DNA from: Amoebophrya sp. A120
Taxonomy: Eukaryota; Protista; Dinoflagellata
Length of the DNA stretch: 64,000 nucleotides
NCBI GenBank assembly: GCA_905178155.1
Contig: CAJINV010000002.1
Span: 146,354-210,353, forward strand
Direction of reading: 5' to 3'
Shown piece after piece: positions 1 through 64,000 of this stretch (positions are counted from its first letter, which is position 1; the number at the start of each line of letters is the position of its first letter). Made by a program: the position numbers and the translations under genes. A model generated the notes under the pieces. That model was not told where the DNA came from. It ran no database searches and worked only from the letters and a program-made list of their open reading frames with translations.

Positions 1-118
1 AACCGAGGCCACAGCTGCGTCTCTTGGCCTTCCAGCATTACAAGTCGACTTGTGTACTCAAATACAGCATCACAAATTTCGTTTTCGATATGGGGAGGGG
101 GGATTTTTCCTTTTGATA
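1..118. mobile_element. Introner family E, right part only (cut by window edge)
   Basis: Ends GATATGGGGAGGGGGGATTTTTCCTTTTGATA, the reverse complement of the left end of element 19377-19685; internal GCATTACAA/GCATCACAA motifs. Confidence 0.85.
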
Positions 119-439
119 GGAGGCCCTCATCGTCCTCAAAATCGGAGGACATGTCATCACGACAACTTCCACCAGAGTTCTGGTCCTCTTCACTGTCGCT
201 CTCGGAGCGGACAGAGTGGTCTTCAGCATCGGAGGACCCAGCTTGTTCGTCCGAGTTAATATTCTTGTTCTCTTCATCTTCATCACAGGGTGTTGTGGCC
301 GCACAATAGTAGCCCGAAGATCTACTTCCGTGCTGAGAGGACGCAACAGCAGCGCGTGCTTGTTGCCCTAGTTGCATTTTTCCCATGTCTGCTTTCTTCT
401 TCCGATGCTGCGCTTCTTCAATGGCTAACTCCTGCAAAA
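119..439 (-). pseudogene. Paralogous exon fragment of the giant gene (copy of ~12176-12489)
   Basis: About 90% identical by eye to 12176-12489 (CCCTCATCGTCCTCAAAATCGGAGGACATG...); its upstream continuation is lost after a truncated insert. Confidence 0.7.
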
Positions 440-578
440 TATGCATTGCAAAGGTATCGCACCACAACTCGTAGTCGTACTACTTAATTCTTGCAGATAT
501 GCAAATACATTTTCTTAAGGTACGTCAGCATTACAAATTCGGATTTCTCATGCCGAGGAAATTTGCAATGCAATATAC
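440..578. mobile_element. Truncated introner family A
   Basis: Starts TATGCATTGCAAAGGTATCGC and has the family A interior, but the right terminal repeat is missing; right boundary approximate. Confidence 0.7.
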
Positions 579-712
579 CTTGATCAGGACCACGTGGACG
601 TGGACGTATAACTTAAATTTCAATACGTCGCCGATGTTTTCTTGTTCCTTTTCTTGGCAGACGTCTGATCTATTTATCATGGGAGATTGGGACGAGATTG
701 ATCAGACTCACA

Positions 713-1057
713 GAAGAAAATTCCTCCGAGGAGGCCGGCTACGTTTTCATTCGAAGAGCTGCGCCGAAGGTTGCTACGTGCATTCTGATCTTCCATCATG
801 GGAGAAAGATTGACACCAGCGGCTCCCCGGATTACATGTTGGTACCGAAGTGGTGGAATGATCTTCATTTGAAAACTAAATCCCATTTCCTCAAAGTTCT
901 TGCTTGACCGACAGCAGAGCAATTTTGATCCGACGTGACAACTGTTGCTGTCGATCATGCATGACAGATTTTTGCGTCCTCTGAATTTCCGATCACAAGT
1001 TGGCTTCATCTACGTGACCTGCTAGCTGAACCGACAGAGGAGAAATTTTGATCCGAC
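713..1057 (+). repeat. Diverged ~340-bp dispersed repeat, copy 1
   Basis: Shares long blocks with 8502-8836 (GTTGCTACGTGCATTCTGA, GGTGGAATGATCTTCATTTGAAAACTAAAT, AAGTTGGCTTCATCTACGTGACCTGCTAGC); about 80% by eye. Confidence 0.85.
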
Positions 1058-1430
1058 ATGACAACTTGCATCCGAGGATTTTGATCCGAAAATTTGCATC
1101 CGACAGGTGCAGAAGTTCATCTCGTAGGACTAGGAGACGAGAAGAATCTTGTCATCGCTAGATGGATGAACACTGAAATTTTTCGCGTTCGGAACCGCCC
1201 GTGCCTGCGTCGCGACAAGAACGGCATCTCTTTTGCCCGTTCCGAGAGCCCCCGCAGGCCCGGCGCTACACTTGGAATATCTGTACAGCCCTCACTACCA
1301 AAAAAATCTTGATTAAGAGAACGGAAAACTACATCAATCGACGTCCCTGCCAATGTGGAGTTAATATTTTCACAGAAGACAGTGACAGGCACACCTAGGG
1401 CGTCACCGCGCACAGGTGTCACTTGCGGTA

Positions 1431-1630
1431 GATGAAGCGCCATAGTGATATTTTACTGTGAAGAGATGTTTTCATTATCAGTGCAGTGCTCTGCCCGTTT
1501 ACATCTCTTCTCTTTCGTACTGGTACTTCGGTAGTAATGTAATACTTCTAGTTGTACACAACAGTAGTAGTTCTAGTTTCAGATTCGAGTATATAGGTAG
1601 TTCGAGCAGAGCCAACGTTACTTCTTGAAT
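1431..1630 (+). repeat. Diverged duplicate of 2252-2281 + 3350-3492 (empty-site copy)
   Basis: GATGAA.CGCCATAGTGA...ATGTTTTCATTATCAGTGC...GTAGTTCTAGTTT...AGGTAG.TCGAGC is shared with the interrupted copy. Confidence 0.7.
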
Positions 1631-1681
1631 ACGCTGCTAGAATATAGTCGTGCAAGTAAGAACTAGACCTGCAACCTATGC

Positions 1682-1769
1682 TATCCACCAGTTCCACATT
1701 GTAACAATGCATTTACGATATTCCCGTATCCACCAGTTCCAAAATTATCATGCATTTACGATATGCCCG
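1682..1769 (+). repeat. Tandem ~45-bp duplication
   Basis: TATCCACCAGTTCCA...ATGCATTTACGATAT.CCCG occurs twice in tandem. Confidence 0.75.
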
Positions 1770-2281
1770 TCTAGAATTTGTTTCCGAGCGCCGGTGGAGC
1801 ATAACAATGATAATTTTGGGCAACCTGTACTACGTCTGTGGACTTTTCAGTATAGGAAGTGCCCTGCCATAAACCAATTGCGCCCTGCCGTAGAGCATTC
1901 ATTTTTGCATACGCGATCTGCTATCATGCCCGCACCGGGTAGTTCTTTCGTAGGTTTCAATAAAGGTATTTTTATGTATTAAAACACTTGTTTTGAAGGA
2001 CTATACAGAAAGTACGAACTACAAGCATATAGCATGATGTGGCAGGCGTTGTACTATAAAATTATAAATGATAAACTAGAGGTAAAACGAAGACTGATGT
2101 AGCTACGCCCCCTGACGTACCTCGGTAGCCGATCGCTCTACCAACCGGAGGCACGATTGTTCATGCTTGCATGAACGATCGCGCCATGTTAAAGGTACAA
2201 CGTGCAAATCTGTCTTGCATGATTGTGATGTCAGAACCTGCATGAAATTTTGATGAACCGCCATAGTGACCATAGTTTACT

Positions 2282-3333
2282 TGGCGTAAGTGTTGTCGGG
2301 ACACAGGGGACATGCGGGGGCGCCGCTTTGTTCGCGTGGAGGCCAAGCTTCTGCTTCCCCGGCAACCTCAGATGCGCGCTACTGCGCAACACTCCGCCGA
2401 CTGCTGTGGAGTGCGGCTCCTGCCCGTGTGGTCGATGTGTGGTCCCGCGAAGCGGCCGCGACCAGGCTGACGCGGTGCGCCCTTGCTCCTCGGCCGCAAG
2501 GGCTGCCGCGTGTTCGGCGTTCTGACGCTGCCCCACGCCTGCAGAGCGTGCGCGCCGTCGCCGGTCGGGCTTGTGTTTGTCCCCGGAGTACTGCGAGCGT
2601 ACCCCTTGGGCCGTGGGGCGGAATGCTTTACCGGAGGACACCCCGCGGCCCGTCCGCGGTCTCCCTGCGAGGGGGGCCCGGGTGAGGGACCAAGCCGCCA
2701 AGTTCTGCGCGGCTGCGCTGTGTGCCCCAATCTGGAGGCGTGCGCGGGGCTGTTCTCAACATGAGGCCCGCGGCTTCGTTCGGTTCGCTAACAGTAGGCC
2801 GGCCCGGCCAAGACACACCCGCGGGGTGCGTCTGCTGACGGGCGTGGCCACTGCTGCCCTGTGCCCAATGGGTCCACAGGTGGGTCAGTCTCGCCTTCCT
2901 ACGGCCCGCCCGGGCGTCTGCTTGGTACGCTTGAAAAACAAGCGCGGCCATGCGAGCAACAATTTCGACGCTGGGCCCGCAGGACCAGCAACGATTCCGG
3001 CTGACCGAGAGACCGCTGCCGCGGGCAAGCGTCACGGGCCATCGTCGGACTCGGTCGCGCGAGCTGCTTCACACGCCGGCGCTGCTTAAGCAATCGCGCC
3101 AAGCTTGGCGCGGAGGAACCTAGGGCGGCTCTGTCGCCATCGAGGTGGCTGCGCGGCTTGCGCCCTCGGCGATTTTCCCCACTGGGGCCCCGCTGACTCG
3201 CAGCAGGGTTTTGGCGACGCTGTCGCTTTTGGGGCGCGTCGCTGACGCTGGTGCGTGGTACATCTTCCGACTTTTTCACACCAAGGGAGACAGGCTGTGT
3301 CGCTTACTGCGGCCGTGTCTGTTTATGCTACAG
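2282..3333. mobile_element. GC-rich 1.05-kb insertion with 16-bp target-site duplication
   Basis: GTGACCATAGTTTACT at 2266-2281 and again at 3334-3349; an uninterrupted paralogous site lies near 1431-1480; no recognisable protein. Confidence 0.7.
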
Positions 3334-5389
3334 GTGACCATAGTTTACTGTTAGATGTTAATGTTTTCATTATCAGTGCTCTGCCTGTTTACACCTCTTC
3401 TCTGTCGAAACCGTGCTTCTATTTGTACATAACACTTGTAGTTCTAGTTTAAGGCTCGAATAGAAGTAGGTAGCTCGAGCCGCCTTCTTGAAGAAATAAA
3501 ATCGCGCAAGTACTAAAAATACGAACTACTAGACCACGCCAAAAAAGAAATGGCGCTACACTTCTCCCTGCAGTGGCCGCTTTTACTGCATCTGCTCCTG
3601 CTGCGGCGGCGTAACATCTTCCACCCGTTGGCGATTATCCGCGACGACTATCATAGGAGAAAAACCCACCTCAAGGCTGTTTTCACTTCTAGTCCTAGGG
3701 CAAAGAAAAAAAATAAAAAAGTTGAGGAGTTGGCGTCTGTTTATGAGAAGCAGACTCAACATCTTGCAGGAGATGGCGGCAGCGGATCGACCCGATTGCC
3801 AAAACAATCGAGCAGGGCTTGCTCAGATCTCCCGCTGCGGTGGGCGGCGAGGAGCAGCTGCGCCAAGGCTTCCGCGCCATCTAATTGGGAGCAGAGGAGG
3901 TAGTTCACCAGGAAGCAGGCGCGCGAATTCGGGCGAATTCGCGCGACTGTTTCCTGGTGAGCTACCTGCCCTCCACCCACAGGTACTAAGGTGGCCCGCC
4001 TGTGAAGACGGTCCTCCTTGGCCAAACCACGCGGCGACCCCCAAGCCAGTCCGCCTCGGCAAAGCTTCTGAAGCTCTTTGGCTTTTAAGTCATTTCATAT
4101 TGATATTACTTCAAGCACGGGCGCCGTTATCTAGCTGGCCAAATAAATGAGCCTGCAGCTCATCTAGTACACCAATGCAAGACAGTGTCATCACTGAAAA
4201 ATACGCAACAGTGGGTCACTCCCAAACGTACCGGGGACGTCTTTCCGCTTTGGCGGTGCTGCTTGCCTTGCGTTTTGGAGGTCTACAATTAAATTGATGA
4301 TTTTGAAACATGCAAAGGCCTTTTTGCATGAGAACAGAAACAGAGATTTGGACAGCTCAGGTTCACTCGCAACACAAAAACACGCACCGAACTCACTCGG
4401 GACCGATAGAGAGGGAAGCACTTCAGCCCCTGCCGTCTCACCAAACACAATCTATCTGCCCTATGAAGCAGTAGGAAAAGAAAGTGTGAGGGAGTGCTCG
4501 CTTGTTGACGTGTCATAGAAATTTATGGCGGACAGGGGTACCGGTTCACCGACCATAAAACCACGAAAACAACGTGCTTAGAGGAAGGGAAAAATGGAAT
4601 AGGTAGGAAAAAGCAAGGGAAAGCTCACTCGGGGCACGATAGTCGAAAATCGAAAACGACATACAAATTACGAATCGAGAACAAAAGCGACCAGATCGAG
4701 ACAAAACATCGAGAGCGATAAATAATACACATGGCATGTAACGAGCGAACCAAATAGTACAAATAGAACATACTGTAGAACTAGCAGAGCGTCGAGAACG
4801 GACCAGGCGAGATCGATGTGTAAGTGTAGATCCAATTTGTAATGCGTAGAAATAAACAACCGAGACAGAGAAACGAGAGGCTGATCTTGAGGAACGACCC
4901 ATCTATACGAATATAAAAACATCATAATCGAAAAACACTCTCATGGAAGCCGGGCATGAAAGAAAGAACCGAAACGTGGGAAGATAAAAAAGGAGAAATA
5001 CGAGCATTACAGATTTGTAAACCGATAATGTACCGAAGATTTGCTTTTGAAATCAGAAGAGAAGGTTGCATGGCAGAAGGAGCAAACGAGCAACGAACAG
5101 CAAACGAAGAAACAGAGCAGGCCATCAGAAGTTTATATTCAAAAAAGCCATTGGATGATGACATAAAATTGTAGACTTTGTAGGACCTCACCCAGTTAAA
5201 AAAGCGTATGCAATACAAACATTCCAAGTGTCCAAATTCGAAAAGACAACAAAGTCTTTTTGAATGTGGACCCCCATATGCTGGCATGCAAAAGCCCTAC
5301 AAGTGAGACATACATAGCATAGAAAACGAAAGGGCAATACAAACAGCAGGGGTTCGAGGAATGGATGTAAGGGATGTAACCGGAGATAG

Positions 5390-6739
5390 TTATTCTGAAA
5401 CCAAATACTGGAATTTGTAATCCAATACTTGCATACAGAAAGAAAGGAGGACGCGGCGGAGGGAGACGGAATCTAGCCACTTGTTTTCGCTGTGGCGGGA
5501 CAGTAAAATATCTATTGTTTTCCGGAACATGTTAAAATTAACTAAGTTCTTCATTCTAAGAATAAGCTCTGCTACTTCCCTAAGGAAAAAGAAAAATAAA
5601 TTATTGTTGGAATAAAATCGGAGAAAACTGCCACAAAAACTTGAAAAAATAGCACTTTTAGCTATACAAGATCTTCCAGTAACGTACCTATTAACAGCAA
5701 ACTTAAATAAGCTATTTTTGGAAAAAGTCTTATAGTACACTGTCCCTTTCACTATCGTCAGCTCGAGGTCTAAAAAGACCGCCGAACTGCCGAGCGATTC
5801 CGTTTCGAGGATAAGACCCGTATCCTCGTAGATCTTCCTCCATGCCGTCACGAAACTGGTGTTTTCACTAATGATATCGTCGACGAAACGACAGGTACCA
5901 GCGTACCGCTGTCGTTCCGTCGACGATAGACCACTTAAAAAACGAGATTCTAACGCGCAAAGTACACAATCAATGATTGAGCTTGCGCTACTCAATCCCA
6001 TTGGTATGCCTATTCTTTGTAATAAAGTAATGCCAGCCACGTTTACAAAATTACAACAGATGCATGTTTTCATTACTTGGAATAAGTCGCTGTAGCGAAG
6101 AATAGCCAGAATGCCATCGCGCTTAGACGGTAAGGCTTTTGCTATCCGCATGCCAGAAGCATAAAAAAGGAAAAAGTCATGCTTGTGTTGTTGCAGAGCA
6201 GCATGCATTTGTTCATTTAGAATCCGTATCAAAGTGGAGTGCTTTAACATAGTGTACATACTACTAAAATCACCTTTGAAAAATGATCTGTATTTTCCTT
6301 GGGTGATTTTCTTTCTAGCCCCTAGACTGTCCCGCACGCGGAATCCCTGTGGGACTTGCAACAAAACGTAGTCTAAAATGTGTTTGAGATTGTCACTGAG
6401 GACGCTAATCGGCGTTTTGCTCGTCGCTGAGCAAATAGGCCGGAATGCAATAATGGGGGCTTTATGCATCTTAGCAGAGGGATACAAATAACTCAAACGT
6501 GAAGCGTTTTTGATTCCTGAATGTAGAGTAGGCGCGACACGAGCACAGAGAGCTTGTTTGACAGCATCCAAATTTTTATTGCTCACCTCATATGCACCTT
6601 CCCCAATAAGCATGCCAGGCTTCAAATTATTTTGGTCTACGTTCATTGTAAAGTCCACCCCTTCCTTCAGATCAAAAGTCATCGGCACGTTGAAAAAGTC
6701 CGGGACGCCAGGGTCGAAGTGTGCTTGTTTTCGATACAA
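5390..6739 (-). CDS. Reverse transcriptase of a Penelope-like retroelement (probably 5'-truncated, no endonuclease visible)
   Basis: Motifs LYPSAKMHK..FRPI, GDFSSMYT, QRIGIPMG, RFVDDI and FLDL in the order typical of Penelope-like RTs; AT-rich codon use unlike the host genes; no ATG start. Confidence 0.85.
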   Translation of the reverse strand: MYRKQAHFDPGVPDFFNVPMTFDLKEGVDFTMNVDQNNLKPGMLIGEGAYEVSNKNLDAVKQALCARVAPTLHSGIKNASRLSYLYPSAKMHKAPIIAFRPICSATSKTPISVLSDNLKHILDYVLLQVPQGFRVRDSLGARKKITQGKYRSFFKGDFSSMYTMLKHSTLIRILNEQMHAALQQHKHDFFLFYASGMRIAKALPSKRDGILAILRYSDLFQVMKTCICCNFVNVAGITLLQRIGIPMGLSSASSIIDCVLCALESRFLSGLSSTERQRYAGTCRFVDDIISENTSFVTAWRKIYEDTGLILETESLGSSAVFLDLELTIVKGTVYYKTFSKNSLFKFAVNRYVTGRSCIAKSAIFSSFCGSFLRFYSNNNLFFFFLREVAELILRMKNLVNFNMFRKTIDILLSRHSENKWLDSVSLRRVLLSFCMQVLDYKFQYLVSE

Positions 6740-6761
6740 TTAAATATATTTTTACTTTGCC

Positions 6762-8030
6762 CTATAAGTAAAAAAGGCTTGAGGACTTTTCTAATTTGAT
6801 AACGACCTGCCTCTGTCGGCGCAGGCAACAAGGGCAACAATACTCAGTGGCTGCACTGTAACACCCATTGGCTCTGTCCACGCAGGCGGCGCGTCCGGCA
6901 AGACAACATTCTTCGGCGCGACCGCTAACACAACAGGTTAGGACAAGACAACAGACTGCGCCGTCGATACAATTAGACGCGGCAAGTCCCAGGCGTTCCG
7001 CTACGGTGGGGGTGCGGTGGGGTTCCGCTGCTGCTTCAGCTGCAGCCTGAAGCACCTCCCGAAGCATCGGCTGCCGGCACTCGGGGCATGTCGTGGACAT
7101 CGATCTTCCCGTACGAATCCACGTGCTTGCACACCCCTGGTGTGCAAGGTGTGCCCGCTGGTCGCCCTCCTCGTCAGCGCCAGCTCTGCACAATCGTACC
7201 AATGGGCTGTCTCTCTCGCTCTGCGGCTCCTGACAAATGCAACATTCATTACTCGGGGAACTTGCATTTCCGGCTCCGGTAGCTTGTTCAACATCACCCA
7301 GCTGGACAGGCGCCCCCGTCGCACGTGCAAACATCCTGGTTGAAAACGTCCCCACCCCAGAGTTGTCATGAAAAGTCGCATGCTCAGCCTCATGATGTTC
7401 GTTCCTCATGCAAGAACCCTACTGCGCGCCGTCAAGAGGCACTTTCTAGCAAGAGTTTGGGAAAAATCTGTCATGCGGTCGTCAGGAGAATGTAGTGGAT
7501 TCGTGATGCGCATTGACAAGCTAGGCACGACTACAGCTAATACAATACACTTGTCATGCGTGTTGAGCCCCAAGAATGCGGGCCTTGCTTGTCTCGTAAA
7601 GGAGTTCCCGTCTTGATGACTTTGGGGTGCGGACGTTTTTGCACACGATAAAAGGGGTCCTTCCTCTTCTAGAGCAGCAGCCTAATCCTGCTAAAGGGTT
7701 CCATCCTCCAACACTACCGCCGCCGCTAGAAGGTCCAGGTGCTGCAGCTACAGATCCTCCTTCAGCCGCCTCTGTTTCCAGCAAGCGCCTCTCCCGCGAC
7801 CGCCGCCGTGCTGCCCTGAAGCTGGCGTGCCTTTCCGGCCGCCCCGCTGCCCCTCTGTTGCCAGAAAGGGATAGTGCCTGAAGCTGGAGTGCGTGCGCAA
7901 CAGGTGGTCCAACGAGGAGGGACAAAGAAAACCCTGCCGCGAGAGCCATCGCCATCAACGCCCGGCGCACCCGAGCCTGATAGGAACAACGGAGAGAGGA
8001 ACCGGTACGGGACGAGAGCATCATCTTCAT
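6762..8030 (-). CDS. RING-H2-like zinc-finger protein with hydrophobic N-terminal segment and Cys-rich tail (~314 aa, one introner)
   Basis: ORFs 7554-8030 and 6762-7409 join in frame after removing 7332-7650 plus 5 bp; pattern CxxC..C..HxxHxxCxxxW..CPxC. The true C-terminus may be altered by the adjacent retroelement. Confidence 0.7.
7332..7650. mobile_element. Introner family C
   Basis: CATCCTGGTTGAAAACGTCCCCACCCC ... GGGGTGCGGACGTTTTTGCACACGATA; flanks degenerate (GCAAA/AAAGG) but removal plus 5 bp restores the frame. Confidence 0.8.
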
Positions 8031-8501
8031 GATCTTGGGTAGTTGTACGACAGGTAGTATAGAAATAAACTTGTGTCAGGACGAAAGTTAAAGTTTGGCT
8101 TTGGAGGTTTTGTGATGCAAGATGATATTAGAGATGGTTTAGTTGCTCTTGCTACTTAATACGACAATAAAACGAAGTGAACAAGTTGGAGTAGCAAAAG
8201 GTCACTTCTTCTTCTTCTTTTCAAAACGATGATAGATGCTAAAGGTCGTCAACGAGAATCAAATCCTAGGGGGAGTTGTTGCACAGTGTGTGTTTCAGCT
8301 TCTTTGACTTTTTTTGCAATTTTGACTTCTATGAAGGAGAAGTAAATACAACCGGTTTTCCAGTGGCAATATGTTATGCAGTATTATTGTTTCGTTTTCT
8401 CTAGTGGTAGTTGGGCTGCTGTGTGGAGGTGGAAAGCGGAAAAAAATGCACAGTAGAAATTATCTACCGATCATATTGGCCGCGGGCGCGGCCGCACGCT
8501 G

Positions 8502-8836
8502 CAGAAAATTCCTCTGAGGGGGCCAGCTACGTCGTACTTCTAAGCGCTGCACCGAAAGTTGCTACGTGCATTCTGAGTACCACCATGGGAGAAAGATTGA
8601 CACCAGCCTCCCGGATTATATGTTGGTACCGAAATGGTGGAATGATCTTCATTTGAAAACTAAATCTCATTTTCTCAAAGTTCTTCCTCGCCCGATAGCG
8701 GAGAAATTTTGAACCGACACGACAACTTTTCCTGTCGATGCATGACAGATTTTTGCGCCCTCTGAATTTTCCATCGAAAGTTGGCTTCATCTACGTGACC
8801 TGCTAGCGTGACAGACAGAGCGGAAATCTCGATCCG
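8502..8836 (+). repeat. Diverged ~340-bp dispersed repeat, copy 2
   Basis: Direct-orientation copy of 713-1057. Confidence 0.85.
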
Positions 8837-9586
8837 AGTACCGAGCATTTATTTTTCCCGTAGATCATGACCGCGCGAAAAAGTTGCAGAATACGGACAT
8901 ACATGACCGCGCGGAAAGTAGAGCGTAGTAGCAATTTTTTACTAGTAGTCGCACAGCAGTATGTTCACTTTGTATTGTCACTCACGTCGAAGTCGACTTC
9001 CATGCGATGCAAATGCATTCCATTCTTGGAGACCCATGTGGTCTAGACGGATTTATTGTTCCTTGTGGACCACGAGGCAGTACGAATACATTCGAAGAAG
9101 GTTGATAATATGAAAAGCAAAAGGGTCGTACAAATAGGCTACGTTAGCGTTTCTACATTTTTTTGTTGTGCAAATAGGGAGGTCGAGGACCACAGAAAAC
9201 TGCGATCATGCATATTGTTCTTTTTTCCAAATAATTTGAAAATCATATGTTTTTCCGTTCTGATGAATCTTTTTATTCGATCGTTGTCTTATCGCAAAAA
9301 CGAAATTAATAGAAATACCAGAGACTAGAGTGTTCTGGTGGCATGATTGCGACTGTAAATACTTCTAGCAGTTGTACTAGAAGCGACTTTCTTATACAGT
9401 GAAAATATTTGATCCAGTGTGTGTACTTACGTAACCTACGGCATCGCAAAAAGGCCGTATATACATATAGGGCGCAAACGAAATTTTAAAAATCATTTCT
9501 TCCGATAAAAAAAGCAAACGCAAACCTCAGAATTAGGCCGCTACGTGTCATTGCTGTTCTTTTTCCTTGATACTAGCAAAGGAAGC

Positions 9587-12500
9587 CTACGTGGTGGCAG
9601 CTCCGTTCGTCTCTTCTATCTTCTTCCTCTTTCTGTTCGCGAGCAGGTCCAGAAATGCCTGTGCTGGCTTGTTATGAAATGCAAATATGTCTGGGTCTGG
9701 AAGAGTCGGAGCTTGTCTTGCACATTTTGCATGACCTGTGAGGTCTGTGATGCTGGTGCTAGCATCACAGATTTTTTGAGAGCTTTTTGATGCTAATTTA
9801 TTACGCATGAGAAATGCCCTCTCCTCGTGCCAAAAACTGATGCCTCTTGCTGCTCATGCAACACAGATTTTTTTCGAATCCGCAGACAGCATTACAAGTT
9901 CCAATCTTCCAAACCCAGACACATTTGCAATGCATACTTGTCCCGTGGCTGGGGCGAAGGAGCAGGTTTTTATGGCGTTCTCAACTGTTACATTCTGAAG
10001 TGTTACATGAATTTGTGATGCAAGAATGGCAAAAGTGAAAGGCGTGACCGTCCGCGTCTTGCATGACAGATTTGGCGCACGACATTTTCAGCCTGTTTGG
10101 CATTTCGCGAATTTGTTATGCGAAGCAGCTTGATCGTGTCGGCTCTGATGGTAATTCTGCATGACAAACCATGTAACAGCTGAGAATGTAACATTTGAGA
10201 ACGCCATAGTTTTTGTCTTCGTCGAGATGAAGGAGTGGATGGGATTTCATTTTTATCAAAGAAAAAAAGTTCGTCACGATCACTCATGCGCATTCTTGCA
10301 ATACAAAATTGTTTGTCATGCGTAAAAATGCATCACAGCCAAACTTCATTAGGGATTTCCCTAGTGTTTCTGCAATAGTTTGTGATGCTGAGAAAATTTG
10401 TAAGTTGTAATGCAAAACCTGCAAGTTAGTGACTGTGACAAACTTTTTTCTCTCCATAATTTTCGGCATCAACTACCCCGATAGAAGAAGAAGAGGGACA
10501 AATAATGACGCCAGCACCGCCATTGCGACTCCGCTCCTTCGCCGGTCGTTGTACTGGTTCTTCATCCTGTTTTATTTTTGTTTTTCCTTGTTTAATACAA
10601 GAACTCAGGGAGGACGAGTAGAAATACGGCGACGGGACGAGCTGCTGCTGTTGAGAGATCAGCGTTTGATCTTCTTCTTCCCGTAGGTGTAGTACGTTCT
10701 GGTCGGGTTCGGATTCGTCCTCCTCCTTGTCGGGAGTACTAATAGAACACGGTGGAAAGAACTGTTTCATCCCTTGCACCCTGCGTTGTTCAACATTTCC
10801 TGCTCCCGCTGAAGAATTGTGAGAATGATCTGGAGCATATCGTGTGCAAAAGTATCGTACTCGTATTGCAGTGAAGTGATGCATTACAAATCTTTTTCTT
10901 ATAGGTGAATCTGAATCCGCGCCATTTTCTCATGCTGAGGAAATTTGTAAATGCATTTATACGAGTACGACACTTTTGCAGTGCATAGACCAGAACTACT
11001 CGAGCCTACTTCAGTGGTGGACGTTCGGCTTTTTCCTGCCGCCGGTGCCTCCGCTGTTGTACTAGGGTGCAGCTCTTTATGGTGTTCTCAAACGTTACAT
11101 TCTCAACTGTTACATGAGTCTGTAATGCAAGAATGGCAAAAGCCAAAGGGGGAAGATTGCAAAAATTGCATTACAAATCCCACCCAGATTTAGGTGGTGT
11201 TTAGCTCTTCGCAAATTTGTCATGCGAAGCAGCTTGATCTTGTGGATGATGATGGTAGTTTTGCATGACAAATTCATGTAACAGTTGAGAATGTAACGTT
11301 TGAGAACTCCATACTCTTTATTTTCGACGTCTTCATGTTCATCCGATGCTGCAACTACCGGATCATCTTCCGGATGGGCTTCTTCTTCTTCTTCTCCTCC
11401 ACTCGCATCTTTGACTACGACTGCCTCAACGTCGACGGTCCGATGAGGAAGTAGAGGAGCGCGGCCTTGTTCATCCGTTCTCGCTTTGATAGAAGCGCCT
11501 TTCGCTGCTACAGCATTAGCGTTACGAAACTCCTCTAGGCTGCTCACGTCGGGCAGGGGGACCAGGGGGTGCTTTTTGTTTCGACGTCCCTGATGAATCT
11601 GGGAAATTATTTCCCTGAAATCTGCTTGACTTTCATCTGCTTCGCCTTGACCTGGAGAAGTAGATGAAGAGTGCAAATTTGGATTTTGGTTTTCGTGTTC
11701 CACCGCCGTTTATGCACTGCAAAAGTGTCTGGGTCTGGAAGGTTGGAACTTGTCATGCTAAATCTGAATCACGCAAAAATCTGTGTTGCATGATTATCAA
11801 ATGCTGTCCACTTTTGATCAAGTTGAGAGGCAGTTTCTCGCGCAGGATAGTTATGATAGTGATCTCACGGAATCTGTCATGCTAGGTCCTCCATTACAGA
11901 TCATATGGGTCATGGAAAACCTGCATGACAAGTCGAGCAAAGTTCCACACCCAGACATTTTTGCGTTTGATACCATTCGAGAAGCCAAATCTTTGTCGTG
12001 GAGGTCGTGGCGGTATCCTGTGCAGAAGTATCGTACTAGTACAAATGCTAATGCAAGTCTTGCATTACAAATCTTGTTTCCAAGGCAAATCTGCATTACA
12101 TTCAAATTTTATTTTTTATGCTGAGCAAATTTGTAATGCATTTATACGAGTACGATGCTTTTGCAATGCATAGGCGGCGGCCCTCATCGTCCTCAAAATC
12201 GGAGGACATGTCATCACGAGAATTTCCACCAGAGTTCTGGTCCTCTTCACTGTCGCTCTCAGAGAGGACTACAGAGTGGTCTTCAGCATCGGAGGACCCA
12301 GCTTGTTCGTCCGAGTTAATATTCTTGTTCTCTTCATCACAGGGTGTTGTGGCACAATTGCCCAAAGATCTTCCATGTTGAGAGGACGCAAGAGCAGCTT
12401 GTGCTTGTTTCCCTAGTTGCATTTTTCCCATGCTTACTGCTTTCTTCTTCCGATACTGTACTTCTTCAATGGCTAATTCCTGCAAAATTCGCTGCACTCG

Positions 12501-15500
12501 TCGCTGTTGCTCTAAGTCGTCCTCTTCTTGATTCTCCGCGGTGAGCCAGGTGGTTTTGAGATCTAGCACCTTGAGGACCTTGGTACTACTAGTAGGTGTA
12601 GCAGGAGGGCTCTTCAAAATGATCCTGCTGTCGTCCTCGGTCTCTTTTTCTTGGCGATTCTCTTGATCATCTTTCATGACAACAGAATTCTGTTTTTCAC
12701 CCACATGATAACCCTCGTCTCTATCACTTCCAGCGCTGTATGGAGATTTTTCTTCCACCCCCGCGAGTTCTTCGCAAGCAGCTACCGGTTCTTCGCAAGA
12801 GTCGTCCCCCTGCTGCTGATCCAGTAGTAGTAGTGGACCCCCGCCACAACTTCTGCGGTCGTCATCTCTCGCCACAAGAATCGACGGCGCGACTGTAGTC
12901 GTGGTGGCCGTCGTGGTGTCGTCGTGTGCCTCATGTACTACAGACCCGCCAACAAGTTCTTGCTCGTTATCGCCATTTGCTGGTCCTCGTCTCGTGCTGG
13001 TGCGATTTATTTTATCGCCAGGTAACAGAACTACAGCACCACAACGCCGTCGATGCATCTTCCGCTGTTCTTGCAGGAGCTCAGTTTTCAAAAGCTTTTC
13101 CTCAGCGGCTTTATCTCCCTTCAGCTTGTAGACATCGTTCTGGTCGTCGTGGTCCTCGTAGTGACGACCTCGTACTCCCGCACGCGAAGATGACGAAAAT
13201 ACCCCCGCGGCCGCATGGGCATCAGGGTGCTGGTCAACAAGAAGTATCAACTGTAAAAATGTCTGGGTCTGGAAGAATTCATGTTTGTCATGCGTATCTG
13301 ACATGACTCTTAAATCTGTCATGCACGTTACCCAAGAGCTCCGCTTTTCTGTGATGTAGAAGCGCAGTTTGTCATGCAGAATAGGCAAGAACACCTAGGA
13401 GCTCAGAAACTTGTCATGCTGAGCCAGCATTTATAGCCTCATCATGAGACGCCACCCAGCATCACAAGTTTCCAGACCCAGACATTTTTGCATTTGATAA
13501 GAAAACCCTCGTCTGCCGCGACGGAAGAATTCATCCAAGTGAGTATGACCTGCTCAAACGTTACAATCTCAAACGTTACATATAGAATCTGGAAGTGGAT
13601 CTGTGATGCAAGAAATGCATGATCTAGCTGACTCTCATAGAAGGACTGCGCATGACAAGTTCCGGAGTCGCCCCCAACCGCACTACGATCTGGCGACATT
13701 TGTATTGGAGAAGGTGGAACGGTCTGCGAGTCTGTCATGCTCGTGATGCAAGACAAATGATCCCAGATTCCATTGTAACGTTTGAGATTGTAACACCTGA
13801 GCGGGTTATAGTGAGCATCTTTTTCTTTTTCACCCGTTCCCACAAAATCTCCATCTTCAGTCGCTTCTTGTATTCCTCGGCTGTCATGACAAGCTGCGGG
13901 ATTTTCTTGCTATAATTTCCGATCGACACCTCAAACGAATCGACAATCTGCTTCCGCGCCACACTCGCGACATAAGCCTGCGACTCCTTCTCCGTGGCGC
14001 AGTGCCACTGCTGGGAAAGCCAGTTCAGCATGTTGGCGTATTCTTGGTACAGAGACTTGCTGTATCAAATGCAAAAATGTCGGGGTCTGGAAGGTGACCA
14101 GGTTTGTCATGCATATCTTGCATGGATCACGATATCTGTAAATGCATGATCTAGCATCACATATTTTTAGAGGCCTTCCTGATGCCTATTCCGCATGACA
14201 AATGCCCTCCCCTCGCAGCACAATTTGGGCTCCTATTGCTGGTCATGCAATACAGATCTTTTTAGCATCCAAAGTTAGCATCACAAGTCCCGACCTTCCA
14301 GACCCAGACATTTTTACACTTGATATGCTGAGCGGCTTGAATAAACTCGACTGAGTAGGCGACGTTGTTTCTGTTTTTCGAAGGTCGCAGCTGGTAGTTC
14401 TAGCTTTATACCGCGACCACTTCTCCCGCCAGTGCTGCCACCTCCGCTCCAACGCTGCTCTGCGATCGGTTAGAGGGAGCTTCAGAAGCGCAAAAATTTC
14501 TTTTCCCGTGCAGAAGAGCGGGTGGCCGGGGCGTGTAGTAGTTCTGCTAGAACTACTAGAAGTAGTAGTGTCGTGGTACATAGAAACCGTCTGCTCTTCT
14601 TTCTTCTCCAAAGCCGGGCTTTCCTGAAAAAAATCTCGCCCTCGTAGAAGCTCCTGTGTACTATGGCGTAGTCGTCTCGCACCCTCTCCAGCGCCCAGCT
14701 GACGTTCTGGTTCAATCTCCTCGTCAGAATAGCACGGCGAGCCACGATCACCTCCAAACCTCTCAATCAGTTTCCGCCGCAGGTAGTCTTGTCGGTTCTC
14801 GAAATATGGTAATTTTGTGCTATCATTCTTACTCCTGTTAACATCATTCCTCGTTTTCCGCTCCTCCTCGACAAAGTGCAGGGAAAAGGCCGCGTTTTCG
14901 ACATCGAATACCTGTGGCGGGAACGGCGTAGGGAGGTGGAGGATCAATTGTTGCAGCACCTGCTCGGGCGAAGCGAGGTCGGGGTGGGGCAGCCGCAGGT
15001 GGAGGTTCATCATCTCTCGGGGATCCGGTCTGGTGCTCTTTCCGTAGGAGCTGTTAGCAATACGCGCATGACGTGGTCTACTTGGCGGATCATCTTCACG
15101 TGGAGGTCCTCTTTGCTGCAATATCAAATGCAACTATGTCTGGGTCTGGAACTTTGCTAGACTTGTCATGCAGGTTTTCCATGACCCATATGATCTATAA
15201 TGGAGGACCTAGCATGACAGATTCCGTGAGATCACTATCATGCCTTTCCTGCATGAGAAAGTGCCTCTCAACTTGATCAAAAGTAGCCAGCATTTGCAAA
15301 TCATGCAACACAGATTTTTGCATGATTCAGATTTAGCATGACAAGTTCCAACCTTCCAGACCCAGACACTTTTGCGATCCATATGCAAAAATTCTTGGTC
15401 GTCCGCGGCGTCGTCGTCGTCTTCTTCAGAGGAGACATTGCTGTCGGTTCGGTCTTCGGAGTCACTGCAGTATTGAACTCGGCGGAGTTCATCATCTTGG

Positions 15501-18500
15501 CGCTTTTCAACATCCGCATGGAGGTCTACTTGGGGTTCTTTTCCATCTTGCTGTTCTATTTTCACCAAGGTCGTCGTGGCAGAAATTCGTGCTGGTGTTC
15601 CTCCAAACGGATCATACACTTTCTGCTCCGCTCTCTTCTCGACCAAATCCTATGCATTGCAAAAGTATCGTACTAGTAGTAATCGCATTACAAATTAGCT
15701 CCGCATGACAAAATGGAATTTGTAATGCTGTTTTACCTTGAGATAAAAATTTGTATTGCATTACTGCGATTACTACGAGTACGATACTTTTGCACAGGAT
15801 AAATCCGCATCTTCAACAAATTCCTCAAACAAAAACATTTCCGCAAAACCTTCCACCATTCTCTCGACCTGCTGCCGATCCCGCATGCGACGGTAAAAGT
15901 TGAAGCGGGTAAAAGGGTCTGTTCCTGCTGATTTATCATTTCCCCGACTGATACCTTGGCGAAGAAGGCTCAGCGGGTTATTTTCTTTTTCGACGAAAAT
16001 TGGTTCTTGTTCCGCGGAAAGCATTTTTTTCTGCTTTTCCCTGATTTCTCGGGTAGATCGATAGGCGAGATTGGAGATGTACAGCTTCATATCCAAGAAA
16101 AAAACTGTGTTAGTGTAACTTTCCTTGGGTGACAACATTTGCTCTACATGACAAAAAAAACCTGTCATGTGTGGTTTGTAAGGGAAAACACGCATGAAAA
16201 GAGGACTTGATGGCTGTCTGGCATGACAGACGTGCCTCTGTTGCATGTTCTGCATTACAGAGTTACACTTACACAGTTTTTTTGTTGCATACTTCACAGC
16301 CTTCCAAACTCTCCGCTTCAAGTGCTTGCAATTGATTATCCTGTGAAAAAGTATCGTGATCGTAGTAATTGCAATCATGCATTTACAAATCTTTTTCTTA
16401 AGGTAAATCCGCATTACAAATTTTATTTCTCATGCTAAGAAAATTTGTAATACATTTATACGAGGAGGATACTTTTGCATTTGATATTGATCTGATCCAG
16501 ACACTTGAGTCGCCCTGTTTTATTGTTTGGCGACGGTGGTTTTGGTTTTCGTTTTCGACGTTTTCTCGACAGTTGTTTTTTGTTCCGAAGGGGTTTTTTC
16601 TTTCGTGCTGCTTTCGACATCCTGTTCGCTTTTTTGTTCGCCTTCTTCTTTTCCTTGCTTTGCCGCTCTTGTTGTGATGCTTTGTTGCGTTTCTCCCTGC
16701 GATCAGATGAAGTAGTGGTGGTTTTGGCAAAAGACCTGAGTAACCTGGCTGCGCAAGCCGAGCCACGAGTTGATGAGAACAAGTGCTTCCGCAACAAAAC
16801 CGCCTGCTGCGCGTGACAGTCGATCGTTTTAATCCGGCCTGCATGCTTGGCCAGCCGCGTCGCGTACTTTGAACCGGGCGGGGCAATGCAGCTGATCAAA
16901 CTGAGCCCGGCCCTCCGTCGATTCGCGATGGAGAGTCCCGCGGGCGTGCAGATTCGCGGAAGAAAGATTCGGGAGCAGCCGAAGAAAAGGTGGACGATGG
17001 TGCGGAAATCCAGCGCGGCTGATCTTCGTGTCGTCGCAATCTTCCCGTGGGTGGAGGAAGAAGAAGAGTTCTTTGCACGACCTTCAACTTCTTCATCTTC
17101 AACGTCGAGCCGGGAGTGTGTATCCGTATCCTTCTCTTTCTCGTGGTTCCCAACATCTTCTTTTCTTCTCCTTTGCCTCCTCGTCGGCGCCCACGCCCTG
17201 CTGTCATCTTCTTATCAACCGCAAAAATGTAAATGTCTGGGTCTGGAAGATTGCCATGTTTGTCATGCAGATGTTCTATGGCTCATAAGGTTTAGAATGC
17301 AGCTCCTAGCATGACAAATTCTGTGAGATCTCTATCATGCCTTACCTGAATGAGAAACTCCCTCTCAACTTGATAAAAAAAGACGGCTGTTGGTAATCAC
17401 GCAACACAGATTTTTTGCATGATTCAGATTTAGCATGACGAGTTGCAACCTTGTAGACATCCAGGGATATTTGCATTTCATAAATCTAGCATGTGTTCGA
17501 TTTTCTCGGAGAACCCCGTGTATTCGAAAATGTCGACCCTTTTCGGTTCGAAGTCATCCGGCAAAAGTTTTATCCCACGAAAAAACTGTTTCACTGTGAT
17601 GATTTTGCAAGATCTGCATCACAAGTTTGTTACACATGACACAGAAAATTTGCCATGCGCCCTTCCAAAGGGAAAACACCCCTAAAGAGTCAAGGTCTTG
17701 CAGGTGTAGCAAGACAAATAGTTCTGTGCTCCATTCTATGCATCACAAGTTCACAGTGAAACACCAGTTTTTTCTTGCGATAAGCTTCTCCTTCAAGTGA
17801 ATCCGACTTTGAAGAAACTCGAGCTCTTGCAGCAGGAAGAAAGCCACGTCCTCATCACTTCGGTCAAACTGCGTATTTTGCAAGATATCCCGCCTTTTCA
17901 GCTTCAGCTTGTCAATTTGCCGGCGCAGCCTGCAAGTTTCGGGCGCGAGTTTGTAGAGTTTCCTCGTGACCGCTTGCAGTTGCTTTTCGCAAAGGTCCTG
18001 ACACTGCTTGATTTGTCGGCGCAGTGAGAGTATGGAATGTAAAAATGTCTGGGTCTGGAAGAATGGAACTTGTCATGCTGTTTTTGGACTCTAACAAAAT
18101 TTGTATTGCATGACCAGCAAGGGGGGTACAGTTTTTCTTTTTACTACACGGACAGGGCGCTTTTCATGCGGAAGGTGCATCAGGAAGCCCTCTAAAAGTC
18201 TGCGATGCTAGGTCATGCATTACAGGCATCATGGGTCATGAAAAATATGCATGACAAATCTTGCATTCTTCCCGACCCAGACATTTTTGCATTTGATAGA
18301 AAGGGGGAGGCCGATTTTCCGGTTCCTCTGGGTTTTTTTCTTGAGGCAGGACAGCAATACATTGCGGCCGTGCGCTGGTGGTACTTCTTCCTCCCTTTGC
18401 ACCTTGTCTAATTCCCTTTTCCAATCGGTCTTGATCTTTTTGCACATTTTCTTCCTCCACTTTTCGGTTACTTTATCCAATGCCGCTTGAATGGCTTGTA

Positions 18501-21500
18501 CTTCTTGTCGAATTTTCGTCGCCAGAGCAAAATGCTTCTCCTCTTCGTCCTGTAAACGAATTTTCGTGTACTCCTGACGGTCCATGAGGACACTCGGGTC
18601 CTTCTTGACAAGTCGTGCCTCGGAGTTGTTTGTGATAAGCAGCTCGGGGTTCTCCACCGCCTCGGGCATGACCACAATCGTGCCCGGAACAAAAATCGTT
18701 CTCTTTTGTACCGCCGTCTGCGAAAAGTCAATCCGCTCAAAAGCCGCGAGGGACAGGTCGGGTTCTTCGAAAGCTTCCGTGAGGGTCGTAACTGGTTGAT
18801 GTTGACCATGTCTTTCTGTCTGCAGTCCTCCTCCAGTGCTGCTCGCGTTCAGGTTCATCAAAGCAGAAGCAGTTGTACTAGTATTACCGCTGTCATTCAA
18901 TTTCGTCGTTTTCAGCAACTCCAACTCCTTCTGATCCTGACGATACAGACTCACTTCCGAGACGGAAAACAACTCCTGTTTCACGTTACCCGCGAATGCT
19001 TTTTCGTGCTGCCTGAGAAACTGTTGAAGGCAGGGCGTCTGGCGCGCTGCGGATACGCTGCTGTTCCCATTCTGTGCTCCTCTGATGGTAGTTTCGCTAT
19101 TCATTTCCAAAGCAATGGAACTGGACGATGGAGCGAAAGAACCTCCTTCAAGAGGAGCAGGCTGTTCTTTCAACATCAACAGGCTGGAAAAATCTGCGCG
19201 CAGCTTCCTTTCCCATTGGAAGCATGCGCTCGTGTAGGCGGTGCTAGTGCCTCTATCAGTGAGGGCGAGGAAGTTGATGTTTCTGTTTGCGTTGTTCATT
19301 GTCATTCCGATTCCCAGTTCTCCCACGATTCCGCGCAGTTGTGGTGCCACCGCGGTTAGGACCAACCGCTTTTCCATATCAAAAGGAAAAATCCCCCCTC
19401 CCCATATCAAAACGGAATTCTGTGATGCAGATTTGTTGTCACAAATCAGCTTTGTCATGCTACACGGGAAAAGATGTAGACACTGTAGTGCTGGGTGGCG
19501 TGGGAATAAACCTTTGCGTCTTCAACATAACAGAAAACAACTAAAAGTGGGAAACAGCATGACAAATTGCCTGCAAACGAGACCACGACTGCGGCTCTTG
19601 GCCTTCTAGCATGACAAGTCGATTTGGTACCTCAAATCCTGCATCACAGATTTCCATTTCGATATGGGGATTTTTCCGTTTGATATTCCAAATTAGCGAT
19701 CAGTTTCTCTAGGAATTTCTGCGCTTCCTCCCGAAAATAGACGTTGCTGTAATCCATATCCTGAGTAAAAACGTACCCACACCAGAGTCAGGATGGGAAT
19801 TTTGCAACACAAACCTAGGAGCTTTGTGAGTCACGCATGACAAGTTGCGCTCTGCAGTGTAGGGCAGGTTAGCAAGTGCAGCCGCATCACAGATTCATCA
19901 GCTCATCCTGTTCACAGCATCACAAATTCCAAAACACATCTGAAAATGGCTCTCATGGGGATGCGCATTACAAGTCTTCCTGTCTTTGCAAATCTGCATT
20001 ACAACTCTGGTGTGGGTACGTTTTTACTCAGGATAATCCAGCCTGCTCAACATCTTTCCGGTCTTCGCTTCGCCATCTCCTGCGCTGGTCGCAATTCTTC
20101 TCGCGCGCACTCGATTTTCAAACACGGCCGGGAGAACCGCGAAAGGAGGCAGCTGAAACTCTTCTTGTGCCGCATGCAGTAGATCCACTGATGTATTACT
20201 ACCCTCTAGTACTTCCTCCAATGGGTTCCACGCCGCGGCCCCCGCCGATTGGAGGTTTAGCAGCATTCGGTTGTCGTTCTCTTTGTCTAATTCCTGCTCT
20301 TCTTCATAAAACTCCACATCCGAATCGCTATCGTCCCCCTTCGGCTGATACGCCTTCAAGAAATGCTGCTCGATTTTCAACAGCCGGATCTGCTCGAAAA
20401 GGTACTGAATGAATTTGGCCCTTCTTTCTTCATGAAATACATTCTTCGCGTACTCGTCGACGCAGGAGTGGAGGAAATTTTCGTAGGAAGCATGAGAACT
20501 GCTACTGTAACGGGAGAGTTTATGGTCTTGATCTCCTCCTGCATCGCTGTTTTTCGTACTATCCCGCATGACAAGTTTCATCTCCGCCTCCTGCCGACAA
20601 TAAAGCTCCTTTTGTTTCCGAAGAACCGCCCGGAAAAACTCCTGCTCTTCAACAGACGAGCAGGCTTCGTCGATATCATTCTCCCTGTGAAGAGCTGCAC
20701 GACGTGCAGAAAGAACAGTGTCGCACTGCAGCAGAACCCCCTGCATGAAACGCGCTCCGAGGTCCTCGCTTAGGTTTTGTCGGATTTTCCGCTCTTCTCT
20801 GTTCAGCCGCTCGAACCCTGCGTCAGAAATACTTTGCCCCGGTTTTTTGTTTTTCACACCTCCGAAAAACGCCTTCGGAATCTTATGCACAGCAAAAGTA
20901 TCTATCGTACTCGTATAAATGCATTACAAATTTTCTCAGCATGAGAAATAAAATTTGTACTGCTGATTTGCCTTAAGAGAGAGATTTGTATTTGTAATGC
21001 ATGATTGCAATATTAGCTACGAGTACGATACTTTTGCACAGCATAAATCTCGTCCCACATCTGCCATCGTCGGAAGTACGCGCCCATCAACTGTGAAAAT
21101 GTCTGGGTCTGGAAGATTGGCAGCTTTGTCATGCATATTTTGCATGACCCGTGAACTCTGTAATGCATGCACGAGCATCACAGATTTTTAGAGGGCTTCC
21201 TAATGCCTATTCCGCATGAGAAAGCCCATCTCCGTGTAGCCCAAATTGCTTGGAGTTCTCTTGCAGGTCACGCAATACAATTTTTTTTTGAATCCAGAGA
21301 CAGCATCACAAGTTTAGAATCTTCCAGACCCCGACATTTTTGCATTTGATAGCACCTAATTTTGCCTTGATGCTCTTCTCAAGTGTGTACTGTTTTTTCA
21401 GCGACCCCTCAAACCGCAGCAGCATCTCATCCCTCCGCTTCTCGAGCTCTTTTTCGTCTTTCTTCGAAATTTTCTTCTTGAAAACGGTCGTTCCTTGGAT

Positions 21501-24500
21501 TGGGCCCGGGATGATGTTGTAGGAAGAATGTTGAGAATCGTGATTCTGGGATGACATCAAATCCAGATGCTCGTTGAAACATTTGTCCGTCTTGCAGATG
21601 AACGTGTTCCAAAACTCGTCGTAATCGAGCGCAAATTGAACGTATTCGTTTTCAAACTTTTCCCAATCATCGGTGACGATCGCGACAGAGGTGTCGAAAT
21701 AGCCTCCATCTGGTTCGACGTACTCGGCTTCTTCAAGGGCCGCAAGTGATGAATTTGAATTCGGTTGTCGAAAAATATTGAACGCGGTCCGGATTTTCTT
21801 CAGAAGCCTGGCGGTGGTTATTTGCCGGTCGTACGGTCGTCTTGGAGGTTGTAGATGATGTAGTAGCCGAGGATTTAGTTGTGGGTCGACGTTTTGGAGA
21901 TGACCTTGATGTTGCACTGGGGCGGCCACGACTGGGACAACCACTGGCCGCGTTCGTTTGCCTTTGCTGCTCTCTGTCCTACGCGACAAGCGCTCTCGTC
22001 TTCGCCCGGCAACGCAGCTCCGAGCGCAACCACTCGAGCTCCTGCTCCTGCTGCCAGTGTCTGCTCCTCTGGGCGGCTGCGATAATGTCTTTTCTTCCGA
22101 CAACTCGTCGATCCACTGCGACTCCTGGTAGTCCCTCTTCCGGTCAGAGCAGTCGACTTGGTCTGCAAAATCTTGATGTCCCTCCAGCTGCCACGACTCC
22201 TCCTCCATGGAAAAGCTGGAGCTAGTACGCGCGTGTTCATCAGAAAAATCCCCCTCGTCGTCACTATCCGGCACGACCGGAAGCTGCAGAATTTCGCAGA
22301 GCTCCTCTTCCCCGGAGCAAAACCCAGCGATTTCCCATAACGGAAGTGGCTCATTGTCGCGCTTTAAGGATCTTAATGCTGTTTTATACCGGAATTCCGC
22401 AAACGCCGACGGGTCGAAGTCGGTAAAAGTTGCATCGTCCTCAGCACTAGGAGCTGCACCGGTATCCTTCGCGTGCTGTGTGTCATCTATTCTGTCGGGA
22501 GATGATGATGCCACAGCAATGGCTGTGTGCTGCGACTCTTGTTCTTCTTGTCCAAGAACATCGTAGTCATTTGATGCAGCCACGCCGCCATGCTCGTCGT
22601 GTCCCTCTCCTGCCTCCTCTAGAACAAGAACCTCTTGTTGCTCTGTGTCCTCGACAAGTACCCACGAGGACCCTTTTTCGTCTACCACCTGTTCCAGTGC
22701 GAGCTGTTGGAGAAATTCTCTGTGCGTCTGCGGCATGACAGACTTGTCCCTCTCTTCCATGGTATTCGCTTTTTTCAAGTTATGAGAGTGCACAACTTCC
22801 CCGCCCCCTCGTTTGTCATGCAATTAGCCAAATCCAGGCTCTGCCTCTTGGCACTGTTTGCATGACAAGTTCTGGCTGTAGCCCAAATAGCACTACACTT
22901 CAGTGTAAATTTGTCATGCAAGGCCGGCATTCTTGCTGATGCTTGTATTGCCGTTCATGCTATACAAATGAGGGGGAGGGAAAGATGTGCACTGTCATAC
23001 AAGTCGGGTACGTACGTCAGCCACTGGTCGTACAGAATGGGGTGTTTAAACGTGCCGCCGTCTTCCGCCTCGACGCGGACGGGAAGGCGGGGTGGAATGG
23101 TGTTCTGATCCTCGTCTCGATCTTCAGAGAAGAGATCATGATCATCTGAAAGCGAATCGGAGTCCTCGTGTTGTTCCGGTAGTCGTGCTCTACCTTGTAG
23201 TGGAATATCATCATCATCTTCCTCTTCCAGGCTCTCTGTCTCACTGTCCTCCTCCAAGAGCGCAGGTTCGTTGCCAGCAGATAATTGCAGTGGTGATGTC
23301 CTCTCGTCTGCGCAATCCTTTTCGCCATCAGTGTAGTCCCTGTTTGCCGGTGGCTGATGTAGTTCCTCGTCGCTCTCGCTTGCACTATCCTGTTCTCCTT
23401 CCGGGCCAACTACATGGATCAGGTCTGCCTCATTCACAAGCAAAGAAGTAGGGGAACCAGCAGTAGGAGGCTGGTGTACTTCTCCCGTTCTTCCAATTAC
23501 ACAACCGGTCGTGTCACCCTCACCTCCAGCTACACGACCTGTGTTCAGGAAAATAAATCGGGTGCTACTTTGTAAGTAGATCCCACTGACACCAATCACT
23601 TCTCCACCGACGGGGGCAACCACACACCACGATCTTGATCGACGGTTTATTTTCTGTTTCGTTGATGGCTCTTCCTGTGAATTCAAGTCCAATTCTTGTG
23701 TCGTCACCCCACCACGGATGAGCGATGGCCTAATCCTACCGGTGCTGCAAGAGCGACTTCGTTTCTGCTCTGTGCGAGGAATCGTAGACGTCCGCCTTGG
23801 CGCAGGAACGCGAAGTGCCTCGACCTTCGCTTCGCTCTTTGCTGTGTCCTCGTAGTTGAGGGCAAACTTCTTTGCTTTATTTCGGCCTCCATCCGATTCC
23901 TCGCCATCCTCCTTATCTGAACTAGAACTGCAACTCCACTCGGACGGAAGCTCCTCTGTATCAGCGGTTTCCTCTTCGTCTTGTTGGCCCTCCGAACAAT
24001 GATCTTCGGCAACTACAGAAGGGGACGAAGTTTGATTTCCCTTGGATGTTGATGCCGCTGGGCCATTCACATCAGATAAAGTTTGCGAACCAGTTTTACC
24101 TTCTTGCACCGACGGCGGCGTCCTCCTAGGTTCTACTTCTGAACCAAGCGGGTCCTCTTTAATATACCCGCAATGTTTCACCAAAAGCCTTGTCCACCTC
24201 TGTCTCTCTGGTTCGGACTCGATGGCCGCTAAATTTTGCGTTACGACTCTTCGTTTCTCGTCGTCCTGCGGAAGGAGTTCGCGCCAAAGGGGAAGCGGGG
24301 CTATTTTCGGTGCTGAGCCATTGAAATCCGAAAAATCGGAGGAGTCGTCACTGTCGGAGGAAGTAGAGAAAATAACACTGCTGGTAGAGGAATGCGATGG
24401 CCTCCTGCGCCTGGAAGAGGCGGAAGCCCCCTCTACTGACGCGGGCGGTTTCTCAGTCTTTTGACTTTGTCGTTGGGGCGGAGGAGGTTTGTTTTCCCGA

Positions 24501-27500
24501 CGTCGTTGGCGTGCCTTAATTTGCTGGCAATCACTCTGTACTACGTCAGGTTTGATGCCAGCGCGAGGACCACTCTGCAGTCCGGAAGCAGGTTCTTTCT
24601 GCTCACTTTTCACCGCAGCCAACAGTCCGGAAGCAGGTTCTTTCTGCTCACTTTTCACCGCAGCCAAACCAGCAGGCTTCGCCGCTTTCCTCGCCGCTCT
24701 GTTCGCAAATTCCCGCGCCCGCTTCTCCTCCTCATCCAGCACCGTTGTCAACGCCTCGACCCGCCGCCGTAAATTCAGCACCATGGCCCAAAACTGCGGA
24801 CAACGAACGCAAATGTACATCATAAGGATGAAGTGGTACTGTTTTTTTTGCTTCGGTCCCAGCCACGGCGCTTCCTTCTCCGCCCAGGTGGATAGGAAGT
24901 GTTCGATCGTTGGCCTGTTGCTCGTGGTCTCAAAGCTCTGATGAGCAGCCATGATCGAGTTTGGCTTCGGCGCAACATGGTGTTGTCTACGCGCAATCCT
25001 TCTCGATGTTGATTTCCTGATGCCGGAATTGAGCGAAGCGTGTAGGAGGTTAGAAAACAAACCATCGTCATCGGAGTTTAGCGACCCGTCGGAATGATCT
25101 GCTCCGGGCATCGCCGAGCCGTCGTTTTCATGTTCCACTCCGCAGCTAATGTTAGTAGTTGTAGTACCTCTAGAAGAAGATAAAACCGAAACGACGATTT
25201 TCCCCTCGTTATCGGAAGACAGATACTGCTGACCACCGCCTTCGTCATCCGAGGACAAGAATCCGTTCGATCTTTCTGGCGGCGCGAATAAAGCCTGTGG
25301 CACGGTGAAATGCCCCTCGTAGTACTCTCGGTCCATTTTGTCCAAAAAGCCGTGTTTTTTCTTCAAGTCCAGAAACAGCGCACTGACCATGCAAATTTGT
25401 CTTGCGAAAGCAGGTAGGTTGTTCTCTGAGTCGATGAATCTGGTCGCGTTTTTTGCCGCTTTTCGGTATTCGCGTAAAACCACCGGATGTAGGCGTTTCT
25501 GAAAAGCGACTTCGTTACAGCTGGTGAGATCCAAGTCGAAGTCTTCTAGTACTGCTTCTGCTCCCGATGAAGCAGTACCATGCTTCCCAGCATGTAGTTG
25601 CAGATCAAACACCGGCGGACAACTCGTACTCGTGACCAGAAACTGCAAGTCCGCTGCATTTCCCGGAAAGTCGTGGTTTCGGTGAAACAGGCTGACTCTG
25701 AGATCGTGGAGGGTTTTGATAAAACCCTGGAATTTCTTTTCTTTGTCCAGTTCCGACATGTTATCCATTGTTTTGTACCCGAAGAACGTGTACGGTCTCG
25801 ACGTAAAACGACCATTTCGAACATCATTTTGCTCCACGATAAACTCCGGTTTCTGTTCGGATTCTGGCGTTTTGGGGAAGGAGGATTCGATATCCTGTGC
25901 AAAAGTATCGTACTCGTATTGCAGTCATACATGACAAATCTTTGTTTTATGGTCAATCCGCATTTACAAATTTTATCTCTCATGCTGAGGAAATTTGTAA
26001 TGCATTTCTACGATTACGATACTTTTGCAGTTCATATTCGAGCCTGGGGTTGCGGAGTTTGAAGAAACCGGTTCTCGTTTTGATTTATGAAATGAGAATA
26101 TAACTGGGTCTGGAAATTTCTGATGCTAGAATGTGCATCATGAAAGCCCTTCCTTATGCAGCAAAGCATGACAAGTTTGCATAACGCTTTCTCATACGCA
26201 ATTCGCATGAGACGCTGCGTTTTTGTATGACAAGAAAGGCTGCGACTTTTGTTCTTGGTCATGCAATACAGATTTCACAAGAATGTAAGAGCAGCAATAC
26301 AAGTTCCAACTTTCAAGACCCAGACATGTTTGCAATCCATATGATTTCCAAGTTGGAGAAAGTTTGCGGCGTTTGGTGTTGGACAAGAACAGCTTTCGGA
26401 GGTGAAAGAACTTCTGCTACCTCTTTGGCAAGGACAGGTTCCTGCTCTTGCACCTTCACGACCGTGGTCGTGGGGCCATTCATGATCGCCCTCGACGCTA
26501 GATGGACCTGCAGCACTTTATCGGTAGCCTGTTCTTCCGCATCTTCTGGTCTAATATCTGCTGGTGCCGCCTCCTCGGCTCCATCAAAGACGGTAGAATT
26601 TGTGTGCGTGTCGTGATGATCCCCCGAAGTGGAAGTAGTAGCATCATCGTCAACATCTCCGCAACTTCTTGTCGTTCTCCTGTCCAAAAGCCCGTCGTCC
26701 ACTTCGTCCCAATTCTCAACACTTGCCCCATGAAGTTCCATCTGCGATGTTGCGAATTGCAGAAATCTCGCTTGGGATTCTGTGAGCCGGGGGAGCGCTC
26801 CTGCTTGTAGTTCTGATGCCCCCACTTTAGCAGTATTGTGGACCACAGGTTTTGATTTTTCAATACTGAGAGGACCACGATCGGCCGCTATCCGCTTCCC
26901 GGTGGCAACCAGCTGGTACTCCACGTGAAGCCCGCTTCGGAGCTTGTTTTCATGAGCACCGGCACAGGTTGTAATAGCGCGGTCTGCGTCATCTGTTTCT
27001 GTCGTGCGAAGTAGACTTCTCTCGGGAAGAGCATCTTCGAGTGCAGCTGACTCTTTGTCGTGCTCCAGAACGTCAAAAATCGGCGCCATGTGCTCCAGGC
27101 CGTCCAAAACCGCCTTCGCGCTAGCGCTGTTCTCCTCGAAGAGCCCGAGGTCTGCGAAGGTTAGGCTGGTTTCTTCCGTTTTCTGCATCACAAAGCTGCT
27201 TTCCATCCCCGTGTTTTCTGCATGACAAAGCCCAGCTTTCCTTAGCATCTCCACATCCGTTTTCCGCAGCGTCAAGTGCCCGAACGCGGCTCGCAGATCC
27301 TTGAGTAATTTCGCGAACGCCGGACCTGTTTGCGCTGCCGGCGTCGAGTTGGAGTTTGTGTTGCGAAGGGTGGACGAGACGAGTGCGTCTTTCTCATGCT
27401 GTTTCCCATTCCCGTCCCCGAAGATGTCCAAAGGCAAATCCGGCATCGTCTTCCCTTCATGCCGGTTGATTCGGTAGTCGATGGCATCCTATGTAAAAAC

Positions 27501-30500
27501 GTCCCCACCCCATAGTCAAGATGGGGAATCGGCTAGACAAATCCACAAGTTTTGGCTGTCTTGCATGACAAATTTGGAGTTGTAGTGTAGTGCTGTTTGA
27601 GGTAGTTCAGCAGCATCACAGATCCAGTATACCAAGCTGATTGGAGCTCGACAAAATGCAAGACGCGAATTATAGAAAATTCAAATTCTTGTCATGGGGC
27701 TCCGCATGAGAAACATTCTCAGCATGCAGATTTGCATAATACAACTATGTTGGGGTGAGGATGTTTTTAAATACGATAGATGGAGAGAAGATTTGCGCCT
27801 GGCGGCGGAGTGAAAAGATCAACTTCTTCCTCCGTGCTCGCTGCTTCGCTATTCATCCCTCGGCAACTCCCATTCCTGTCCCTGCGGGCGGTCGTCCTGC
27901 TCTTCAAAAGTTTTTCAATCTCGTTGAACTTCGCTTCGTCGAATTTCTGCTGCGTCTCGAACAGTTTCGTTTCGCTGTGTTTCTTATGAACTGCAAAAGT
28001 ATCGTACTCGTCGTAGTAATTGCAATCATGCATTAGCATTACAAGTCTTTTTCTTAAAGGTAAATCCGCATTACAAATTTTATTTCTCATGCGGAGAAAA
28101 TTTGTCATGCATTCATACGAGTACGATACTTTTGCAGTCCATATTTCTGCATCACAGCTTCAACATCCTTCCACTGCACGTCCCTCGCGCCCGGCCCAGC
28201 CATTTCCCCCGCACGCACCATCTCGTCGAGCAGCTCTCTATGCCGTTTCGCGATCGGGCAGCACGATGATGAAAATTTGTCATGCGTGTTAGGAGCCCCC
28301 GCTAGGGACGCCGTCGCTGACGAAGGTCCACCTACCTCTGTTGCCCGGGTATTGTTCGCGTCGAAAAATTTGTCCAGATTCTCCAATAGCCGGCACAACA
28401 CATTTTCTTTCTCGAAAAACTCGGCTTTGGCTTTTTCGTAAAAAGGTTGGAAGTGCTGTAACTCCAGCTCGACTTCGTGAATTTTTTTCTCCCGTTTTTC
28501 GATTTCCTTCTGGAAAAACTCCACTTCCGGCTTGGACTTTTCGATCCCCTGCTGTTGTTCCTTTTTCAAACTTTTTTTCTTCTTCTGAAACGCTTTCAAC
28601 ACCGATTCCGTGTGGGCGTGGGCCATGAGAAGCTTTTCCTTCTCCTTTTGCAGAAGGTCTTCGAATTGTTCTCGCTTCGGTAAAATCGTTTCGAATTGCG
28701 TGTCGGATTTGTCGTTCGGGTTAAAGCAGTCGGAGTCGTCCGATAAAGCATTGGTATTTTCGTCTTCTTTTACTTCATCACCAGCTTGTTTTTTTGTCAA
28801 GCAGAAGTCAGGAGACACAATTTTCCTCCGCTTCTTCATCTCCTCCTTCTCAAGCCGTAGCTCCAGCTTTTCCCGTGCCTGTTCCTGTATTTTCTTCAGT
28901 TCCACGTGCGGCCGTTCGTGTTTCGCCACTTCCTTTATCTTCTCTGGGATTTGCAGGAAATACAAAATCTTGATTTTCTTCACTTTCTCTTCCAATTTCT
29001 CGATTTCCGCGAGGAGCTTCTCTTTTTCCAAAACTTTATCGTTGTAGAACTCCTGTCTGGCCTTCACCAATTTCTGTCCGTCTTTTTTCAAATGGTTCTT
29101 GTAGACCGTTATCACCCTGACCCACTCGTTTTTCTGTTCTTGTCGTTTGTGTTTCAGCTTTTCTTCGAGGTAGTGGAGTTCTAGAATGTTTTCGCACTTT
29201 TTCCTCAACTCGGCTTCCTGTTTCTTCAGAAAGGTGGCCGCTGCTCGTCGTTATGCATCGCAAACGTATCGCACGGCACTTGTAGCAAGTGCAACTGTAT
29301 GACAAATCTCCTTCTTAAGGCAAAGCAGCACGAGAAATTTCATCTGCCATGCTGAGAAAATTTGTAATGCAACCACTGCTACTAGCACTAGTACGGTACT
29401 TTTGCAATCCATAGTTGTGCTTGTAGTTCCGCATGAGAAAGAAGAGCTTCTGCTTCTTCATCCTCCTCGACCAAACACGGATCAAACGGCTTCTCCGAGT
29501 CCCAACTGCACAGCGGCTTGCTTCGATTCATTTCCGCATGGGAAAGCCCGAGCTTCCGGCTCTGGTTTTCCATTTCTAACGCTCTCCTTAATCCCTTCTC
29601 ACTTGTCCGCTTTAGCGAATCCAGAGCGAAATCTTCCAGGATCTCCTGGTCTTCCCGAAACCCGTGCGCGCTGTCCAGTAAAGGCGTTTGCACCGCCGCT
29701 TGGGTGGTTAAGTCCTGGTTCCCAAATCCCCTATCCTGCCGTTCCATTTTCTCCAACTCAAAAGCCACGTCCGCGCATCGCATTTTGTCCTTGTAATTCT
29801 CCACGAACACCTTCTGTCCAATTTGCTGCTTCGGTTTTACAAACCTCTCCTTGTAAAACAGCCAGTCCCTTCCGACCGGCCAGAGATTATGGGGTGTTTA
29901 TCAAATGCAAATATGGAGTCATCTGGGTCCACTGGAAAAATGCAAGTTTGTCATGCTTGTCTGGCATGACTCTTAAATCTGTGATGCATGAGCAGGAAAT
30001 AAAGGGCCTCGTCTTGCCTGTCATGCACAAACGCAGTTTGTCATGCGAGAAACGAAACACATAGCAGCGCAAAAACTTGTCATGCTGGGCTTCATGTTGC
30101 AGCGCGCCCCCGAATTCGTAGATTTGCATCACAAGTTTCCAGACCTCCCAGACACATTTGCACTTTGCATAGTGTTTGCACAGACACCAAATCCACCATC
30201 TCGTCGTAGGTCGGTACCGGTGCGGGTGGATATCCTGTGCAAAAGTCTCGTGCTCGTATTGCGATCATGCATGACAAATCTTTTTCTTAAGGTAAATCAG
30301 CATTACAAATTTCATTTTTCATGCTAGCGAAATTTGTAATGCATTTCTACGAATACGATACTTTTGCAATCCATAGTGGAACGCACTCCACGAATTTGTT
30401 GTGCTTCCGGCGGTTTGTCGAAATGTGTAGCCACATCTGCACGGTGAGAGACCTACTGCTCGCGATCCACTGGGAATCAGTGCAAACCGGGATCTATGCA

Positions 30501-33500
30501 TTGCAAACACGACCCCTGCTGGATGTCTGGAAGACTGCGAACTTGTGATGCGCGTTGCGGGTGACACAAAAATCTGTTTTGCCTGGCTTGCAAAAGATGC
30601 GATATTTCCGAAGCCGAAAGCGAATTTCTCATGCAGAATAGGCATTACACCCAGTGGTTTTTGCAGAACTTTTGATGCTAAGCCCTGCATTGCAGATATT
30701 GCGGAGCTTGGAAAAAATGCATGACAAATCTCGCAATGTGCCAGACCCAGACAAGTTTGCATTTGATAGGATCCGCATTTTGTTCCCATGACAGTCTTCC
30801 ACTACCTCCCGGCCAAACCGGAACTTCGCAATCCCGACGGGCTTGTTCGGGCGGTTTTCCGGGATGAGCCTTTCCGTTCGCTCCGGCTGCCCCGGCTCCT
30901 TGATCTTGAAAAAATTCCCCTTGTCGTTGTACGGCATGCGCAACCCGTTCTGCTCTTGCACGACGGAAGCGTGTATGAATTGCAAACATGTCTGAGTCTC
31001 TGGAAGATTACAGCTTGTCATGCAAAGTTTCAATCACAAAAGAATCTGTGTTGCGTGAACGCCAGCGGCAGCCCACTTCTTGCTAGGCAAAAAGCGGATT
31101 TCTCATGCGGGATAGGGATCAGGAAGGTCTCGCAGAATCTGTGATGCTTCTGTGTGCATTCTAGACCATGCGCGTGGTCGGCGAGATGCATGACAAATCT
31201 TGCATTCTTCCAGACCGAGACGTATTTGCATTTGATAGCATCGAATATTTGATCCAAAGTGTTGGTCGGGTGAGCCTGCTATCCTGTGCAAAAGTATCGT
31301 ACTCGTAGTAATTGCATTCATGCATTACAAATCTTTTTCTCAAGTTAAATCAGCATTACAAATTTAATTTGTAGTGCTGGGCTAATTTGTAATGCAATTT
31401 ATACTAGTACGATGCTTTTGCAGTTCATACCTGCAAATAGATCATCTGCAGCAGGTATGAGAGTGCACAACTTCCCCTCCCACTCATTTGCATAGCATGG
31501 TTGGCAATACACGTATCAGCAAGATTTTTGCCGATTTTGCATCACAGATTTGCACTGGAGCATAGGGCTATTTGGGCTACCAGAACTTGTCATGCAAACA
31601 GTGCCAAGAGGCAAAGGATGGATAGGGTATTTTGCATGACAAATGAGGGGGAGAGGAGTAGTTGTGCACGGCCATAGCACGTCCCAGGCCTTGTTGCTTT
31701 GCGAAGTTTTTTCCATCAGGGCCGTGATGTACGCTGTTCCAAAATCTCGGACCATCTTCCCCGAGGAAATATCCCTCGTTCGGTCGATCAAGATGTCCAG
31801 CCACATCAAGTGGTAACTCGAGCGCAGCTATCAACTGTAAAAATGTCTGGGTCTGGAAGATTCTGACGCTTGTCATGCACGTTTTGCATGAGCCATTATG
31901 TCTGTGATGCATACCGTAGCAATACAGATTTTTTGAGGGCTTCTTGATGCCTATTCTGCATGACAAATGCCTTCTCAGCGTAGCAAAAGTTGCATTCTGT
32001 TTGCTACTCATGCAACACAGATTTTTTTGGAATCCAAATACAGCATCACAAGTTGCATTCTTCCAGACCCAGACATTTTTGCATTTCATAGCAGCATCGC
32101 TTTCCCCGTGTTGAAACCCCCCGCATCGTAGACGACGACGACGAGCTCTTGTAAGTGCGGGAACTGTATCAAGTGCAAATATGTCTGGGTCTGGAAACTT
32201 GTGATGCTAGTTTGTGAATGGTGGGCGCACTGCGTTACGCAGCCACGCATGACAATGTGTTCTGAGCTCCTACGTGTTTCGCTTCCCGCATGACAAACTC
32301 AATTTTTGCATGCCAGGTAAGAGGCTGCTACTTCCCTGCTCATGCATTACAGATTTAAGAGTCATGCGAGACAAGCATGACAAACTGGCTTTCTTCCAAA
32401 CCCAGACTCATATTTGCACTCGATAAACTGCATGTGAATCGCCAACGCTCGTTCCTCCAAAAATTTCCCCGGGCTCGCACTTTGCTCCGGGTGGTGGATG
32501 ACAAACGAGTTCGGCGGGATCGAATACTGCCCCAGGTTTTCCCAATCCGAATACGCGTTCATGTCCAAATCTTCCATGTACGGGTGTTGGGGCGTCTGCT
32601 TCTCAATCAGAAACGTCGGGATGTGATGTCTATACAGCCAGGACAGGCATCGCTGCACCGTATGGGATTCTCAAACGCCGCACGCTCAGCTGCTTTTACA
32701 TGATTTGTCATGCAAAATGAGGAGCAACATCCACACGGTGAAGGTACTTCGCATGACAAATTTTGGAAAGGCTAAACAGCACCGAAATCTGTGCGGAATT
32801 TGTAATGCTACAGGTGCAAGAACCTCCCGTCTCTGACTTTTCCCATTCTTGCATTACAAATTCATGTCGAACAGCTAAGAATGTAGCATTTGAGAGCTCC
32901 ATATAATGTGTGTTGCGTTTCTGCATCGTCCGGAAATCCCCACTATCAAATGCAAGTATGTCTGGATCTGGAAGGTTGAACCTGTATTGCGTGTTTCGCA
33001 TTCCTAAAAAATCTGTATTGCATAAGCAGCAAATATAGGGCCGCACTTTCGTCATGCAAAAGCGCAGTTTGAAATGGGTTCTTCGCATGAGAAAGCGTTT
33101 GAAACATATTGTCATGCTGCACTGCACTTACAGGCACAGTCAATCATGACCTTCCAGCATTACAAGTTTCCAGACCTCCCAGTAGACATATTTGCGATCC
33201 ATACCCACTTCCCGGTGTTTGTAAAGGGGTTGCAGCTCGCGCCGGACAACGATGGGTGGGTGATCGTTTCGCTGTCAGCATTGAGAGCCAGGTCGTGCGC
33301 GAGGAAGAACTCGCGGATGCCTTCAAATTTCTCCCGCTGCCACGGCGGCATGAATTTCATCATCTTGAAACTGTAGAGTTTGTTGTAAAAGGTCGTGTTG
33401 CGCGGCCCTTGCCATTATCCAATGCAAATATGTCTGGGTCTGGAAAAATGCAGGTTTGTCATGCTTGTCTCACATGACTCTTGAACCTGTAATGCGTGAG

Positions 33501-36500
33501 CAGGAAAAGAGCCTCTTGCCTGTCATGTAAAAATGTAGTTTGTCATCCGGAAAGCGAAACACAAAGGAGCCCAGAAACTTGTCATGCGTGGCTGCCCATT
33601 TTTGCAGTGTTCCCACAATTCATAAATTAGCATCGCAATTTTTCAGACCCAGACTTCTACATATTTGCAATGCATAGCCACTCGCTTTCCACGCCAAACC
33701 CCAGGTGGTCGACGATTTGTCCGCGCATGATGATCCGGGACCCGAGTTTTTCCCCCGTTATGTGAAATAGATTTGACACGTATTCCTTATCTTCCCGTTG
33801 CTGGATTTCGGTTTTTATCCTGTGCAAAACTAACGTACTCGTCGTATAAGTGCATTGATTAGCATTACAAGTTTCCTCAGCATGACAAATGAAATGTCTA
33901 ATGCGGATTTCCCTTAAGAAAAAAATTTGTGATGCATGATTGCAATACGACGAGTACGATACTTTTGCAATTCATAGTTTTCTTCTCCTTCAAGTTGCTG
34001 AACAGAATCCCCGACAGATCCACGACGACATCCTCAAACATTTTGTGGTGCTCGGGGTTCTTCCGCACAATCAAGTAGTGCGTCAACATCTGGATTTGTC
34101 CGTCCGGCCAGACGCAGATCGTGCATTTCCTAGTGGTCTCGCGCTCCAGTCTCTTCTCGTAAACTTCGAATTGCTCCGGATACAGGAACATGGTTTCCTG
34201 ATTTTTCTCCGGCGCGGGCGTCCAGGACCAGCAGCATGTGACGAAGTACAAACACTGATCGGGCGCAAACTCCATAGGAATGTTCCCGATCACGCCTCCC
34301 GCCCGCCAGTCGAAGTTTTTCACGAACAGCCGCCCCTATGAATTGCAAAAGCAGCGTACTAGTAGTAATTGCAATACAAATTACCTCAGCACTACAAATT
34401 GAATTGTTTTTGTAATGCGGATTTGCCTTAGGAACTAGATTCGTAATGCATAAATGCAATCAGTACGAGTACGATACTTTTGCACCGGATAGTCCCTGCA
34501 GCATCACCATCTCGTGGTGAAAGCGGATAAAATGCGCGGTGGTCTCTTCGATCGGAGAATCGGTTTGGATGTACTTCCGCCAGTTCCGCGCGACCCGTTT
34601 TTCTTCTACGGTTTCGAGCCACTGGATCTGTTCTATGGCGCTCTCAACTGTTACATTCTCAACTGTTTCCATGATTTGTCATGCAAAATTGCCTTGACTA
34701 CCGACGCCATCAAGCTGCTTCGCATGACAAATTGAAATTATCAGACGGCCAAACAGGATGAGAATCTGTGCCAAATCTGTCATGCAAGACGCGCAACGTT
34801 CTTCCTTTCGCTTTTGCCTTTCTTGCATCACAAATTCATGTAACGGCTGAGAATGTAAGAGTTGAGAACGCCATATGTTCCTTCAAGTCGTCCTCGGCAG
34901 CGTGGGCGGATTTGAAGCTGTTTTTCAAAGCCGGCTTTTTCGGTTTGGCTTTTTTCACTTTCGGGGAGGCAAATTCCCCGTCACTCGTTTCCGCCTCCGC
35001 GGCTTCCAGGACCGCCTCCCGCTGCAGTTCCAATTCTCGTATCTTCTTTTCCCGCTGCTCACAACGAGCTTTTTTCCGGCAGAATCGCCATCGCACCTGC
35101 CGGTTTGCCTCGCAAACCTGCATGTTGTGGTCGTAAAGTTTTTGGACTTCGCGCAGCTTTTGGTCCTCATAGAAATCCTCGTTGGCAACTTTGTCCAGGA
35201 TTTTCAAGCTGTGTTTTGACCAGTGCGGGTGAAGTTTTGGTAGGGCTTCCAGATTTTCTCGGGTGAGGAAGGAGTTCGTTGTTTTATTTCCATCTGGGTC
35301 CTCGACATTATTGCCTTCCTGCCATAAGCGCAGGTGGGGTTTCCGTGCCGTTTTGGAGGTTGTACACGGACCTCCGCCACCTGGCATGTAGTTGGTGCCG
35401 GACCTCTCTTGATGTTTCTCTCCTTGATCTTTGTCTTGATGCTGCAGAGGAGCCAATGCTTCAGCGTGATCATGATCCCCAAAGCTACTTGCAAATTCGT
35501 CCAGGTCTAAGCTCTCCACGGATTCAAACCCCATCGACTCGGTGCTGTCACTGTGCTGATCTAACGTCGAGTCGGAGAAACAAATGTCCGGGAAATCGTT
35601 GCTGAAGGCCTCCTGAAATTGTGCGTCATCTTTTTTTGCAGCGTGAATTCCCGCCACGATCCCTTTCCGCCACCGCATGCCCCGCTTGCTTTTCGCGAAC
35701 TTTTGCTGCTCCGGGTAGTCGGTCACCCACTCCCCTGCTGCAGAATACCAGTCCCAGTCCCGATCCATCTCTGCTTTGTTATCCCAAAAGACCAGATCGA
35801 TGTCGACACCAGCCGCCTCCCGTTGCGCACGCGACGTGTATTTCGCGTAAAAGTAGTTTGTCTTTTCCTTCTCGACCTTGCCCCGACGTCTACGCGAAGT
35901 GGTCTTGTTGTTGATGTTCCCTCCCGAAACTAAAGACGAATTATTTCCTCGCTGGTCGTGCAGGTTGTTGCGCATTAATTCGTCCGCCTGGTCTTTCATT
36001 CTCCCACTGGTCTTCAATTTCTGCATAAAACTTAACTGCCTGTGCATCTTCGAGAACACAACCCCAACCCCCGACGCAGCAGCAGCAGCAGTAGCAGCTC
36101 CCTCTGGCTTCACACTTCTCCCGCGCTTCGTGAACCACTTCAAGCCGTCCAAGATCACGTTGCCCACTAGCGGCTTCAGTCTCGCAGTAGGTGTGGAAAT
36201 CCAAATTTCCCCGTTTTCCGCCCGGACGGTGACCAGTAGGTGTTGGTTGGGTAGCACGTACCCGCAAAATTTCACGTCGTGGCACGGAAAGTCGAGAGGA
36301 TCTGCGATCTTGCCGACGCGCACCCCCTCGTAGGGCCACGCGCGGGGCGGGCGATCCTTGTCTGCTTGGGAGATCTTGACCGTGTGTTTGCTTCGCTTTT
36401 CTCTCTTCTTTTGGAGAAGATGACGAGAGGGTTTAGAAGGAGGAAACTCGTCGTCCACGACTTTATTTTTGGGGTTTATTTTCCGGACGGGCCTGGTTCC

Positions 36501-39500
36501 CCTTGTTGTCGCAGAACAGCCGTACAAACGATCGTCTTTAGCTGTTGAAGCCAGCAGCTCATCATCGTGGTCCCTGCCCGAGGACGAAGAGGCTTCATCT
36601 GAAGTGAAATCCACATCATTCTCTTCCGGTTCGTGGTAATTCACGGCACAAGCCTCGGCAGGCACCGTTCCGAAGACCCAAACGACCCTCCCCCGGTCTA
36701 GGTGGATTTGCGGCTTGCAGGAAGATTTTTTCATCGACGAGGGAGGCCGCTTCTTGTTTTTACAATTCGCTGCTTGCTCGGCGAAAGACGGAACGACTTC
36801 TCTTTCGATTTCGACCTCCTGGGAAAAGACAGTCACCGGCCTCTCGCCATAGTCCCAATACTGCTTCCGAAACTTCATGTGCCCGTTTTTCATCTCCGCA
36901 ACGGAATCTTCGTGGTCAAGCTTATCGACTTGAACCAGAAGCGTTCGGTTCAGCTGGACTGGGCTCGTGGATGAACTACCGGCATTTTTGCTCAACATGT
37001 TTTCGGGGTCGGTATTTCCATTTCGGAAATAATCTTCCACTTGGGCTCCTGCACGTGCACCTTTTTCATCGTTAACAACATTTTCGGCTTGGAATAACGT
37101 AGGAGGAGGAGCACCAGCAACAGCACTTCCATTTTCATAATCATGACCCTCCCCGGGCTTAAGATTCGTCCCCAAACCAACCGCCGGCGAAACCGGTCTT
37201 ACCAGTGGCATGGACAGATTCAAATGCACCTGGTTCGGCTGTTCCATCTGAGTATCGCGCAGCAGCAAATGCAGGTCCCCGGTCGCTTTCTGCCACCGAA
37301 CCACGTAGCCGTGGGATCCGGGCCGTAACTCCTGCGTGTCTGTCAACCCGTATCCTGAGTAAAAGCATCCCCACACCAGAGTCAAGATGGGGACTTTGCA
37401 ACACAAGCCTAGAACTTTTGGGGGTCACGCATCACAAGTTGCAGTCCGTAGTGTAGTGCAGGTTCGCAAGGCCAGCTGCATCAGAAATCCATCTGCTCAT
37501 CCTGTTTACAGCATATACAAATTCCGAAACACTACTAAAAACGCCTCTCCTGGCGATGCGCATTACAAATGTTCCTGGCATTGCAAATCTGCATGACAAC
37601 TCTGGTGTGGGTACGTTTTCACTCAGGATAACCCGTAAGAACCGGAGTTGTCGAGCATCTCCATCTCTCGGTCGCCTCCGTTCCCGTATCAAATGCAAAA
37701 ATGTCTGGGTCTGGAAGATTGCAAGTAGATTTGTCATGCATATTTCTCATGACCCATGATGCCTGTAATGCTTGAACTAGCATCGCAGACTTTTAGAGGG
37801 TTTCCTGATGCACCTTCCGCATGAGAAGTGGCCTGTCTGTGTAGCAAAAACTGAACCCATCTTGCAGGTCATGCAATACAAATCTTTTTAGAGCTCAAAA
37901 ACAGCATGACAAGTTGCAATCTTCCAGACCCAGACATTTTTGCAGTTGATATCCCGGGGCAGAACACAAAGACGTCGTACTCATACGCATCGGAAATGCG
38001 GTTCAAAGTGCAGAGATGGATCGTTTTTTCGTACAGGACCTCCTGTTTAAACGGCTTGATTTTCGCCAGCCCCTGGGCCAGTAAACACTGGTTGCTCTTG
38101 ACCTCGGATCGCACTCCCCCAAAGTCCCAGTGCCTTGTATGAACTGCAAAAGTATCGTACTCGTATAAATGCATTATACATTCCCTCAGCATGACGAATG
38201 GAATTTGTCATGCTGATCTACCTTGAAAAAGAGATTTGCCATGCATACATGCGATTAGTACGAGTACGATACTTTTGCACACGATACCTTCGCTGACAGG
38301 TCAAAATCGCGGGCTGGTTTGCCTTCTTACTCATCTCGTAACTCAGTTTCTGCACCAACTGCAGCTGAAAGAGGTCGTGCGGGACTTTGTCGCCGATGTG
38401 GTAGTATCCTGTGCAAAAGTATCGCCCTCGTAGTAAATGCATTTATGCATTACAAATCGCTTTCTCAAGGTAAATCAGCATTTCATTTGTCATGCTGGGC
38501 TAATTACTATCTAAACTGCAGCAGCTGGTCAAAAATGCATGCGAGGGGTATGTTCGGGGGTATGTTCGGGGGTGTGTCAGGAGTATGCAAATGCTCCTCA
38601 ATCACGGGCGGACTACAATTTTTTGCCGAAAAGCCAACAGGTGGGGTATAAACATACCCCAGACACACCCCAGACATACCCCAGACAGACCCCCGAACAT
38701 ACCCCAGGCAAAAAGTCCAAACATACCCCAGACACACCCCGGACACACCCCGGGCAGACTTTCGGACACACCCCGGGCAGACTTTCGGACACACCCCGGG
38801 CAGACTTTCGGACACACCCCGGCCAAACTTTCGGACTTTGACATGTGGGGTTTGGACCCGAAGCCCAGTCTGTCTGTCGCGCGAGACCGTGCGGCCAAGG
38901 GGCGATCGAAAGCCCTAGGTCAGCGCGGGGATTGTGTCCCCACGCCATGACCTAGGTGCCAGCTGTGGCCATTTCCGTCCCGGACGCCGTGCGGCCAAGG
39001 GGCGAAAGCCGTAGGCCAGCGCGGGGACTCGGTCCCCGCGTCATGGCGTAGGGGCCAGCTGTGGGCGCTTCCCGGACGCCGTGCGGCCAAGGGGCGAAAG
39101 CCCTAGGCCAGCGCGGGGACTCGGTCCCCGCGTCATGGCCTAGGGGCCAGCTGTGCGCGCTTCCCGGACAGCGTGCGGCCAAGGGGCGAAAGCCCTAGGC
39201 CGGCGCGGGCACCCGGACCCCGCGTCACGCCCTAGGGGCCAGCTGTAAGCGCTTTCCGGACACCGTGCGGCCAAGGGGCGAAGGCCCTAGGCCAGCGCGG
39301 GGACTCGGCCCCCGCGTCATGGCCTAGGGGCCAGCTGCAAGCGCTTCCCGGACACCGTGCGGCCAAGGGGCGAAAGCCCTAGGCCAGCGCGGGGACTCGG
39401 CCCCCGCGTCATGGCCTAGGGGCCAGCTGTAAGCGCTTCCCGGACACCGTGCGGGCAAGGGGCGAAAGCCCTAGGCCAGCGCGGGGACTCGGCCCCCGCG

Positions 39501-42056
39501 TCATGGCCTAGGGGCCAGCTGTAAGCGCTTCCCGGACACCGTGCGGGCAAGGGGCGAAATCCCTAGGCCAGCGCGGGGACTCGGTCCCCGCGCCATGGCC
39601 TAGGGGCCAGCTGTAAGCGCTTCCTGGACACCGTGCGGCCAAGGGGCGAAAGCCCTAGGCCAGCGCGGGGACTCGGTCCCCGCGTCATGGCCTAGAGGCC
39701 AGCTGCAAGCGTCAAGGGGCGAAAGCCCTAGTAGGCCAGCGCGGGCATTCGGTCCCCGCGTCATGGCCGAGGGGCCAGCTGTGGGCGTTCCCCGGACACC
39801 GTGCGGCCAAGGGGCGAAAACCCTAAGCCCGCGCGGGGACTTGGCCCCCGCGTCATGGCCTAGGGGCCAGCTGTAAGCGCTCCCCGGACATCGTGCGGCC
39901 AAGGGGCGAAAGCCCTAGGCCAGCGCGGGGACTCGGTCCCCGCGTCATGGCCTAGGGGCCAGCTGTGAGCGCTCCCCGGACACCGTGCGGCCAAGGGGCG
40001 AAAACCCTAGGCCACCGAGCGCGGGGACTCGGTCCCCGCGTCATGGCCTAGGGGCCAGCCGTGAGCGCTTCCCGGGGACCACGCCGCGCGGCCAAGGAGG
40101 GGGCAAAGAAAGGCCCCAGGCCAGTGTGGGGACTCTGTCGCCGCGCCATGACCTAGGGGCCGGCTGCAGACCCGGCGCCAGTTTGTTCTTTTCTTTTCAT
40201 CTTTGCGCGCGGCAGGCTAATGAATCTATTGCGCGCAGGCAAGGGAGCCGCGTCCGCAGGCCCGTCGCGGGTCATTGAATGCAAGGCGCACCGAGATAGC
40301 TAGCTGCGAGCGACCTGCCTGCCCAGTGCCACCGCGCGCGCAGACAAATGCCGGAAGGTCGCCGCACGGGGACTCTGTCCCCGTGCTCGGGCCTTGTTTG
40401 TAATGCAATTTTATACTAGTACGATGCTTTTGCATTGCGTAGATACCCGAGGAGGTGATGGATAAGGGATTTGGACAGCCGGTTTTCCGTTTATGAAAGC
40501 CTCAGAATGGAAATCCTCAAAGTGGAAATAATTTGTGATGCATGAAATGCAAGGCAAAAAAGACTATATTGCAGAGGACACAATGGAGGCCGACTATTGT
40601 CCTGCTAGGGGTGAAGCATTGGGCTACTGATTAGCACGACAGAACGGCACCCCTTTGCCTAACTAGCATGACAGACACGTTTTGAGTGCCCGGGAAATTT
40701 GTCATGCGCCGACTACAAATGGCGCTTCAACTGGAGTCGTTTTTCTGCATTACAAATTATTTCCACTTTGAGGATTTCCAACCTGAGGCTTTCATACCGT
40801 TACGTACAGTTTTTTCAGCACGTGAAAATAGGACCAGGAAAGTTTGGGGGATGTTGGACATGACCACAGTTCTTCGTCGCCAAGACGATCTTCTTCTACT
40901 TCGTGAACTCCAACTCCTCTTCGCCCCACTTGATTTTTCTTCCCTGCTCTCTTCTGCAGCGCCTTTGTCATCCCGGCCCAGGATAAAGGCGTCTTTTTCT
41001 CATACTCCAATCCGAACGGCGGCTTTGGCTGCTGGGAGTCGAGCAAAATACACTCTTCCAGGGTCGCGGTTTCGTCTTTCTGGGTTTCGCCCACTACTCC
41101 TGTAGCGTCGGCATCTTGATCTTCGCCACCACCACCAGCCGAAAAATTCATGTAGTTCGCATGCGCGTCGCTCCATTTCTGCCACTGCTCCGTGAACTGT
41201 TTGTGTTGCTGCTCAAAATTGAATTTGTTGAAATTGTCGTTGTCTTGCTCAGGACCATAACACGTCGAATCTTCGTACTGTTGCTTCAAGAGCCTCAGTA
41301 TCCTGTGCAAATAAAGTATCGCACTCGTATTGCGATCATGCATTACAAATCTTTTTCTTGAGGAAAATCCGCATTACAGATTTCATTTGTCATGCTGAGA
41401 AAATTTGTAATGCATTTATGCGAGTACGATGCTTTTGCACTGCATAAGGAGCTCGTGTTGGATCAACTCCCTCGTTTCACTCGGAACCTGTTGGAAGCAA
41501 TCCGTCAGCGATTCGGGCTTGAACGTCAATGTACTGCCAAAAGTACCTATGCATTACAAATATGTCTGGGTCTGGAAACTTGTAATGCTAAAGCTTGGAT
41601 AAGACTGACGCTCCCTCTCAAGTGCAGCCAAGCATGACAAGTATACTTGACGCCGTCTGATGCGTAGCACGCATGACAAACTGCGTTTTTGTAGGACGAA
41701 AAAGTAGCGCCTTTCTTGCTAGCTGTGCAATACAGATTTTTCAGGAATGCAAGACATGCAACACAAGTTCGACTTTTCCAGACCCAGACATTTTTGCAAT
41801 GCATACTACCTCCACCTCTACGAAGCCGCTGTCGTTCGTCGCCAGATGAGCAGGCCTGCTCTGAAAGCCCGTCGCTTGCGGAAGGCGTATCTTTGGGCGT
41901 GCTCCTGCTCGCATTATCCGTCGACGTCCCTCCAGACTCACTCCAATCGTCTGTGTGGTGGTCACAGTTTGGGTTATTGTAATTACGCATTTCCATTTTG
42001 TTGGCGTGCTGCATGCAAGATGATGGTGCGCATAGAACATTTACATAGTTAGACAT
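9587..42056 (-). CDS. Giant ~6,500-aa protein with central AEP/PrimPol-like primase domain, coiled coils and long low-complexity regions; 48 introner introns
   Basis: Manual translation across all 48 junctions is stop-free; span minus (elements + 5 bp each) = 19,551 nt = 6,517 codons. Stop TAG at 9587. Start uncertain (ATG 42056 or 41996, or an upstream exon). Confidence 0.85.
9673..9936. mobile_element. Introner family B
   Basis: TAT..ATA, TIR core ATGTCTGGGTCTGGAA, DR CTTGT/CTTGT; frame restored. Confidence 0.9.
9971..10208. mobile_element. Introner family D
   Basis: TIR TATGGCGTTCTCAA.TGTTACATTCT, DR GTTTT/GTTTT; frame restored. Confidence 0.9.
10254..10458. mobile_element. Introner family I (single copy here)
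   Basis: TATCAAAGAAAAAAAGTTCGTCAC ... GTGACAAACTTTTTTCTCTCCATA, DR ATTTT/ATTTT; frame restored. Confidence 0.85.
10838..10987. mobile_element. Introner family A
   Basis: TIR core TGCAAAAGTATCGTACTCGTA, DR GAGCA/GACCA; frame restored. Confidence 0.9.
11078..11313. mobile_element. Introner family D
   Basis: DR CTCTT/CTCTT; frame restored. Confidence 0.9.
11711..11972. mobile_element. Introner family B
   Basis: DR CCGTT/CCATT; inverted relative of 15122-15383; frame restored. Confidence 0.9.
12014..12172. mobile_element. Introner family A
   Basis: DR GGCGG/GGCGG; frame restored. Confidence 0.9.
13245..13499. mobile_element. Introner family B
   Basis: DR AGAAG/AGAAA; inverted relative of 48454-48711; frame restored. 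Confidence 0.9.
13544..13810. mobile_element. Introner family D variant
   Basis: TATGACCTGCTCAAACGTTACAATCTCAAACGTTACA ... TGTAACGTTTGAGATTGTAACACCTGAGCGGGTTATA, DR GTGAG/GTGAG; frame restored. Confidence 0.9.
14063..14325. mobile_element. Introner family B
   Basis: DR TGCTG/TGCTG; frame restored. Confidence 0.9.
15122..15383. mobile_element. Introner family B
   Basis: DR TGCAA/TGCAA; frame restored. Confidence 0.9.
15651..15801. mobile_element. Introner family A
   Basis: DR AATCC/AATCC; frame restored. Confidence 0.9.
16090..16291. mobile_element. Introner family G
   Basis: TATCCAAGAAAAAAACTGTGT ... ACACAGTTTTTTTGTTGCATA, DR CTTCA/CTTCA; in frame and stop-free if retained. Confidence 0.85.
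16337..16486. mobile_element. Introner family A
   Basis: DR TTGAT/TTGAT; frame restored. Confidence 0.9.
17213..17482. mobile_element. Introner family B
   Basis: DR CTTCT/AATCT; frame restored. Confidence 0.85.
17571..17782. mobile_element. Introner family G
   Basis: TATCCCACGAAAAAACTGTTTCACTGTGA ... TCACAGTGAAACACCAGTTTTTTCTTGCGATA, DR AGTTT/AGCTT; frame restored. Confidence 0.85.
18031..18298. mobile_element. Introner family B
   Basis: DR GAGAG/GAAAG; close relative of 51591-51865; frame restored. Confidence 0.9.
19377..19685. mobile_element. Introner family E
   Basis: TIR TATCAAAAGGAAAAATCCCCCCTCCCCATATC, DR TTCCA/TTCCA; frame restored. Confidence 0.9.
19757..20035. mobile_element. Introner family C
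   Basis: TIR TATCCTGAGTAAAAACGTACCCACACCAGAGT (perfect over ~32 bp), DR ATCCA/ATCCA; frame restored. Confidence 0.92.
20884..21045. mobile_element. Introner family A
   Basis: DR AATCT/AATCT; frame restored. Confidence 0.9.
21085..21351. mobile_element. Introner family B
   Basis: Left end CAT variant, DR GCGCC/GCACC; frame restored. Confidence 0.88.
22781..22999. mobile_element. Introner family F
   Basis: TATGAGAGTGCACAACTTCCCCGCCCCCTC ... GAGGGGGAGGGAAAGATGTGCACTGTCATA, DR CAAGT/CAAGT; frame restored. Confidence 0.9.
24578..24667. repeat. Exonic 45-bp tandem duplication (LAAVKSEQKEPASGL x2)
   Basis: Two identical in-frame 45-bp units inside the 2.9-kb exon. Confidence 0.9.
25891..26036. 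mobile_element. Introner family A
   Basis: DR TTCGA/TTCGA; frame restored. Confidence 0.9.
26086..26341. mobile_element. Introner family B
   Basis: DR TGATT/TGATT; frame restored. Confidence 0.88.
27485..27778. mobile_element. Introner family C
   Basis: Left end CAT variant, DR GATGG/GATGG; frame restored. Confidence 0.88.
27985..28143. mobile_element. Introner family A
   Basis: DR TTTCT/TTTCT; frame restored. Confidence 0.9.
29252..29413. mobile_element. Introner family A
   Basis: DR GTCGT/GTTGT; frame restored. Confidence 0.88.
29899..30171. mobile_element. Introner family B
   Basis: DR GTGTT/GTGTT; frame restored. Confidence 0.88.
30231..30375. mobile_element. Introner family A
   Basis: DR GTGGA/GTGGA; frame restored. 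Confidence 0.9.
30495..30768. mobile_element. Introner family B (diverged left end)
   Basis: DR GGATC/GGATC; frame restored. Confidence 0.88.
30974..31237. mobile_element. Introner family B
   Basis: DR GCGTG/GCATC; interrupts the putative AEP motif III (IFDA^SV); frame restored. Confidence 0.88.
31280..31429. mobile_element. Introner family A
   Basis: DR CCTGC/CCTGC; frame restored. Confidence 0.9.
31456..31676. mobile_element. Introner family F
   Basis: DR GCAGG/GCACG; only 26 bp from the neighbouring element; frame restored. Confidence 0.88.
31829..32090. mobile_element. Introner family B
   Basis: DR GCAGC/GCAGC; frame restored. Confidence 0.9.
32167..32425. mobile_element. Introner family B
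   Basis: DR AACTG/AACTG; frame restored. Confidence 0.9.
32661..32903. mobile_element. Introner family D
   Basis: Degenerate DR CACCG/TAATG, but removal plus 5 bp restores the frame. Confidence 0.85.
32944..33203. mobile_element. Introner family B
   Basis: DR CCCAC/CCCAC; frame restored. Confidence 0.9.
33416..33676. mobile_element. Introner family B
   Basis: DR GCCAT/GCCAC; frame restored. Confidence 0.9.
33816..33976. mobile_element. Introner family A
   Basis: DR GTTTT/GTTTT; frame restored. Confidence 0.9.
34337..34491. mobile_element. Introner family A
   Basis: DR GCCCC/GTCCC; frame restored. Confidence 0.9.
34634..34875. mobile_element. Introner family D
   Basis: DR TGTTC/TGTTC; frame restored. 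Confidence 0.9.
37351..37630. mobile_element. Introner family C
   Basis: DR ACCCG/ACCCG; ~95% identical (manual count) to 62480-62758; frame restored. Confidence 0.92.
37687..37951. mobile_element. Introner family B
   Basis: DR TCCCG/TCCCG; inverted relative of 18031-18298; frame restored. Confidence 0.9.
38138..38286. mobile_element. Introner family A
   Basis: DR CCTTG/CCTTC; frame restored. Confidence 0.9.
38650..38835 (+). repeat. Short tandem repeats (11-12-bp CAGACAYACCC units and 23-bp GGACACACCCCGGGCAGACTTTC x3-4)
   Basis: Directly visible; an inverted set of GGGGTATGTTCG units lies at ~38545-38578. Confidence 0.85.
38885..40165 (+). repeat. GC-rich 92-bp tandem array (~14 units) with internal hairpins
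   Basis: GACACCGTGC recurs at 39351 and 39443; each unit holds GGGCGAAAGCCC and CGCGGGGAC-TCG-GTCCCCGCG hairpins. Confidence 0.92.
40492..40796. mobile_element. Introner family H (single copy here)
   Basis: TIR TATGAAAGCCTCAG..TGGAAATCCTCAAAGTGGAAATAATTTGT (~50 bp), DR CCGTT/CCGTT; frame restored. Confidence 0.9.
41299..41446. mobile_element. Introner family A
   Basis: Degenerate DR CTCAG/AGGAG; removal plus 5 bp restores the frame. Confidence 0.85.
41548..41805. mobile_element. Introner family B
   Basis: DR GTACC/CTACC; frame restored. Confidence 0.88.
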
Positions 42057-42188
42057 ACCTAAGATTCGGTCTCATACACAAATTATACACACAACTCCCC
42101 GCAACACATAATTTGAAACTAAACCACACGAGGTACGACCACCAAACTAAAAATGTCTGTGTGCTCGTGCTGCTCGAGCGCGACTTCA

Positions 42189-43064
42189 TCACGAATCACA
42201 ATAATGCCAAAAAACCACGTACAAAAGCCCTTTGTAATTACCATCCTCCTCATCTTCCTTGAGTCCCACTTTGTCAAAAATCTTTTTCAAGTCGTGCCCG
42301 TGGTCGATGGGTAGCCTGGTTCTCCCGCTGTCCAAATCGACGAGGGTTTTGCGCTGTTTAGATCGACGTGGCCCACTGGCAGTTGCTTTATCACGTCGCC
42401 GAGGTCCTTTAAGGGAGGTAGAATCACCTGTACTACCACTGTGTGGTCTTCTATGGCTCTGCGCAGGAACGTTATTTTTACACCGCCCTTGCTGGTGCTG
42501 GTGCGACCCCCGCACAGCTTCTCCGTCTTCTTTTTCCTCGTTGTCCCTTGCTGTTCTTCCGGTGTCAGCACCATCTTCCTCCGACGTGGAGGTTGTGTCC
42601 GTGTCGTCCGAAAGGCTCTTTTCCTCCTCGCTTGAAGATGTCGACTTATCGCTGGGCAGGGACGAGCAGGAGCTTGTTTCCCCGTCCTCCGACTTGATGT
42701 TGTTCCGGGCGGGCTGCTGCTGCTGCTCCTCCTGCGCGTCCTCGTGGTTGCAGCTCGTATCAGGATCAGTCACGCCGTGATGGCGTTCCGAATTATCCGG
42801 AACAAGAATCGAAACCTCGTTTTCATCGCTCTCAGCGTCCGGTGCTCTCCTTTCCTGCGGTGGAAGCAGTCGCTCGACGTCCGTTCTGGTGCTCTGCGCT
42901 TGTAGTTCTACGTGGTCCGCAACTCGACTAATCCCTGCAGCGGATGCTGGTGAAACTACAAGTGGCGGCGAATTTTTGCAAGAGCCCGGGGATCGAGATC
43001 CGCCGTCGGTAGAACGCTTTTTTTCTTCCTCTCGCTCTTCATCTAATTCCCCCGATGACGGCAT
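42189..43064 (-). CDS. Acidic/Ser-rich low-complexity protein, 291 aa (separate gene or upstream exon of the giant gene)
   Basis: Uninterrupted ORF whose composition matches the large exons of neighbouring genes; no recognisable domain. Confidence 0.5.
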   Translation of the reverse strand: MPSSGELDEEREEEKKRSTDGGSRSPGSCKNSPPLVVSPASAAGISRVADHVELQAQSTRTDVERLLPPQERRAPDAESDENEVSILVPDNSERHHGVTDPDTSCNHEDAQEEQQQQPARNNIKSEDGETSSCSSLPSDKSTSSSEEEKSLSDDTDTTSTSEEDGADTGRTARDNEEKEDGEAVRGSHQHQQGRCKNNVPAQSHRRPHSGSTGDSTSLKGPRRRDKATASGPRRSKQRKTLVDLDSGRTRLPIDHGHDLKKIFDKVGLKEDEEDGNYKGLLYVVFWHYCDS

Positions 43065-46000
43065 GGTGGGCAGATCTTCGATAGGAGCGGAGGTTCTTGC
43101 GCGTCGAAAAATGGGTACTCCACTCCTCCTCGCACAAGGGTGCTGGGCTGGTGCGGAAGCTACTTCTACTTACTAGCGCGCAGCATCTTTCGATTCAGAA
43201 GACAGCATCTTGCCGCCGTAGGCGATAGGGCGGTGGTGGGGTTAGATTTCAGCTGTAACAGTACCACGACTACTACCACCAACTGCGATGGAACAAGAGC
43301 TCATACAACCTCAAATTACAACACATTCATAAGCAGCTCCGTATCGAGAATTGCCATACCGATACCCCAGTACCATACGCGCAAGGAATCACGCACTTAC
43401 TCGTACTGAGCCGCACTTTACAGTTTTATACCAAATTTGATACTTTCACAGAAACGAAAGAAAGCCGAAAATGGTTTCTATACACTGAAGGAGCTGTACC
43501 TGTAGCTGTAGTACAATTCAACTTTTTGCTTTTGTTGAGGTAGAAGGCAGCTTGGGGCGCGCTATGCTGTATTAATTTGTCTGGACGACGTCGTAACACG
43601 ACGTAAAGAGGGCAGCATCAGAATCGTGAATGGGAACCACGGCTGGTGAGAGCCAAGGTAGGCAGAGGAAGTCAAGTCGACAAAACTACTGTATACAACT
43701 ACAACTGCAGATCCACATCTGCGCGATCAGACATTCAGCTCTTCCTTCTCTACTACAGCAGGAAGGTGACCACGACTATGTCCATCAGACCATCTATTCC
43801 GCGGAAGTCAAGAAATCAACATCTTCACCACGCTGCGGCTTCACAACTCTGAGAGATGCAACTACATTGGATCCTGTTCCTGTCTGTACTTACGACAACC
43901 ATTACGCGGTGTTGAAGACTCGCTTTCAACACATCTGAAACTGCATCAATTTGCCGCACGAAGGTGCGTACAATCGATGGAACAGAGTCTTCTCTCTCAG
44001 GCTGCTGCAGGATCATATGATCGTGATCACTTTCAGTAAATGTACCAGTTGTTGTCTAATGTTCTGTGACCCTCATGGAGAACAAGTAGAAGATCTCATA
44101 CTTTTTACAAGGACAACAGACTCAGCAGACAGTGCCAACGACCACATTCCTCGAGAAGGATGAAACTGACAAGCGCGAGCCCTGCAATCGCAGATCATTG
44201 TGGAAGCTGTGAGAAGTCACTTCTTCTACTGCTGCATGATCTTTTGTCCGGAACAGCTCCAGCGCTGCTTTCAGCACAAAGGCTTTCGTACCTACAACGC
44301 AGCAAGAAAAGATTTCTGAAAGCATCCAAGTCATGAAGCAACGCTGAGTCTAGGGGAGCTTGACTGCTCCCGCAGAGTTGCCAGCGTCCCGCTGGCAACT
44401 TTTCTCTGGGGTGTGAACATACAAGTATAGCCTGCTGGGCAATCAAAAATGGTCTGCAGGCTCCTCACGGTCAAACAACTCGCAGCTGCGGGCGGGCCAA
44501 TTCGTTCCCGCGCCCCGAAGCGAAGCGTGCGCAGAGACTGCACAGCCAAGGCGCGTCGCGGGCGGCGCCGCTACGAGGGGCTCGGGCGGATTCACACACC
44601 GGAGCCCCGCTGCCGGTCTGAAGCACGCTCGTACGCTGCTGACCCCGCCGACGAATGAATGGCGGCGGGCGGGGCTGCCTGGTGGCGCCCCAACGCGGGC
44701 TCGGGCCGCCTCGCGCACAAGAAACGGGCTGGCCATACGGGGAAATTGGGCGACGGGGCTGCTGCGCTCCTCCACCAGTTTGTCCTCGAGGCCCACGAGC
44801 GCCCACCCCTGCGCCAGGTCGTCGAAAGTGGGCCGCCCGCTTTGTGGCAGGTAGCGGCAGCTCTGCTGGAGGCCCCTGCCTGTCTGTGGGGCGCCCCCCC
44901 GGAAATTCCATCCACTCAAAAAAACAAACGGAAGAGGAGAGGGCGGCGCCGGCTGTCGCATGGTGTTGGGTTACACGCCGCTCCGATGCTCGCCCCTGCC
45001 CTGGCTGGCGTGCGCCCGGCTGATAGTCATCAACCCATTTGGTAGCAACTCGCGCACCCGCGCCGGGCCGTGCAATCGGTTAAGCAACCACCAACGGCGC
45101 CAACGCGCGGCGTGTCGATGGCGCTGCAGCCGTGCTCGCGTCGCGTCGCGACCCGTGCGAGACAATCCATGAGAAGTGCGGAGCCTGACACCCAGGCTCA
45201 GCAAAAGGCGGGAAGCGGCCAGACTCTCTCTACACCGCCCTCCCTCTTCGGCTGATGAGGAACATGCCGCAAACATACCACACGTCTTCACGTTGTTGAA
45301 GAAGTAATTTTCATGAGGCCGCTCTCAGCACGACGAGGATCCTGCTGCACTGAAACTCAAAATGACCTCTTCATCTGTCCAACAACTAACTCGACGCTAC
45401 GTCGCTCCTGTGAAGCAAAGCAATAATAAGGTAGTGTCTGTGGTCCCCTCTCGTATGAAGAAAAAACCTCCTCGTTCCTCATTTCTGACTCGCATACAAC
45501 CTGAAAGTTGCCTTCCTCTGATACAGAAGTGTAAACCCCGCCAGCTGAAAATAAATCAGCCACAACAATACGATGCCCGTGCCGGGATTTTTGTGGCGGA
45601 AAAATACTGCGCGGCAGCTCTGTCTATTCTTATTCAATGTTGACGGTCGATCTGGATCAACATTCGACTTTTTTTATCAAAAAAAAACCGTACACATGAT
45701 GTCCTCCTTGTCATACGCAGTTGTTGTTGATGATCTGTCTCTTTCAATAGCAAGCATCCGTCGAACCTGAAGTAAGTACTCGTCAAATACGACCTAGGTC
45801 TTGCAAATGCAATAGTTTTCAGTCTTGTTTCAATGTGCGATAATTCTAATCAGCCTTTGTTTATTTTTTCATAGAGCCACCTTCCTCGGCGTCGGCGACG
45901 TCAAGTAGACTTTATTTCCAAAATTATTCTCTTACAAGAAACAATGTCAATGACTCCAAGTCCAACTACATCACATCAAATTCAAGTCATAATCTATTTC

Positions 46001-46250
46001 ACCAAGCACCCCTACCGGTGACGGCTTTCAATAATCTCCCCCACTTCCTTGAGCAGCTCCTCGACATTAGCTGTGCATTCAAAAACTAGTATGCGAAGAT
46101 GGTGGTGCCACATAACAGTGCACGAAGCACATCTGTAGCACAACAAGATCGGGTTTTTATTCCTGTGCCCGGCATGCAGAAGACGTTGCCAACTGGGATT
46201 ATACGCGCATCACAAACTCCACAAATAAAGGTGATGTAGTACCAACAGCT

Positions 46251-49200
46251 TCACATTCTTTCGTGACGCTGCATAGCAATCCGGCCGGTTGTTCCCACCC
46301 TGGCGAAATCCTCTGAAGCCGTCGTGGTCCCTAGTACCCTGTTTAATACCGGCCCTCTCTGCGTAGGTCTCGTCTCCGCCGGCGGAAAATGAAGATGTTG
46401 CATCATGTCAGACGGCCTGCTACTTCGGCTGACAGGAACAACTTCACCCTCTACGGCTTCGGGGTAATACAGCAATTGGTTCGTCTGTTCCCTCAAGTCT
46501 TGGTTTTTTGTTTTTCCCTCGTCTTCCGTTCGTTCTCCGACTTCCTCCTGCGCATCGACGGACCGACTGTAGTCTTTACGTTTACCCCCATTTATCTCAT
46601 CACCGTCACCCTGCTCCGGCCTTACAAACTCCCCGTTTTCGTCAAACAAACCGCCGTTTGTGTTCTTCGAACTCGTTGGTTTGGAGGACGAAATAAAGGC
46701 GGTCTTTAACACTGGCTGTGCCTGTTGCTGTTGACCACCTGCAGCTCGTACGACCGTGTGGTCTCGTACAACTCCCGCTCCAGGTCCAGCAACTGGCAAA
46801 ATATGTTGTGGCGCCACCAGATCACTCTTGTCGCGCTCGGATCTTTCTCTTCCGTCGTTCTCTGCGGCTGCTCTGGTGTTGAACGGGTTTTTATCGTGCG
46901 AAACTGCGGCTGGTGCGAAATCATAACTTGTGCCTTGTTTACTGGTGCCGGTCGGGAGGTGAAGATGTTGAGACGATGGCAGCATGTCGCTACTTGACCC
47001 GCTCGCGGCCACCGTCAGCTGCTTCTGCACCACGACCCTGCTCCCCGCACCCGCTCCCCCGCCGCCAGAACCCCCGTAAAACGCTTGCTGCTTGTTCTCC
47101 GCCATCACCTTTGTTAGTAACCCTTCCCGTTTGTCCACCCGGTTTTATGCAGATTGCAAATCCATATCGCACTAGCATGAATGATCGCATGACAAATTTC
47201 ATCCTCAGCCTGAAAGGCGCAATTTGTAATGCGCTTAAGAATAAGGATTTGCAAAAATGCATGCCTGCGAGTTGATCTTGATGTACTACGAGTACGATAC
47301 TTTTGCTTTTGCAATGCATAGGTTTTGCCACTCGACGATTTCTTCCTCCGCTAAGGTTAGCTTCTTCTCGTAGGTGATAATTTGCTTCCTATGGATTGTA
47401 ATAATGTCTGGGTCTGGAAACTTGTGATGCTGGTTGACGTATCATAAAGAGGCCACAAGTGCTGGCTCAGCATGACAAGCTTCTGAGCTTCTAGGTTTTG
47501 CCTTTTCTGCATGACAGACTGCGTTTCTGCATGACAGCAAAGTGGGGCCCTTGGGTAACATGCATGACAGATTTTAGAGTCATGCCAGACAAGCATGACA
47601 AACATGCAATCTTCCAGACCCAGACATATTTGCAGTTGATACTTCCTTAATCTCTCCATTTCGTCCGCCACCTTCTCCGCCGAGTTTACGTCGAGTTGCT
47701 TTTCCAAGAACTGGTTTTTTATGCATTGCAAAAGCATCGTACTAGTATAAACCGCATGACAAATTGACTTAGCATTACAAATGAAATTTGTAATGCGGAT
47801 TTGCCTCAAGAAAAAGATTTGTCATGCACATCTGCGAAGATTAATACGAGTACGATATTTTTGCACGGGATATTTTTCTTCACGAGTTGATTCACTTTCT
47901 TGATCCAGAATTCCTTGATTTGACTGTCTAGCTTCTCGATTTTCTCGTTCTTCTTCGACAGAATTACTTCATCGAACTCTAGGGTAAGCAAATCCGTCCG
48001 GAACGCCGTCGTGACCTCGACCGCCTGCTTCATCAACAGGCCCAGAGTTTGCTTTTGGATAACAACCGTCGTGGTTTGTTTTGACGAGGATAGGTGCGCA
48101 CCCCCAGGCCCTGCTCGGGTAGTTGATTTGGAGGGAGATCTTGACGAAGGTGAAGAATCTCTCGGCAAATTTTCGTTCTCGAAAAAGAAGCACAGCTCCT
48201 CCGCATCGGCAATCTCTTCCGCTAAAATCGGTAGTTCCTCCCCTTTCATTTCCTTCGTTAACCCCATCTGCTTTCCGTCGATGAAGGAGTCTACTAGTTG
48301 TAAAGCCGCGGTCCCCGCGGACTGCATCCCGGAGAACGAGACATCTATCCCCTCCAGTGGCTCATCATCAAACCCGGAGAAAATGCTGCGTTTGGATTCC
48401 TGGTAAAACAGCAGCGGGTTCCCGGAGTTCTGGTTGGTCTGGCTCCTCACCCCTATGAAATGCAAAAATGTCTGGGTCTGGAAATTTGTAATGCTGGGTG
48501 GCGTCTCATAATGAGGCTACAAATGCTGGCTCAGCATGACAAGTTTCTGAGCTTCTAGGTGTTGCCTATTCTGCATGACAAACTGCGCTTCTGCATCACA
48601 GAAAAGCGGAGCTCTTGGGCAACGTGCATGACAGATTTAAGAGTCATGCCAGATAAGCATGACAAACATGAATTCTTCCAGACGCAGACCCAGACATATT
48701 TGCATTTGATAACCCCGTCCATGTTGTTATTCTCCGTGCTGTTCAATGTGGTTTCAATGTTAGAGTCTAACAGTTGTTCGTTTTTCATCTCGTCTCGTGG
48801 AGACCGCGACGGCGCTATCCCAGTATGTATGCATTGCAAAACTATCGTACTCGTAGTATTGCAATACAAATTTAGCTCAGCATGACAACTGGAATTTCTC
48901 ATGCTGATTTAGCTTAAGAAAAAAATTTGTCTTGCATGACTGCAATTAGTACGAGTACGATACTTTTACACAGGATAGTATGCTCCTTCCTCTGATACAT
49001 CGTCGACATCTGATATTGAGAGGAAAACTCCCCCCTCCCCATATCGAAAAGGTATGTTTCCGCAAATTTGTCTTGCTGATTTGAGACCACAAATCACGTC
49101 TGTCTTGCAAGAAGACAACTCCACAGGCCCTGCCGCATTATGCAGGCAGTTTGTGATGCTGTAGGGCCTACAGGTACAGCGTAGACGCTTCTCATGCTAA

Positions 49201-52200
49201 GCGCCTAGGCCAAAACCTTTCTACTCAGGCTTGGCAGGAGCCTGCAGTCCTCTACTGCAAGACAAACCTGATTTGTATACGCAAATCCAGCATCAGAAAC
49301 TTCCGTTTGATATGGGGAGGGGGGATTTTTCCTTGTGATATCTGATGTAAATTCCGCATTTTACTGTTCGTCACGACCTGCTGTTGCAGCAACAGCAAAC
49401 CCCGCATCGGTGGCACGCCCGGCGTTTTCGATTCATCAAACACCGCTTCCGACCGGATCTTCTTTGTCGCATACAAGGCTCTCTTCTGCAACTTCTGCAG
49501 CAACAGCTTCGCGAGTTCCAGAAACGCGGGAGAGCTTGTATGGGATTCTCAAGCGTTACACTCTCAGCTGTTACATGATTTGTCATGCAAAAGCACAATC
49601 AGAATTGACACGATCAAGCTGCTTCGCATGGCAAATTTTCGAAGCCGCGCCAAACAGGCTGACTATCCGTGCCATCAAACCTGTAATGCAAAAGGCGCAA
49701 TCATCTTTATTTTCCCTTTCAGATTCAGTTTTGCTATTCTTGCATTACAAGTTCACGCACGACTACTAGTTGAGAATGTAACATTTGAGAACGCCATAGC
49801 TTGTGTGGGACCCGTGCTCGGAGATGGTCTGGACTGGGTCCTTATCCTGTGCAAAAGCATGATGCTTTTGCATGATTGTAATACGAGTGCGATGCTTTAA
49901 GCATCGCACTCGTATTACAATCATGCATTACAAATCTTTTTCTTCACCCCAATCAGCATCACAAATTTTATTTCTCATGCTGAGGAAATTTGTAATGCAT
50001 TTATACAAGTATCGGATACTTTTGCAGCTCATAGTCCTTGGTAAATTCCTTCTCGACGTTCGATAGGTAATTTCTGTCTTGCTTTTTCCGGCTCTTCTCC
50101 CTCTGTTTTTGTTTTTCATACTCCAAGACCTCCTTCCCTCTCGTCCTTTGCTGCTCCTTCTCGTGCGCGATAGACAGCATGGCTGCGGCTTTCCCCATCT
50201 GCTCCTTCATCGAGGAATCTGTCATCAAAGCCTGCCATTGGGAGACGATGTCGTAGTAGCCCTCGACCTGTTCCACCTCGGAAAGTTCTTCGCATATCCT
50301 GAGTAAAAACGTCCCCACACCAGAGTTCAGTTGTCGTGCAAATGCGCAATGACAGGAACATTCGTAATGCGCAGCTCCATCATGAGAGGCATTTCCAATC
50401 GTGTTTTGGAATCTGTAATGCTGTAAACAGGATGCGAAAGTGGCTTTCTCATGCGGCTTCTCTTGCCAATCAGCACTACCCTGCAGAGGGAAACTTGTCA
50501 TGCACAGCTCCCAAAACTTGGAGACTTGTGTTGCTAGATTCCCAACTTGACTGTGGGGTGGGGACGTTTTTACAAATGATATCACACAGCCTGTTCCGCA
50601 TGTCGTCGATCTGTTCAAACAAGTTCTCGAGCTTCACTTTCGCGGTCTCGTAGAGCAGCGTTTTTTTCGTGGCGGTGTCAAGTTTCGGCTGGTTTTTATT
50701 GTCTGCGTCTTTGTTCTGCTTGCTTGTTTTCCCTCTGGTGGCAGTCGTTCCTGGTCTACTCTTCATCGGGGATGAGGAAGTTGATTTTGGCGAACCGGGT
50801 CGAGAGGAAGACTTCGCTCCTTCTTTTCCTGTTTTTGGCGACCCGCTCGTCGGTGACTCATCCCCACCGGAACCAGACATTTCCGCTATCTCCTTCAACA
50901 TGTCCGGAGGAATCATTTCACTCGTTTGCTCCACGAAGTTGTCGTCCCCAGACAGTAAATACGGTAGGCAAAACGCGTCACTAGGTGCGGTACACGATTC
51001 CCAGTTTAGCAGCGGCTATGAATTGCAGAAGTATCCTCGTACTCGTATAAATGCATTACAAATTTCCTCAGCCTGAGAGATAAAATTTGTAATGCTGATT
51101 TGCCTTCAGAGACAGATTTGTGATGCATGATCGCAATACGAGTACGATACTTTTGCACAGGATAGCGGCTTCGCGTTCACAATCTCGCCCGACTCATCCA
51201 CCCGTGTTTCCGTAACCATGCGGTTTTTCACGACGCAGTTCCGCACCACATCGATGTTCGCGTGGTGTCGTATTTAAAAACGCCCCCGCCCCACAGTTGT
51301 AATGCAAATCTGCATGCTGAAAATGCTTCTCATGCGGAGCAGCCCCATGACAGGCAGCATCTCGCCACGTTTTGGAATTTGTCATGCTCCAATCAGCATG
51401 ATGCACTAGATCTGTGATGCTGCTGAACTACCTCAAACAGTACGACGCTACGAGTTCAATTTTGTCATGCAAAACAGCCAAAACTTGTGGACTTGTCTAG
51501 CCGATTCCCCATCTTGACTCTGGGGTGGGGTCGTCTTTACGTAGGATACGTGCGCCAAAATCGTGATGTTTTCCTTAATCGAAATTTCGTTATCAAATGC
51601 AAATATGTCTGGGTCTGGAAGGTTGGAACTTGTCATGCTGTTTTTGTACTCTAAAAAAATTTGTATTGCATGACCAGCAATAAAAGGGGCACAATTTGTG
51701 CTACACGGACAGGGCATTTCTCATGCGGAAGGTGCATCAGGAAGCCCTCTAAGAGTCTGCGATGCTAGGTCATGCATTACAGACATCATCCATTTCCATG
51801 GGTCATGAGAAATATGCATGACAAATCTTGCACTTTTCCAGACCCAGACATTTTTGCATTTGATATTCGTACAAATTCTCCAACTCTTTTCTCAACCACG
51901 GTTTGATACACCCATCGAACAAATGAGTCAAAATTTGCCGGACGAAGTTGGTTGAAACTTGGACATGGAATCTCGTTTTCAGCAACTCTTCGCCCGTTTT
52001 TAGCAGTATCACGTTGTTGGTCCGATGAGGTTATGCATTGCAAATATCCCTGGATGTCTTGAAGAATGAAAGATTTGCCATGCAGGTTTTCCATGACCAC
52101 CCTTGACCTCTGGAATGCAGCACCTAGCATGACAGATGCTGTGAGATTTCTACCATGCCTATCCTGCATGAGACACTCCATGCCAACCTGGTCAGAAGTG

Positions 52201-55200
52201 GACATCGTTTGGTACTCATGCAACACAGATTTTGGCATGATACAGACTGAGCATGACAAGTTGCAACATCCTTCGTCCAGACCCAGATATATTTGCACGG
52301 CATAGGAGCTTCAACAGCGAGTCGTACTCCTTCGCCTTCCTCGCTTTGTCCTCGATGAGAGTTTCGAGCTGCAGCATTTTCCGGATCCCTTTTTCCATTT
52401 TCTCCGTGAAAATCTTCTCGGCGTTTTTCACATCCACTCATCCTCAGGAAAAACGTCACCACCCCAGAGGTGTCATGCCAATATGCATGCTTCAAATGTT
52501 TTTCATGCGGAGCCCCATGAGAAGCATTTTCTAGTGGTGTTTTGGAATTTGTGATGCACGAATCAGCATGATAGGGTAGATCTGTGATGCTGCTTCACTA
52601 GCTAAACAGGATTACAGTAGAAGGCCAAACTTGTCATGCGAAACAGCCACAGCTGGTTGATTTGTGTAGCAGATTCCCCATGGTGACTCTGGGGTGGGGA
52701 TGTTTTTACACAGGATACCACTTTCATCTGGTTCAGTTCCTGTTTCAACAATTGGCACTGCTCTGTGGTAAAAGCCAGCATCGCTTCCCGCTTTTTCCTG
52801 CTGAAGACGCCGGTTTGAAAATCAACTCTTTCCTCCAATTTCACCACGTGCTGCTTGTGCTGATCGAGCAAAAAAGTCGCACGGTCTAGGCTGTGTTGCA
52901 AGTTGTAATGGTCCTCTTCTTTCTTCATCAACTGCTGCCGCAACTCATCCTGTGCAAACGTATCGCACTCGTAGTAATTATCGCAGTCATGCATTACAAA
53001 TCTCCATCCCAAGGCGAAACAGCATGACAAATTCCATTTGTCATGCTGAGCTAATTTGTAATTTGTATTGCAATTACTACTAGTACGATAGATATTTTTG
53101 CAGTGCATACAACTCGTGGTTTTCCAACCGGATGTCGTCCGCTATATTCCCCGATTCCCGTTTTGACTTCTCGTTGATCAATTTCGAATGTGAATTGCAA
53201 AAGTATCGTACCCATAGTGATTGCAGTCATGCACTACAAATCTCTCTCTTAAGGTAAAGCCGCATTACAGATTTTATTTCTCATGCGGAGAAAATTTGTA
53301 TTGCAATTACTACTAGTACGTTACTTTTGCAGTGCATATCGAATGCGTCAAAACCTTCTCGTAATTCAGCTTCTGCGCATCCAGCATCGTGTCTGCTTCG
53401 TAGCTATCAAATGCAAATATGTCTGGGTTTGGAAAGGTTGAACCTGTATTGCGTGTCTTGCATTCGTGAAAAATCTGTGTTGCGCATAAGCAGCAAAAGT
53501 GCCACTCTATCGTGATGAAACATCGCAGTTTGTAATGCGCACTACGCATTAGAAAGCGTTCGAGAGATTTGTCATGCGTCGCTGCACTTAAAAGCGCACT
53601 CAATCATGACCATTCAGCATCACAGGGTTCCAGACCCAGACATATTTGCAATGCATAGTAGCGGTGCTTGTTCTCGATCTGCTCGACTTTTCGCGTGTGC
53701 TCCTTCCGCTCGTCGTTGATGATGGTCCGGAGTTTTTCCAGCAGTAAGTAGGATTCTTTCAGCCGCTTGAAAACGGAGTCGTTCTCGCTTTCTAAGCGCT
53801 TATTTTCTTCAAACAGCTCCTGTTTCTTCTGGTCGGAGTGCTGTAGTTTCTGCCGAAACAAGTCCGCTTCCTCTTCTTTCTCGTTGACTTTTTTCACGAG
53901 TTTGTTCCGCTCCTCCGCGTTTTTGAAGGAGAGAAACTGCATCTGTTGCTGTAAGTCCGCTTCGTTGGACCTCGCCTGCTCCAAAAGTTTTACCTCCTGG
54001 TTTTGCTGGTCCTGAAAAATTATGAACTGCAAAAGTATCGTACTAGTATAGATGGCATGACAAATTTCCTCAGCATGACAAATGCAATTTGTCATGCTGA
54101 TTTGCCTTGGGGACGATATTTGTAATGCAAGCATGACTGCAATTACTACAAGTACGATACTTATACTTTTGCACAGGATAAAAATCTGTTTCTTCAAGTC
54201 GTTAATTTCGTCTTTCTGCTCCTGTTTCCGTTTTTCCTCTTTATGCATTGCAAAAGTATCGCACTAGAACTACTAGATGAAATCGCATGACAGACCTTAG
54301 CACTACAAATGAAATTTATTATGCAGATTTACCCTTACGAAACAAGATTTGCAATGCATGATTGCAGTATAGTACGAGTACGATACTTTTGCAAAAATGC
54401 GTACTCTTCTTCCTTCCCTAACTCCTTCTGCTCCAAAACTTGACGGTACTTGGTGCGCAGCTTGTGACACTGATAAAGGATTCTGATTCAGTTTCGTCAA
54501 TGCAGAAAAACCTATCACAAAAGGACTTTGTCATGCATAAAATCACATCACGAAAGAAAAGGCTAAACCACGGCACCGCGATATTAAACCGAATAAAGCT
54601 GCAAAAACTATACCTTCGCCTTGTAATTTCCCACGTCGTTCTCGTACCGCTCTGACAGGGCATCAATCTTCTCCCCCAGCACCGCGTACTGCCGTCTCAT
54701 CGTCTGTCGTTCCTGTTCACTCTCTTGCAGCGCGTTTCGGAGCATCGCAATTTCCCTTGCATGATTGGTATGATTCATGCTGTTGATGTTCCTGGTCGAG
54801 GAGCTTGCTGTTGATGTGTGGGGGTTATTTCTGTTATTCCGGCTTCCTCGGTGTAAACGGAGAAGCTCGGCCGCGGTATTAGGCGAGGTTGACCCACCAC
54901 CGACAGGGTAGTTTTTGCCGTTCTGATATGATCCTGCATTTGTTCTGCTCCCAACAGCCCCACCAGTACTCGCATCCAGCATTCCAAATTTCGTTCGCAA
55001 CCGGTCCAAATTCGTCGTATCGAGGGAAGGCGCAGTAGTACTTGTGGCGAACAACAAATTTTGGCCAGTTCCTTCTCGAGCTCCGCTCCTGTTCTGCATG
55101 ACAGATTTGGAGCTGGTGTGATCCGGTTTGTGTTTACTCTGTCTTGCTGAGGAGGAGGAAGAAGAAGCGGAAGTTCCGACCACCAGTGTCGGAATCACGG

Positions 55201-55714
55201 TGGTCGGAGGCTGTGCTGCGCCGATACTGGATCCTGGGAGTGGTTGATGTATTTCATCGTCATCTTCTCCCACTGGTAGTACACCTGCAGATGAAGAAGA
55301 TGATGATGGTGCTATAATGCCGGCACCCGTGACCGGCACCACAGGTTGCCCGATTACTACGTCCGCTTCGTCCAGCTCTATGCCGCGGCGACCAGGTTCT
55401 TGCGTCATAATTTTTACACCTCCAGCTCTAGCACTCCTCCCGCTGCTGTTGTAGTCCGTCGTCTGCGCCAGCACTGGTATAAGACCAGGGGCGGTGGGCG
55501 GGGAAATCGCCTGCTCTGTTTCTGGAACTGGTCCCCGTCCCGTAGCTCCCACAGCTGCAGGCTGGCCTTGTTCACCTGCTCTGCTGGAGTCCCGTTTGCT
55601 AGCGGAATGATCTGCAACAGAAGCTTGGATGGCTGCAGATTCGGCTGCAGTTTCAGCGTCTCCGCCGACAACATCGCCTGTGCTGACGAAGCCGCTTTTG
55701 ATGTCCGATTCCAT
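46251..55714 (-). CDS. Large coiled-coil protein (~1,674 aa) with low-complexity termini; 19 introners plus one GT-AG intron
   Basis: All junctions translate stop-free; spliced length 5,025 nt = 1,675 codons; E/K/Q/L-rich heptad-like central region; ATG 55714 is preceded by an in-frame stop. Confidence 0.85.
47146..47320. mobile_element. Introner family A
   Basis: DR GGTTT/GGTTT; frame restored. Confidence 0.88.
47390..47641. mobile_element. Introner family B
   Basis: DR CTTCC/CTTCC; frame restored. Confidence 0.9.
47720..47872. mobile_element. Introner family A
   Basis: DR TTTTT/TTTTT; frame restored. Confidence 0.9.
48454..48711. mobile_element. Introner family B
   Basis: DR ACCCC/ACCCC; frame restored. 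Confidence 0.9.
48828..48977. mobile_element. Introner family A
   Basis: DR GTATG/GTATG; frame restored. Confidence 0.9.
49014..49340. mobile_element. Introner family E
   Basis: DR TCTGA/TCTGA; frame restored. Confidence 0.9.
49539..49798. mobile_element. Introner family D
   Basis: DR GCTTG/GCTTG; frame restored. Confidence 0.9.
49843..50033. mobile_element. Introner family A with internal inverted duplication
   Basis: DR GTCCT/GTCCT; extra palindrome TGCATGATTGTAATACGAGTGCGATGCTT-T-AAGCATCGCACTCGTATTACAATCATGCA; frame restored. Confidence 0.88.
50295..50581. mobile_element. Introner family C
   Basis: DR TCGCA/TCACA; frame restored. Confidence 0.9.
51017..51164. mobile_element. Introner family A
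   Basis: DR GCGGC/GCGGC; frame restored. Confidence 0.9.
51266..51548. mobile_element. Introner family C
   Basis: Left end TGT variant, DR CGTGG/CGTGC; frame restored. Confidence 0.85.
51591..51865. mobile_element. Introner family B
   Basis: DR TTCGT/TTCGT; frame restored. Confidence 0.9.
52032..52304. mobile_element. Introner family B
   Basis: Degenerate DR GAGGT/GGAGC; removal plus 5 bp restores the frame. Confidence 0.85.
52439..52717. mobile_element. Introner family C
   Basis: Left end CAT variant, DR CCACT/CCACT; frame restored. Confidence 0.88.
52946..53109. mobile_element. Introner family A
   Basis: Left end CAT variant, DR CAACT/CAACT; frame restored. Confidence 0.88.
53189..53338. 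mobile_element. Introner family A
   Basis: Left end TGT variant, DR TCGAA/TCGAA; frame restored. Confidence 0.88.
53405..53657. mobile_element. Introner family B
   Basis: DR GTAGC/GTAGC; frame restored. Confidence 0.9.
54021..54180. mobile_element. Introner family A
   Basis: DR AAAAT/AAAAT; in frame and stop-free if retained. Confidence 0.9.
54242..54403. mobile_element. Introner family A
   Basis: Right end GTA variant, DR CTCTT/CTCTT; frame restored. Confidence 0.88.
54470..54613 (-). other. Canonical GT-AG intron (144 nt)
   Basis: AAG^GTATAG ... TTTATCAG^TGT on the minus strand joins NYKAK to CHKLRTKYRQ in frame; no TIR or DR. Confidence 0.7.
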
Positions 55715-58700
55715 GCTGGCGGAAAGCCGTTTTAGCTTCCACCTTTGCGGCGGAGCAAACCCTGCTTATTTGCAAAGTGTCTGACTCTGATGTTGCATGG
55801 GCATGCGAATAAAAGATGTCAATGCAGGAGAGAGTGCTGCACTTGTTGACGTCACCACACGTGTACGAAAATTCGCTTGACAAAACATTGTCTTTATTAT
55901 TCCAAAAAAGCTCTGCTACTTGACTATCTCTCACACTCAAACACTCTGCATTCCTCTTCACTTTCATGAAACCATATATGTTTCTAATGTGTAGCACTGG
56001 TATGTGACTCCAACTCCATTTCTGAGCGCCACTCCCTCCCCGCTCTACCACTCGCTGTCGAAATCACAATCAGCCAGGAGTCAACACTGCCGTCAGGGAT
56101 CAAGGAAAAGCACTGATTTGCAGAGCCTCCAACGTGCGGAGGAAGAGTTTCCACCGCATGGTCACGCCATGGCAATAAGTACTTCTTTTAACAACTACAA
56201 ACGCCGGCCCCAACAGGCAGACAACACAGACACCGCCCGGGCGCTGTTGTGCCGCTTGATAACTAAGACTGGCAGCGGCACGACCGATGGGGACACGCGG
56301 CGCGCACACATGTAAGAATGCCGGCGCGCGCCAGTCAGCTGAGCTCGCTAGCCAAGCCTGTCTGGAGCGGCGGCTCGCTGTGGCCTGCGCGGAGCGTAAG
56401 TAAAGTTTTAGAGACGCGCCGGGCATGGGGGCGGCGAGCAGGCACTTTCAGGGCCCGGCCCGGCGGGGCCTGCGTCGGTGACGGCGAGCACCTTGCGGGG
56501 CGGGGCGCGCGCCTGGAAGGCCAGGAAGCGGCTGGCGCGACGGCTGCCCGGATGGGCGGCGCGCACAATAAAAGGCGCGGCCGCGTCGGGGCCCCCAGCG
56601 GGTGCCCCAGGGGGCAGAGCTCCTTCCCATACAGGGCGCCGGCTCCCGCGTTTTCGAGCATTTTAATGAAGTACTTTTGCGCGACATCTTCGCCGACGAA
56701 TCGCCGTCCGGCTCGGGCGTATTGACCTGCAGGCCCCAAAAGCAGCAGGCCGTCTCCGTGTGCTGCTGCGCTGCCGTTGTTCTGGACGCAACCTGGCGGA
56801 GTAGCGACCGGCGGCCATTTTGTCATTATCGCCGCCCGTCAGCTCCACCACTACGCCCCTGAGCGTCGCCACGACAACCCGGAACCTAGAGCTGCGCCCC
56901 GCCAAAAAGCATGCAGCCCAAGACGTCGCGAGGAAGCTGCGAACAAGAAAATGATGCACCCATCACACGCCATCAAGTTTCCCAATCGGTGTGCCTTTCT
57001 CTCCATGAACTTTTTGGTAGCTCCCTCACACAGTCAAATACTCTCCGGCGCTCGCCATCACCAGCCAGTTCCAGACATGGTTCTCCTGTCAGAGTGACTC
57101 TATTGAACACTCGTTCCTCGCCTTAAAATGAAAGTCCCCTCCTCGTCCTCCCTCTTTGTCATCACTACGCTCCCCTCCTAGGATCACAGAAAAGGCCAAC
57201 ATCAACAACCGTTCGAACAACCGTTCAATAAGTAGCTCTCCAACCTCCAAGCTGTGGCTGGCTGTGGGGTCAGAGAGGCAGTTCCACCGTCTGCTGTGTG
57301 ATCTCATGAAATGTTTGCTCGACAGCGCGCGTTCCCTCTCGCCGCGCATTTTTTTCGATGCGGTTTTCGTGGCGGGCGCGAGACGACCGCGTCACCAAGA
57401 CTAACGGCAACGCACCCGGCGCGCCACCGCGCGCAAACACGCAATAAACTGCGCGGCAAGAATTACTTACGCCGGGCGGCGACTTGCCCGCCGCCGCTCT
57501 TCAGTAGCGCTTCCAAAAGAAGCAAGACCTGCGCGCCAGGTCGTGGGGCCATACTGATTGCCACTGCCCGCGCGGCCCCGAATATGTGGGGCGCAACGCG
57601 TTCCAGGGCCCAGCTAGGGCATACCCGGCGGCGCGGGCGGCGGGGAGCGAACCCGAAAGGCCTGCAAAACATGGGCCGGGGAAAACAAAGCGCGACGACG
57701 GGACACGTGAACGGGCGACGAGTCTAGGTCCACCGGTGTTATTCTGTATAGGGTTCTGCTGAATGGTAAAAGCAGGGACGCGGCCGCGCGCGTCGGTCTG
57801 TAGCGGGCGGCGAGCGGCGTGATTTCCATGCTCTTGGTCTCTCTGAATCGGCATCAAACGCACGGCACTTGATGCGCGAGGCCGACCACATCCAGGGCAT
57901 TGATGTGCTACTGCTCGTATTGGCGCCACGCCTACGCCCGCCGCGCGCAAGTCGCTCGGCCGCGCCACAACACTGCCACCACAACACGAAGCGACGCGAT
58001 GCACCGCGCGCGCCTCTCACATCACCCTGCTCTGTCGCTGCGGAACAAGGGAGAAAGACATCACACGATAATTCTCCTCACATGTCTTCGCAGCAAAGAA
58101 ACACTCAACCCAAAACGCCCTCTGTGCTCCGCCATCTTGCGCATGTGGTTTCTCCTGTATAAAAGTTGCGCGACTCTATTAACAACTCCCTCTCCACCTC
58201 GTCATCGTCCCTCCGTGTCACCCTCCACGGCCCCGGAACAGGATCAAAGAAAGGAAAGCCATAACCACCAGCGGAACAGAAACAGACCTCAAGTAGATCT
58301 CAAGCTGCTCTAAGCTGCGAGGGTGCCACAGTCCCAGCTTCTGCTCTCTACTTGTCAAGTCAAATATCATTTCAACAACAAGTGTTCGTTTTTAGCAGAC
58401 ATTTCTAGTTCGTCTTGTCGTGAAACGCATTTTGGGATGAAAAGGTTATAGGTTTTTGTAGCGACATGCGAATGATGCGTTTGCGCCGTGGCCATGCGAG
58501 GACCTCGAAAAGTAGTTGTACTGGCGGCCGTGTCATTTACAACACCTGTGGATGGTGTTTTGTAAATCTTACAACCGTGTTTGCCGTCTTCATTCGTATA
58601 CACTACGCGTTTGCTGTTTATTTTCGGTCGTGTCGTAAAAAGTTGTAAGGGTGAAACGTTTCTCGGTCTTGTGCAAAAAAAGCCAATACCATTATTTAGG

Positions 58701-58921
58701 AATTTGGTACTCTTGCACGTTGCCCTAGGCTGCGGATTACATACACGACGGTAGTGGCTTATCTTGACAATTCGACTTGCCAGGAAACACGAATGTTGTG
58801 ACTGCCCGGCTCACCTTTCTTGTCAAGAAAGTGCCTCTTTGGAAAAGTGCAATTTCTGCAAAATTACGGATTCATCTGCCATTGTGCTGTACTGTCGTTG
58901 TTGATGGTTACTTCGGCAGAT

Positions 58922-58975
58922 AAGAAATCGCTGCTACGCTAGGTCGCAAGAAATCGCTGCTACGCTAGGTCGCAA
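58922..58975. repeat. 26-bp tandem duplication
   Basis: AAGAAATCGCTGCTACGCTAGGTCGC twice. Confidence 0.9.
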
Positions 58976-61516
58976 AAGATTTAAACACATCTGTAGCATT
59001 GTTCCGCAGCGGAGGTCAACAGAGGTGGCACTGAAGAACCCCACGACTGAGGCAACTGATTAAACCAGACACGTTAACAGAAGTCAACGTACTTTGGTGG
59101 TATCAACAAATCGAGGAATAATTTCCTTGCAAATAGATTTTTTTGATTCTTCAAATATAATGGGATACAAGAAGGCTTTTCGTCTTTAGTATTTTCGTCT
59201 GTCGTTCGTCGAACTTCGAATCTTTTTGATAGAAAGCTATAAGTGTAGTACAGCGGTAAAAAAAACATTATGGTTGCACAACGTACTAGATTTTTCATAC
59301 CACCGGCTTCGATGAACATGAAAATGCACGTAGAGTGGTTGTACACCATTCTGAGACCGCTAGTCCAACATTTCTTCCTCAACACCATCGTCGCAAAATT
59401 TCATAAGAGCCTTTATCTTCTGAGATGGATGTGCTGGAGTGGACATCATAGTAGCGAAATAAGTACAGGTGGACATTTTATTTTGTATTCGACACAGGAA
59501 ATGCAAATGGCGTGAAGTCATAGATTGGACAGCAACGTCTTCAGAAGGGTAAACTTCCTCGAAGAGCCGCTTTTCGTCGCGATCCGAATCCAGAAATTTC
59601 TCTGGAAACAAATCAAATGTAATATTGGGTCTCGTTTAGTACTATAAGAAAGTTGAAAAAGCGCTTAAGACGAGCACCAATGACCACCTTGCGCCCCGTT
59701 TTTGAATTTTTTTCCCTAACTTGGATTTTCGAGCTAGGGCAGACACGGTCAGAAACAGCAAAGTAGTTTCCACTAGGTCGTGCGATTGGAAGAAAAAATC
59801 AGGTACCAGCTATTATTCGCGTACTAGTCGATATAGATACAGCTCATGCTTTTGCGGGATAAGGTTTCTTGCTGCAGGCCTCGTAAAAACAAGTGCCCAC
59901 GCAAAACTATAAAAGCTATAAAGGACCAGAAAAAGTGGGCTTGTTCTTTTTGTGTTTTTTCGAGTTTTTTTTCCTTCTCGGCGATAAGCTTGGTCGCTTC
60001 AGTTTTTAAGCAGACCCGATTACAACATAAAAGAGGAGATGACCACCAGTACCAAACGATAAATAGAAGTTTGGCCGCTTTGGCGCATCTTGGTGTTGGT
60101 CCGGCAGCTGCTGTAATGCCTGCAGCTGTTGGTACTGCATTAGCATCAGATAGTAAACTTGAGATCGTCTACGTAAGTTCGATCGACGAGATATTAGAAG
60201 CGAACTTTGAAAAAATTTCCAGGGAGGTAAAACTAAAAGACTAAAAAGATGAAGAAACTACAATTATGCTGCACCACAAACAGATTGAATACGGACAGTC
60301 GTGAGAGACCGACCTACAACTAACACGACCCGATAAATGGTAGTGTGCGGCCCCGACTTATGTTGACGCAATGATGTCCCGGGCTCGATCTTTTGTCGTT
60401 TCTTGATCTAGTTTCTAGTACCATTTATCTAGTTGAAGAAAGAGCTGCGTTCTTTCAGCTGTGCAAGGCTCAAGCAAGACGCCTCGCCATTCCCAACTAT
60501 TTGCAAGGCCGGGATGTAAGTGCTAGGCACGACAAGAGCAACGAAAATTTAGAGGACACAAAAGACTTTTTGTGTAATCGATTGCCTTTTGTGTCGTGCT
60601 TCTCTAAGCGCGTTCTCGCTCGCAGCTAGTAGCAGTAGTATTACCCAACAAGAAAACGGTTGCTGATATTCCATTTCATTTCAAGAGAGAACTTGTCGTG
60701 CGTATATTCGTTTTTGCGGCGCTTTTAGGTGAAAAAGCAGATCATCTTAAGCCAAGGAAAACACGATCTAAAAATAGAATTTTTTGACGCACACGATCTA
60801 AAAGCAAAACTCAAAAAAGATTTAGCTACCAGCTTCTTCGTTTTGCTTTAGTTCATATGCAAAATTGATGTATTTCTATTAAGCCGATTTGCTCCGTTCA
60901 AGAGAACCTGCAATTCCTTCGTGTATATAATTCTAGGAACCTGTTTCGATCTTCTCCTGGCAGAAGCTTTTTTTTCTATTTCTTGCTTTTGCTAGGTCGT
61001 GCGGCGAAGTGGTACCTTGACAGTCAAGAAAGCCCTCAGTAGCCTTTATATATAAAAAAGAAAAACTTCTCGAACCTTTTGTGCTCTTTTAGGTCGAGAA
61101 AAGGTGGAGCGTGCCAATTTCCGAAAAATGAGGAACTGACGCAACTACGGGCGGAAAGCGAGAAAGAAATTGGTCTGACAGCGAAAGCGGTGAGCAGCGA
61201 CATGCTCACCTACATTGCTGCGCAGTTCTTCGCGCACCTTAGAGGTAGAAATTCTGCAGCCATCATTGACTTTGACGTGATAAGTCAATTAAAACCTAAA
61301 TACAAAGAGGGACGCTCACGCTGACAACAAATTTAGCAACTTATCACTTCGGTGTTGAAAGCAATAGCAAGAAGTCACAGGATATAATCTACCACATATC
61401 GTGTGAAATTCACTAAAACACGATAGAGTACTAGGTAAAAATGAAGACGCTCTTGAAGATTAAGATAGAGCTTTATTTTTCGAAAAAATTTTCGGCTTAT
61501 TTCATTAACCTGAAGA

Positions 61517-64000
61517 TCAGTTTCGATTTAAATTTTGCGCGGCTTCACCGCTAGCCCTACTCGCAGCCCCACCGCCGCTGTTGTTGGAACTTCGATGGTT
61601 GTCTTGTTCATTCGGGCCCGACGCGTTGGTAGAGGAAGAAGAGCTACTACTGCTACTACTCGCCGTACTTTCCTTCGCAAACCGTTCTTGCGCTTTCTGC
61701 ACCTGTGCCATCTGCTCCTCTAATCTTCTATCTCGCGCCAACACCCGCGGCTCTACCCGGAGATTGGGAAAACGTGGATAGGCTGGTGCTTGGGCGTAAT
61801 TGTTTCGTTGGTCGTTGATCATGTCGTTGAAAGAATTTGAATTGATGCCCGAAGACGACGCCGTCGATGAAGAGCCAGCGGGCTGCACTCGGGTGGTCGT
61901 GCTTGTCATGATGGAACAATTGGGCGGCCCGTTACAGTTACCTCTATTGCGACCTCCCCTGAACGGGGGAATTTCCGGTAAGTTTGTTCCGTATTTCGCA
62001 TGCAAGATTGCTGCCTGACTCAGAGGACCAGCACTAGCTGAGGACGAATTCTGTCGCGGTTCTTGCGGTCTTGATCTTTGTGTTTCTGAGGAGGTGCTGT
62101 TGTTTCCATTTTTACTGCAGTTATTTGTAGTTCCTGCTGTTTGTAGTTGACCAGCAACAGAAGTACAAGTAGAGGAGGAAGATGAAGCTGCTCCTGCTGC
62201 AGCGTTTCTGCTGTTTCCTGTTGAAGGGCCTCCAACAACCCCAGGGGATGAGAGAACTACTGCAGGGGCGTTCGCGTTGTTCGCCAGCACGACGTTACTA
62301 GCATTCGGATTCGCCGGTCGCGGCGGCTGCGCCATAGAACTCCCCGCCGGGAGAGCTGTTGCGGCCGTAGGAGCTCCCCGTGTCGTTGTACTACCCGCCG
62401 GTCGTGTAGTAGGCGCCGCAGTTGTAGTAGAGATCATCGGCCGGGGGTACACAGATGAGGGTAAAGCACCACTGTTGCTTATCCTGAGTAAAAACGTACC
62501 CACACCAGAGTCAAGATGGGGACTTTGCAACAGAAGCCTAGAACTTTTGGGGGTCACGCATCACAAATTGCAGTCCGTAGTGTAGTGCAGGTTCGCAAGG
62601 CCAGCTGCATCAGAAATCGATCTGCTCATCCTGTTTACAGCATTACAAATTCCAAAACACGACTAAAAATGCCTCTCCTGGCGATGCGCATTACAAATGT
62701 TCCTGTCATTGCAAATCTGCATGACAACTCTGGTGTGGGTAGGTTTTTGCTCAGGATATTGCTCGACGTAACAGGACCACGAGTAACAACACCCGTGTTA
62801 CAACTTCCCGTCAACGAGGAAAGGCTAGTACTTCCTGGGGGGCCGAAGATACTGGTGTTCGGGAAAGTGGTCTTGCTCAAGGGAGCAAAGATGTTGCAGC
62901 TCACGGGAGCAGGAGCCGCGGCGGCAGTGCCAGCGCCGGTTGATGTCGACGTCCTGGAAGTAGCAGTAGACGCAGCTGCTGCTGCAGTAACAGAAGTTGT
63001 ACCGAGATTATTGGCCGGCCTTCTACTTACGTTCCGCGAACAAGAAGTCCTATTCGACGGCGACCGGGCGGGAGACCGGTCCAGGGCAGACCCCGGGGCG
63101 TAATTCGGGCTGTCGAAATAGGTGGCGAGCTTTTGCGAGGGAGGCTGGGGGGCTTGAACTTGGGGCCCGGAGGCGGAGGCGGTGGTCCTGGTGTCAACAA
63201 CAACAGGATTTGTGGCAATATTGTTGTTCGCTGTTGCCGTGGATGTGCTGGAAGAAGGTGCGGGGGCCACGACGGCTGCTGCTTCATCTGTAGTGGGTGG
63301 TCGTGCAGGATGGGGAACAGTAGTGTCGTGCCCACCTTCGTCATTCGGGGCTGTTTCAGTGGTGTTCGAGCTCGTCGCTGTATTTGCGCTTGCCTCGTTC
63401 ATCGCGGTAGAGGGAGCGGAAGCTGTCTGTCGTGATGCTGTACTATTCGAGTCAACTAGTACATTTGTGGCATCATCATCTACCTTCGCAGCAGAAGACG
63501 CTGCAGGACCTCCTGCAGCACTAGCTGTCGCGACGTCAGCACAACTTCTTGCCCCGGTTTTGGCCTCAGTTGTGGAGGACGTGATCGCGTCTGGTTGAGA
63601 AGTTCTAACCGAAAATGGTCCAGCACTATTCACGCCCGGGGGAGGAGTATCAAATGTAAAAATGTCTGGGTCTGGAAGATTCTGAGATTTGTCATGCATG
63701 TTTTGCATGACCCAGGATGTCTGTAATGCACGGCCGCGCATCACAGATTTTGAGAGGGCTTCCTGATGCCTACTCCGCATGGCAAACGCCCTCCCCGCGT
63801 AGCACAAACTAGACTCCTCTTGCTGGTAATGCAATACAGATTTTTCTAGAGTCCAAAGTTACCATCACAAGTTCCAATCTTCCAGACCCAGACACTTTTA
63901 CATTTGATAAGGAGCCGCACTGAACAACTCTCTCGTAGAAATCGTCGTGTCTATGTTCATATGCATTGCAAAAGTATCGTATTCGTATAAATGCATTACA
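61517..64000 (-). CDS. 3' part of an Ala/Ser/Thr/Pro-rich low-complexity protein (continues beyond the window)
   Basis: ORFs 62635-63834 and 61517-62557 join in frame after introner removal (VTSS^NSGAL); stop TGA at 61517. Confidence 0.8.
62480..62758. mobile_element. Introner family C
   Basis: DR TTGCT/TTGCT; frame restored. Confidence 0.92.
63648..63909. mobile_element. Introner family B
   Basis: DR AGGAG/AGGAG; frame compatible. Confidence 0.9.
63960..64000. mobile_element. Introner family A, left part only (cut by window edge)
   Basis: TATGCATTGCAAAAGTATCGTATTCGTATAAATGCATTACA. Confidence 0.85.

Follow-up and report, generated by a model that had tools for sequence, protein, structure and literature searches.

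Introner elements have previously been reported from Amoebophrya sp. A120, where the motif consists of TAT, 7 nt and at least three A, flanked by direct repeats of 3-5 nt, and where 66,565 introns have RNA-seq support (Farhat et al. 2021, PMC7789003). The same study found no transposase in A120 and did not detect U1 snRNA, and reported that U2, U4, U5, U6 and 83 of 89 spliceosomal proteins are kept (PMC7789003). The nine commonest published non-canonical intron classes of A120 all carry T at +2, and so do the nine commonest classes of strain A25. Among the 22 A120 rows (of 58) of Dataset file 8 covered here, duplication calls ranged from 2 to 5 or were NA (PMC12130899). Among other systems, Euglena nonconventional introns are released as full-length circles and SOS splicing requires RTCB, AKAP17A and CAAP1 (PMC12779559). 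In Yarrowia, Candida guilliermondii and Trichomonas, the spacer between branch and AG is fixed at 2-4 nt, and the branch A thus lies at -6 to -8.

Here, we analyzed a stretch of 64,000 nt (hereafter the window), whose inserts the original prediction had linked to Amoebophrya introners. Two public proteins with the source name Amoebophrya sp. A120, P0001 and P0003, showed 100% and 99% identity to genes in the window, so that the link now holds by identity of the organism (99-100% at the protein level) and not by analogy. Judged by their sequences, the inserts are the published introner elements of A120 (Farhat et al. 2021, PMC7789003), a system already known: they show inverted repeats of at least 8-20 nt, the TAT/A-run motif, a 3-5 nt repeat, removal without GT-AG and repeated families. 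Four host genes were delineated:

9590..42071, minus strand: host gene 1, a stop-free ORF of 6521 codons after removal of 48 elements (12679 of 32482 nt), 5' end provisional
46015..55714, minus strand: host gene 2, 1684 aa, largely coiled-coil-looking, with 20 elements and one GT-AG intron (54613-54470), based on P0003
3586..8030, minus strand: host gene 3, 321 aa, with a Cys/His-rich RING-like stretch (by eye) and two element introns, based on P0001
61520..63999, minus strand: host gene 4, of which the 3' part (643 codons, 2 elements) lies in the window; another element starts at 63960 and leaves the window

The N-terminal part of host gene 1 is homologous to P0004, a protein of Amoebophrya sp. 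AT5.2; a protein search (647-2000 aa) gave no full-length public protein for this gene, and a separate search gave one homolog. The RING-like stretch of host gene 3 had no Pfam match, and none of 150 fetched loci was orthologous to the window.

An independent scan of the window yielded 70 complete inserts with terminal inverted repeats, spanning 7332..63909. Perfect 5-nt direct repeats flank 49 of them, and the remaining repeats agree at four (14 inserts), three (3), two (3) or one (1) of five positions, which reproduces the originally predicted 70 inserts with 49 perfect and 21 imperfect repeats. The predicted family sizes (24 in A, 24 in B, 8 in C and 6 in D, plus five small groups) also agreed, whereas the total of 70 had overlooked two further elements (3649-6801 and 46072-46275). 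Perfect repeats were found in at most 2 of the 70 inserts at lengths of 3, 4 and 6-10, and in only 10 at length 2; thus, the 5-nt repeat is not due to chance. At other loci, it was perfect in 184 of 250 cases. TAT...ATA ends, predicted for all 70 inserts, proved to be the general pattern, but exact TAT and ATA ends were present in 61 only. The arms were paired in 44-68 of the 70 inserts over most of the first 28 positions, more weakly at positions 4, 5 and 7, and an A occupied arm positions 11-13 in 57-67 of 70 ends, which fits TAT, seven looser bases and an A-run (family D and two small families deviate). An internal 8-nt motif is common to all 70 inserts (11.8 per kb inside and 0.43 per kb outside). 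Both orientations relative to the gene were observed, family A included. With inverted repeats, a target duplication of fixed length, either orientation and no coding content, the inserts have the anatomy of MITE/TIR DNA transposons; a cognate transposase or autonomous element was found neither in the window nor in six long elements of other loci.

At least nine families of 145-330 nt were distinguished, with interiors that could not be aligned between families. BLAST clustering joined 22, 24, 7, 5 and 2 copies, and the others were placed by end sequence:

10838..54403, minus strand: family A, about 150 nt, 24 copies (10838-10987, 12014-12172, 15651-15801, 16337-16486, 20884-21045, 25891-26036, 27985-28143, 29252-29413, 30231-30375, 31280-31429, 33816-33976, 34337-34491, 38138-38286, 38405-40441, 41299-41446, 47146-47320, 47720-47872, 48828-48977, 49843-50033, 51017-51164, 52946-53109, 53189-53338, 54021-54180, 54242-54403)
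9673..63909, minus strand: family B, about 260 nt, 24 copies (9673-9936, 11711-11972, 13245-13499, 14063-14325, 15122-15383, 17213-17482, 18031-18298, 21085-21351, 26086-26341, 29899-30171, 30495-30768, 30974-31237, 31829-32090, 32167-32425, 32944-33203, 33416-33676, 37687-37951, 41548-41805, 47390-47641, 48454-48711, 51591-51865, 52032-52304, 53405-53657, 63648-63909)
7332..62758, minus strand: family C, about 280 nt, 8 copies (7332-7650, 19757-20035, 27485-27778, 37351-37630, 50295-50581, 51266-51548, 52439-52717, 62480-62758), 7 by BLAST and 7332 by its ends
9971..49798, minus strand: family D, about 240 nt, 6 copies (9971-10208, 11078-11313, 13544-13810, 32661-32903, 34634-34875, 49539-49798), 5 by BLAST and 13544 by its ends
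10254..49340, minus strand: five small families (22781-22999 and 31456-31676; 19377-19685 and 49014-49340; 16090-16291 and 17571-17782; 10254-10458; 40492-40796)

The family A element 38405-40441 contains a 92-bp satellite (2 kb). The two additional elements, and an ORF carried by one of them, are as follows:

3649..6801, minus strand: element of 3153 nt that has TAT...ATA ends, carries arms about 60 nt long and is flanked by a perfect direct repeat of 5 nt; it forms the final intron of the 321-aa gene
5393..6739, minus strand: reverse transcriptase (RT)-like ORF of 449 codons within the 3153-nt element, recognized by ESM Atlas neighbours
46072..46275, minus strand: old element whose arms have decayed and whose direct repeat agrees at 1/5 positions; the intron 46276..46068, which takes in 1 nt ahead of the element and 4 nt behind it, is the sole solution fitting P0003

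The ESM Atlas neighbours of the 449-codon ORF were found at 0.94-0.97, some of them in clusters where 16-17% of members carry RVT_1 and 14-63% carry HTH_animal. By this resemblance, the 3153-nt element encodes an RT-like ORF and not a transposase. The product is likely a reverse transcriptase, Penelope-like to judge by its motifs. No match to this ORF was obtained in Pfam, NCBIfam, PHROGs, PDB sequences, plasmids or viral contigs, and its single-sequence structure model (pLDDT 37) was too poor for use.

When each element was removed together with 5 nt, all 70 junctions fell within stop-free minus-strand ORFs of 6521, 1313, 643 and 329 codons, as had been predicted. However, the frame tests length only modulo 3 and cannot prove that exactly 5 nt are lost: with 2 or 8 extra nt, 64-70 junctions still lay in long ORFs. 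At the 22 junctions with a single open frame on each side, element plus 5 restored the frame in every case. The length itself is given by other data. In the A120 proteins P0001 and P0003, whose annotation is transcript-based, +5 is the sole length between -4 and +11 that fits the junctions (20 of 20), and the two additional element introns likewise fit the annotated proteins (for the 3153-nt element, P0001 requires a removed length of 3158 nt, i.e. 3153 + 5). A contig of RNA type omits 273 nt (268 + 5; 18026..18298, minus strand) at the element 18031-18298, with the pieces on both sides displayed; it is the one fully displayed junction at read level, the "RNA" type being the tool's guess and the two RNA-type runs representing one sample. 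A raw-read run gave no coverage of the exons, and none of its reads reached 99%. An ortholog alignment also scored best at +5 (247 bits, versus 225 at +2 and 216 at +8). Since annotated proteins, contig and ortholog agree, what is removed is the element plus 5 nt, without need for GT-AG, and the predicted length of exactly 5 nt is borne out. As predicted, the boundaries of element 25891 cannot be slid to give GT...AG, but a same-length GT-AG is reachable in three of the 70 (31280, 38138 and 41548).

Where the direct repeat has decayed, the position of the cut can be read as well:

7327..7655, minus strand: register-fixing junction of element 7332-7650; repeat copies differ at positions 1, 2, 4 and 5, and P0001 fits the 1+4 cut only
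17208..17487, minus strand: register-fixing junction of element 17213-17482; copies differ at positions 4 and 5, and the contig aligns without mismatch up to 17208, where the aligned piece stops, so that the join is deduced (the other 63 letters are not displayed)

Three such junctions (7332, 46072 and 17213) each give 1+4; two of them derive from the same annotation, and the third from a lone depth-4 contig with one side displayed. These few cases support an intron of the form N-UAU...AUA-NNNN, with one cut 1 nt ahead of TAT and the other 4 nt past ATA. Junctions 18031, 17571, 52032 and 32661 are compatible with register 0-2 only, and stop codons did not discriminate between registers at 21 junctions of the window or 17 junctions of other loci.

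We then compared the two ends of 271 oriented elements. Arm position 1 was changed in none at the 5' end versus 11 at the 3' end, and arm position 3 in 8 versus none (Fisher p 1.3e-5); the 199 elements outside the window alone gave 0:6 and 6:0 (p 0.002), and arm positions 4-16 were symmetric between the ends. Given the 1+4 register, U occupies intron position +2 in 271 of 271 elements, and +3 is A in 270 and G in one; A is likewise found in all 271 at -7, three bases from the 3' end of the element. As a sequence pattern, U+2 and A-7 are thus invariant on the transcribed strand while the mirror positions of the opposite arm vary. Mutational strand bias does not explain this asymmetry because the two biases run in opposite directions. 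There is no preference for G at +1 (82/271, versus 84/271 at the last exon base); AG is terminal in 19/271, G+1 and AG occur together in 7/271, and no U2-pairing motif was seen around A-7, arm positions 4-16 being alike at both ends. Two elements folded into strong hairpins (z -8.6 and -6.2). Strand-specific selection on an RNA stem was not seen, since G-U and A-C mismatches along the arms were equal on the transcribed strand (51:52, 79:66 and 107:104) and coding-strand folds were lower in 42 of 69 only (p 0.09); these mismatches were rejected as a sign of RNA pairing. A U12-type reading of N-TATCC was also discarded, as C is not in excess at position 4 of 5' ends (158 vs 142) and no minor spliceosome has been reported (PMC7789003). 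The 1+4 cut at decayed repeats, together with the strand-bound U and A, was not found in the literature searched and may represent a new rule on a known system.

A120 introners are non-coding inverted-repeat transposon copies, inserted with a 5-nt duplication into coding exons; it is about an even call that they are removed by a modified spliceosome with a lariat at A-7. Under this model, folding of the paired arms would bring the two intron ends together, and arm pairing would stand in for U1 snRNA and for the search of the 3' site. For the spliceosome core, U+2 (together with A/G+3) would play the same role as in a GU donor, A-7 would act as the branch nucleophile, and the 3' site would be set by a fixed distance and not by AG. 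The elements would be spread by a DDE or integrase-type transposase, none of which was seen in the window. Spliceosomes normally require G+1 and terminal AG. We hold, a little short of even confidence, that the A120 spliceosome may need neither of these nor U1, and may take any paired transposon ends with U+2 and branch A-7, placing the 3' site by distance, which would turn tens of thousands of transposon copies into exact introns, whatever their target site or orientation. The predicted removal pathway not based on GT-AG is therefore upheld for the dinucleotides, but a spliceosome is still conceivable because the fixed bases sit at donor-U and branch-A positions. Counter to a spliceosome are the lack of G+1 or AG preference and of a U2-pairing motif; a nuclease with sequence specificity could yield the same asymmetry.

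The main rival, doubtful but serious, accepts the same elements and the same 1+4 cut, and supposes that a protein binds the paired ends and cuts at fixed offsets, and that the exons are then sealed by RTCB or another ligase, as has been proposed for the nonconventional introns of Euglena and shown for the imprecise SOS splicing. The missing preference for G+1 or AG and the undetected U1 snRNA agree with it, the geometry resembles the N3-CAG...CTG-N5 code of Euglena with its strict spacers, and in SOS splicing inverted-repeat pairing alone triggers RTCB-dependent excision. On the other hand, an invariant U+2 and near-3' A with variable pairing partners suggest single-base reading at spliceosome-like positions, SOS splicing is imprecise while A120 junctions are exact, and the following exon does not begin with a purine as a rule (152/271). 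Much less probable is a self-removing, ribozyme-like RNA, with or without a helper protein. Group II introns have a branch A near the 3' end, in domain VI, and the strong folding and invariant A at -7 would suit such an RNA; against it, the families share no alignable interiors, excision tolerates interiors such as a 2-kb satellite or a 3-kb stretch with the RT-like ORF, and no Rfam family matched within the window.

Excision from DNA in the transcribing stage, like that of ciliate internal eliminated sequences, is similarly improbable. The element ends do look like transposon ends, and the RNA nature of the RNA-type runs is only guessed. However, the conservation of the ends follows the transcribed strand, which is unexpected from a symmetric DNA excisase, exon contigs of the DNA run at depth 41-48 extend about 27 nt into flanking elements (a minor excised form could escape, its joints being swamped by repeats), and RNA-seq supports the 66,565 A120 introns (PMC7789003). 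Least credible of all is an ordinary spliceosome at nearby cryptic GT/GC-AG sites. A frame-preserving GT/GC...AG pair does lie within 20 nt in 61 of the 70 elements, but the use of such sites, which the original prediction had named as evidence against itself, was not found: annotated proteins fit the +5 junction only, the junction at 18031 is non-canonical in the RNA-type contig, and a same-length GT-AG is available in just 3/70. At the 23 junctions for which protein or contig data exist, this explanation is already largely refuted.

The elements have been published, and the fixed 1+4 cut with two strand-bound bases makes the route of their excision directly testable. A lariat at A-7 would mean that a spliceosome can dispense with both of its hallmark dinucleotides; its absence would indicate precise non-spliceosomal mRNA splicing akin to that of Euglena. 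The 1+4 rule would also let annotators place junctions unambiguously.

Compared with other systems, the inserts resemble the nonconventional introns of Euglena (PMC12501133, PMC11282704) in being MITE-like, with paired ends, flanking repeats, fixed spacers from junction to triplet and a longer 3' than 5' spacer. However, Euglena uses CAG/CTG with spacers of 3 and 5 where TAT/ATA with 1 and 4 are found here, and single bases rather than a pair are invariant here, with no purine rule; the Euglena features (CAG at +4 to +6, CTG at -8 to -6, purine at the next exon start) are absent from the inserts. SOS splicing also takes inverted-repeat DNA transposons from mRNA without GT-AG, but is imprecise and leaves indels (PMC12779559), whereas 20 of 20 annotated junctions are exact here (minor imprecise products would not be visible in contigs or annotation). 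Introns of Fritillaria borealis likewise have a MITE origin, are mostly non-GT-AG and were attributed to an altered U2 spliceosome (PMC11282704; bioRxiv 2025.08.15.670264); they prefer the end dinucleotides AG-AC and AG-AT, whereas here +1 and the last four bases are free and come from the target site. U2 introns with a fixed branch-to-AG distance (Yarrowia, Trichomonas, Giardia; PMC2483917) share the conserved A 6-8 nt from the 3' junction, but retain GT, AG and a pronounced branch motif, all three of which the A120 inserts lack; of the U2-intron features, G+1 and terminal AG are missing, and U+2 and purine +3 are present given the 1+4 register. The closest likeness is to the published A120 introners, in the inverted repeats of TAT, 7 nt and A-run, short direct repeats (a 5-bp example in the Fig. 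S19 legend) and non-canonical junctions (PMC7789003), as well as in a length near 240 nt and tens of copies per gene (PMC7789003, PMC12130899). As published, these have repeats of 3-5 nt, splice positions that vary between 1 and 5 nt from the repeats, and no named branch point (PMC7789003), whereas the window shows a uniform repeat length of 5 nt, a cut that is seemingly fixed at 1+4, and two bases under strand-dependent constraint.

A search of the window for TAT...ATA pairs with paired ends, followed by a library scan tolerating changed termini, identified 70 complete elements spanning 7332 to 63909, which occur in both orientations and show up to 95% identity between copies. The original prediction of 70 inserts with TAT...ATA ends and 5-bp repeats was mostly borne out: the flanking repeat is 5 nt long, perfect in 49 of 70 cases and of mean identity 0.91 (0.23-0.36 when other lengths between 2 and 10 are taken). 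Only 61 of the 70 begin and end exactly in TAT and ATA, and two further elements had been missed, which were exposed by fitting annotated proteins:

3649-6801, TAT...ATA element of 3153 nt with a perfect 5-nt flanking repeat
46072-46275, element with a decayed flanking repeat

An internal 8-nt motif is common to all 70 elements (11.8 per kb, versus 0.43 per kb outside), and a few end types recur in different families. The arms are frequently mismatched at positions 4-7, with, for example, C at one end against G at the other, so that an internal loop separates a 3-bp terminal stem from a long one. One family A element (38405-40441) contains, besides short tandem repeats, a 92-bp satellite rich in GC (38886-40075); the frame is still restored on its removal with 5 nt.

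Removal of each element plus 5 nt produced minus-strand ORFs of 6521 codons (48 junctions), 1313 codons (19), 643 codons (2) and 329 codons (1), and only two of the 70 elements would be in frame and stop-free if retained. The claim that such removal restores the frame everywhere stands in that long ORFs hold all 70 junctions, while frame alone cannot prove exactly five, because removing 2 or 8 nt instead keeps 64-70 junctions within long ORFs. That junctions delete the element plus exactly 5 nt is supported by three other lines of data. Two public proteins (P0001, 321 aa, and P0003, 1684 aa), whose annotation was built from transcript alignments, fit +5 at 20 of 20 element junctions and none of the other lengths between -4 and +11, and one contig of X6, a run tentatively classed as RNA, joins 18299 to 18025, i.e., 268 + 5 nt are skipped. 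In agreement, a 1200-aa homolog of gene 1 from Amoebophrya sp. AT5.2, a strain whose introns were reported as canonical (PMC7789003), aligns with no gap where the junctions fall (residues 1285, 1517, 1529, 1606 and 1629); its score is 247 bits with +5, compared with 225 for +2 and 216 for +8. Its similarity is confined to the first ~1630 residues of gene 1 (9590-42071), which is predicted to encode more than 6500 residues; the gene 1 exons scanned had no Pfam match, and the first exon of the gene may correspond to the ORF at 42192-43169. GT-AG boundaries can be reached by sliding within the repeat in 3 of 70 elements. In the main, the earlier observation is real and correctly described.

A perfect repeat leaves the junction ambiguous and a decayed one makes it unambiguous; 21 of the 70 repeats are decayed. 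At 7332, P0001 is fitted only if 1 nt ahead of the element and 4 nt behind it are removed as well (a 1+4 cut), and the same cut is the sole solution for P0003 at 46072. At 17213, a contig piece stops at 17208 without mismatch, which gives 1+4 from the one side of the join displayed. The elements at 18031, 17571, 52032 and 32661 permit 0, 1 or 2 bases and none contradicts 1+4; the remaining 15 of the 21 decayed repeats gave no information on the register. The published splice-class table, which is subject to aligner bias, agrees with this cut: the nine commonest non-canonical classes of A120 all have T second, as do the nine of A25 (PMC7789003). On this small sample, a register fixed at 1+4 is quite probable.

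Within the window, all changes at arm position 1 were at the 3' end of the RNA, and all those at position 3 at the 5' end. An independent test set came from a pattern scan of metagenome contigs, whose assembly may or may not represent another strain; at least 152 stretches matched and 150 loci were retrieved, of which the 70 under 1 kb were left out (cut-off 1.5 kb). Among the matches listed, the remaining loci contained 290 end pairs (250 unique, 184 with perfect 5-nt repeats). For the 234 with a repeat match of at least 3/5, orientation was assigned by ORF (97) or codon score (103), and 34 stayed unoriented; codon score agreed with ORF calls in 82 of 83 cases at the margin used. After removal of one boundary mis-call, the 199 oriented elements from the matches listed gave 5':3' change counts of 0:6 for position 1 and of 6:0 for position 3 (Fisher p 0.002). 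Together with 72 window elements, the counts at positions 1-3 were 0:11, 1:5 and 8:0 (p 1.3e-5), and the two ends did not differ at positions 4-16. With a 1+4 cut, U+2 and A-7 of the intron are the bases that do not change, whereas the partner with which each of them pairs does. Neither a preference for G at +1 nor one for AG at the intron end was found in these 199 + 72 oriented elements, and G-U and A-C arm mismatches were equal, so that no selection acting on the stem of the RNA was detected. The one clearly canonical GT-AG intron of the window (54470-54613) starts G-TAT-AG, an N-TAT start as in introners, and is without A at -7.

The element termini, a duplication of fixed length and the internal motif common to all copies point to transposition. 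Integrase-type enzymes make 4-6 bp duplications. No transposing enzyme was found in the window; one A120 family described elsewhere combines inverted repeats with an ORF related to integrases (PMC12130899). Six longer copies of common families have internal insertions and intact repeats (L024:632-1465, L048:571-1051, L049:3862-4492, L066:2317-2820, L070:5024-5995 and L028:4314-4770, all metagenome loci); these contain no transposase-sized ORF, the longest stop-free frame being 137 codons. The element at 3649-6801, which acts as an intron, contains a 449-codon RT-like ORF (5393-6739) starting 62 nt inside the arm and a 94-nt inverted repeat (3886-3979). It probably represents a retroelement inside an introner, or perhaps instead an RT-bearing autonomous unit; it had no relatives among the 150 metagenome loci fetched.

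Positions 119-440 of the window are a partial gene 1 copy, 88% identical to 12176-12488 and with different inserts: a truncated family A element begins at 440, where gene 1 has the 5-mer once, and the end of another family lies at 118, ~3 nt from the site of a family A element in gene 1. This would fit a recent gain, a hot spot or the exchange of one element for another. Non-coding stretches at 715-1056 and 8503-8837 (86% identical) each lie just downstream of gene 1-like sequence. Raw RNA reads under the same species label (run X7) matched element ends at 17393-17444 and 31829 at 90-99% and ran on into other flanks, covering no exon of the window; they perhaps represent another strain with related elements, or introns retained elsewhere.

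Exons of two host genes match public A120 proteins at 100% and 99% (strain name as given by the source). A120 introners were described with repeats comprising a TAT start, seven looser bases and an A-run, with 3-5 nt direct repeats, 66,565 RNA-supported introns (65% non-canonical), no U1 snRNA detected and no transposase found (Farhat et al. 2021, PMC7789003). Gozashti et al. 2025 (PMC12130899) later counted 58 families in A120, with tens of introns of this kind in a gene. Protein identity and this description together place the window elements in the known system, whose elements, repeats and removal are already published. In the excerpts searched, including PMC12005148 and bioRxiv 2025.08.15.670264 and 2020.10.14.339549, neither a constant 1+4 cut nor strand-bound invariant bases nor a branch site was stated; relevant material may also stand in the Farhat et al. 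figures, in Roy et al. 2023 (Curr Biol), in Henriet et al. 2019 and in bioRxiv supplements. A concrete rule of this kind would let existing reads be used to test how the elements are excised.

Excision of the elements from DNA is one explanation for their removal; however, the end constraint follows the transcribed strand, which argues against it and for an RNA-level process. At that level, a nuclease-ligase route is a possible but less favoured candidate: it is consistent with the missing G and AG, and has parallels in the Euglena code (PMC12501133) and in SOS splicing (PMC12779559), although the latter is imprecise. We lean further toward a modified spliceosome, for which the balance is about even, and in which the hairpin would bring the intron ends together, A-7 would serve as the branch nucleotide and the 3' site would be set by measuring. 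An adapted spliceosome was already suggested for Amoebophrya in a review, without register or branch site (PMC11282704). Our preference for a modified spliceosome is based on three points: A120 retains U2, U4, U5, U6 and most spliceosomal proteins (PMC7789003); the introner bases U+2 and A/G+3 correspond to a GU donor, minus the G; and A-7 falls within the range of the fixed branch positions of Yarrowia, Candida guilliermondii and Trichomonas (PMC2483917).

Follow-up and report, generated by a model that had tools for sequence, protein, structure and literature searches.

Introners in two host genes

The window, by which we mean the whole 64,000-nt stretch analysed here, comprises positions 146,354 to 210,353 (forward strand) of contig CAJINV010000002.1 of the marine parasite Amoebophrya sp. 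A120. Two of its genes are interrupted by introners, short TAT...ATA elements with terminal inverted repeats (TIRs). Removal restores the reading frame for 69 of the 69 complete window elements, and element length plus 5 shows no bias to 3n. The elements combine TIRs and a fixed target site duplication (TSD) with short, non-coding bodies and many copies at unrelated sites, as do MITEs and other non-autonomous TIR DNA transposons. Sites below are occurrences of the motif GCATNACAR.

9590..38442, minus strand: host gene with 44 introners; 6,234-aa open frame once each element plus 5 nt is removed
46254..54487, minus strand: second host gene with 19 introners; 1,313-aa frame after element removal
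10254..10458: class F introner; exact splicing
11078..11313: class B introner (6 copies); alternating sites at 47, 95, 144 and 190; exact splicing
16090..16291: class G introner, sharing interior homology with class J (17571-17782)
19377..19685: class H introner; a 32-bp tandem pair near each end, symmetrically placed (48/80 and 237/269)
19757..20035: 279-bp class D introner with a 5-bp TSD; its six sites all point one way and are antisense to the transcript; fold z -6.9
21085..21351: class A introner (24 window copies); outward sites centred 46 and 78 from the left end, more at 95, 134 and 223
22781..22999: class E introner; sites at 37, 84, 135 and 167
31280..31429: class C introner (23 copies, about 150 bp); inward sites at 47 and 78, opposite sites at 94 and 112
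40492..40796: class I introner; sites at 46, 147, 179, 212 and 260
52439..52717: class D introner facing the other way; its sites are sense relative to the transcript, and it too lies inside a restored minus-strand frame

Genome-scale figures combine the window with 168 loci fetched from another assembly, none of which (0 of 168) overlaps the window genes. Because these loci were picked by the class A end pattern, they over-represent class A and inflate its TIR conservation. The 69 complete window elements and 378 copies from the other assembly bring the total to about 450. The end logo, built on 447 elements, reads T95 A100 T100 S94 with A at 72-85% at positions 11-15, and is weaker in class B. 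This bears out the loose end frame of the preliminary description in the form TAT-S-N6-A-tract, which Farhat 2021 (PMC7789003) had already described. Perfect 5-bp direct repeats without base preference border 49 of the 69 window elements, and 6-bp repeats border none (0/69). Positions 10-30 of the TIR have a predicted pairing probability of 0.83; covariation between the arms is weak in classes A (p 0.002), H (0.016) and D (0.03) and absent in B, C and G.

A search of long TIR pairs and 100 frames in about 0.5 Mb revealed no autonomous element that combines these ends with a transposase, and Pfam detected no transposase or integrase in 95 locus frames and 5 window frames.

A 9-bp motif common to introner families

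Exact GCATNACAR sites on both strands of the window number 227, against 5.12 expected and a maximum of 13 over 100 shuffles; the central N is A in just two of them. The 69 complete elements (15,702 bp) hold 204 of the sites (13.0 per kb), with at least one in every element, and five partial copies hold a further 6. The remaining 47,850 bp contain 17 (0.36 per kb), a 37-fold difference that confirms the earlier claim of a motif common to, and enriched in, the introner families. The motif is also rare in exons, as had been stated, with 8 sites in 28,319 coding bases (0.28 per kb), yet this exceeds the 2.3 given by a synonymous shuffle. Among the 378 copies from the other assembly it is present in 10 of 11 new TIR classes; class N6, represented by one copy, has no site. 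Nearly all of the approximately 450 introners carry several regularly spaced copies each.

The element at 19757..20035 had been offered as the example of regular spacing, and it holds: sites at 19835, 19884, 19917, 19965 and 19996 are exact, 19804 has one mismatch, and the spacings are 31, 49, 33, 48 and 31. Other parts of the preliminary description needed amendment. Its nine families correspond to nine lineages, since the interiors of G and J are homologous, but to 10 TIR classes in the window. The TIRs do differ, as claimed, but the families are not all unrelated: interiors are shared among G, J and N2 and between F and N7, and weakly between D and E and between B and E. Both orientations occur within many elements, but not in every family, as 23 of 28 class D copies and all 7 class N1 copies carry sites in one direction only.

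Pattern searches elsewhere gave 18 matches in GTDB genomes, none with TIR and TSD and the richest being an 8-bp microsatellite. In viral contigs the motif-triple pattern gave 4 matches and the end pattern 2, attributed to coding sequence, tandem repeats or chance, and no viral contig had the class A end. Among the 18 GTDB and 2 viral matches there was no prokaryotic relative with these ends plus TIR and TSD, and no TnsB/MuA-type gene with these ends.

Spacing, phasing and nesting

Same-direction sites paired 30-33 bp apart occur in 15 of 19 lineages (not fully independent, owing to shared interiors), against a mean of 1.15 and a maximum of 3 in 20 randomisations. The spacers between paired sites are 35% alike, against 30% when shuffled. 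Outward sites nearest an end cluster at 36-38, 44-48 and 57-64 bp, one helical turn apart. Their phasing gives a Rayleigh R of 0.72 at 10.5-11 bp (p<1e-3 over the period scan) for 18 values that are hand-picked modes with class C left out; class C, which lacks an outward site near its ends, does not follow the outward-first rule. Pair distances taken together establish neither a single 16-bp lattice nor an overall 10.5-bp period, the periodogram being broad and dominated by the 31-32 peak.

By exact sites, the 197 strand-assigned introns divide into 37 antisense-only, 27 sense-only, 128 with both and 5 with none, and no large subfamily is confined to one strand as transcript. Although elements occupy 38% of the two main genes, no more than 1 of 427 insertions falls within another element; foreign inserts within elements are tolerated. 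Exons of 21-74 nt account for 22 of 61.

Conservation of the motif

Split-half comparison gave differences of 0.02-0.07 at motif positions 1-4, 6 and 8, against 0.216 at the N and 0.197 at other interior positions. Conservation of the core is approximately fourfold that of the bases around it, the central N being free to drift, and the motif decays more slowly than the element around it, the outcome on which the preliminary description had staked its claim. The substitution ratio of motif core to interior was 0.13 on internal branches and 0.42 on terminal ones (Fisher p 6e-20); the N column, excluded like the core from tree building, gave 0.98 and 1.07. Even the youngest copies remain depleted in motif changes, at 0.47 (21/1515 vs 141/4814), and the family-specific TIR core follows the same trend (0.29 internal, 0.62 tips). 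Sparse sampling or post-insertion selection can explain the depletion on tips and in young copies; the window and fetched loci yielded no paralogous or allelic insertion sites for a post-insertion test.

Exact removal from RNA

Evidence on splicing comes from RNA-type contigs of one sample, the RNA label of which is a guess. Between 9673 and 15801, 12 consecutive elements are skipped exactly (among 15 joints listed). The RNA skips the element plus 5 nt and leaves one copy of the direct repeat, and in these contigs, which drop rare variants, every element-skipping joint seen (13 of 13) recreates the exact empty site. TSD mismatches did not locate the cut within the repeat. Boundaries of the GT/GC..AG type are possible in 10 of 197 introns. 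From the raw RNA run X7 (2026), 193 reads map to the window, 99% of them running on into unlike sequence.

The same mode of removal extends to a much longer element:

3649..6801: TAT...ATA element of 3153 bp with an imperfect TIR of about 60 bp and a 5-bp TSD, in a RING-finger-like gene
5393..6739, minus strand: reverse transcriptase frame of 449 aa inside this element, 62 nt in, in transcript sense

The first 618 nt and the last 1382 nt are free of motif sites, yet the element is removed exactly from RNA, a single case from the one sample with the guessed label. The DNA control consists of contigs crossing the junctions, because DNA-run joints (15 of 37 listed) were filled by repeat artefacts. 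Its end duplex reaches -42.9 vs -20.4 kcal/mol. The element has no match among the fetched loci, and an Rfam search of 600-9600 returned only hairpin look-alikes below the gathering score.

A putative DNA site for copying

We propose, with a probability of approximately 0.6, that GCATNACAR, shared by nearly all TAT...ATA introners examined, is a selected, regularly spaced signal at which one protein, either a transposase or a helper of one, binds double-stranded DNA, and that these non-coding elements depend on this protein to be copied. A DNA site linked to propagation is favoured by the constraint on internal branches, the near-absence of nesting, the occurrence of both orientations as introns, the lack of covariation and the splicing of an element free of the terminal array. 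Several protomers would load onto one face of the helix at the sites and hand the TAT-N7-AAA end to a DDE enzyme of the integrase type for insertion with a 5-bp stagger, and the bound protein may prevent insertion into elements already occupied. Excision from the transcript would be a separate step, probably guided by the terminal hairpin rather than by the motif. What survives of the single trans-acting factor put forward earlier is a single sequence-specific signal, under selection and shared between TIR classes; its RNA variants fare badly, and the protein was not found. Against a one-factor model stand the lack of a transposase among the 100 frames, the internal/tip pattern of the TIR core, which a universal factor leaves unexplained, and the classes that lack an outward end site (C) or any site (N6).

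The signal might instead be read by a host DNA or chromatin protein that coats resident introners or phases nucleosomes on them, matters after insertion and aids copying indirectly. Being a double-stranded DNA signal too, it would fit the orientation independence and the phasing, as well as the persistence of constraint on terminal branches and among young copies; A120 has no known transposase, and the absence of nesting together with short exons resembles the linker-biased insertion reported for other introners (PMC9860276). Constraint is, however, 3 times stronger on internal branches and differs little between elements in coding context and those for which no open frame turned up (0.37 vs 0.43, the latter class being noisy), and the array-free 3.15-kb intron is spliced exactly. 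We regard this explanation as rather unlikely.

A signal acting in RNA, through a splicing factor that reads the motif or through opposite copies that zip the intron into a long stem, seems improbable. Motif bases are predicted to be paired at 0.75, against 0.57 for other interior bases, and motif-motif pairing averages 0.43 over the 69 window elements, but elements that simply have inverted copies would give raised pairing. The splicing is non-canonical, and U1 was not detected in A120 according to Farhat 2021 (PMC7789003). A splice-marking factor is nonetheless disfavoured because either strand is the transcript in every large subfamily and the element without an end array is still spliced. 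The zipper gains no support: classes D and N1 are single-direction, motif-motif pairing in D is 0.09, and compensatory change did not show, the two N bases of outer inverted pairs being complementary in 73 of 230 cases against 70.0 when shuffled (p 0.19).

Spread through an RNA intermediate, with the motif serving that route and a Penelope-like reverse transcriptase such as that in 3649-6801 supplying the enzyme, is very unlikely. The frame does lie in transcript sense inside a precisely spliced element, and it has close relatives in A120, A25 and AT5. It matches the C-terminal part alone of relatives of about 900-1000 aa, presumably of the Naiad/Chlamys clade, 8 of 15 of which, when scanned, gave an N-terminal GIY-YIG hit. 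The frame itself gave no Pfam hit and lacks the N-terminal roughly 500 aa including GIY-YIG, and is likely a 5'-truncated Naiad/Chlamys-type Penelope-like passenger; its host has no end array and is unmatched in the fetched loci. DDE-type integration, on general grounds, better suits the fixed 5-bp TSD, the TIRs and the presence of full-length copies in either orientation.

That the motif is a functionless relic of family descent, a common ancestor being plausible because some classes with different TIRs share interiors, is scarcely credible and largely refuted by the conservation and branch-rate results, since the core is conserved beside a free N, the spacing is kept though spacers turned over, and the effect survives CpG and base matching.

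Returning to the copying signal, we tentatively consider a wider and doubtful possibility: one generalist, possibly domesticated, mobiliser may run tens of thousands of Amoebophrya introns of many TIR classes. It would read a 9-bp code in end-phased three-turn pairs, bar nesting and be uncoupled from precise, hairpin-guided, U1-independent splicing. If so, there would be a two-layer code, DNA for copying and RNA shape for removal, with which transposons could fill exons cost-free. The motif turns many families into one system, separates copying needs from splicing needs and, being universal and spaced, offers a bait for the missing protein; the lack of nesting and the exact removal of a 3-kb insert bear on the bulk invasion of exons by introns.

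Comparison with known systems

Target immunity is a property of Tn7 and Mu systems, and the subterminal repeats of En/Spm (through TnpA) and hAT elements are bound by the mobilising protein. As in the self-insertion exclusion of Tn7 and Mu, new copies here are probably kept out of existing ones (at most 1/427 nested). Tn7/CAST TnsB and Mu MuA ends also share the 5-bp TSD and a short terminus followed by several unevenly placed sites, but those systems are prokaryotic, with 22-bp sites and the transposase on the element (PMC9371665), whereas here a 9-bp core, a putative binding site, fills a eukaryotic element that codes for nothing and doubles as an intron.

Emigrant/Lemi1 MITEs carry short internal repeats, often in both directions, that the mobilising protein binds cooperatively (PMC1636448). 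Such subterminal motifs are family-specific, whereas GCATNACAR is common to at least 20 TIR classes with a fixed three-turn spacing. IS3EU and GingerRoot have TA..TA termini, and their integrase-like transposase is a plausible mobiliser, but their TSD is usually 6 bp (here 0/69) and the GingerRoot TIR is 100-150 bp long (PMC10045372, PMC6839031). SOS splicing (PMC12779559) and euglenid nonconventional introns (PMC11282704) likewise remove TIR-bearing sequences without GT-AG through end pairing; SOS splicing is imprecise, whereas joints here are exact (13/13), with no excision indels in contigs.

The closest counterparts are the A120 introners themselves. Farhat 2021 (PMC7789003) counted 29,850 of them in 1954 families, reported no transposase and left spreading and splicing open; alike are the many families of non-canonical, RNA-supported introns and the end of TAT, seven looser bases and an A run with a short direct repeat. 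That repeat is 3-5 nt there and a plain 5-bp TSD here, exactly one copy of which remains after splicing. Gozashti 2025 (PMC12130899) lists matching size classes (about 150, 210, 260, 279, 305 and 320 bp), mostly TIR DNA elements of unknown superfamily among 22 of the 58 A120 rows of Dataset file 8, and, in family 38, an integrase-like frame between TIRs; it treats families separately, with no cross-family motif in those 22 rows. A shared internal motif, a spacing rule and a lack of nesting are likewise not mentioned in the text of Farhat 2021, although its figures S19 and S25, which are images, could show the motif unremarked. Exact GCATNACAR strings match no paper in the literature as searched. 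The elements are thus published A120-type introners, whose end frame and missing transposase were already known; new, relative to the papers searched, are the cross-family internal motif and its spacing.

An internal motif shared by introners with different ends

The motif GCATNACAR (complement YTGTNATGC; N, free central base) occurs 227 times in the window, compared with 5.12 expected. Our catalogue comprises 69 complete elements that begin with TAT, end with ATA and are flanked by a 5-bp target duplication (perfect at 5 bp in 49, 6 bp in none); these contain 204 motif sites (13.0 per kb), compared with 17 in the 47,850 bases of non-element DNA (0.36 per kb). All 10 terminal inverted repeat (TIR) classes of the window carry the motif, and the element with which the preliminary description illustrated it had its coordinates and spacings right on re-checking. 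A matrix trained on the window reads approximately Y-W-G-C-A-W-B-A-S-A-R-R-Y. A second sample of 168 loci from one other assembly, picked by a scan with the class A end, yielded 378 further elements, 365 of them with an exact site. Eleven TIR classes not present in the window (28 copies) have 16.8 matrix sites per kb versus 0.28 in shuffled sequence, with sites in 10 of the 11. Over both samples, 445 of 447 elements contain at least one matrix site; masked non-element DNA has 0.25 per kb and its open frames 0.09 per kb (11 versus 5.1 expected).

Exonic motif copies are 2–3.5 times as frequent as in synonymous shuffles (8 versus 2.3; 11 versus 5.1), some of them paired (for example, window 27185–27228), and could be exonised remnants of elements. 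Some class A and C ends carry a near or exact copy at positions 4–12 (for example, window 41548–41560), and the terminal frame may thus represent a first site in degenerate form.

The end signature of the window elements agrees with that of the published A120 introners, for which the TAT-N7-AAA end frame was already described (PMC7789003); the accessible parts of that paper's text and supplement text do not contain the internal motif, and a literature search with exact motif strings matched no paper. The sole close relative of any window protein carries the Amoebophrya sp. A120 label (86%), which, with the end signature, places the window in A120 or a close strain. The internal code is real, lies within an already known element class and is apparently so far unreported. 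It makes the open question of the A120 introner machinery directly testable.

Elements are exact introns

Contigs from runs of RNA type (the label is a guess, and the sample a single one) skip 12 consecutive elements, each with 5 nt (12 of 15 joints shown), spanning four classes and both orientations, and DNA-run contigs run across the element junctions unjoined. Removal of element plus 5 nt joins the flanks of 44 elements into one 6234-aa frame and those of 19 elements into a 1313-aa frame, both on the minus strand. GT/GC..AG ends are possible for only 10 of 197 introns. The 6234-aa frame (window 9590–38442) is of low complexity. At window 28504–28633, contigs of three RNA-type runs have 128 nt swapped for 26 other letters and probably stem from another gene.

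One large element bears on the role of the sites in splicing:

Window 3649–6801: TAT...ATA element of 3153 bp in a RING-finger-like gene; TIR of 60 bp, imperfect; target duplication of 5 bp

Its first 618 nt and last 1382 nt have no matrix site, and seven sites lie between; two RNA-type contigs nevertheless join 3643 to 6802 exactly, and DNA contigs span both junctions, so that in this one case the end array is dispensable for exact splicing. The cargo, a reverse transcriptase frame in transcript sense, matches the C-terminal part of proteins with an N-terminal GIY-YIG; a Penelope-like passenger that has been truncated is its most likely identity. The element also contains a strong hairpin (3886–3979), and an 86% direct repeat (715–1056 versus 8503–8837, 7.8 kb apart) flanks the RING/reverse transcriptase region.

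Other structures were also observed:

Window 38883–40168: GC-rich tandem array with units of about 92 bp, framed by two truncated class C ends (38405 and 40441)

Here a class C element was possibly split by the array. In locus L027 of the other assembly, a class I element (505–1608) has lost its right interior to a GC-rich, repetitive cargo about 800 bp long. An 88% duplicate of a large-gene exon (window 119–440 versus 12176–12488) adjoins a decayed class C copy. Across all introners (window and loci L005–L172), insertions relative to subfamily consensus strongly favour two lengths, 3 nt (211 of 571) and 6 nt (67 of 571), even though the elements are introns; deletions do not (3 nt in only 10 of 209). 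Few of these insertions are exact tandem duplications. If genome-wide, such a preference for triplets could be relevant to how fast Amoebophrya proteins evolve. A chance Photobacterium match (L189, 118–2942) comprises a reverse transcriptase-like frame, retron-like by eye, and two neighbouring genes beside an 8-bp microsatellite, and is unrelated to the motif finding.

Conservation and geometry of the sites

When, for each subfamily, one half of the copies served to set the slots and the other half to score them, difference rates were 0.02–0.07 at motif positions 1–4, 6 and 8 and 0.11 at positions 7 and 9, compared with 0.216 at the central N, 0.197 at other interior bases and 0.076 in the TIR core; motif conservation persisted after CpG and base matching. 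When motif columns were left out of tree building, core positions changed at 0.13 times the interior rate on internal branches and at 0.42 times that rate at tips, indicating that copies with damaged sites seldom left descendants; the N column gave 0.98 and 1.07. A tip ratio below 1 can reflect sampling of 447 among about 30,000 copies or selection after insertion, and both fit.

Among 19 lineages (groups of TIR classes that are not fully independent, with interiors common to G, J and N2 and weakly to D-E, B-E and H-N5), 15 have a same-direction pair 30–33 bp apart, versus a random mean of 1.15; divergent pairs at 46–50 and convergent pairs at 32–35 each occur in five. Spacers of the 30–33-bp pair show cross-lineage identity of 0.35 versus a background of 0.30, and the smallest class, N1 (109 bp), consists of two TIRs and one such pair, nothing more. 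The first outward site is centred 36–38, 44–48 or 57–64 bp from the element end, distances that fit a 10.5–11-bp step (R 0.72; 18 hand-picked lineage modes, excluding class C, which has no such site).

Proposed function of the sites

We infer, with a probability of roughly 60%, that the sites serve as double-stranded DNA binding sites for the element-mobilising protein, while the terminal hairpin, not the motif, would guide splicing; the candidate protein, its DNA binding and its chemistry are all putative. Pfam searches found no transposase among 100 open frames of the window and fetched loci, and no prokaryotic or viral relative was found in GTDB genomes and viral contigs. The family-specific TIR core is likewise constrained on internal branches, which the proposed mechanism does not explain. 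The main rival, a host chromatin factor, we consider unlikely.

Nesting is nearly absent: of 427 insertion sites, one at most falls within another element, although 38% of the two main genes is element sequence and nesting at 10–19% would give 43–81 cases. Inserts of foreign DNA several hundred bases long do occur within elements, and exons between neighbouring elements are never shorter than 21 nt, 22 of 61 being 21–74 nt (window 9590–38442 and 46254–54487). This suggests insertion next to, yet not into, existing copies. Occupancy by a putative motif-binding protein would explain the lack of nesting, and so would nucleosome protection (linker-biased insertion is reported for other introners, PMC9860276) or selection against nested introns.

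The preliminary description had also allowed for an RNA-binding factor or an RNA zipper, and motif bases are more often predicted paired (0.75 versus 0.57), but this excess arises from inverted copies by themselves, and other results argue against an RNA signal or zipper: both orientations to transcription occur in every large subfamily, sites are antisense-only in 37 and sense-only in 27 of 197 strand-assigned introns, classes D and N1 have arrays that point one way and cannot zip by them, and no compensatory change is seen at the central base of the outer inverted pair (73 of 230 versus 70).

Binding of an element-mobilising protein at several internal sites, as proposed here, would be akin to that at the multi-site ends of Tn7 and Mu and, in its use of repeated sites, to that at the subterminal repeats of MITEs.

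Follow-up and report, generated by a model that had tools for sequence, protein, structure and literature searches.

Introner-like elements occur in both orientations within single genes of Amoebophrya sp. A120 and are probably removed from RNA through symmetric ends

The DNA analyzed here, hereafter the window, is a stretch of 64,000 nt from Amoebophrya sp. A120 (contig CAJINV010000002.1, positions 146,354 to 210,353) that contains three host genes. As the original prediction stated, all of them are on the minus strand, where every host frame was found. Gene 1 (9590-42071) forms a 6,521-aa frame once 48 elements and 5 nt with each are removed, gene 2 (46254-54487) forms a 1,313-aa frame once 19 elements and 5 nt with each are removed, and gene 3 (61520-63999) has a 643-aa frame that spans 2 elements and extends past the window. 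Gene 1 was assigned to no family, and a Pfam scan of 25 window frames, which included its large exons, returned no transposase and no family above the cut-off. A protein search with one large exon recovered no homologue of greater length, which is weak evidence, and the frame at 5393-6739 had no relative among solved structures.

Within the window we counted 69 inserts of about ten families, bordered by TAT...ATA inverted repeats and flanked by 5-bp direct repeats. Both ends share one base profile. TAT is present at 67/69 and 63/69 ends on the two sides, and A occupies end positions 11-13 in 57-66 of the 69. The direct repeats are perfect in 49/69 and carry one mismatch in 14/69; in independent loci, 269/360 are perfect and none were found at 6 or 7 among the matches listed. 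These loci (at least 173, from a terminal-pattern scan) stand in for a genome-wide count, and at least 360 elements of this kind occur in roughly 0.5 Mb of a second DNA assembly. Terminal inverted repeats, a target duplication of fixed length, short non-coding sequence and many copies are all properties of MITEs. Rfam gave no match, and the two terminal patterns had none in viral contigs. Incomplete or decayed copies at 1-117, 440 to about 577, 7332-7650 and 63960 to the end were excluded from the count, and we discarded candidates at 4296-5165 and 5875-5940 as chance-like and one at 19405-19664 as nested in 19377-19685. An internal two-way motif has a 46-fold higher density within the elements than outside them.

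The window elements are likely A120 introners of the kind already described, which carry an inverted repeat of TAT, 7 variable nt and AAA, have 5-bp direct repeats at their borders and are non-GT-AG (PMC7789003; PMC12130899). The elements here likewise form repeat families with a length of about 240 nt, have no coding capacity, are predicted to form hairpins, begin with TAT followed by seven less conserved bases and at least three A, and have a direct repeat (3-5 nt in the published definition, 5 bp here) at exon/intron borders that are non-canonical. They also resemble A120 introners in their 150-330 nt range, many families, tens of copies per gene, co-oriented genes and lack of a transposase inside. 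Nothing that was tested differs, and the terminal repeats are about 30 nt here versus 8-20 nt as published. Two terminal 15-mers had no match in 12 of the 14 supplementary files of PMC12130899, in which the rows examined contain no element sequences. Among annotated A120 families, starts of GT or AT occur in mixed combination with ends of AG or AC. What is new beyond the published A120 introners is the balanced orientation, the two-way absence from one contig, the element+5 rule and two transcription-polar hints.

The original prediction that the same element is tolerated in either orientation within one gene holds and was understated: nine of the elements it named (11711, 12014, 13245, 15122, 15651, 18031, 25891, 30231 and 37687, by start position) share the frame of gene 1, and 48454, 51017 and 54021 lie in that of gene 2. 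Alignment bore out three family B pairs as reverse-complement relatives. The reverse element at 11711-11972 (direct repeat 4/5) and the forward element at 15122-15383 (direct repeat 5/5) are 92.4% identical as reverse complements and 61.1% identical directly; the corresponding values are 88.4% and 64.2% for 18031-18298 (reverse) and 37687-37951 (forward), and 92.6% and 63.6% for 13245-13499 (reverse) and 48454-48711 (forward). With 32 nt trimmed per end, the reverse-complement and direct identities were still 93/56, 87/55 and 93/55 for the three pairs, and the gap is therefore not a terminal-repeat effect. An inversion or composite element at 11711/15122 was ruled out, as separate 5-bp direct repeats flank the two copies and the intervening frame lies on a single strand. 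In family A, 12014-12172, 25891-26036 and 30231-30375 (forward) carry the TATCCTGTGC end on the left, whereas 15651-15801, 51017-51164 and 54021-54180 (reverse) carry it on the right, and interior alignment agrees for all six. The marker is not fully reliable, since the family A element at 33816-33976 has TATCCTGTGC on the left and a reversed interior.

Counted relative to transcription, orientations in the window are 14:10 for family B and 13:10 for family A; in the listed loci, where strand calls come from a codon model validated only on minus-strand genes, they are 67:49 and 12:18. The main families are thus about 50:50 in orientation, with no significant bias, across the window and at least 230 further copies. 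We found no statement on the orientation of A120 introners in the literature searched.

The length that has to be removed is strict. Gene 1 reaches 6,521 aa when each element is removed with 5 nt, compared with at most 1,108 aa for offsets of 0, 1, 3, 4, 6 or 7, and the resulting 19.5 kb of frame crosses 48 elements with zero stops. The same length mod 3 is required by 29/31 testable elements in independent loci, in both orientations. The rule extends to 38405-40441, where family A ends enclose 1.9 kb of inserted GC-rich tandem repeats with a unit of 92 nt and the frame of gene 1 runs through once element + 5 nt is removed. Mismatches between direct-repeat copies prefer third codon positions (51/87), which indicates that the spliced product is under selection. 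Neither stop codons nor codon scores distinguished which repeat copy is exonic. A synonymous excess (p=0.03-0.14) leans toward a sliding cut.

Contigs that are likely RNA cover the 3' part of gene 1 (10459-19067). Record 1 of X1, a public contig from a single study that only a tool's guess assigns to RNA, has four gaps of 396, 431, 800 and 423 nt, which, as read from piece ends, equal nine elements plus exactly 5.0 nt each. The gaps include family B elements in both orientations (11711, 13245, 15122 and the forward copy at 14063-14325), family A elements in both orientations (12014, 15651 and the forward copy at 10838-10987, direct repeat 4/5), a family C element at 11078-11313 and a single-copy family element at 13544-13810. 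A likely-RNA piece also begins at 18299, the edge of the 18031 element; for 37687 (partner of 18031) and 48454 (partner of 13245), removal is deduced solely from the frame. X1 depth is about 12 near the 3' end of gene 1 and has dropped to 0 by 23507-25507, a segment in which the DNA-like run X5 has a depth of 30-42; this pattern is RNA-like and unlike excised DNA. Given the guessed type and this depth profile, the nine missing elements show the removal from transcripts that is expected of A120 introners. The raw RNA runs X9 and X10 yielded 212 and 262 reads, nearly all partial and on repeats with 0 across exons, and they are therefore uninformative on splicing here.

Ciliate IESs, including the MITE-IESs of Blepharisma, are short inverted-repeat inserts in coding sequence that are removed from DNA precisely and in either orientation. 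The elements resemble them as inverted-repeat inserts in coding sequence, and the original prediction allowed for recognition on DNA. If the elements were cut from DNA in this way, or precisely by a transposase with one target copy left behind, no later than the time of expression, this would yield a product equal to the empty site (element+5) and would suit symmetric ends; moreover, the type of X1 is guessed, and contigs drop rare variants, so minority excised DNA could be hidden. IESs are absent from expressed DNA, however, whereas the eight X5 contigs listed (depth 26-35) continue unbroken for at least 22 nt into the elements that they reach, with no differences, although contigs would miss minority excision. 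The second assembly also retains such elements, X1 depth falls to 0 while that of X5 does not, and the end constraints described below track transcription. DNA excision of the elements is therefore unlikely, with only a small chance of being correct, and we consider removal at the RNA level, guided by symmetric ends, very probable. Recognition through symmetric features, the other half of that prediction, is supported by the loss of both orientations from the likely-RNA contig, the matching end profiles and the lack of a possible GT/GC-AG in 66/69 elements; recognition on DNA is not supported, as the DNA-like run retains the junctions between exon and element and two weak end signals track transcription.

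Alternatively, gene 1 could be a dead gene riddled with MITEs, with the X1 contig produced by reverse transcriptase jumping over hairpins. Template switching is known to occur at hairpins flanked by direct repeats; any 5-bp duplication would restore the frame once the element and its target copy are removed, and the protein has neither family nor homologue. This is nevertheless very improbable in view of the frame that stays free of stops through 48 elements, most of which have nearest relatives in the loci at 73-96% identity (among the matches listed), the third-position preference of repeat mismatches and the absence of 9/9 bracketed elements from one contig.

The premise of the original prediction, that spliceosomal signals (donor, branch point and acceptor) are strand-specific, was too strong: a signal inside the terminal inverted repeat exists in both orientations, and two-way tolerance is therefore compatible with the spliceosome. 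A search for cryptic strand-specific signals, which considered every cut within the repeat, showed that GT/GC-AG could be used in 3/69 window elements, 17/230 listed loci elements and 0/9 elements bracketed by X1. The elements thus do not show the GT/GC donor and AG acceptor of U2 introns. Ordinary splicing at cryptic GT/GC-AG sites that differ per orientation is the mode described for introners of Polarella glacialis and Aureococcus anophagefferens, which function in either orientation (bioRxiv 10.1101/2020.10.14.339549). They are DNA-transposon-derived with inverted ends and target duplications, like the elements here, but their GT/GC/GA-AG sites either belong to the element or are co-opted from the duplicated target, and their orientation is biased, whereas the elements here require no AG and show no significant bias. 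Placements of GT, GA or AT-AC type are allowed in 10/69 window elements. Still, few elements permit GT/GC-AG and the removed length is always element+5, so cryptic sites have the lowest probability of the explanations weighed; for the nine bracketed elements they are refuted, given that X1 is RNA.

Two weak signals at the ends track transcription and not element direction. The first base at the RNA 5' end is T in 299/299 elements of both orientations, and the matching 3' base is kept in 291/299 (8 deviate); in the loci alone the deviations are 0 vs 4, which is not significant. G is scarce right after the RNA-side 3' ATA, with 68 vs 96 at a phase-matched position (p=0.010, which would fail correction for the eight base tests) and 55 vs 76 in the loci alone (p=0.04), while the mirror test on the other strand showed no effect (70 vs 69). 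This scarcity lies mainly in one orientation (31:47 vs 32:37), and an AG-seeking machine would produce such a depletion. Both signals were spotted post hoc, after inspection of the window. Neither G before TAT (94 vs 99) nor AG where the 3' cut probably falls (27 vs 21) was enriched, no branch motif was identified in the elements, and the last intron bases show no consensus at any cut position. Apart from +2 U, the ends have no resemblance to spliceosomal sites.

Evidence on pairing of the ends is similarly mixed. In predictions for the transcribed strand, the 11711 and 15122 copies fold into stems that run from end to end (z -5.0 and -7.9), with the outermost TAT/ATA unpaired in one of the two predicted folds. 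G-U pairs are not in excess over A-C among terminal pairs (371 vs 352, flat at all four depths), which leaves RNA pairing of the ends without direct support. A difference between sense and antisense folding (mean -1.06 kcal/mol, p=0.035) was discarded because its sign varies by family and orientation.

We slightly favor a model in which the elements are MITE-derived introners of the A120 type, and a major spliceosome with relaxed requirements recognizes their mirror-image ends and splices them from the pre-mRNA. A cut-and-paste transposase would have inserted them at targets without a consensus, giving the 5-bp duplications and balanced orientations observed. All recognition information would reside in the terminal repeat of about 30 nt, so that either orientation offers the same ends, and tolerance would follow from the symmetry of the repeats. 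The ends may be brought together by RNA pairing or repeat-bound proteins, with cuts measured from them: the 5' cut 0-2 nt before TAT and the 3' cut 5-3 nt after ATA, a range suggested by three informative junctions. The likeliest cut would be N|N-TAT...ATA-NNNN|N; the invariant T would then correspond to U at +2 in a degenerate donor. The nine leading non-canonical motifs of A120 all have T at +2 (Table S4 of PMC7789003), which may be the aligner's choice among equivalent placements. Given RNA-level removal guided by symmetric ends, the spliceosome would reasonably be expected to be the enzyme.

A possible, though less probable, alternative is that a non-spliceosomal system acting on RNA detects the paired ends and cleaves at set distances from them, a mechanism proposed for the nonconventional introns of euglenids. 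Candidates are a nuclease guided by structure together with a ligase, or a protein related to transposases that was domesticated and binds the repeats. The missing 3' consensus, the frame-preserving 2-kb element with a foreign interior and the dense internal two-way motif would suit it, and in A120 U1 snRNA is undetected and the authors expect a distinct splicing mechanism (PMC7789003). Nearly all spliceosomal proteins and the U2/U4/U5/U6 snRNAs were nevertheless found there, together with 35% GT-AG introns (PMC7789003), the G scarcity and invariant 5' T match spliceosomal habits, and no such enzyme was found in the window. Euglenid nonconventional introns share non-canonical borders, paired ends, short direct repeats and cuts a few bases outside the pairing (PMC12501133; PMC11282704), and for the tested Euglena signature, N3CDG...CH'G N5-6|R, of similar geometry, the authors suggest non-spliceosomal factors (PMC12501133). 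These introns differ in that they have a CAG/CTG motif, offsets of 3 and 5-6 and a purine following the 3' cut, show far less repeat-family structure and belong to an unrelated lineage; the signature is not matched by the window elements, which end in TAT...ATA with no purine rule after the cut. MITE-derived non-canonical introns of Fritillaria also combine transposon origin, inverted ends and target duplication and are processed by an altered U2 spliceosome, but they keep a dinucleotide consensus (AG-AC, AG-AT), whereas the window elements have none at the 3' end (PMC11282704; PMC13326754).

The kind of element is known, since A120 introners and, for other algae, either-orientation introners have been published. 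This locus narrows how Amoebophrya may remove them: interior and direction are irrelevant, the removed length follows the element+5 rule, and on the transcribed strand the ends are slightly unequal. We tentatively suggest a directionless splicing code without site consensus, in which a machine measuring from the ends removes a repeat pair of either orientation as element+5, whatever it encloses (up to 2 kb), and at most +2 U is required. Such a code would imply a spliceosome that lacks U1 and is steered by the transposon ends, or else an RNA excision system of a new, non-spliceosomal kind. The transposon group would then be harmless in any exon, which would account for 48 copies in one gene. 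An orientation-blind, scarless intron cassette would be a useful model for transposon tolerance in exons.

The direct repeats and flanks provided further minor observations. Position 4 or 5 is mismatched between the repeat copies of the elements at 17213, 32661, 34337, 38405, 41299, 41548 and 52032. A mismatch excess at positions 1 and 3 in the window (6,1,8,3,2) was not replicated in the loci (15,10,9,15,9; p=0.5), and a C bias in the downstream copy in the window is weaker in the loci (21 vs 11). A paralogous piece at 119-440 ends in a family A element that is absent at the matching place near 12490, where the homology stops.

The original prediction was that the same element is tolerated in either orientation within one gene. 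Alignment confirms that the three pairs cited for it (11711-11972 with 15122-15383, 18031-18298 with 37687-37951, and 13245-13499 with 48454-48711) are related as reverse complements, with identities of 92.4%, 88.4%, and 92.6% versus 61-64% in direct alignment; their interiors alone give 87-93% versus 55-56%. The end marker used to orient family A (letters A to G are labels of the original prediction and of this analysis only) lies where claimed and matches interior orientation in the six copies named, but it fails at 33816-33976, where the terminal variant and the interior give contrary orientations. The stretch 11711-15383 as a single inverted unit is ruled out because each copy bears its own 5-bp direct repeat.

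Relative to transcription, orientations in the window stand at 14:10 for family B and 13:10 for family A, and at 10:8 for B in the first gene alone. A wider sample came from a pattern scan, which returned at least 173 overlapping loci (499 kb), the 80 listed rows all having the contig prefix JACKZZ01. The loci listed hold at least 360 distinct elements, and none overlaps the exons of the window. Host strand was assigned with a codon model for 230 of these 360 elements, the other 130 being dropped; on the all-minus-strand window the model was right for 67 of 69, with 2 uncalled. The proposed count against transcription, run on the listed loci, again found both orientations: 67:49 for B (p = 0.11), 12:18 for A, 3:10 for E (p = 0.09), and near even for other families.

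The window holds 69 elements totaling 17.4 kb, each of 145-327 nt except one of 2,037 nt; four (17213, 30495, 32661, and 38405) were picked by eye, and the right end of 32661, at 32903, was set after the frame test and agrees with the ATA rule. With few exceptions they start with TAT and end with ATA, the terminal order being TAT, C or G, six variable bases, and a run of A. Their 5-bp direct repeats are perfect in 49 of 69, with one mismatch in 14, two in 3, and three in 3; among the 360 elements of the listed loci, 269 have perfect 5-bp repeats, 7 have 3 bp, 2 have 4 bp, and none has 6 or 7 bp. Interiors cluster as B (24), A (23, one weakly linked), E (7), C (5), G (2), and 7 singletons. The motif TGTnATGC/GCATnACA, directed inward from both ends, is found 206 times within elements (15,383 bases) versus 8 times outside them (27,683 bases of 9590-54487). 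End positions 4-10 are common to families A and B, which hints at an exchange of ends.

Removing each element together with 5 nt, one copy of its direct repeat, yields single minus-strand frames of 6,521 aa (9590-42071, 48 elements), 1,313 aa (46254-54487, 19 elements), and 643 aa (2 elements), whereas the longest frame at offsets 0, 1, 3, 4, 6, and 7 is 1,108 aa (offsets 2 and 8 fall in the same frame class as 5). Keeping any single element shortens the 6,521-aa frame in 46 of 48 cases, and cutting an element without its 5 nt breaks it in all 48. Across the listed loci, 31 of 360 elements passed the filters of an independent frame test, and 29 of these, in both orientations, need the element plus 5 nt, modulo 3. 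Frame restoration by itself is a mere reversal of insertion; the lack of a stop in 19.5 kb, together with a bias of mismatches toward third codon positions, shows that the first gene is alive. Its product is a low-complexity protein to which a Pfam search of its large exons and a homologue search of one of them assigned no family, and in this model none of its 48 introns is GT-AG. At 38405-40441, a family A element encloses GC-rich tandem repeats over about 1.9 kb (units of 92, 11, 12, and 23 nt); the frame continues unbroken across it, so the length and makeup of the interior may be unimportant. Beyond the long frames, a decayed family E element without a direct repeat (7332-7650) may show the outcome without selection for removal.

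Removal is very likely at the RNA level. One 4,658-nt record of X1, an assembled run that the database tool guessed to be RNA, aligns to 10459-10832, 11314-11705, 12173-13238, 14326-15116, and 15801-16084, with gaps short by 396, 431, 800, and 423 nt, which is the exact length of nine elements with 5.0 nt added to each. Missing are 11711 and 13245 (B, reverse), 14063 and 15122 (B, forward), 10838 and 12014 (A, forward), 15651 (A, reverse), and two elements of other families. At 23507-25507, X1 depth falls to zero while that of X5, a DNA-like run, stays at 30-42, as expected if X1 is RNA. Excision from DNA, which the original prediction offered beside symmetric recognition, is unlikely: eight listed X5 contigs continue unbroken into each element reached, which places the elements in most DNA, assembled contigs concealing rare variants. 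The kind of X5 is unrecorded, it is possibly the window's own source, and its joint table is swamped by repeats. Symmetric recognition fits both the loss of either orientation from X1 and the base profile, which is the same at both ends. Three elements bracketed by X1 have repeat mismatches (10838 and 11711, position 3; 13245, position 1), and the piece ends there point to the base of the upstream copy being kept, which puts the 5' cut 0-2 nt before TAT, assuming that the aligner sets joints free of mismatches. At 15301-15373, about 180 raw RNA reads from another strain (run X9) include some 80 nt from a family B end, with unrelated sequence on both flanks; they may come from a one-ended half element that stays in the RNA.

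Cryptic strand-specific signals are scarce, as a GT/GC-AG cut anywhere within the repeat is possible in only 3 of 69 window and 17 of 230 listed-loci elements. With mirror-image ends, orientation becomes irrelevant. Spliceosomes hold the +2 U and look for the first AG. We favor a relaxed spliceosome somewhat over a euglenid-like system, on two weak, post hoc asymmetries that track transcription. Across the window and listed loci, the first base of the RNA 5' end is T in 299 of 299 elements, and at the 3' end the corresponding base departs from this in 8 (0:4 in each set; combined p = 0.008, post hoc); positions 2 and 3 give 2:4 and 4:1. Secondly, G directly after the RNA-side ATA is rarer than at the phase-matched position (68 versus 96 across 286 elements, p = 0.010; in listed loci alone, 55 versus 76, p = 0.04), an effect that lies mostly in one orientation and would fail correction for eight tests; the mirror test on the opposite strand shows none (70 versus 69). 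Repeat mismatches after that ATA run 12:2 away from G, versus 20:13 elsewhere. Counting against a relaxed spliceosome, terminal pairs show no G-U excess (371:352), G is not enriched before TAT, and neither is AG at the likely 3' cut. Of 87 repeat mismatches, 51 fall on third codon positions and 44 are synonymous, versus 28% expected if neutral and 40-44% under a one-free-copy model (p = 0.03-0.14), an excess that makes a sliding cut possible. When counted after the repeat, insertion phases split 139:85:65 (listed loci, p = 4e-7; window, not significant), equivalent to phase 0 for a cut 1 nt before TAT, and are uneven although target sites lack a consensus (window and L001-L173, the wider loci).

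The observation is real and mostly explained by a known introner type. As described in the parts consulted, A120 introners have inverted repeats that open with TAT, followed by seven variable bases and three A, and 3-5-nt direct repeats, with four bases preceding the 5' end in the commonest arrangement; no U1 snRNA is reported, the authors leave the removal mechanism open, and "orientation" in main text and supplement passages, figures aside, refers to genes only (PMC7789003). Most A120 families are assigned to the TIR DNA elements, tens of them per gene (PMC12130899; 21 of 58 A120 table rows). Polarella introners function either way round, as in Aureococcus, but unlike the window elements they have canonical-type sites and an orientation bias (bioRxiv 10.1101/2020.10.14.339549, in part). 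As far as the consulted portions go, the method of PMC9860276 permits opposite-orientation copies, euglenids and Fritillaria provide comparison cases (PMC12501133, PMC11282704), and PMC13326754 says nothing on orientation. In the mainly openly accessible literature, we found no report of orientation-blind removal or its mechanism for Amoebophrya introners.

Elsewhere in the window, 119-440 repeats exon 12176-12488 at 88% identity; the end of an F-type element borders it on the left (117, some 3 nt off the A element site of the main gene) and a decayed A element on the right (440); region 1-577 is possibly an element-bounded captured exon piece. Segment 715-1056 is an 86% copy of 8503-8837. A 449-aa minus-strand frame at 5393-6739 has reverse-transcriptase-like motifs; Pfam and PDB searches returned no match for it, and HTH_animal/RVT_1 members occur in its nearest atlas clusters (0.96-0.97). 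It is likely a retroelement, possibly Penelope-like.
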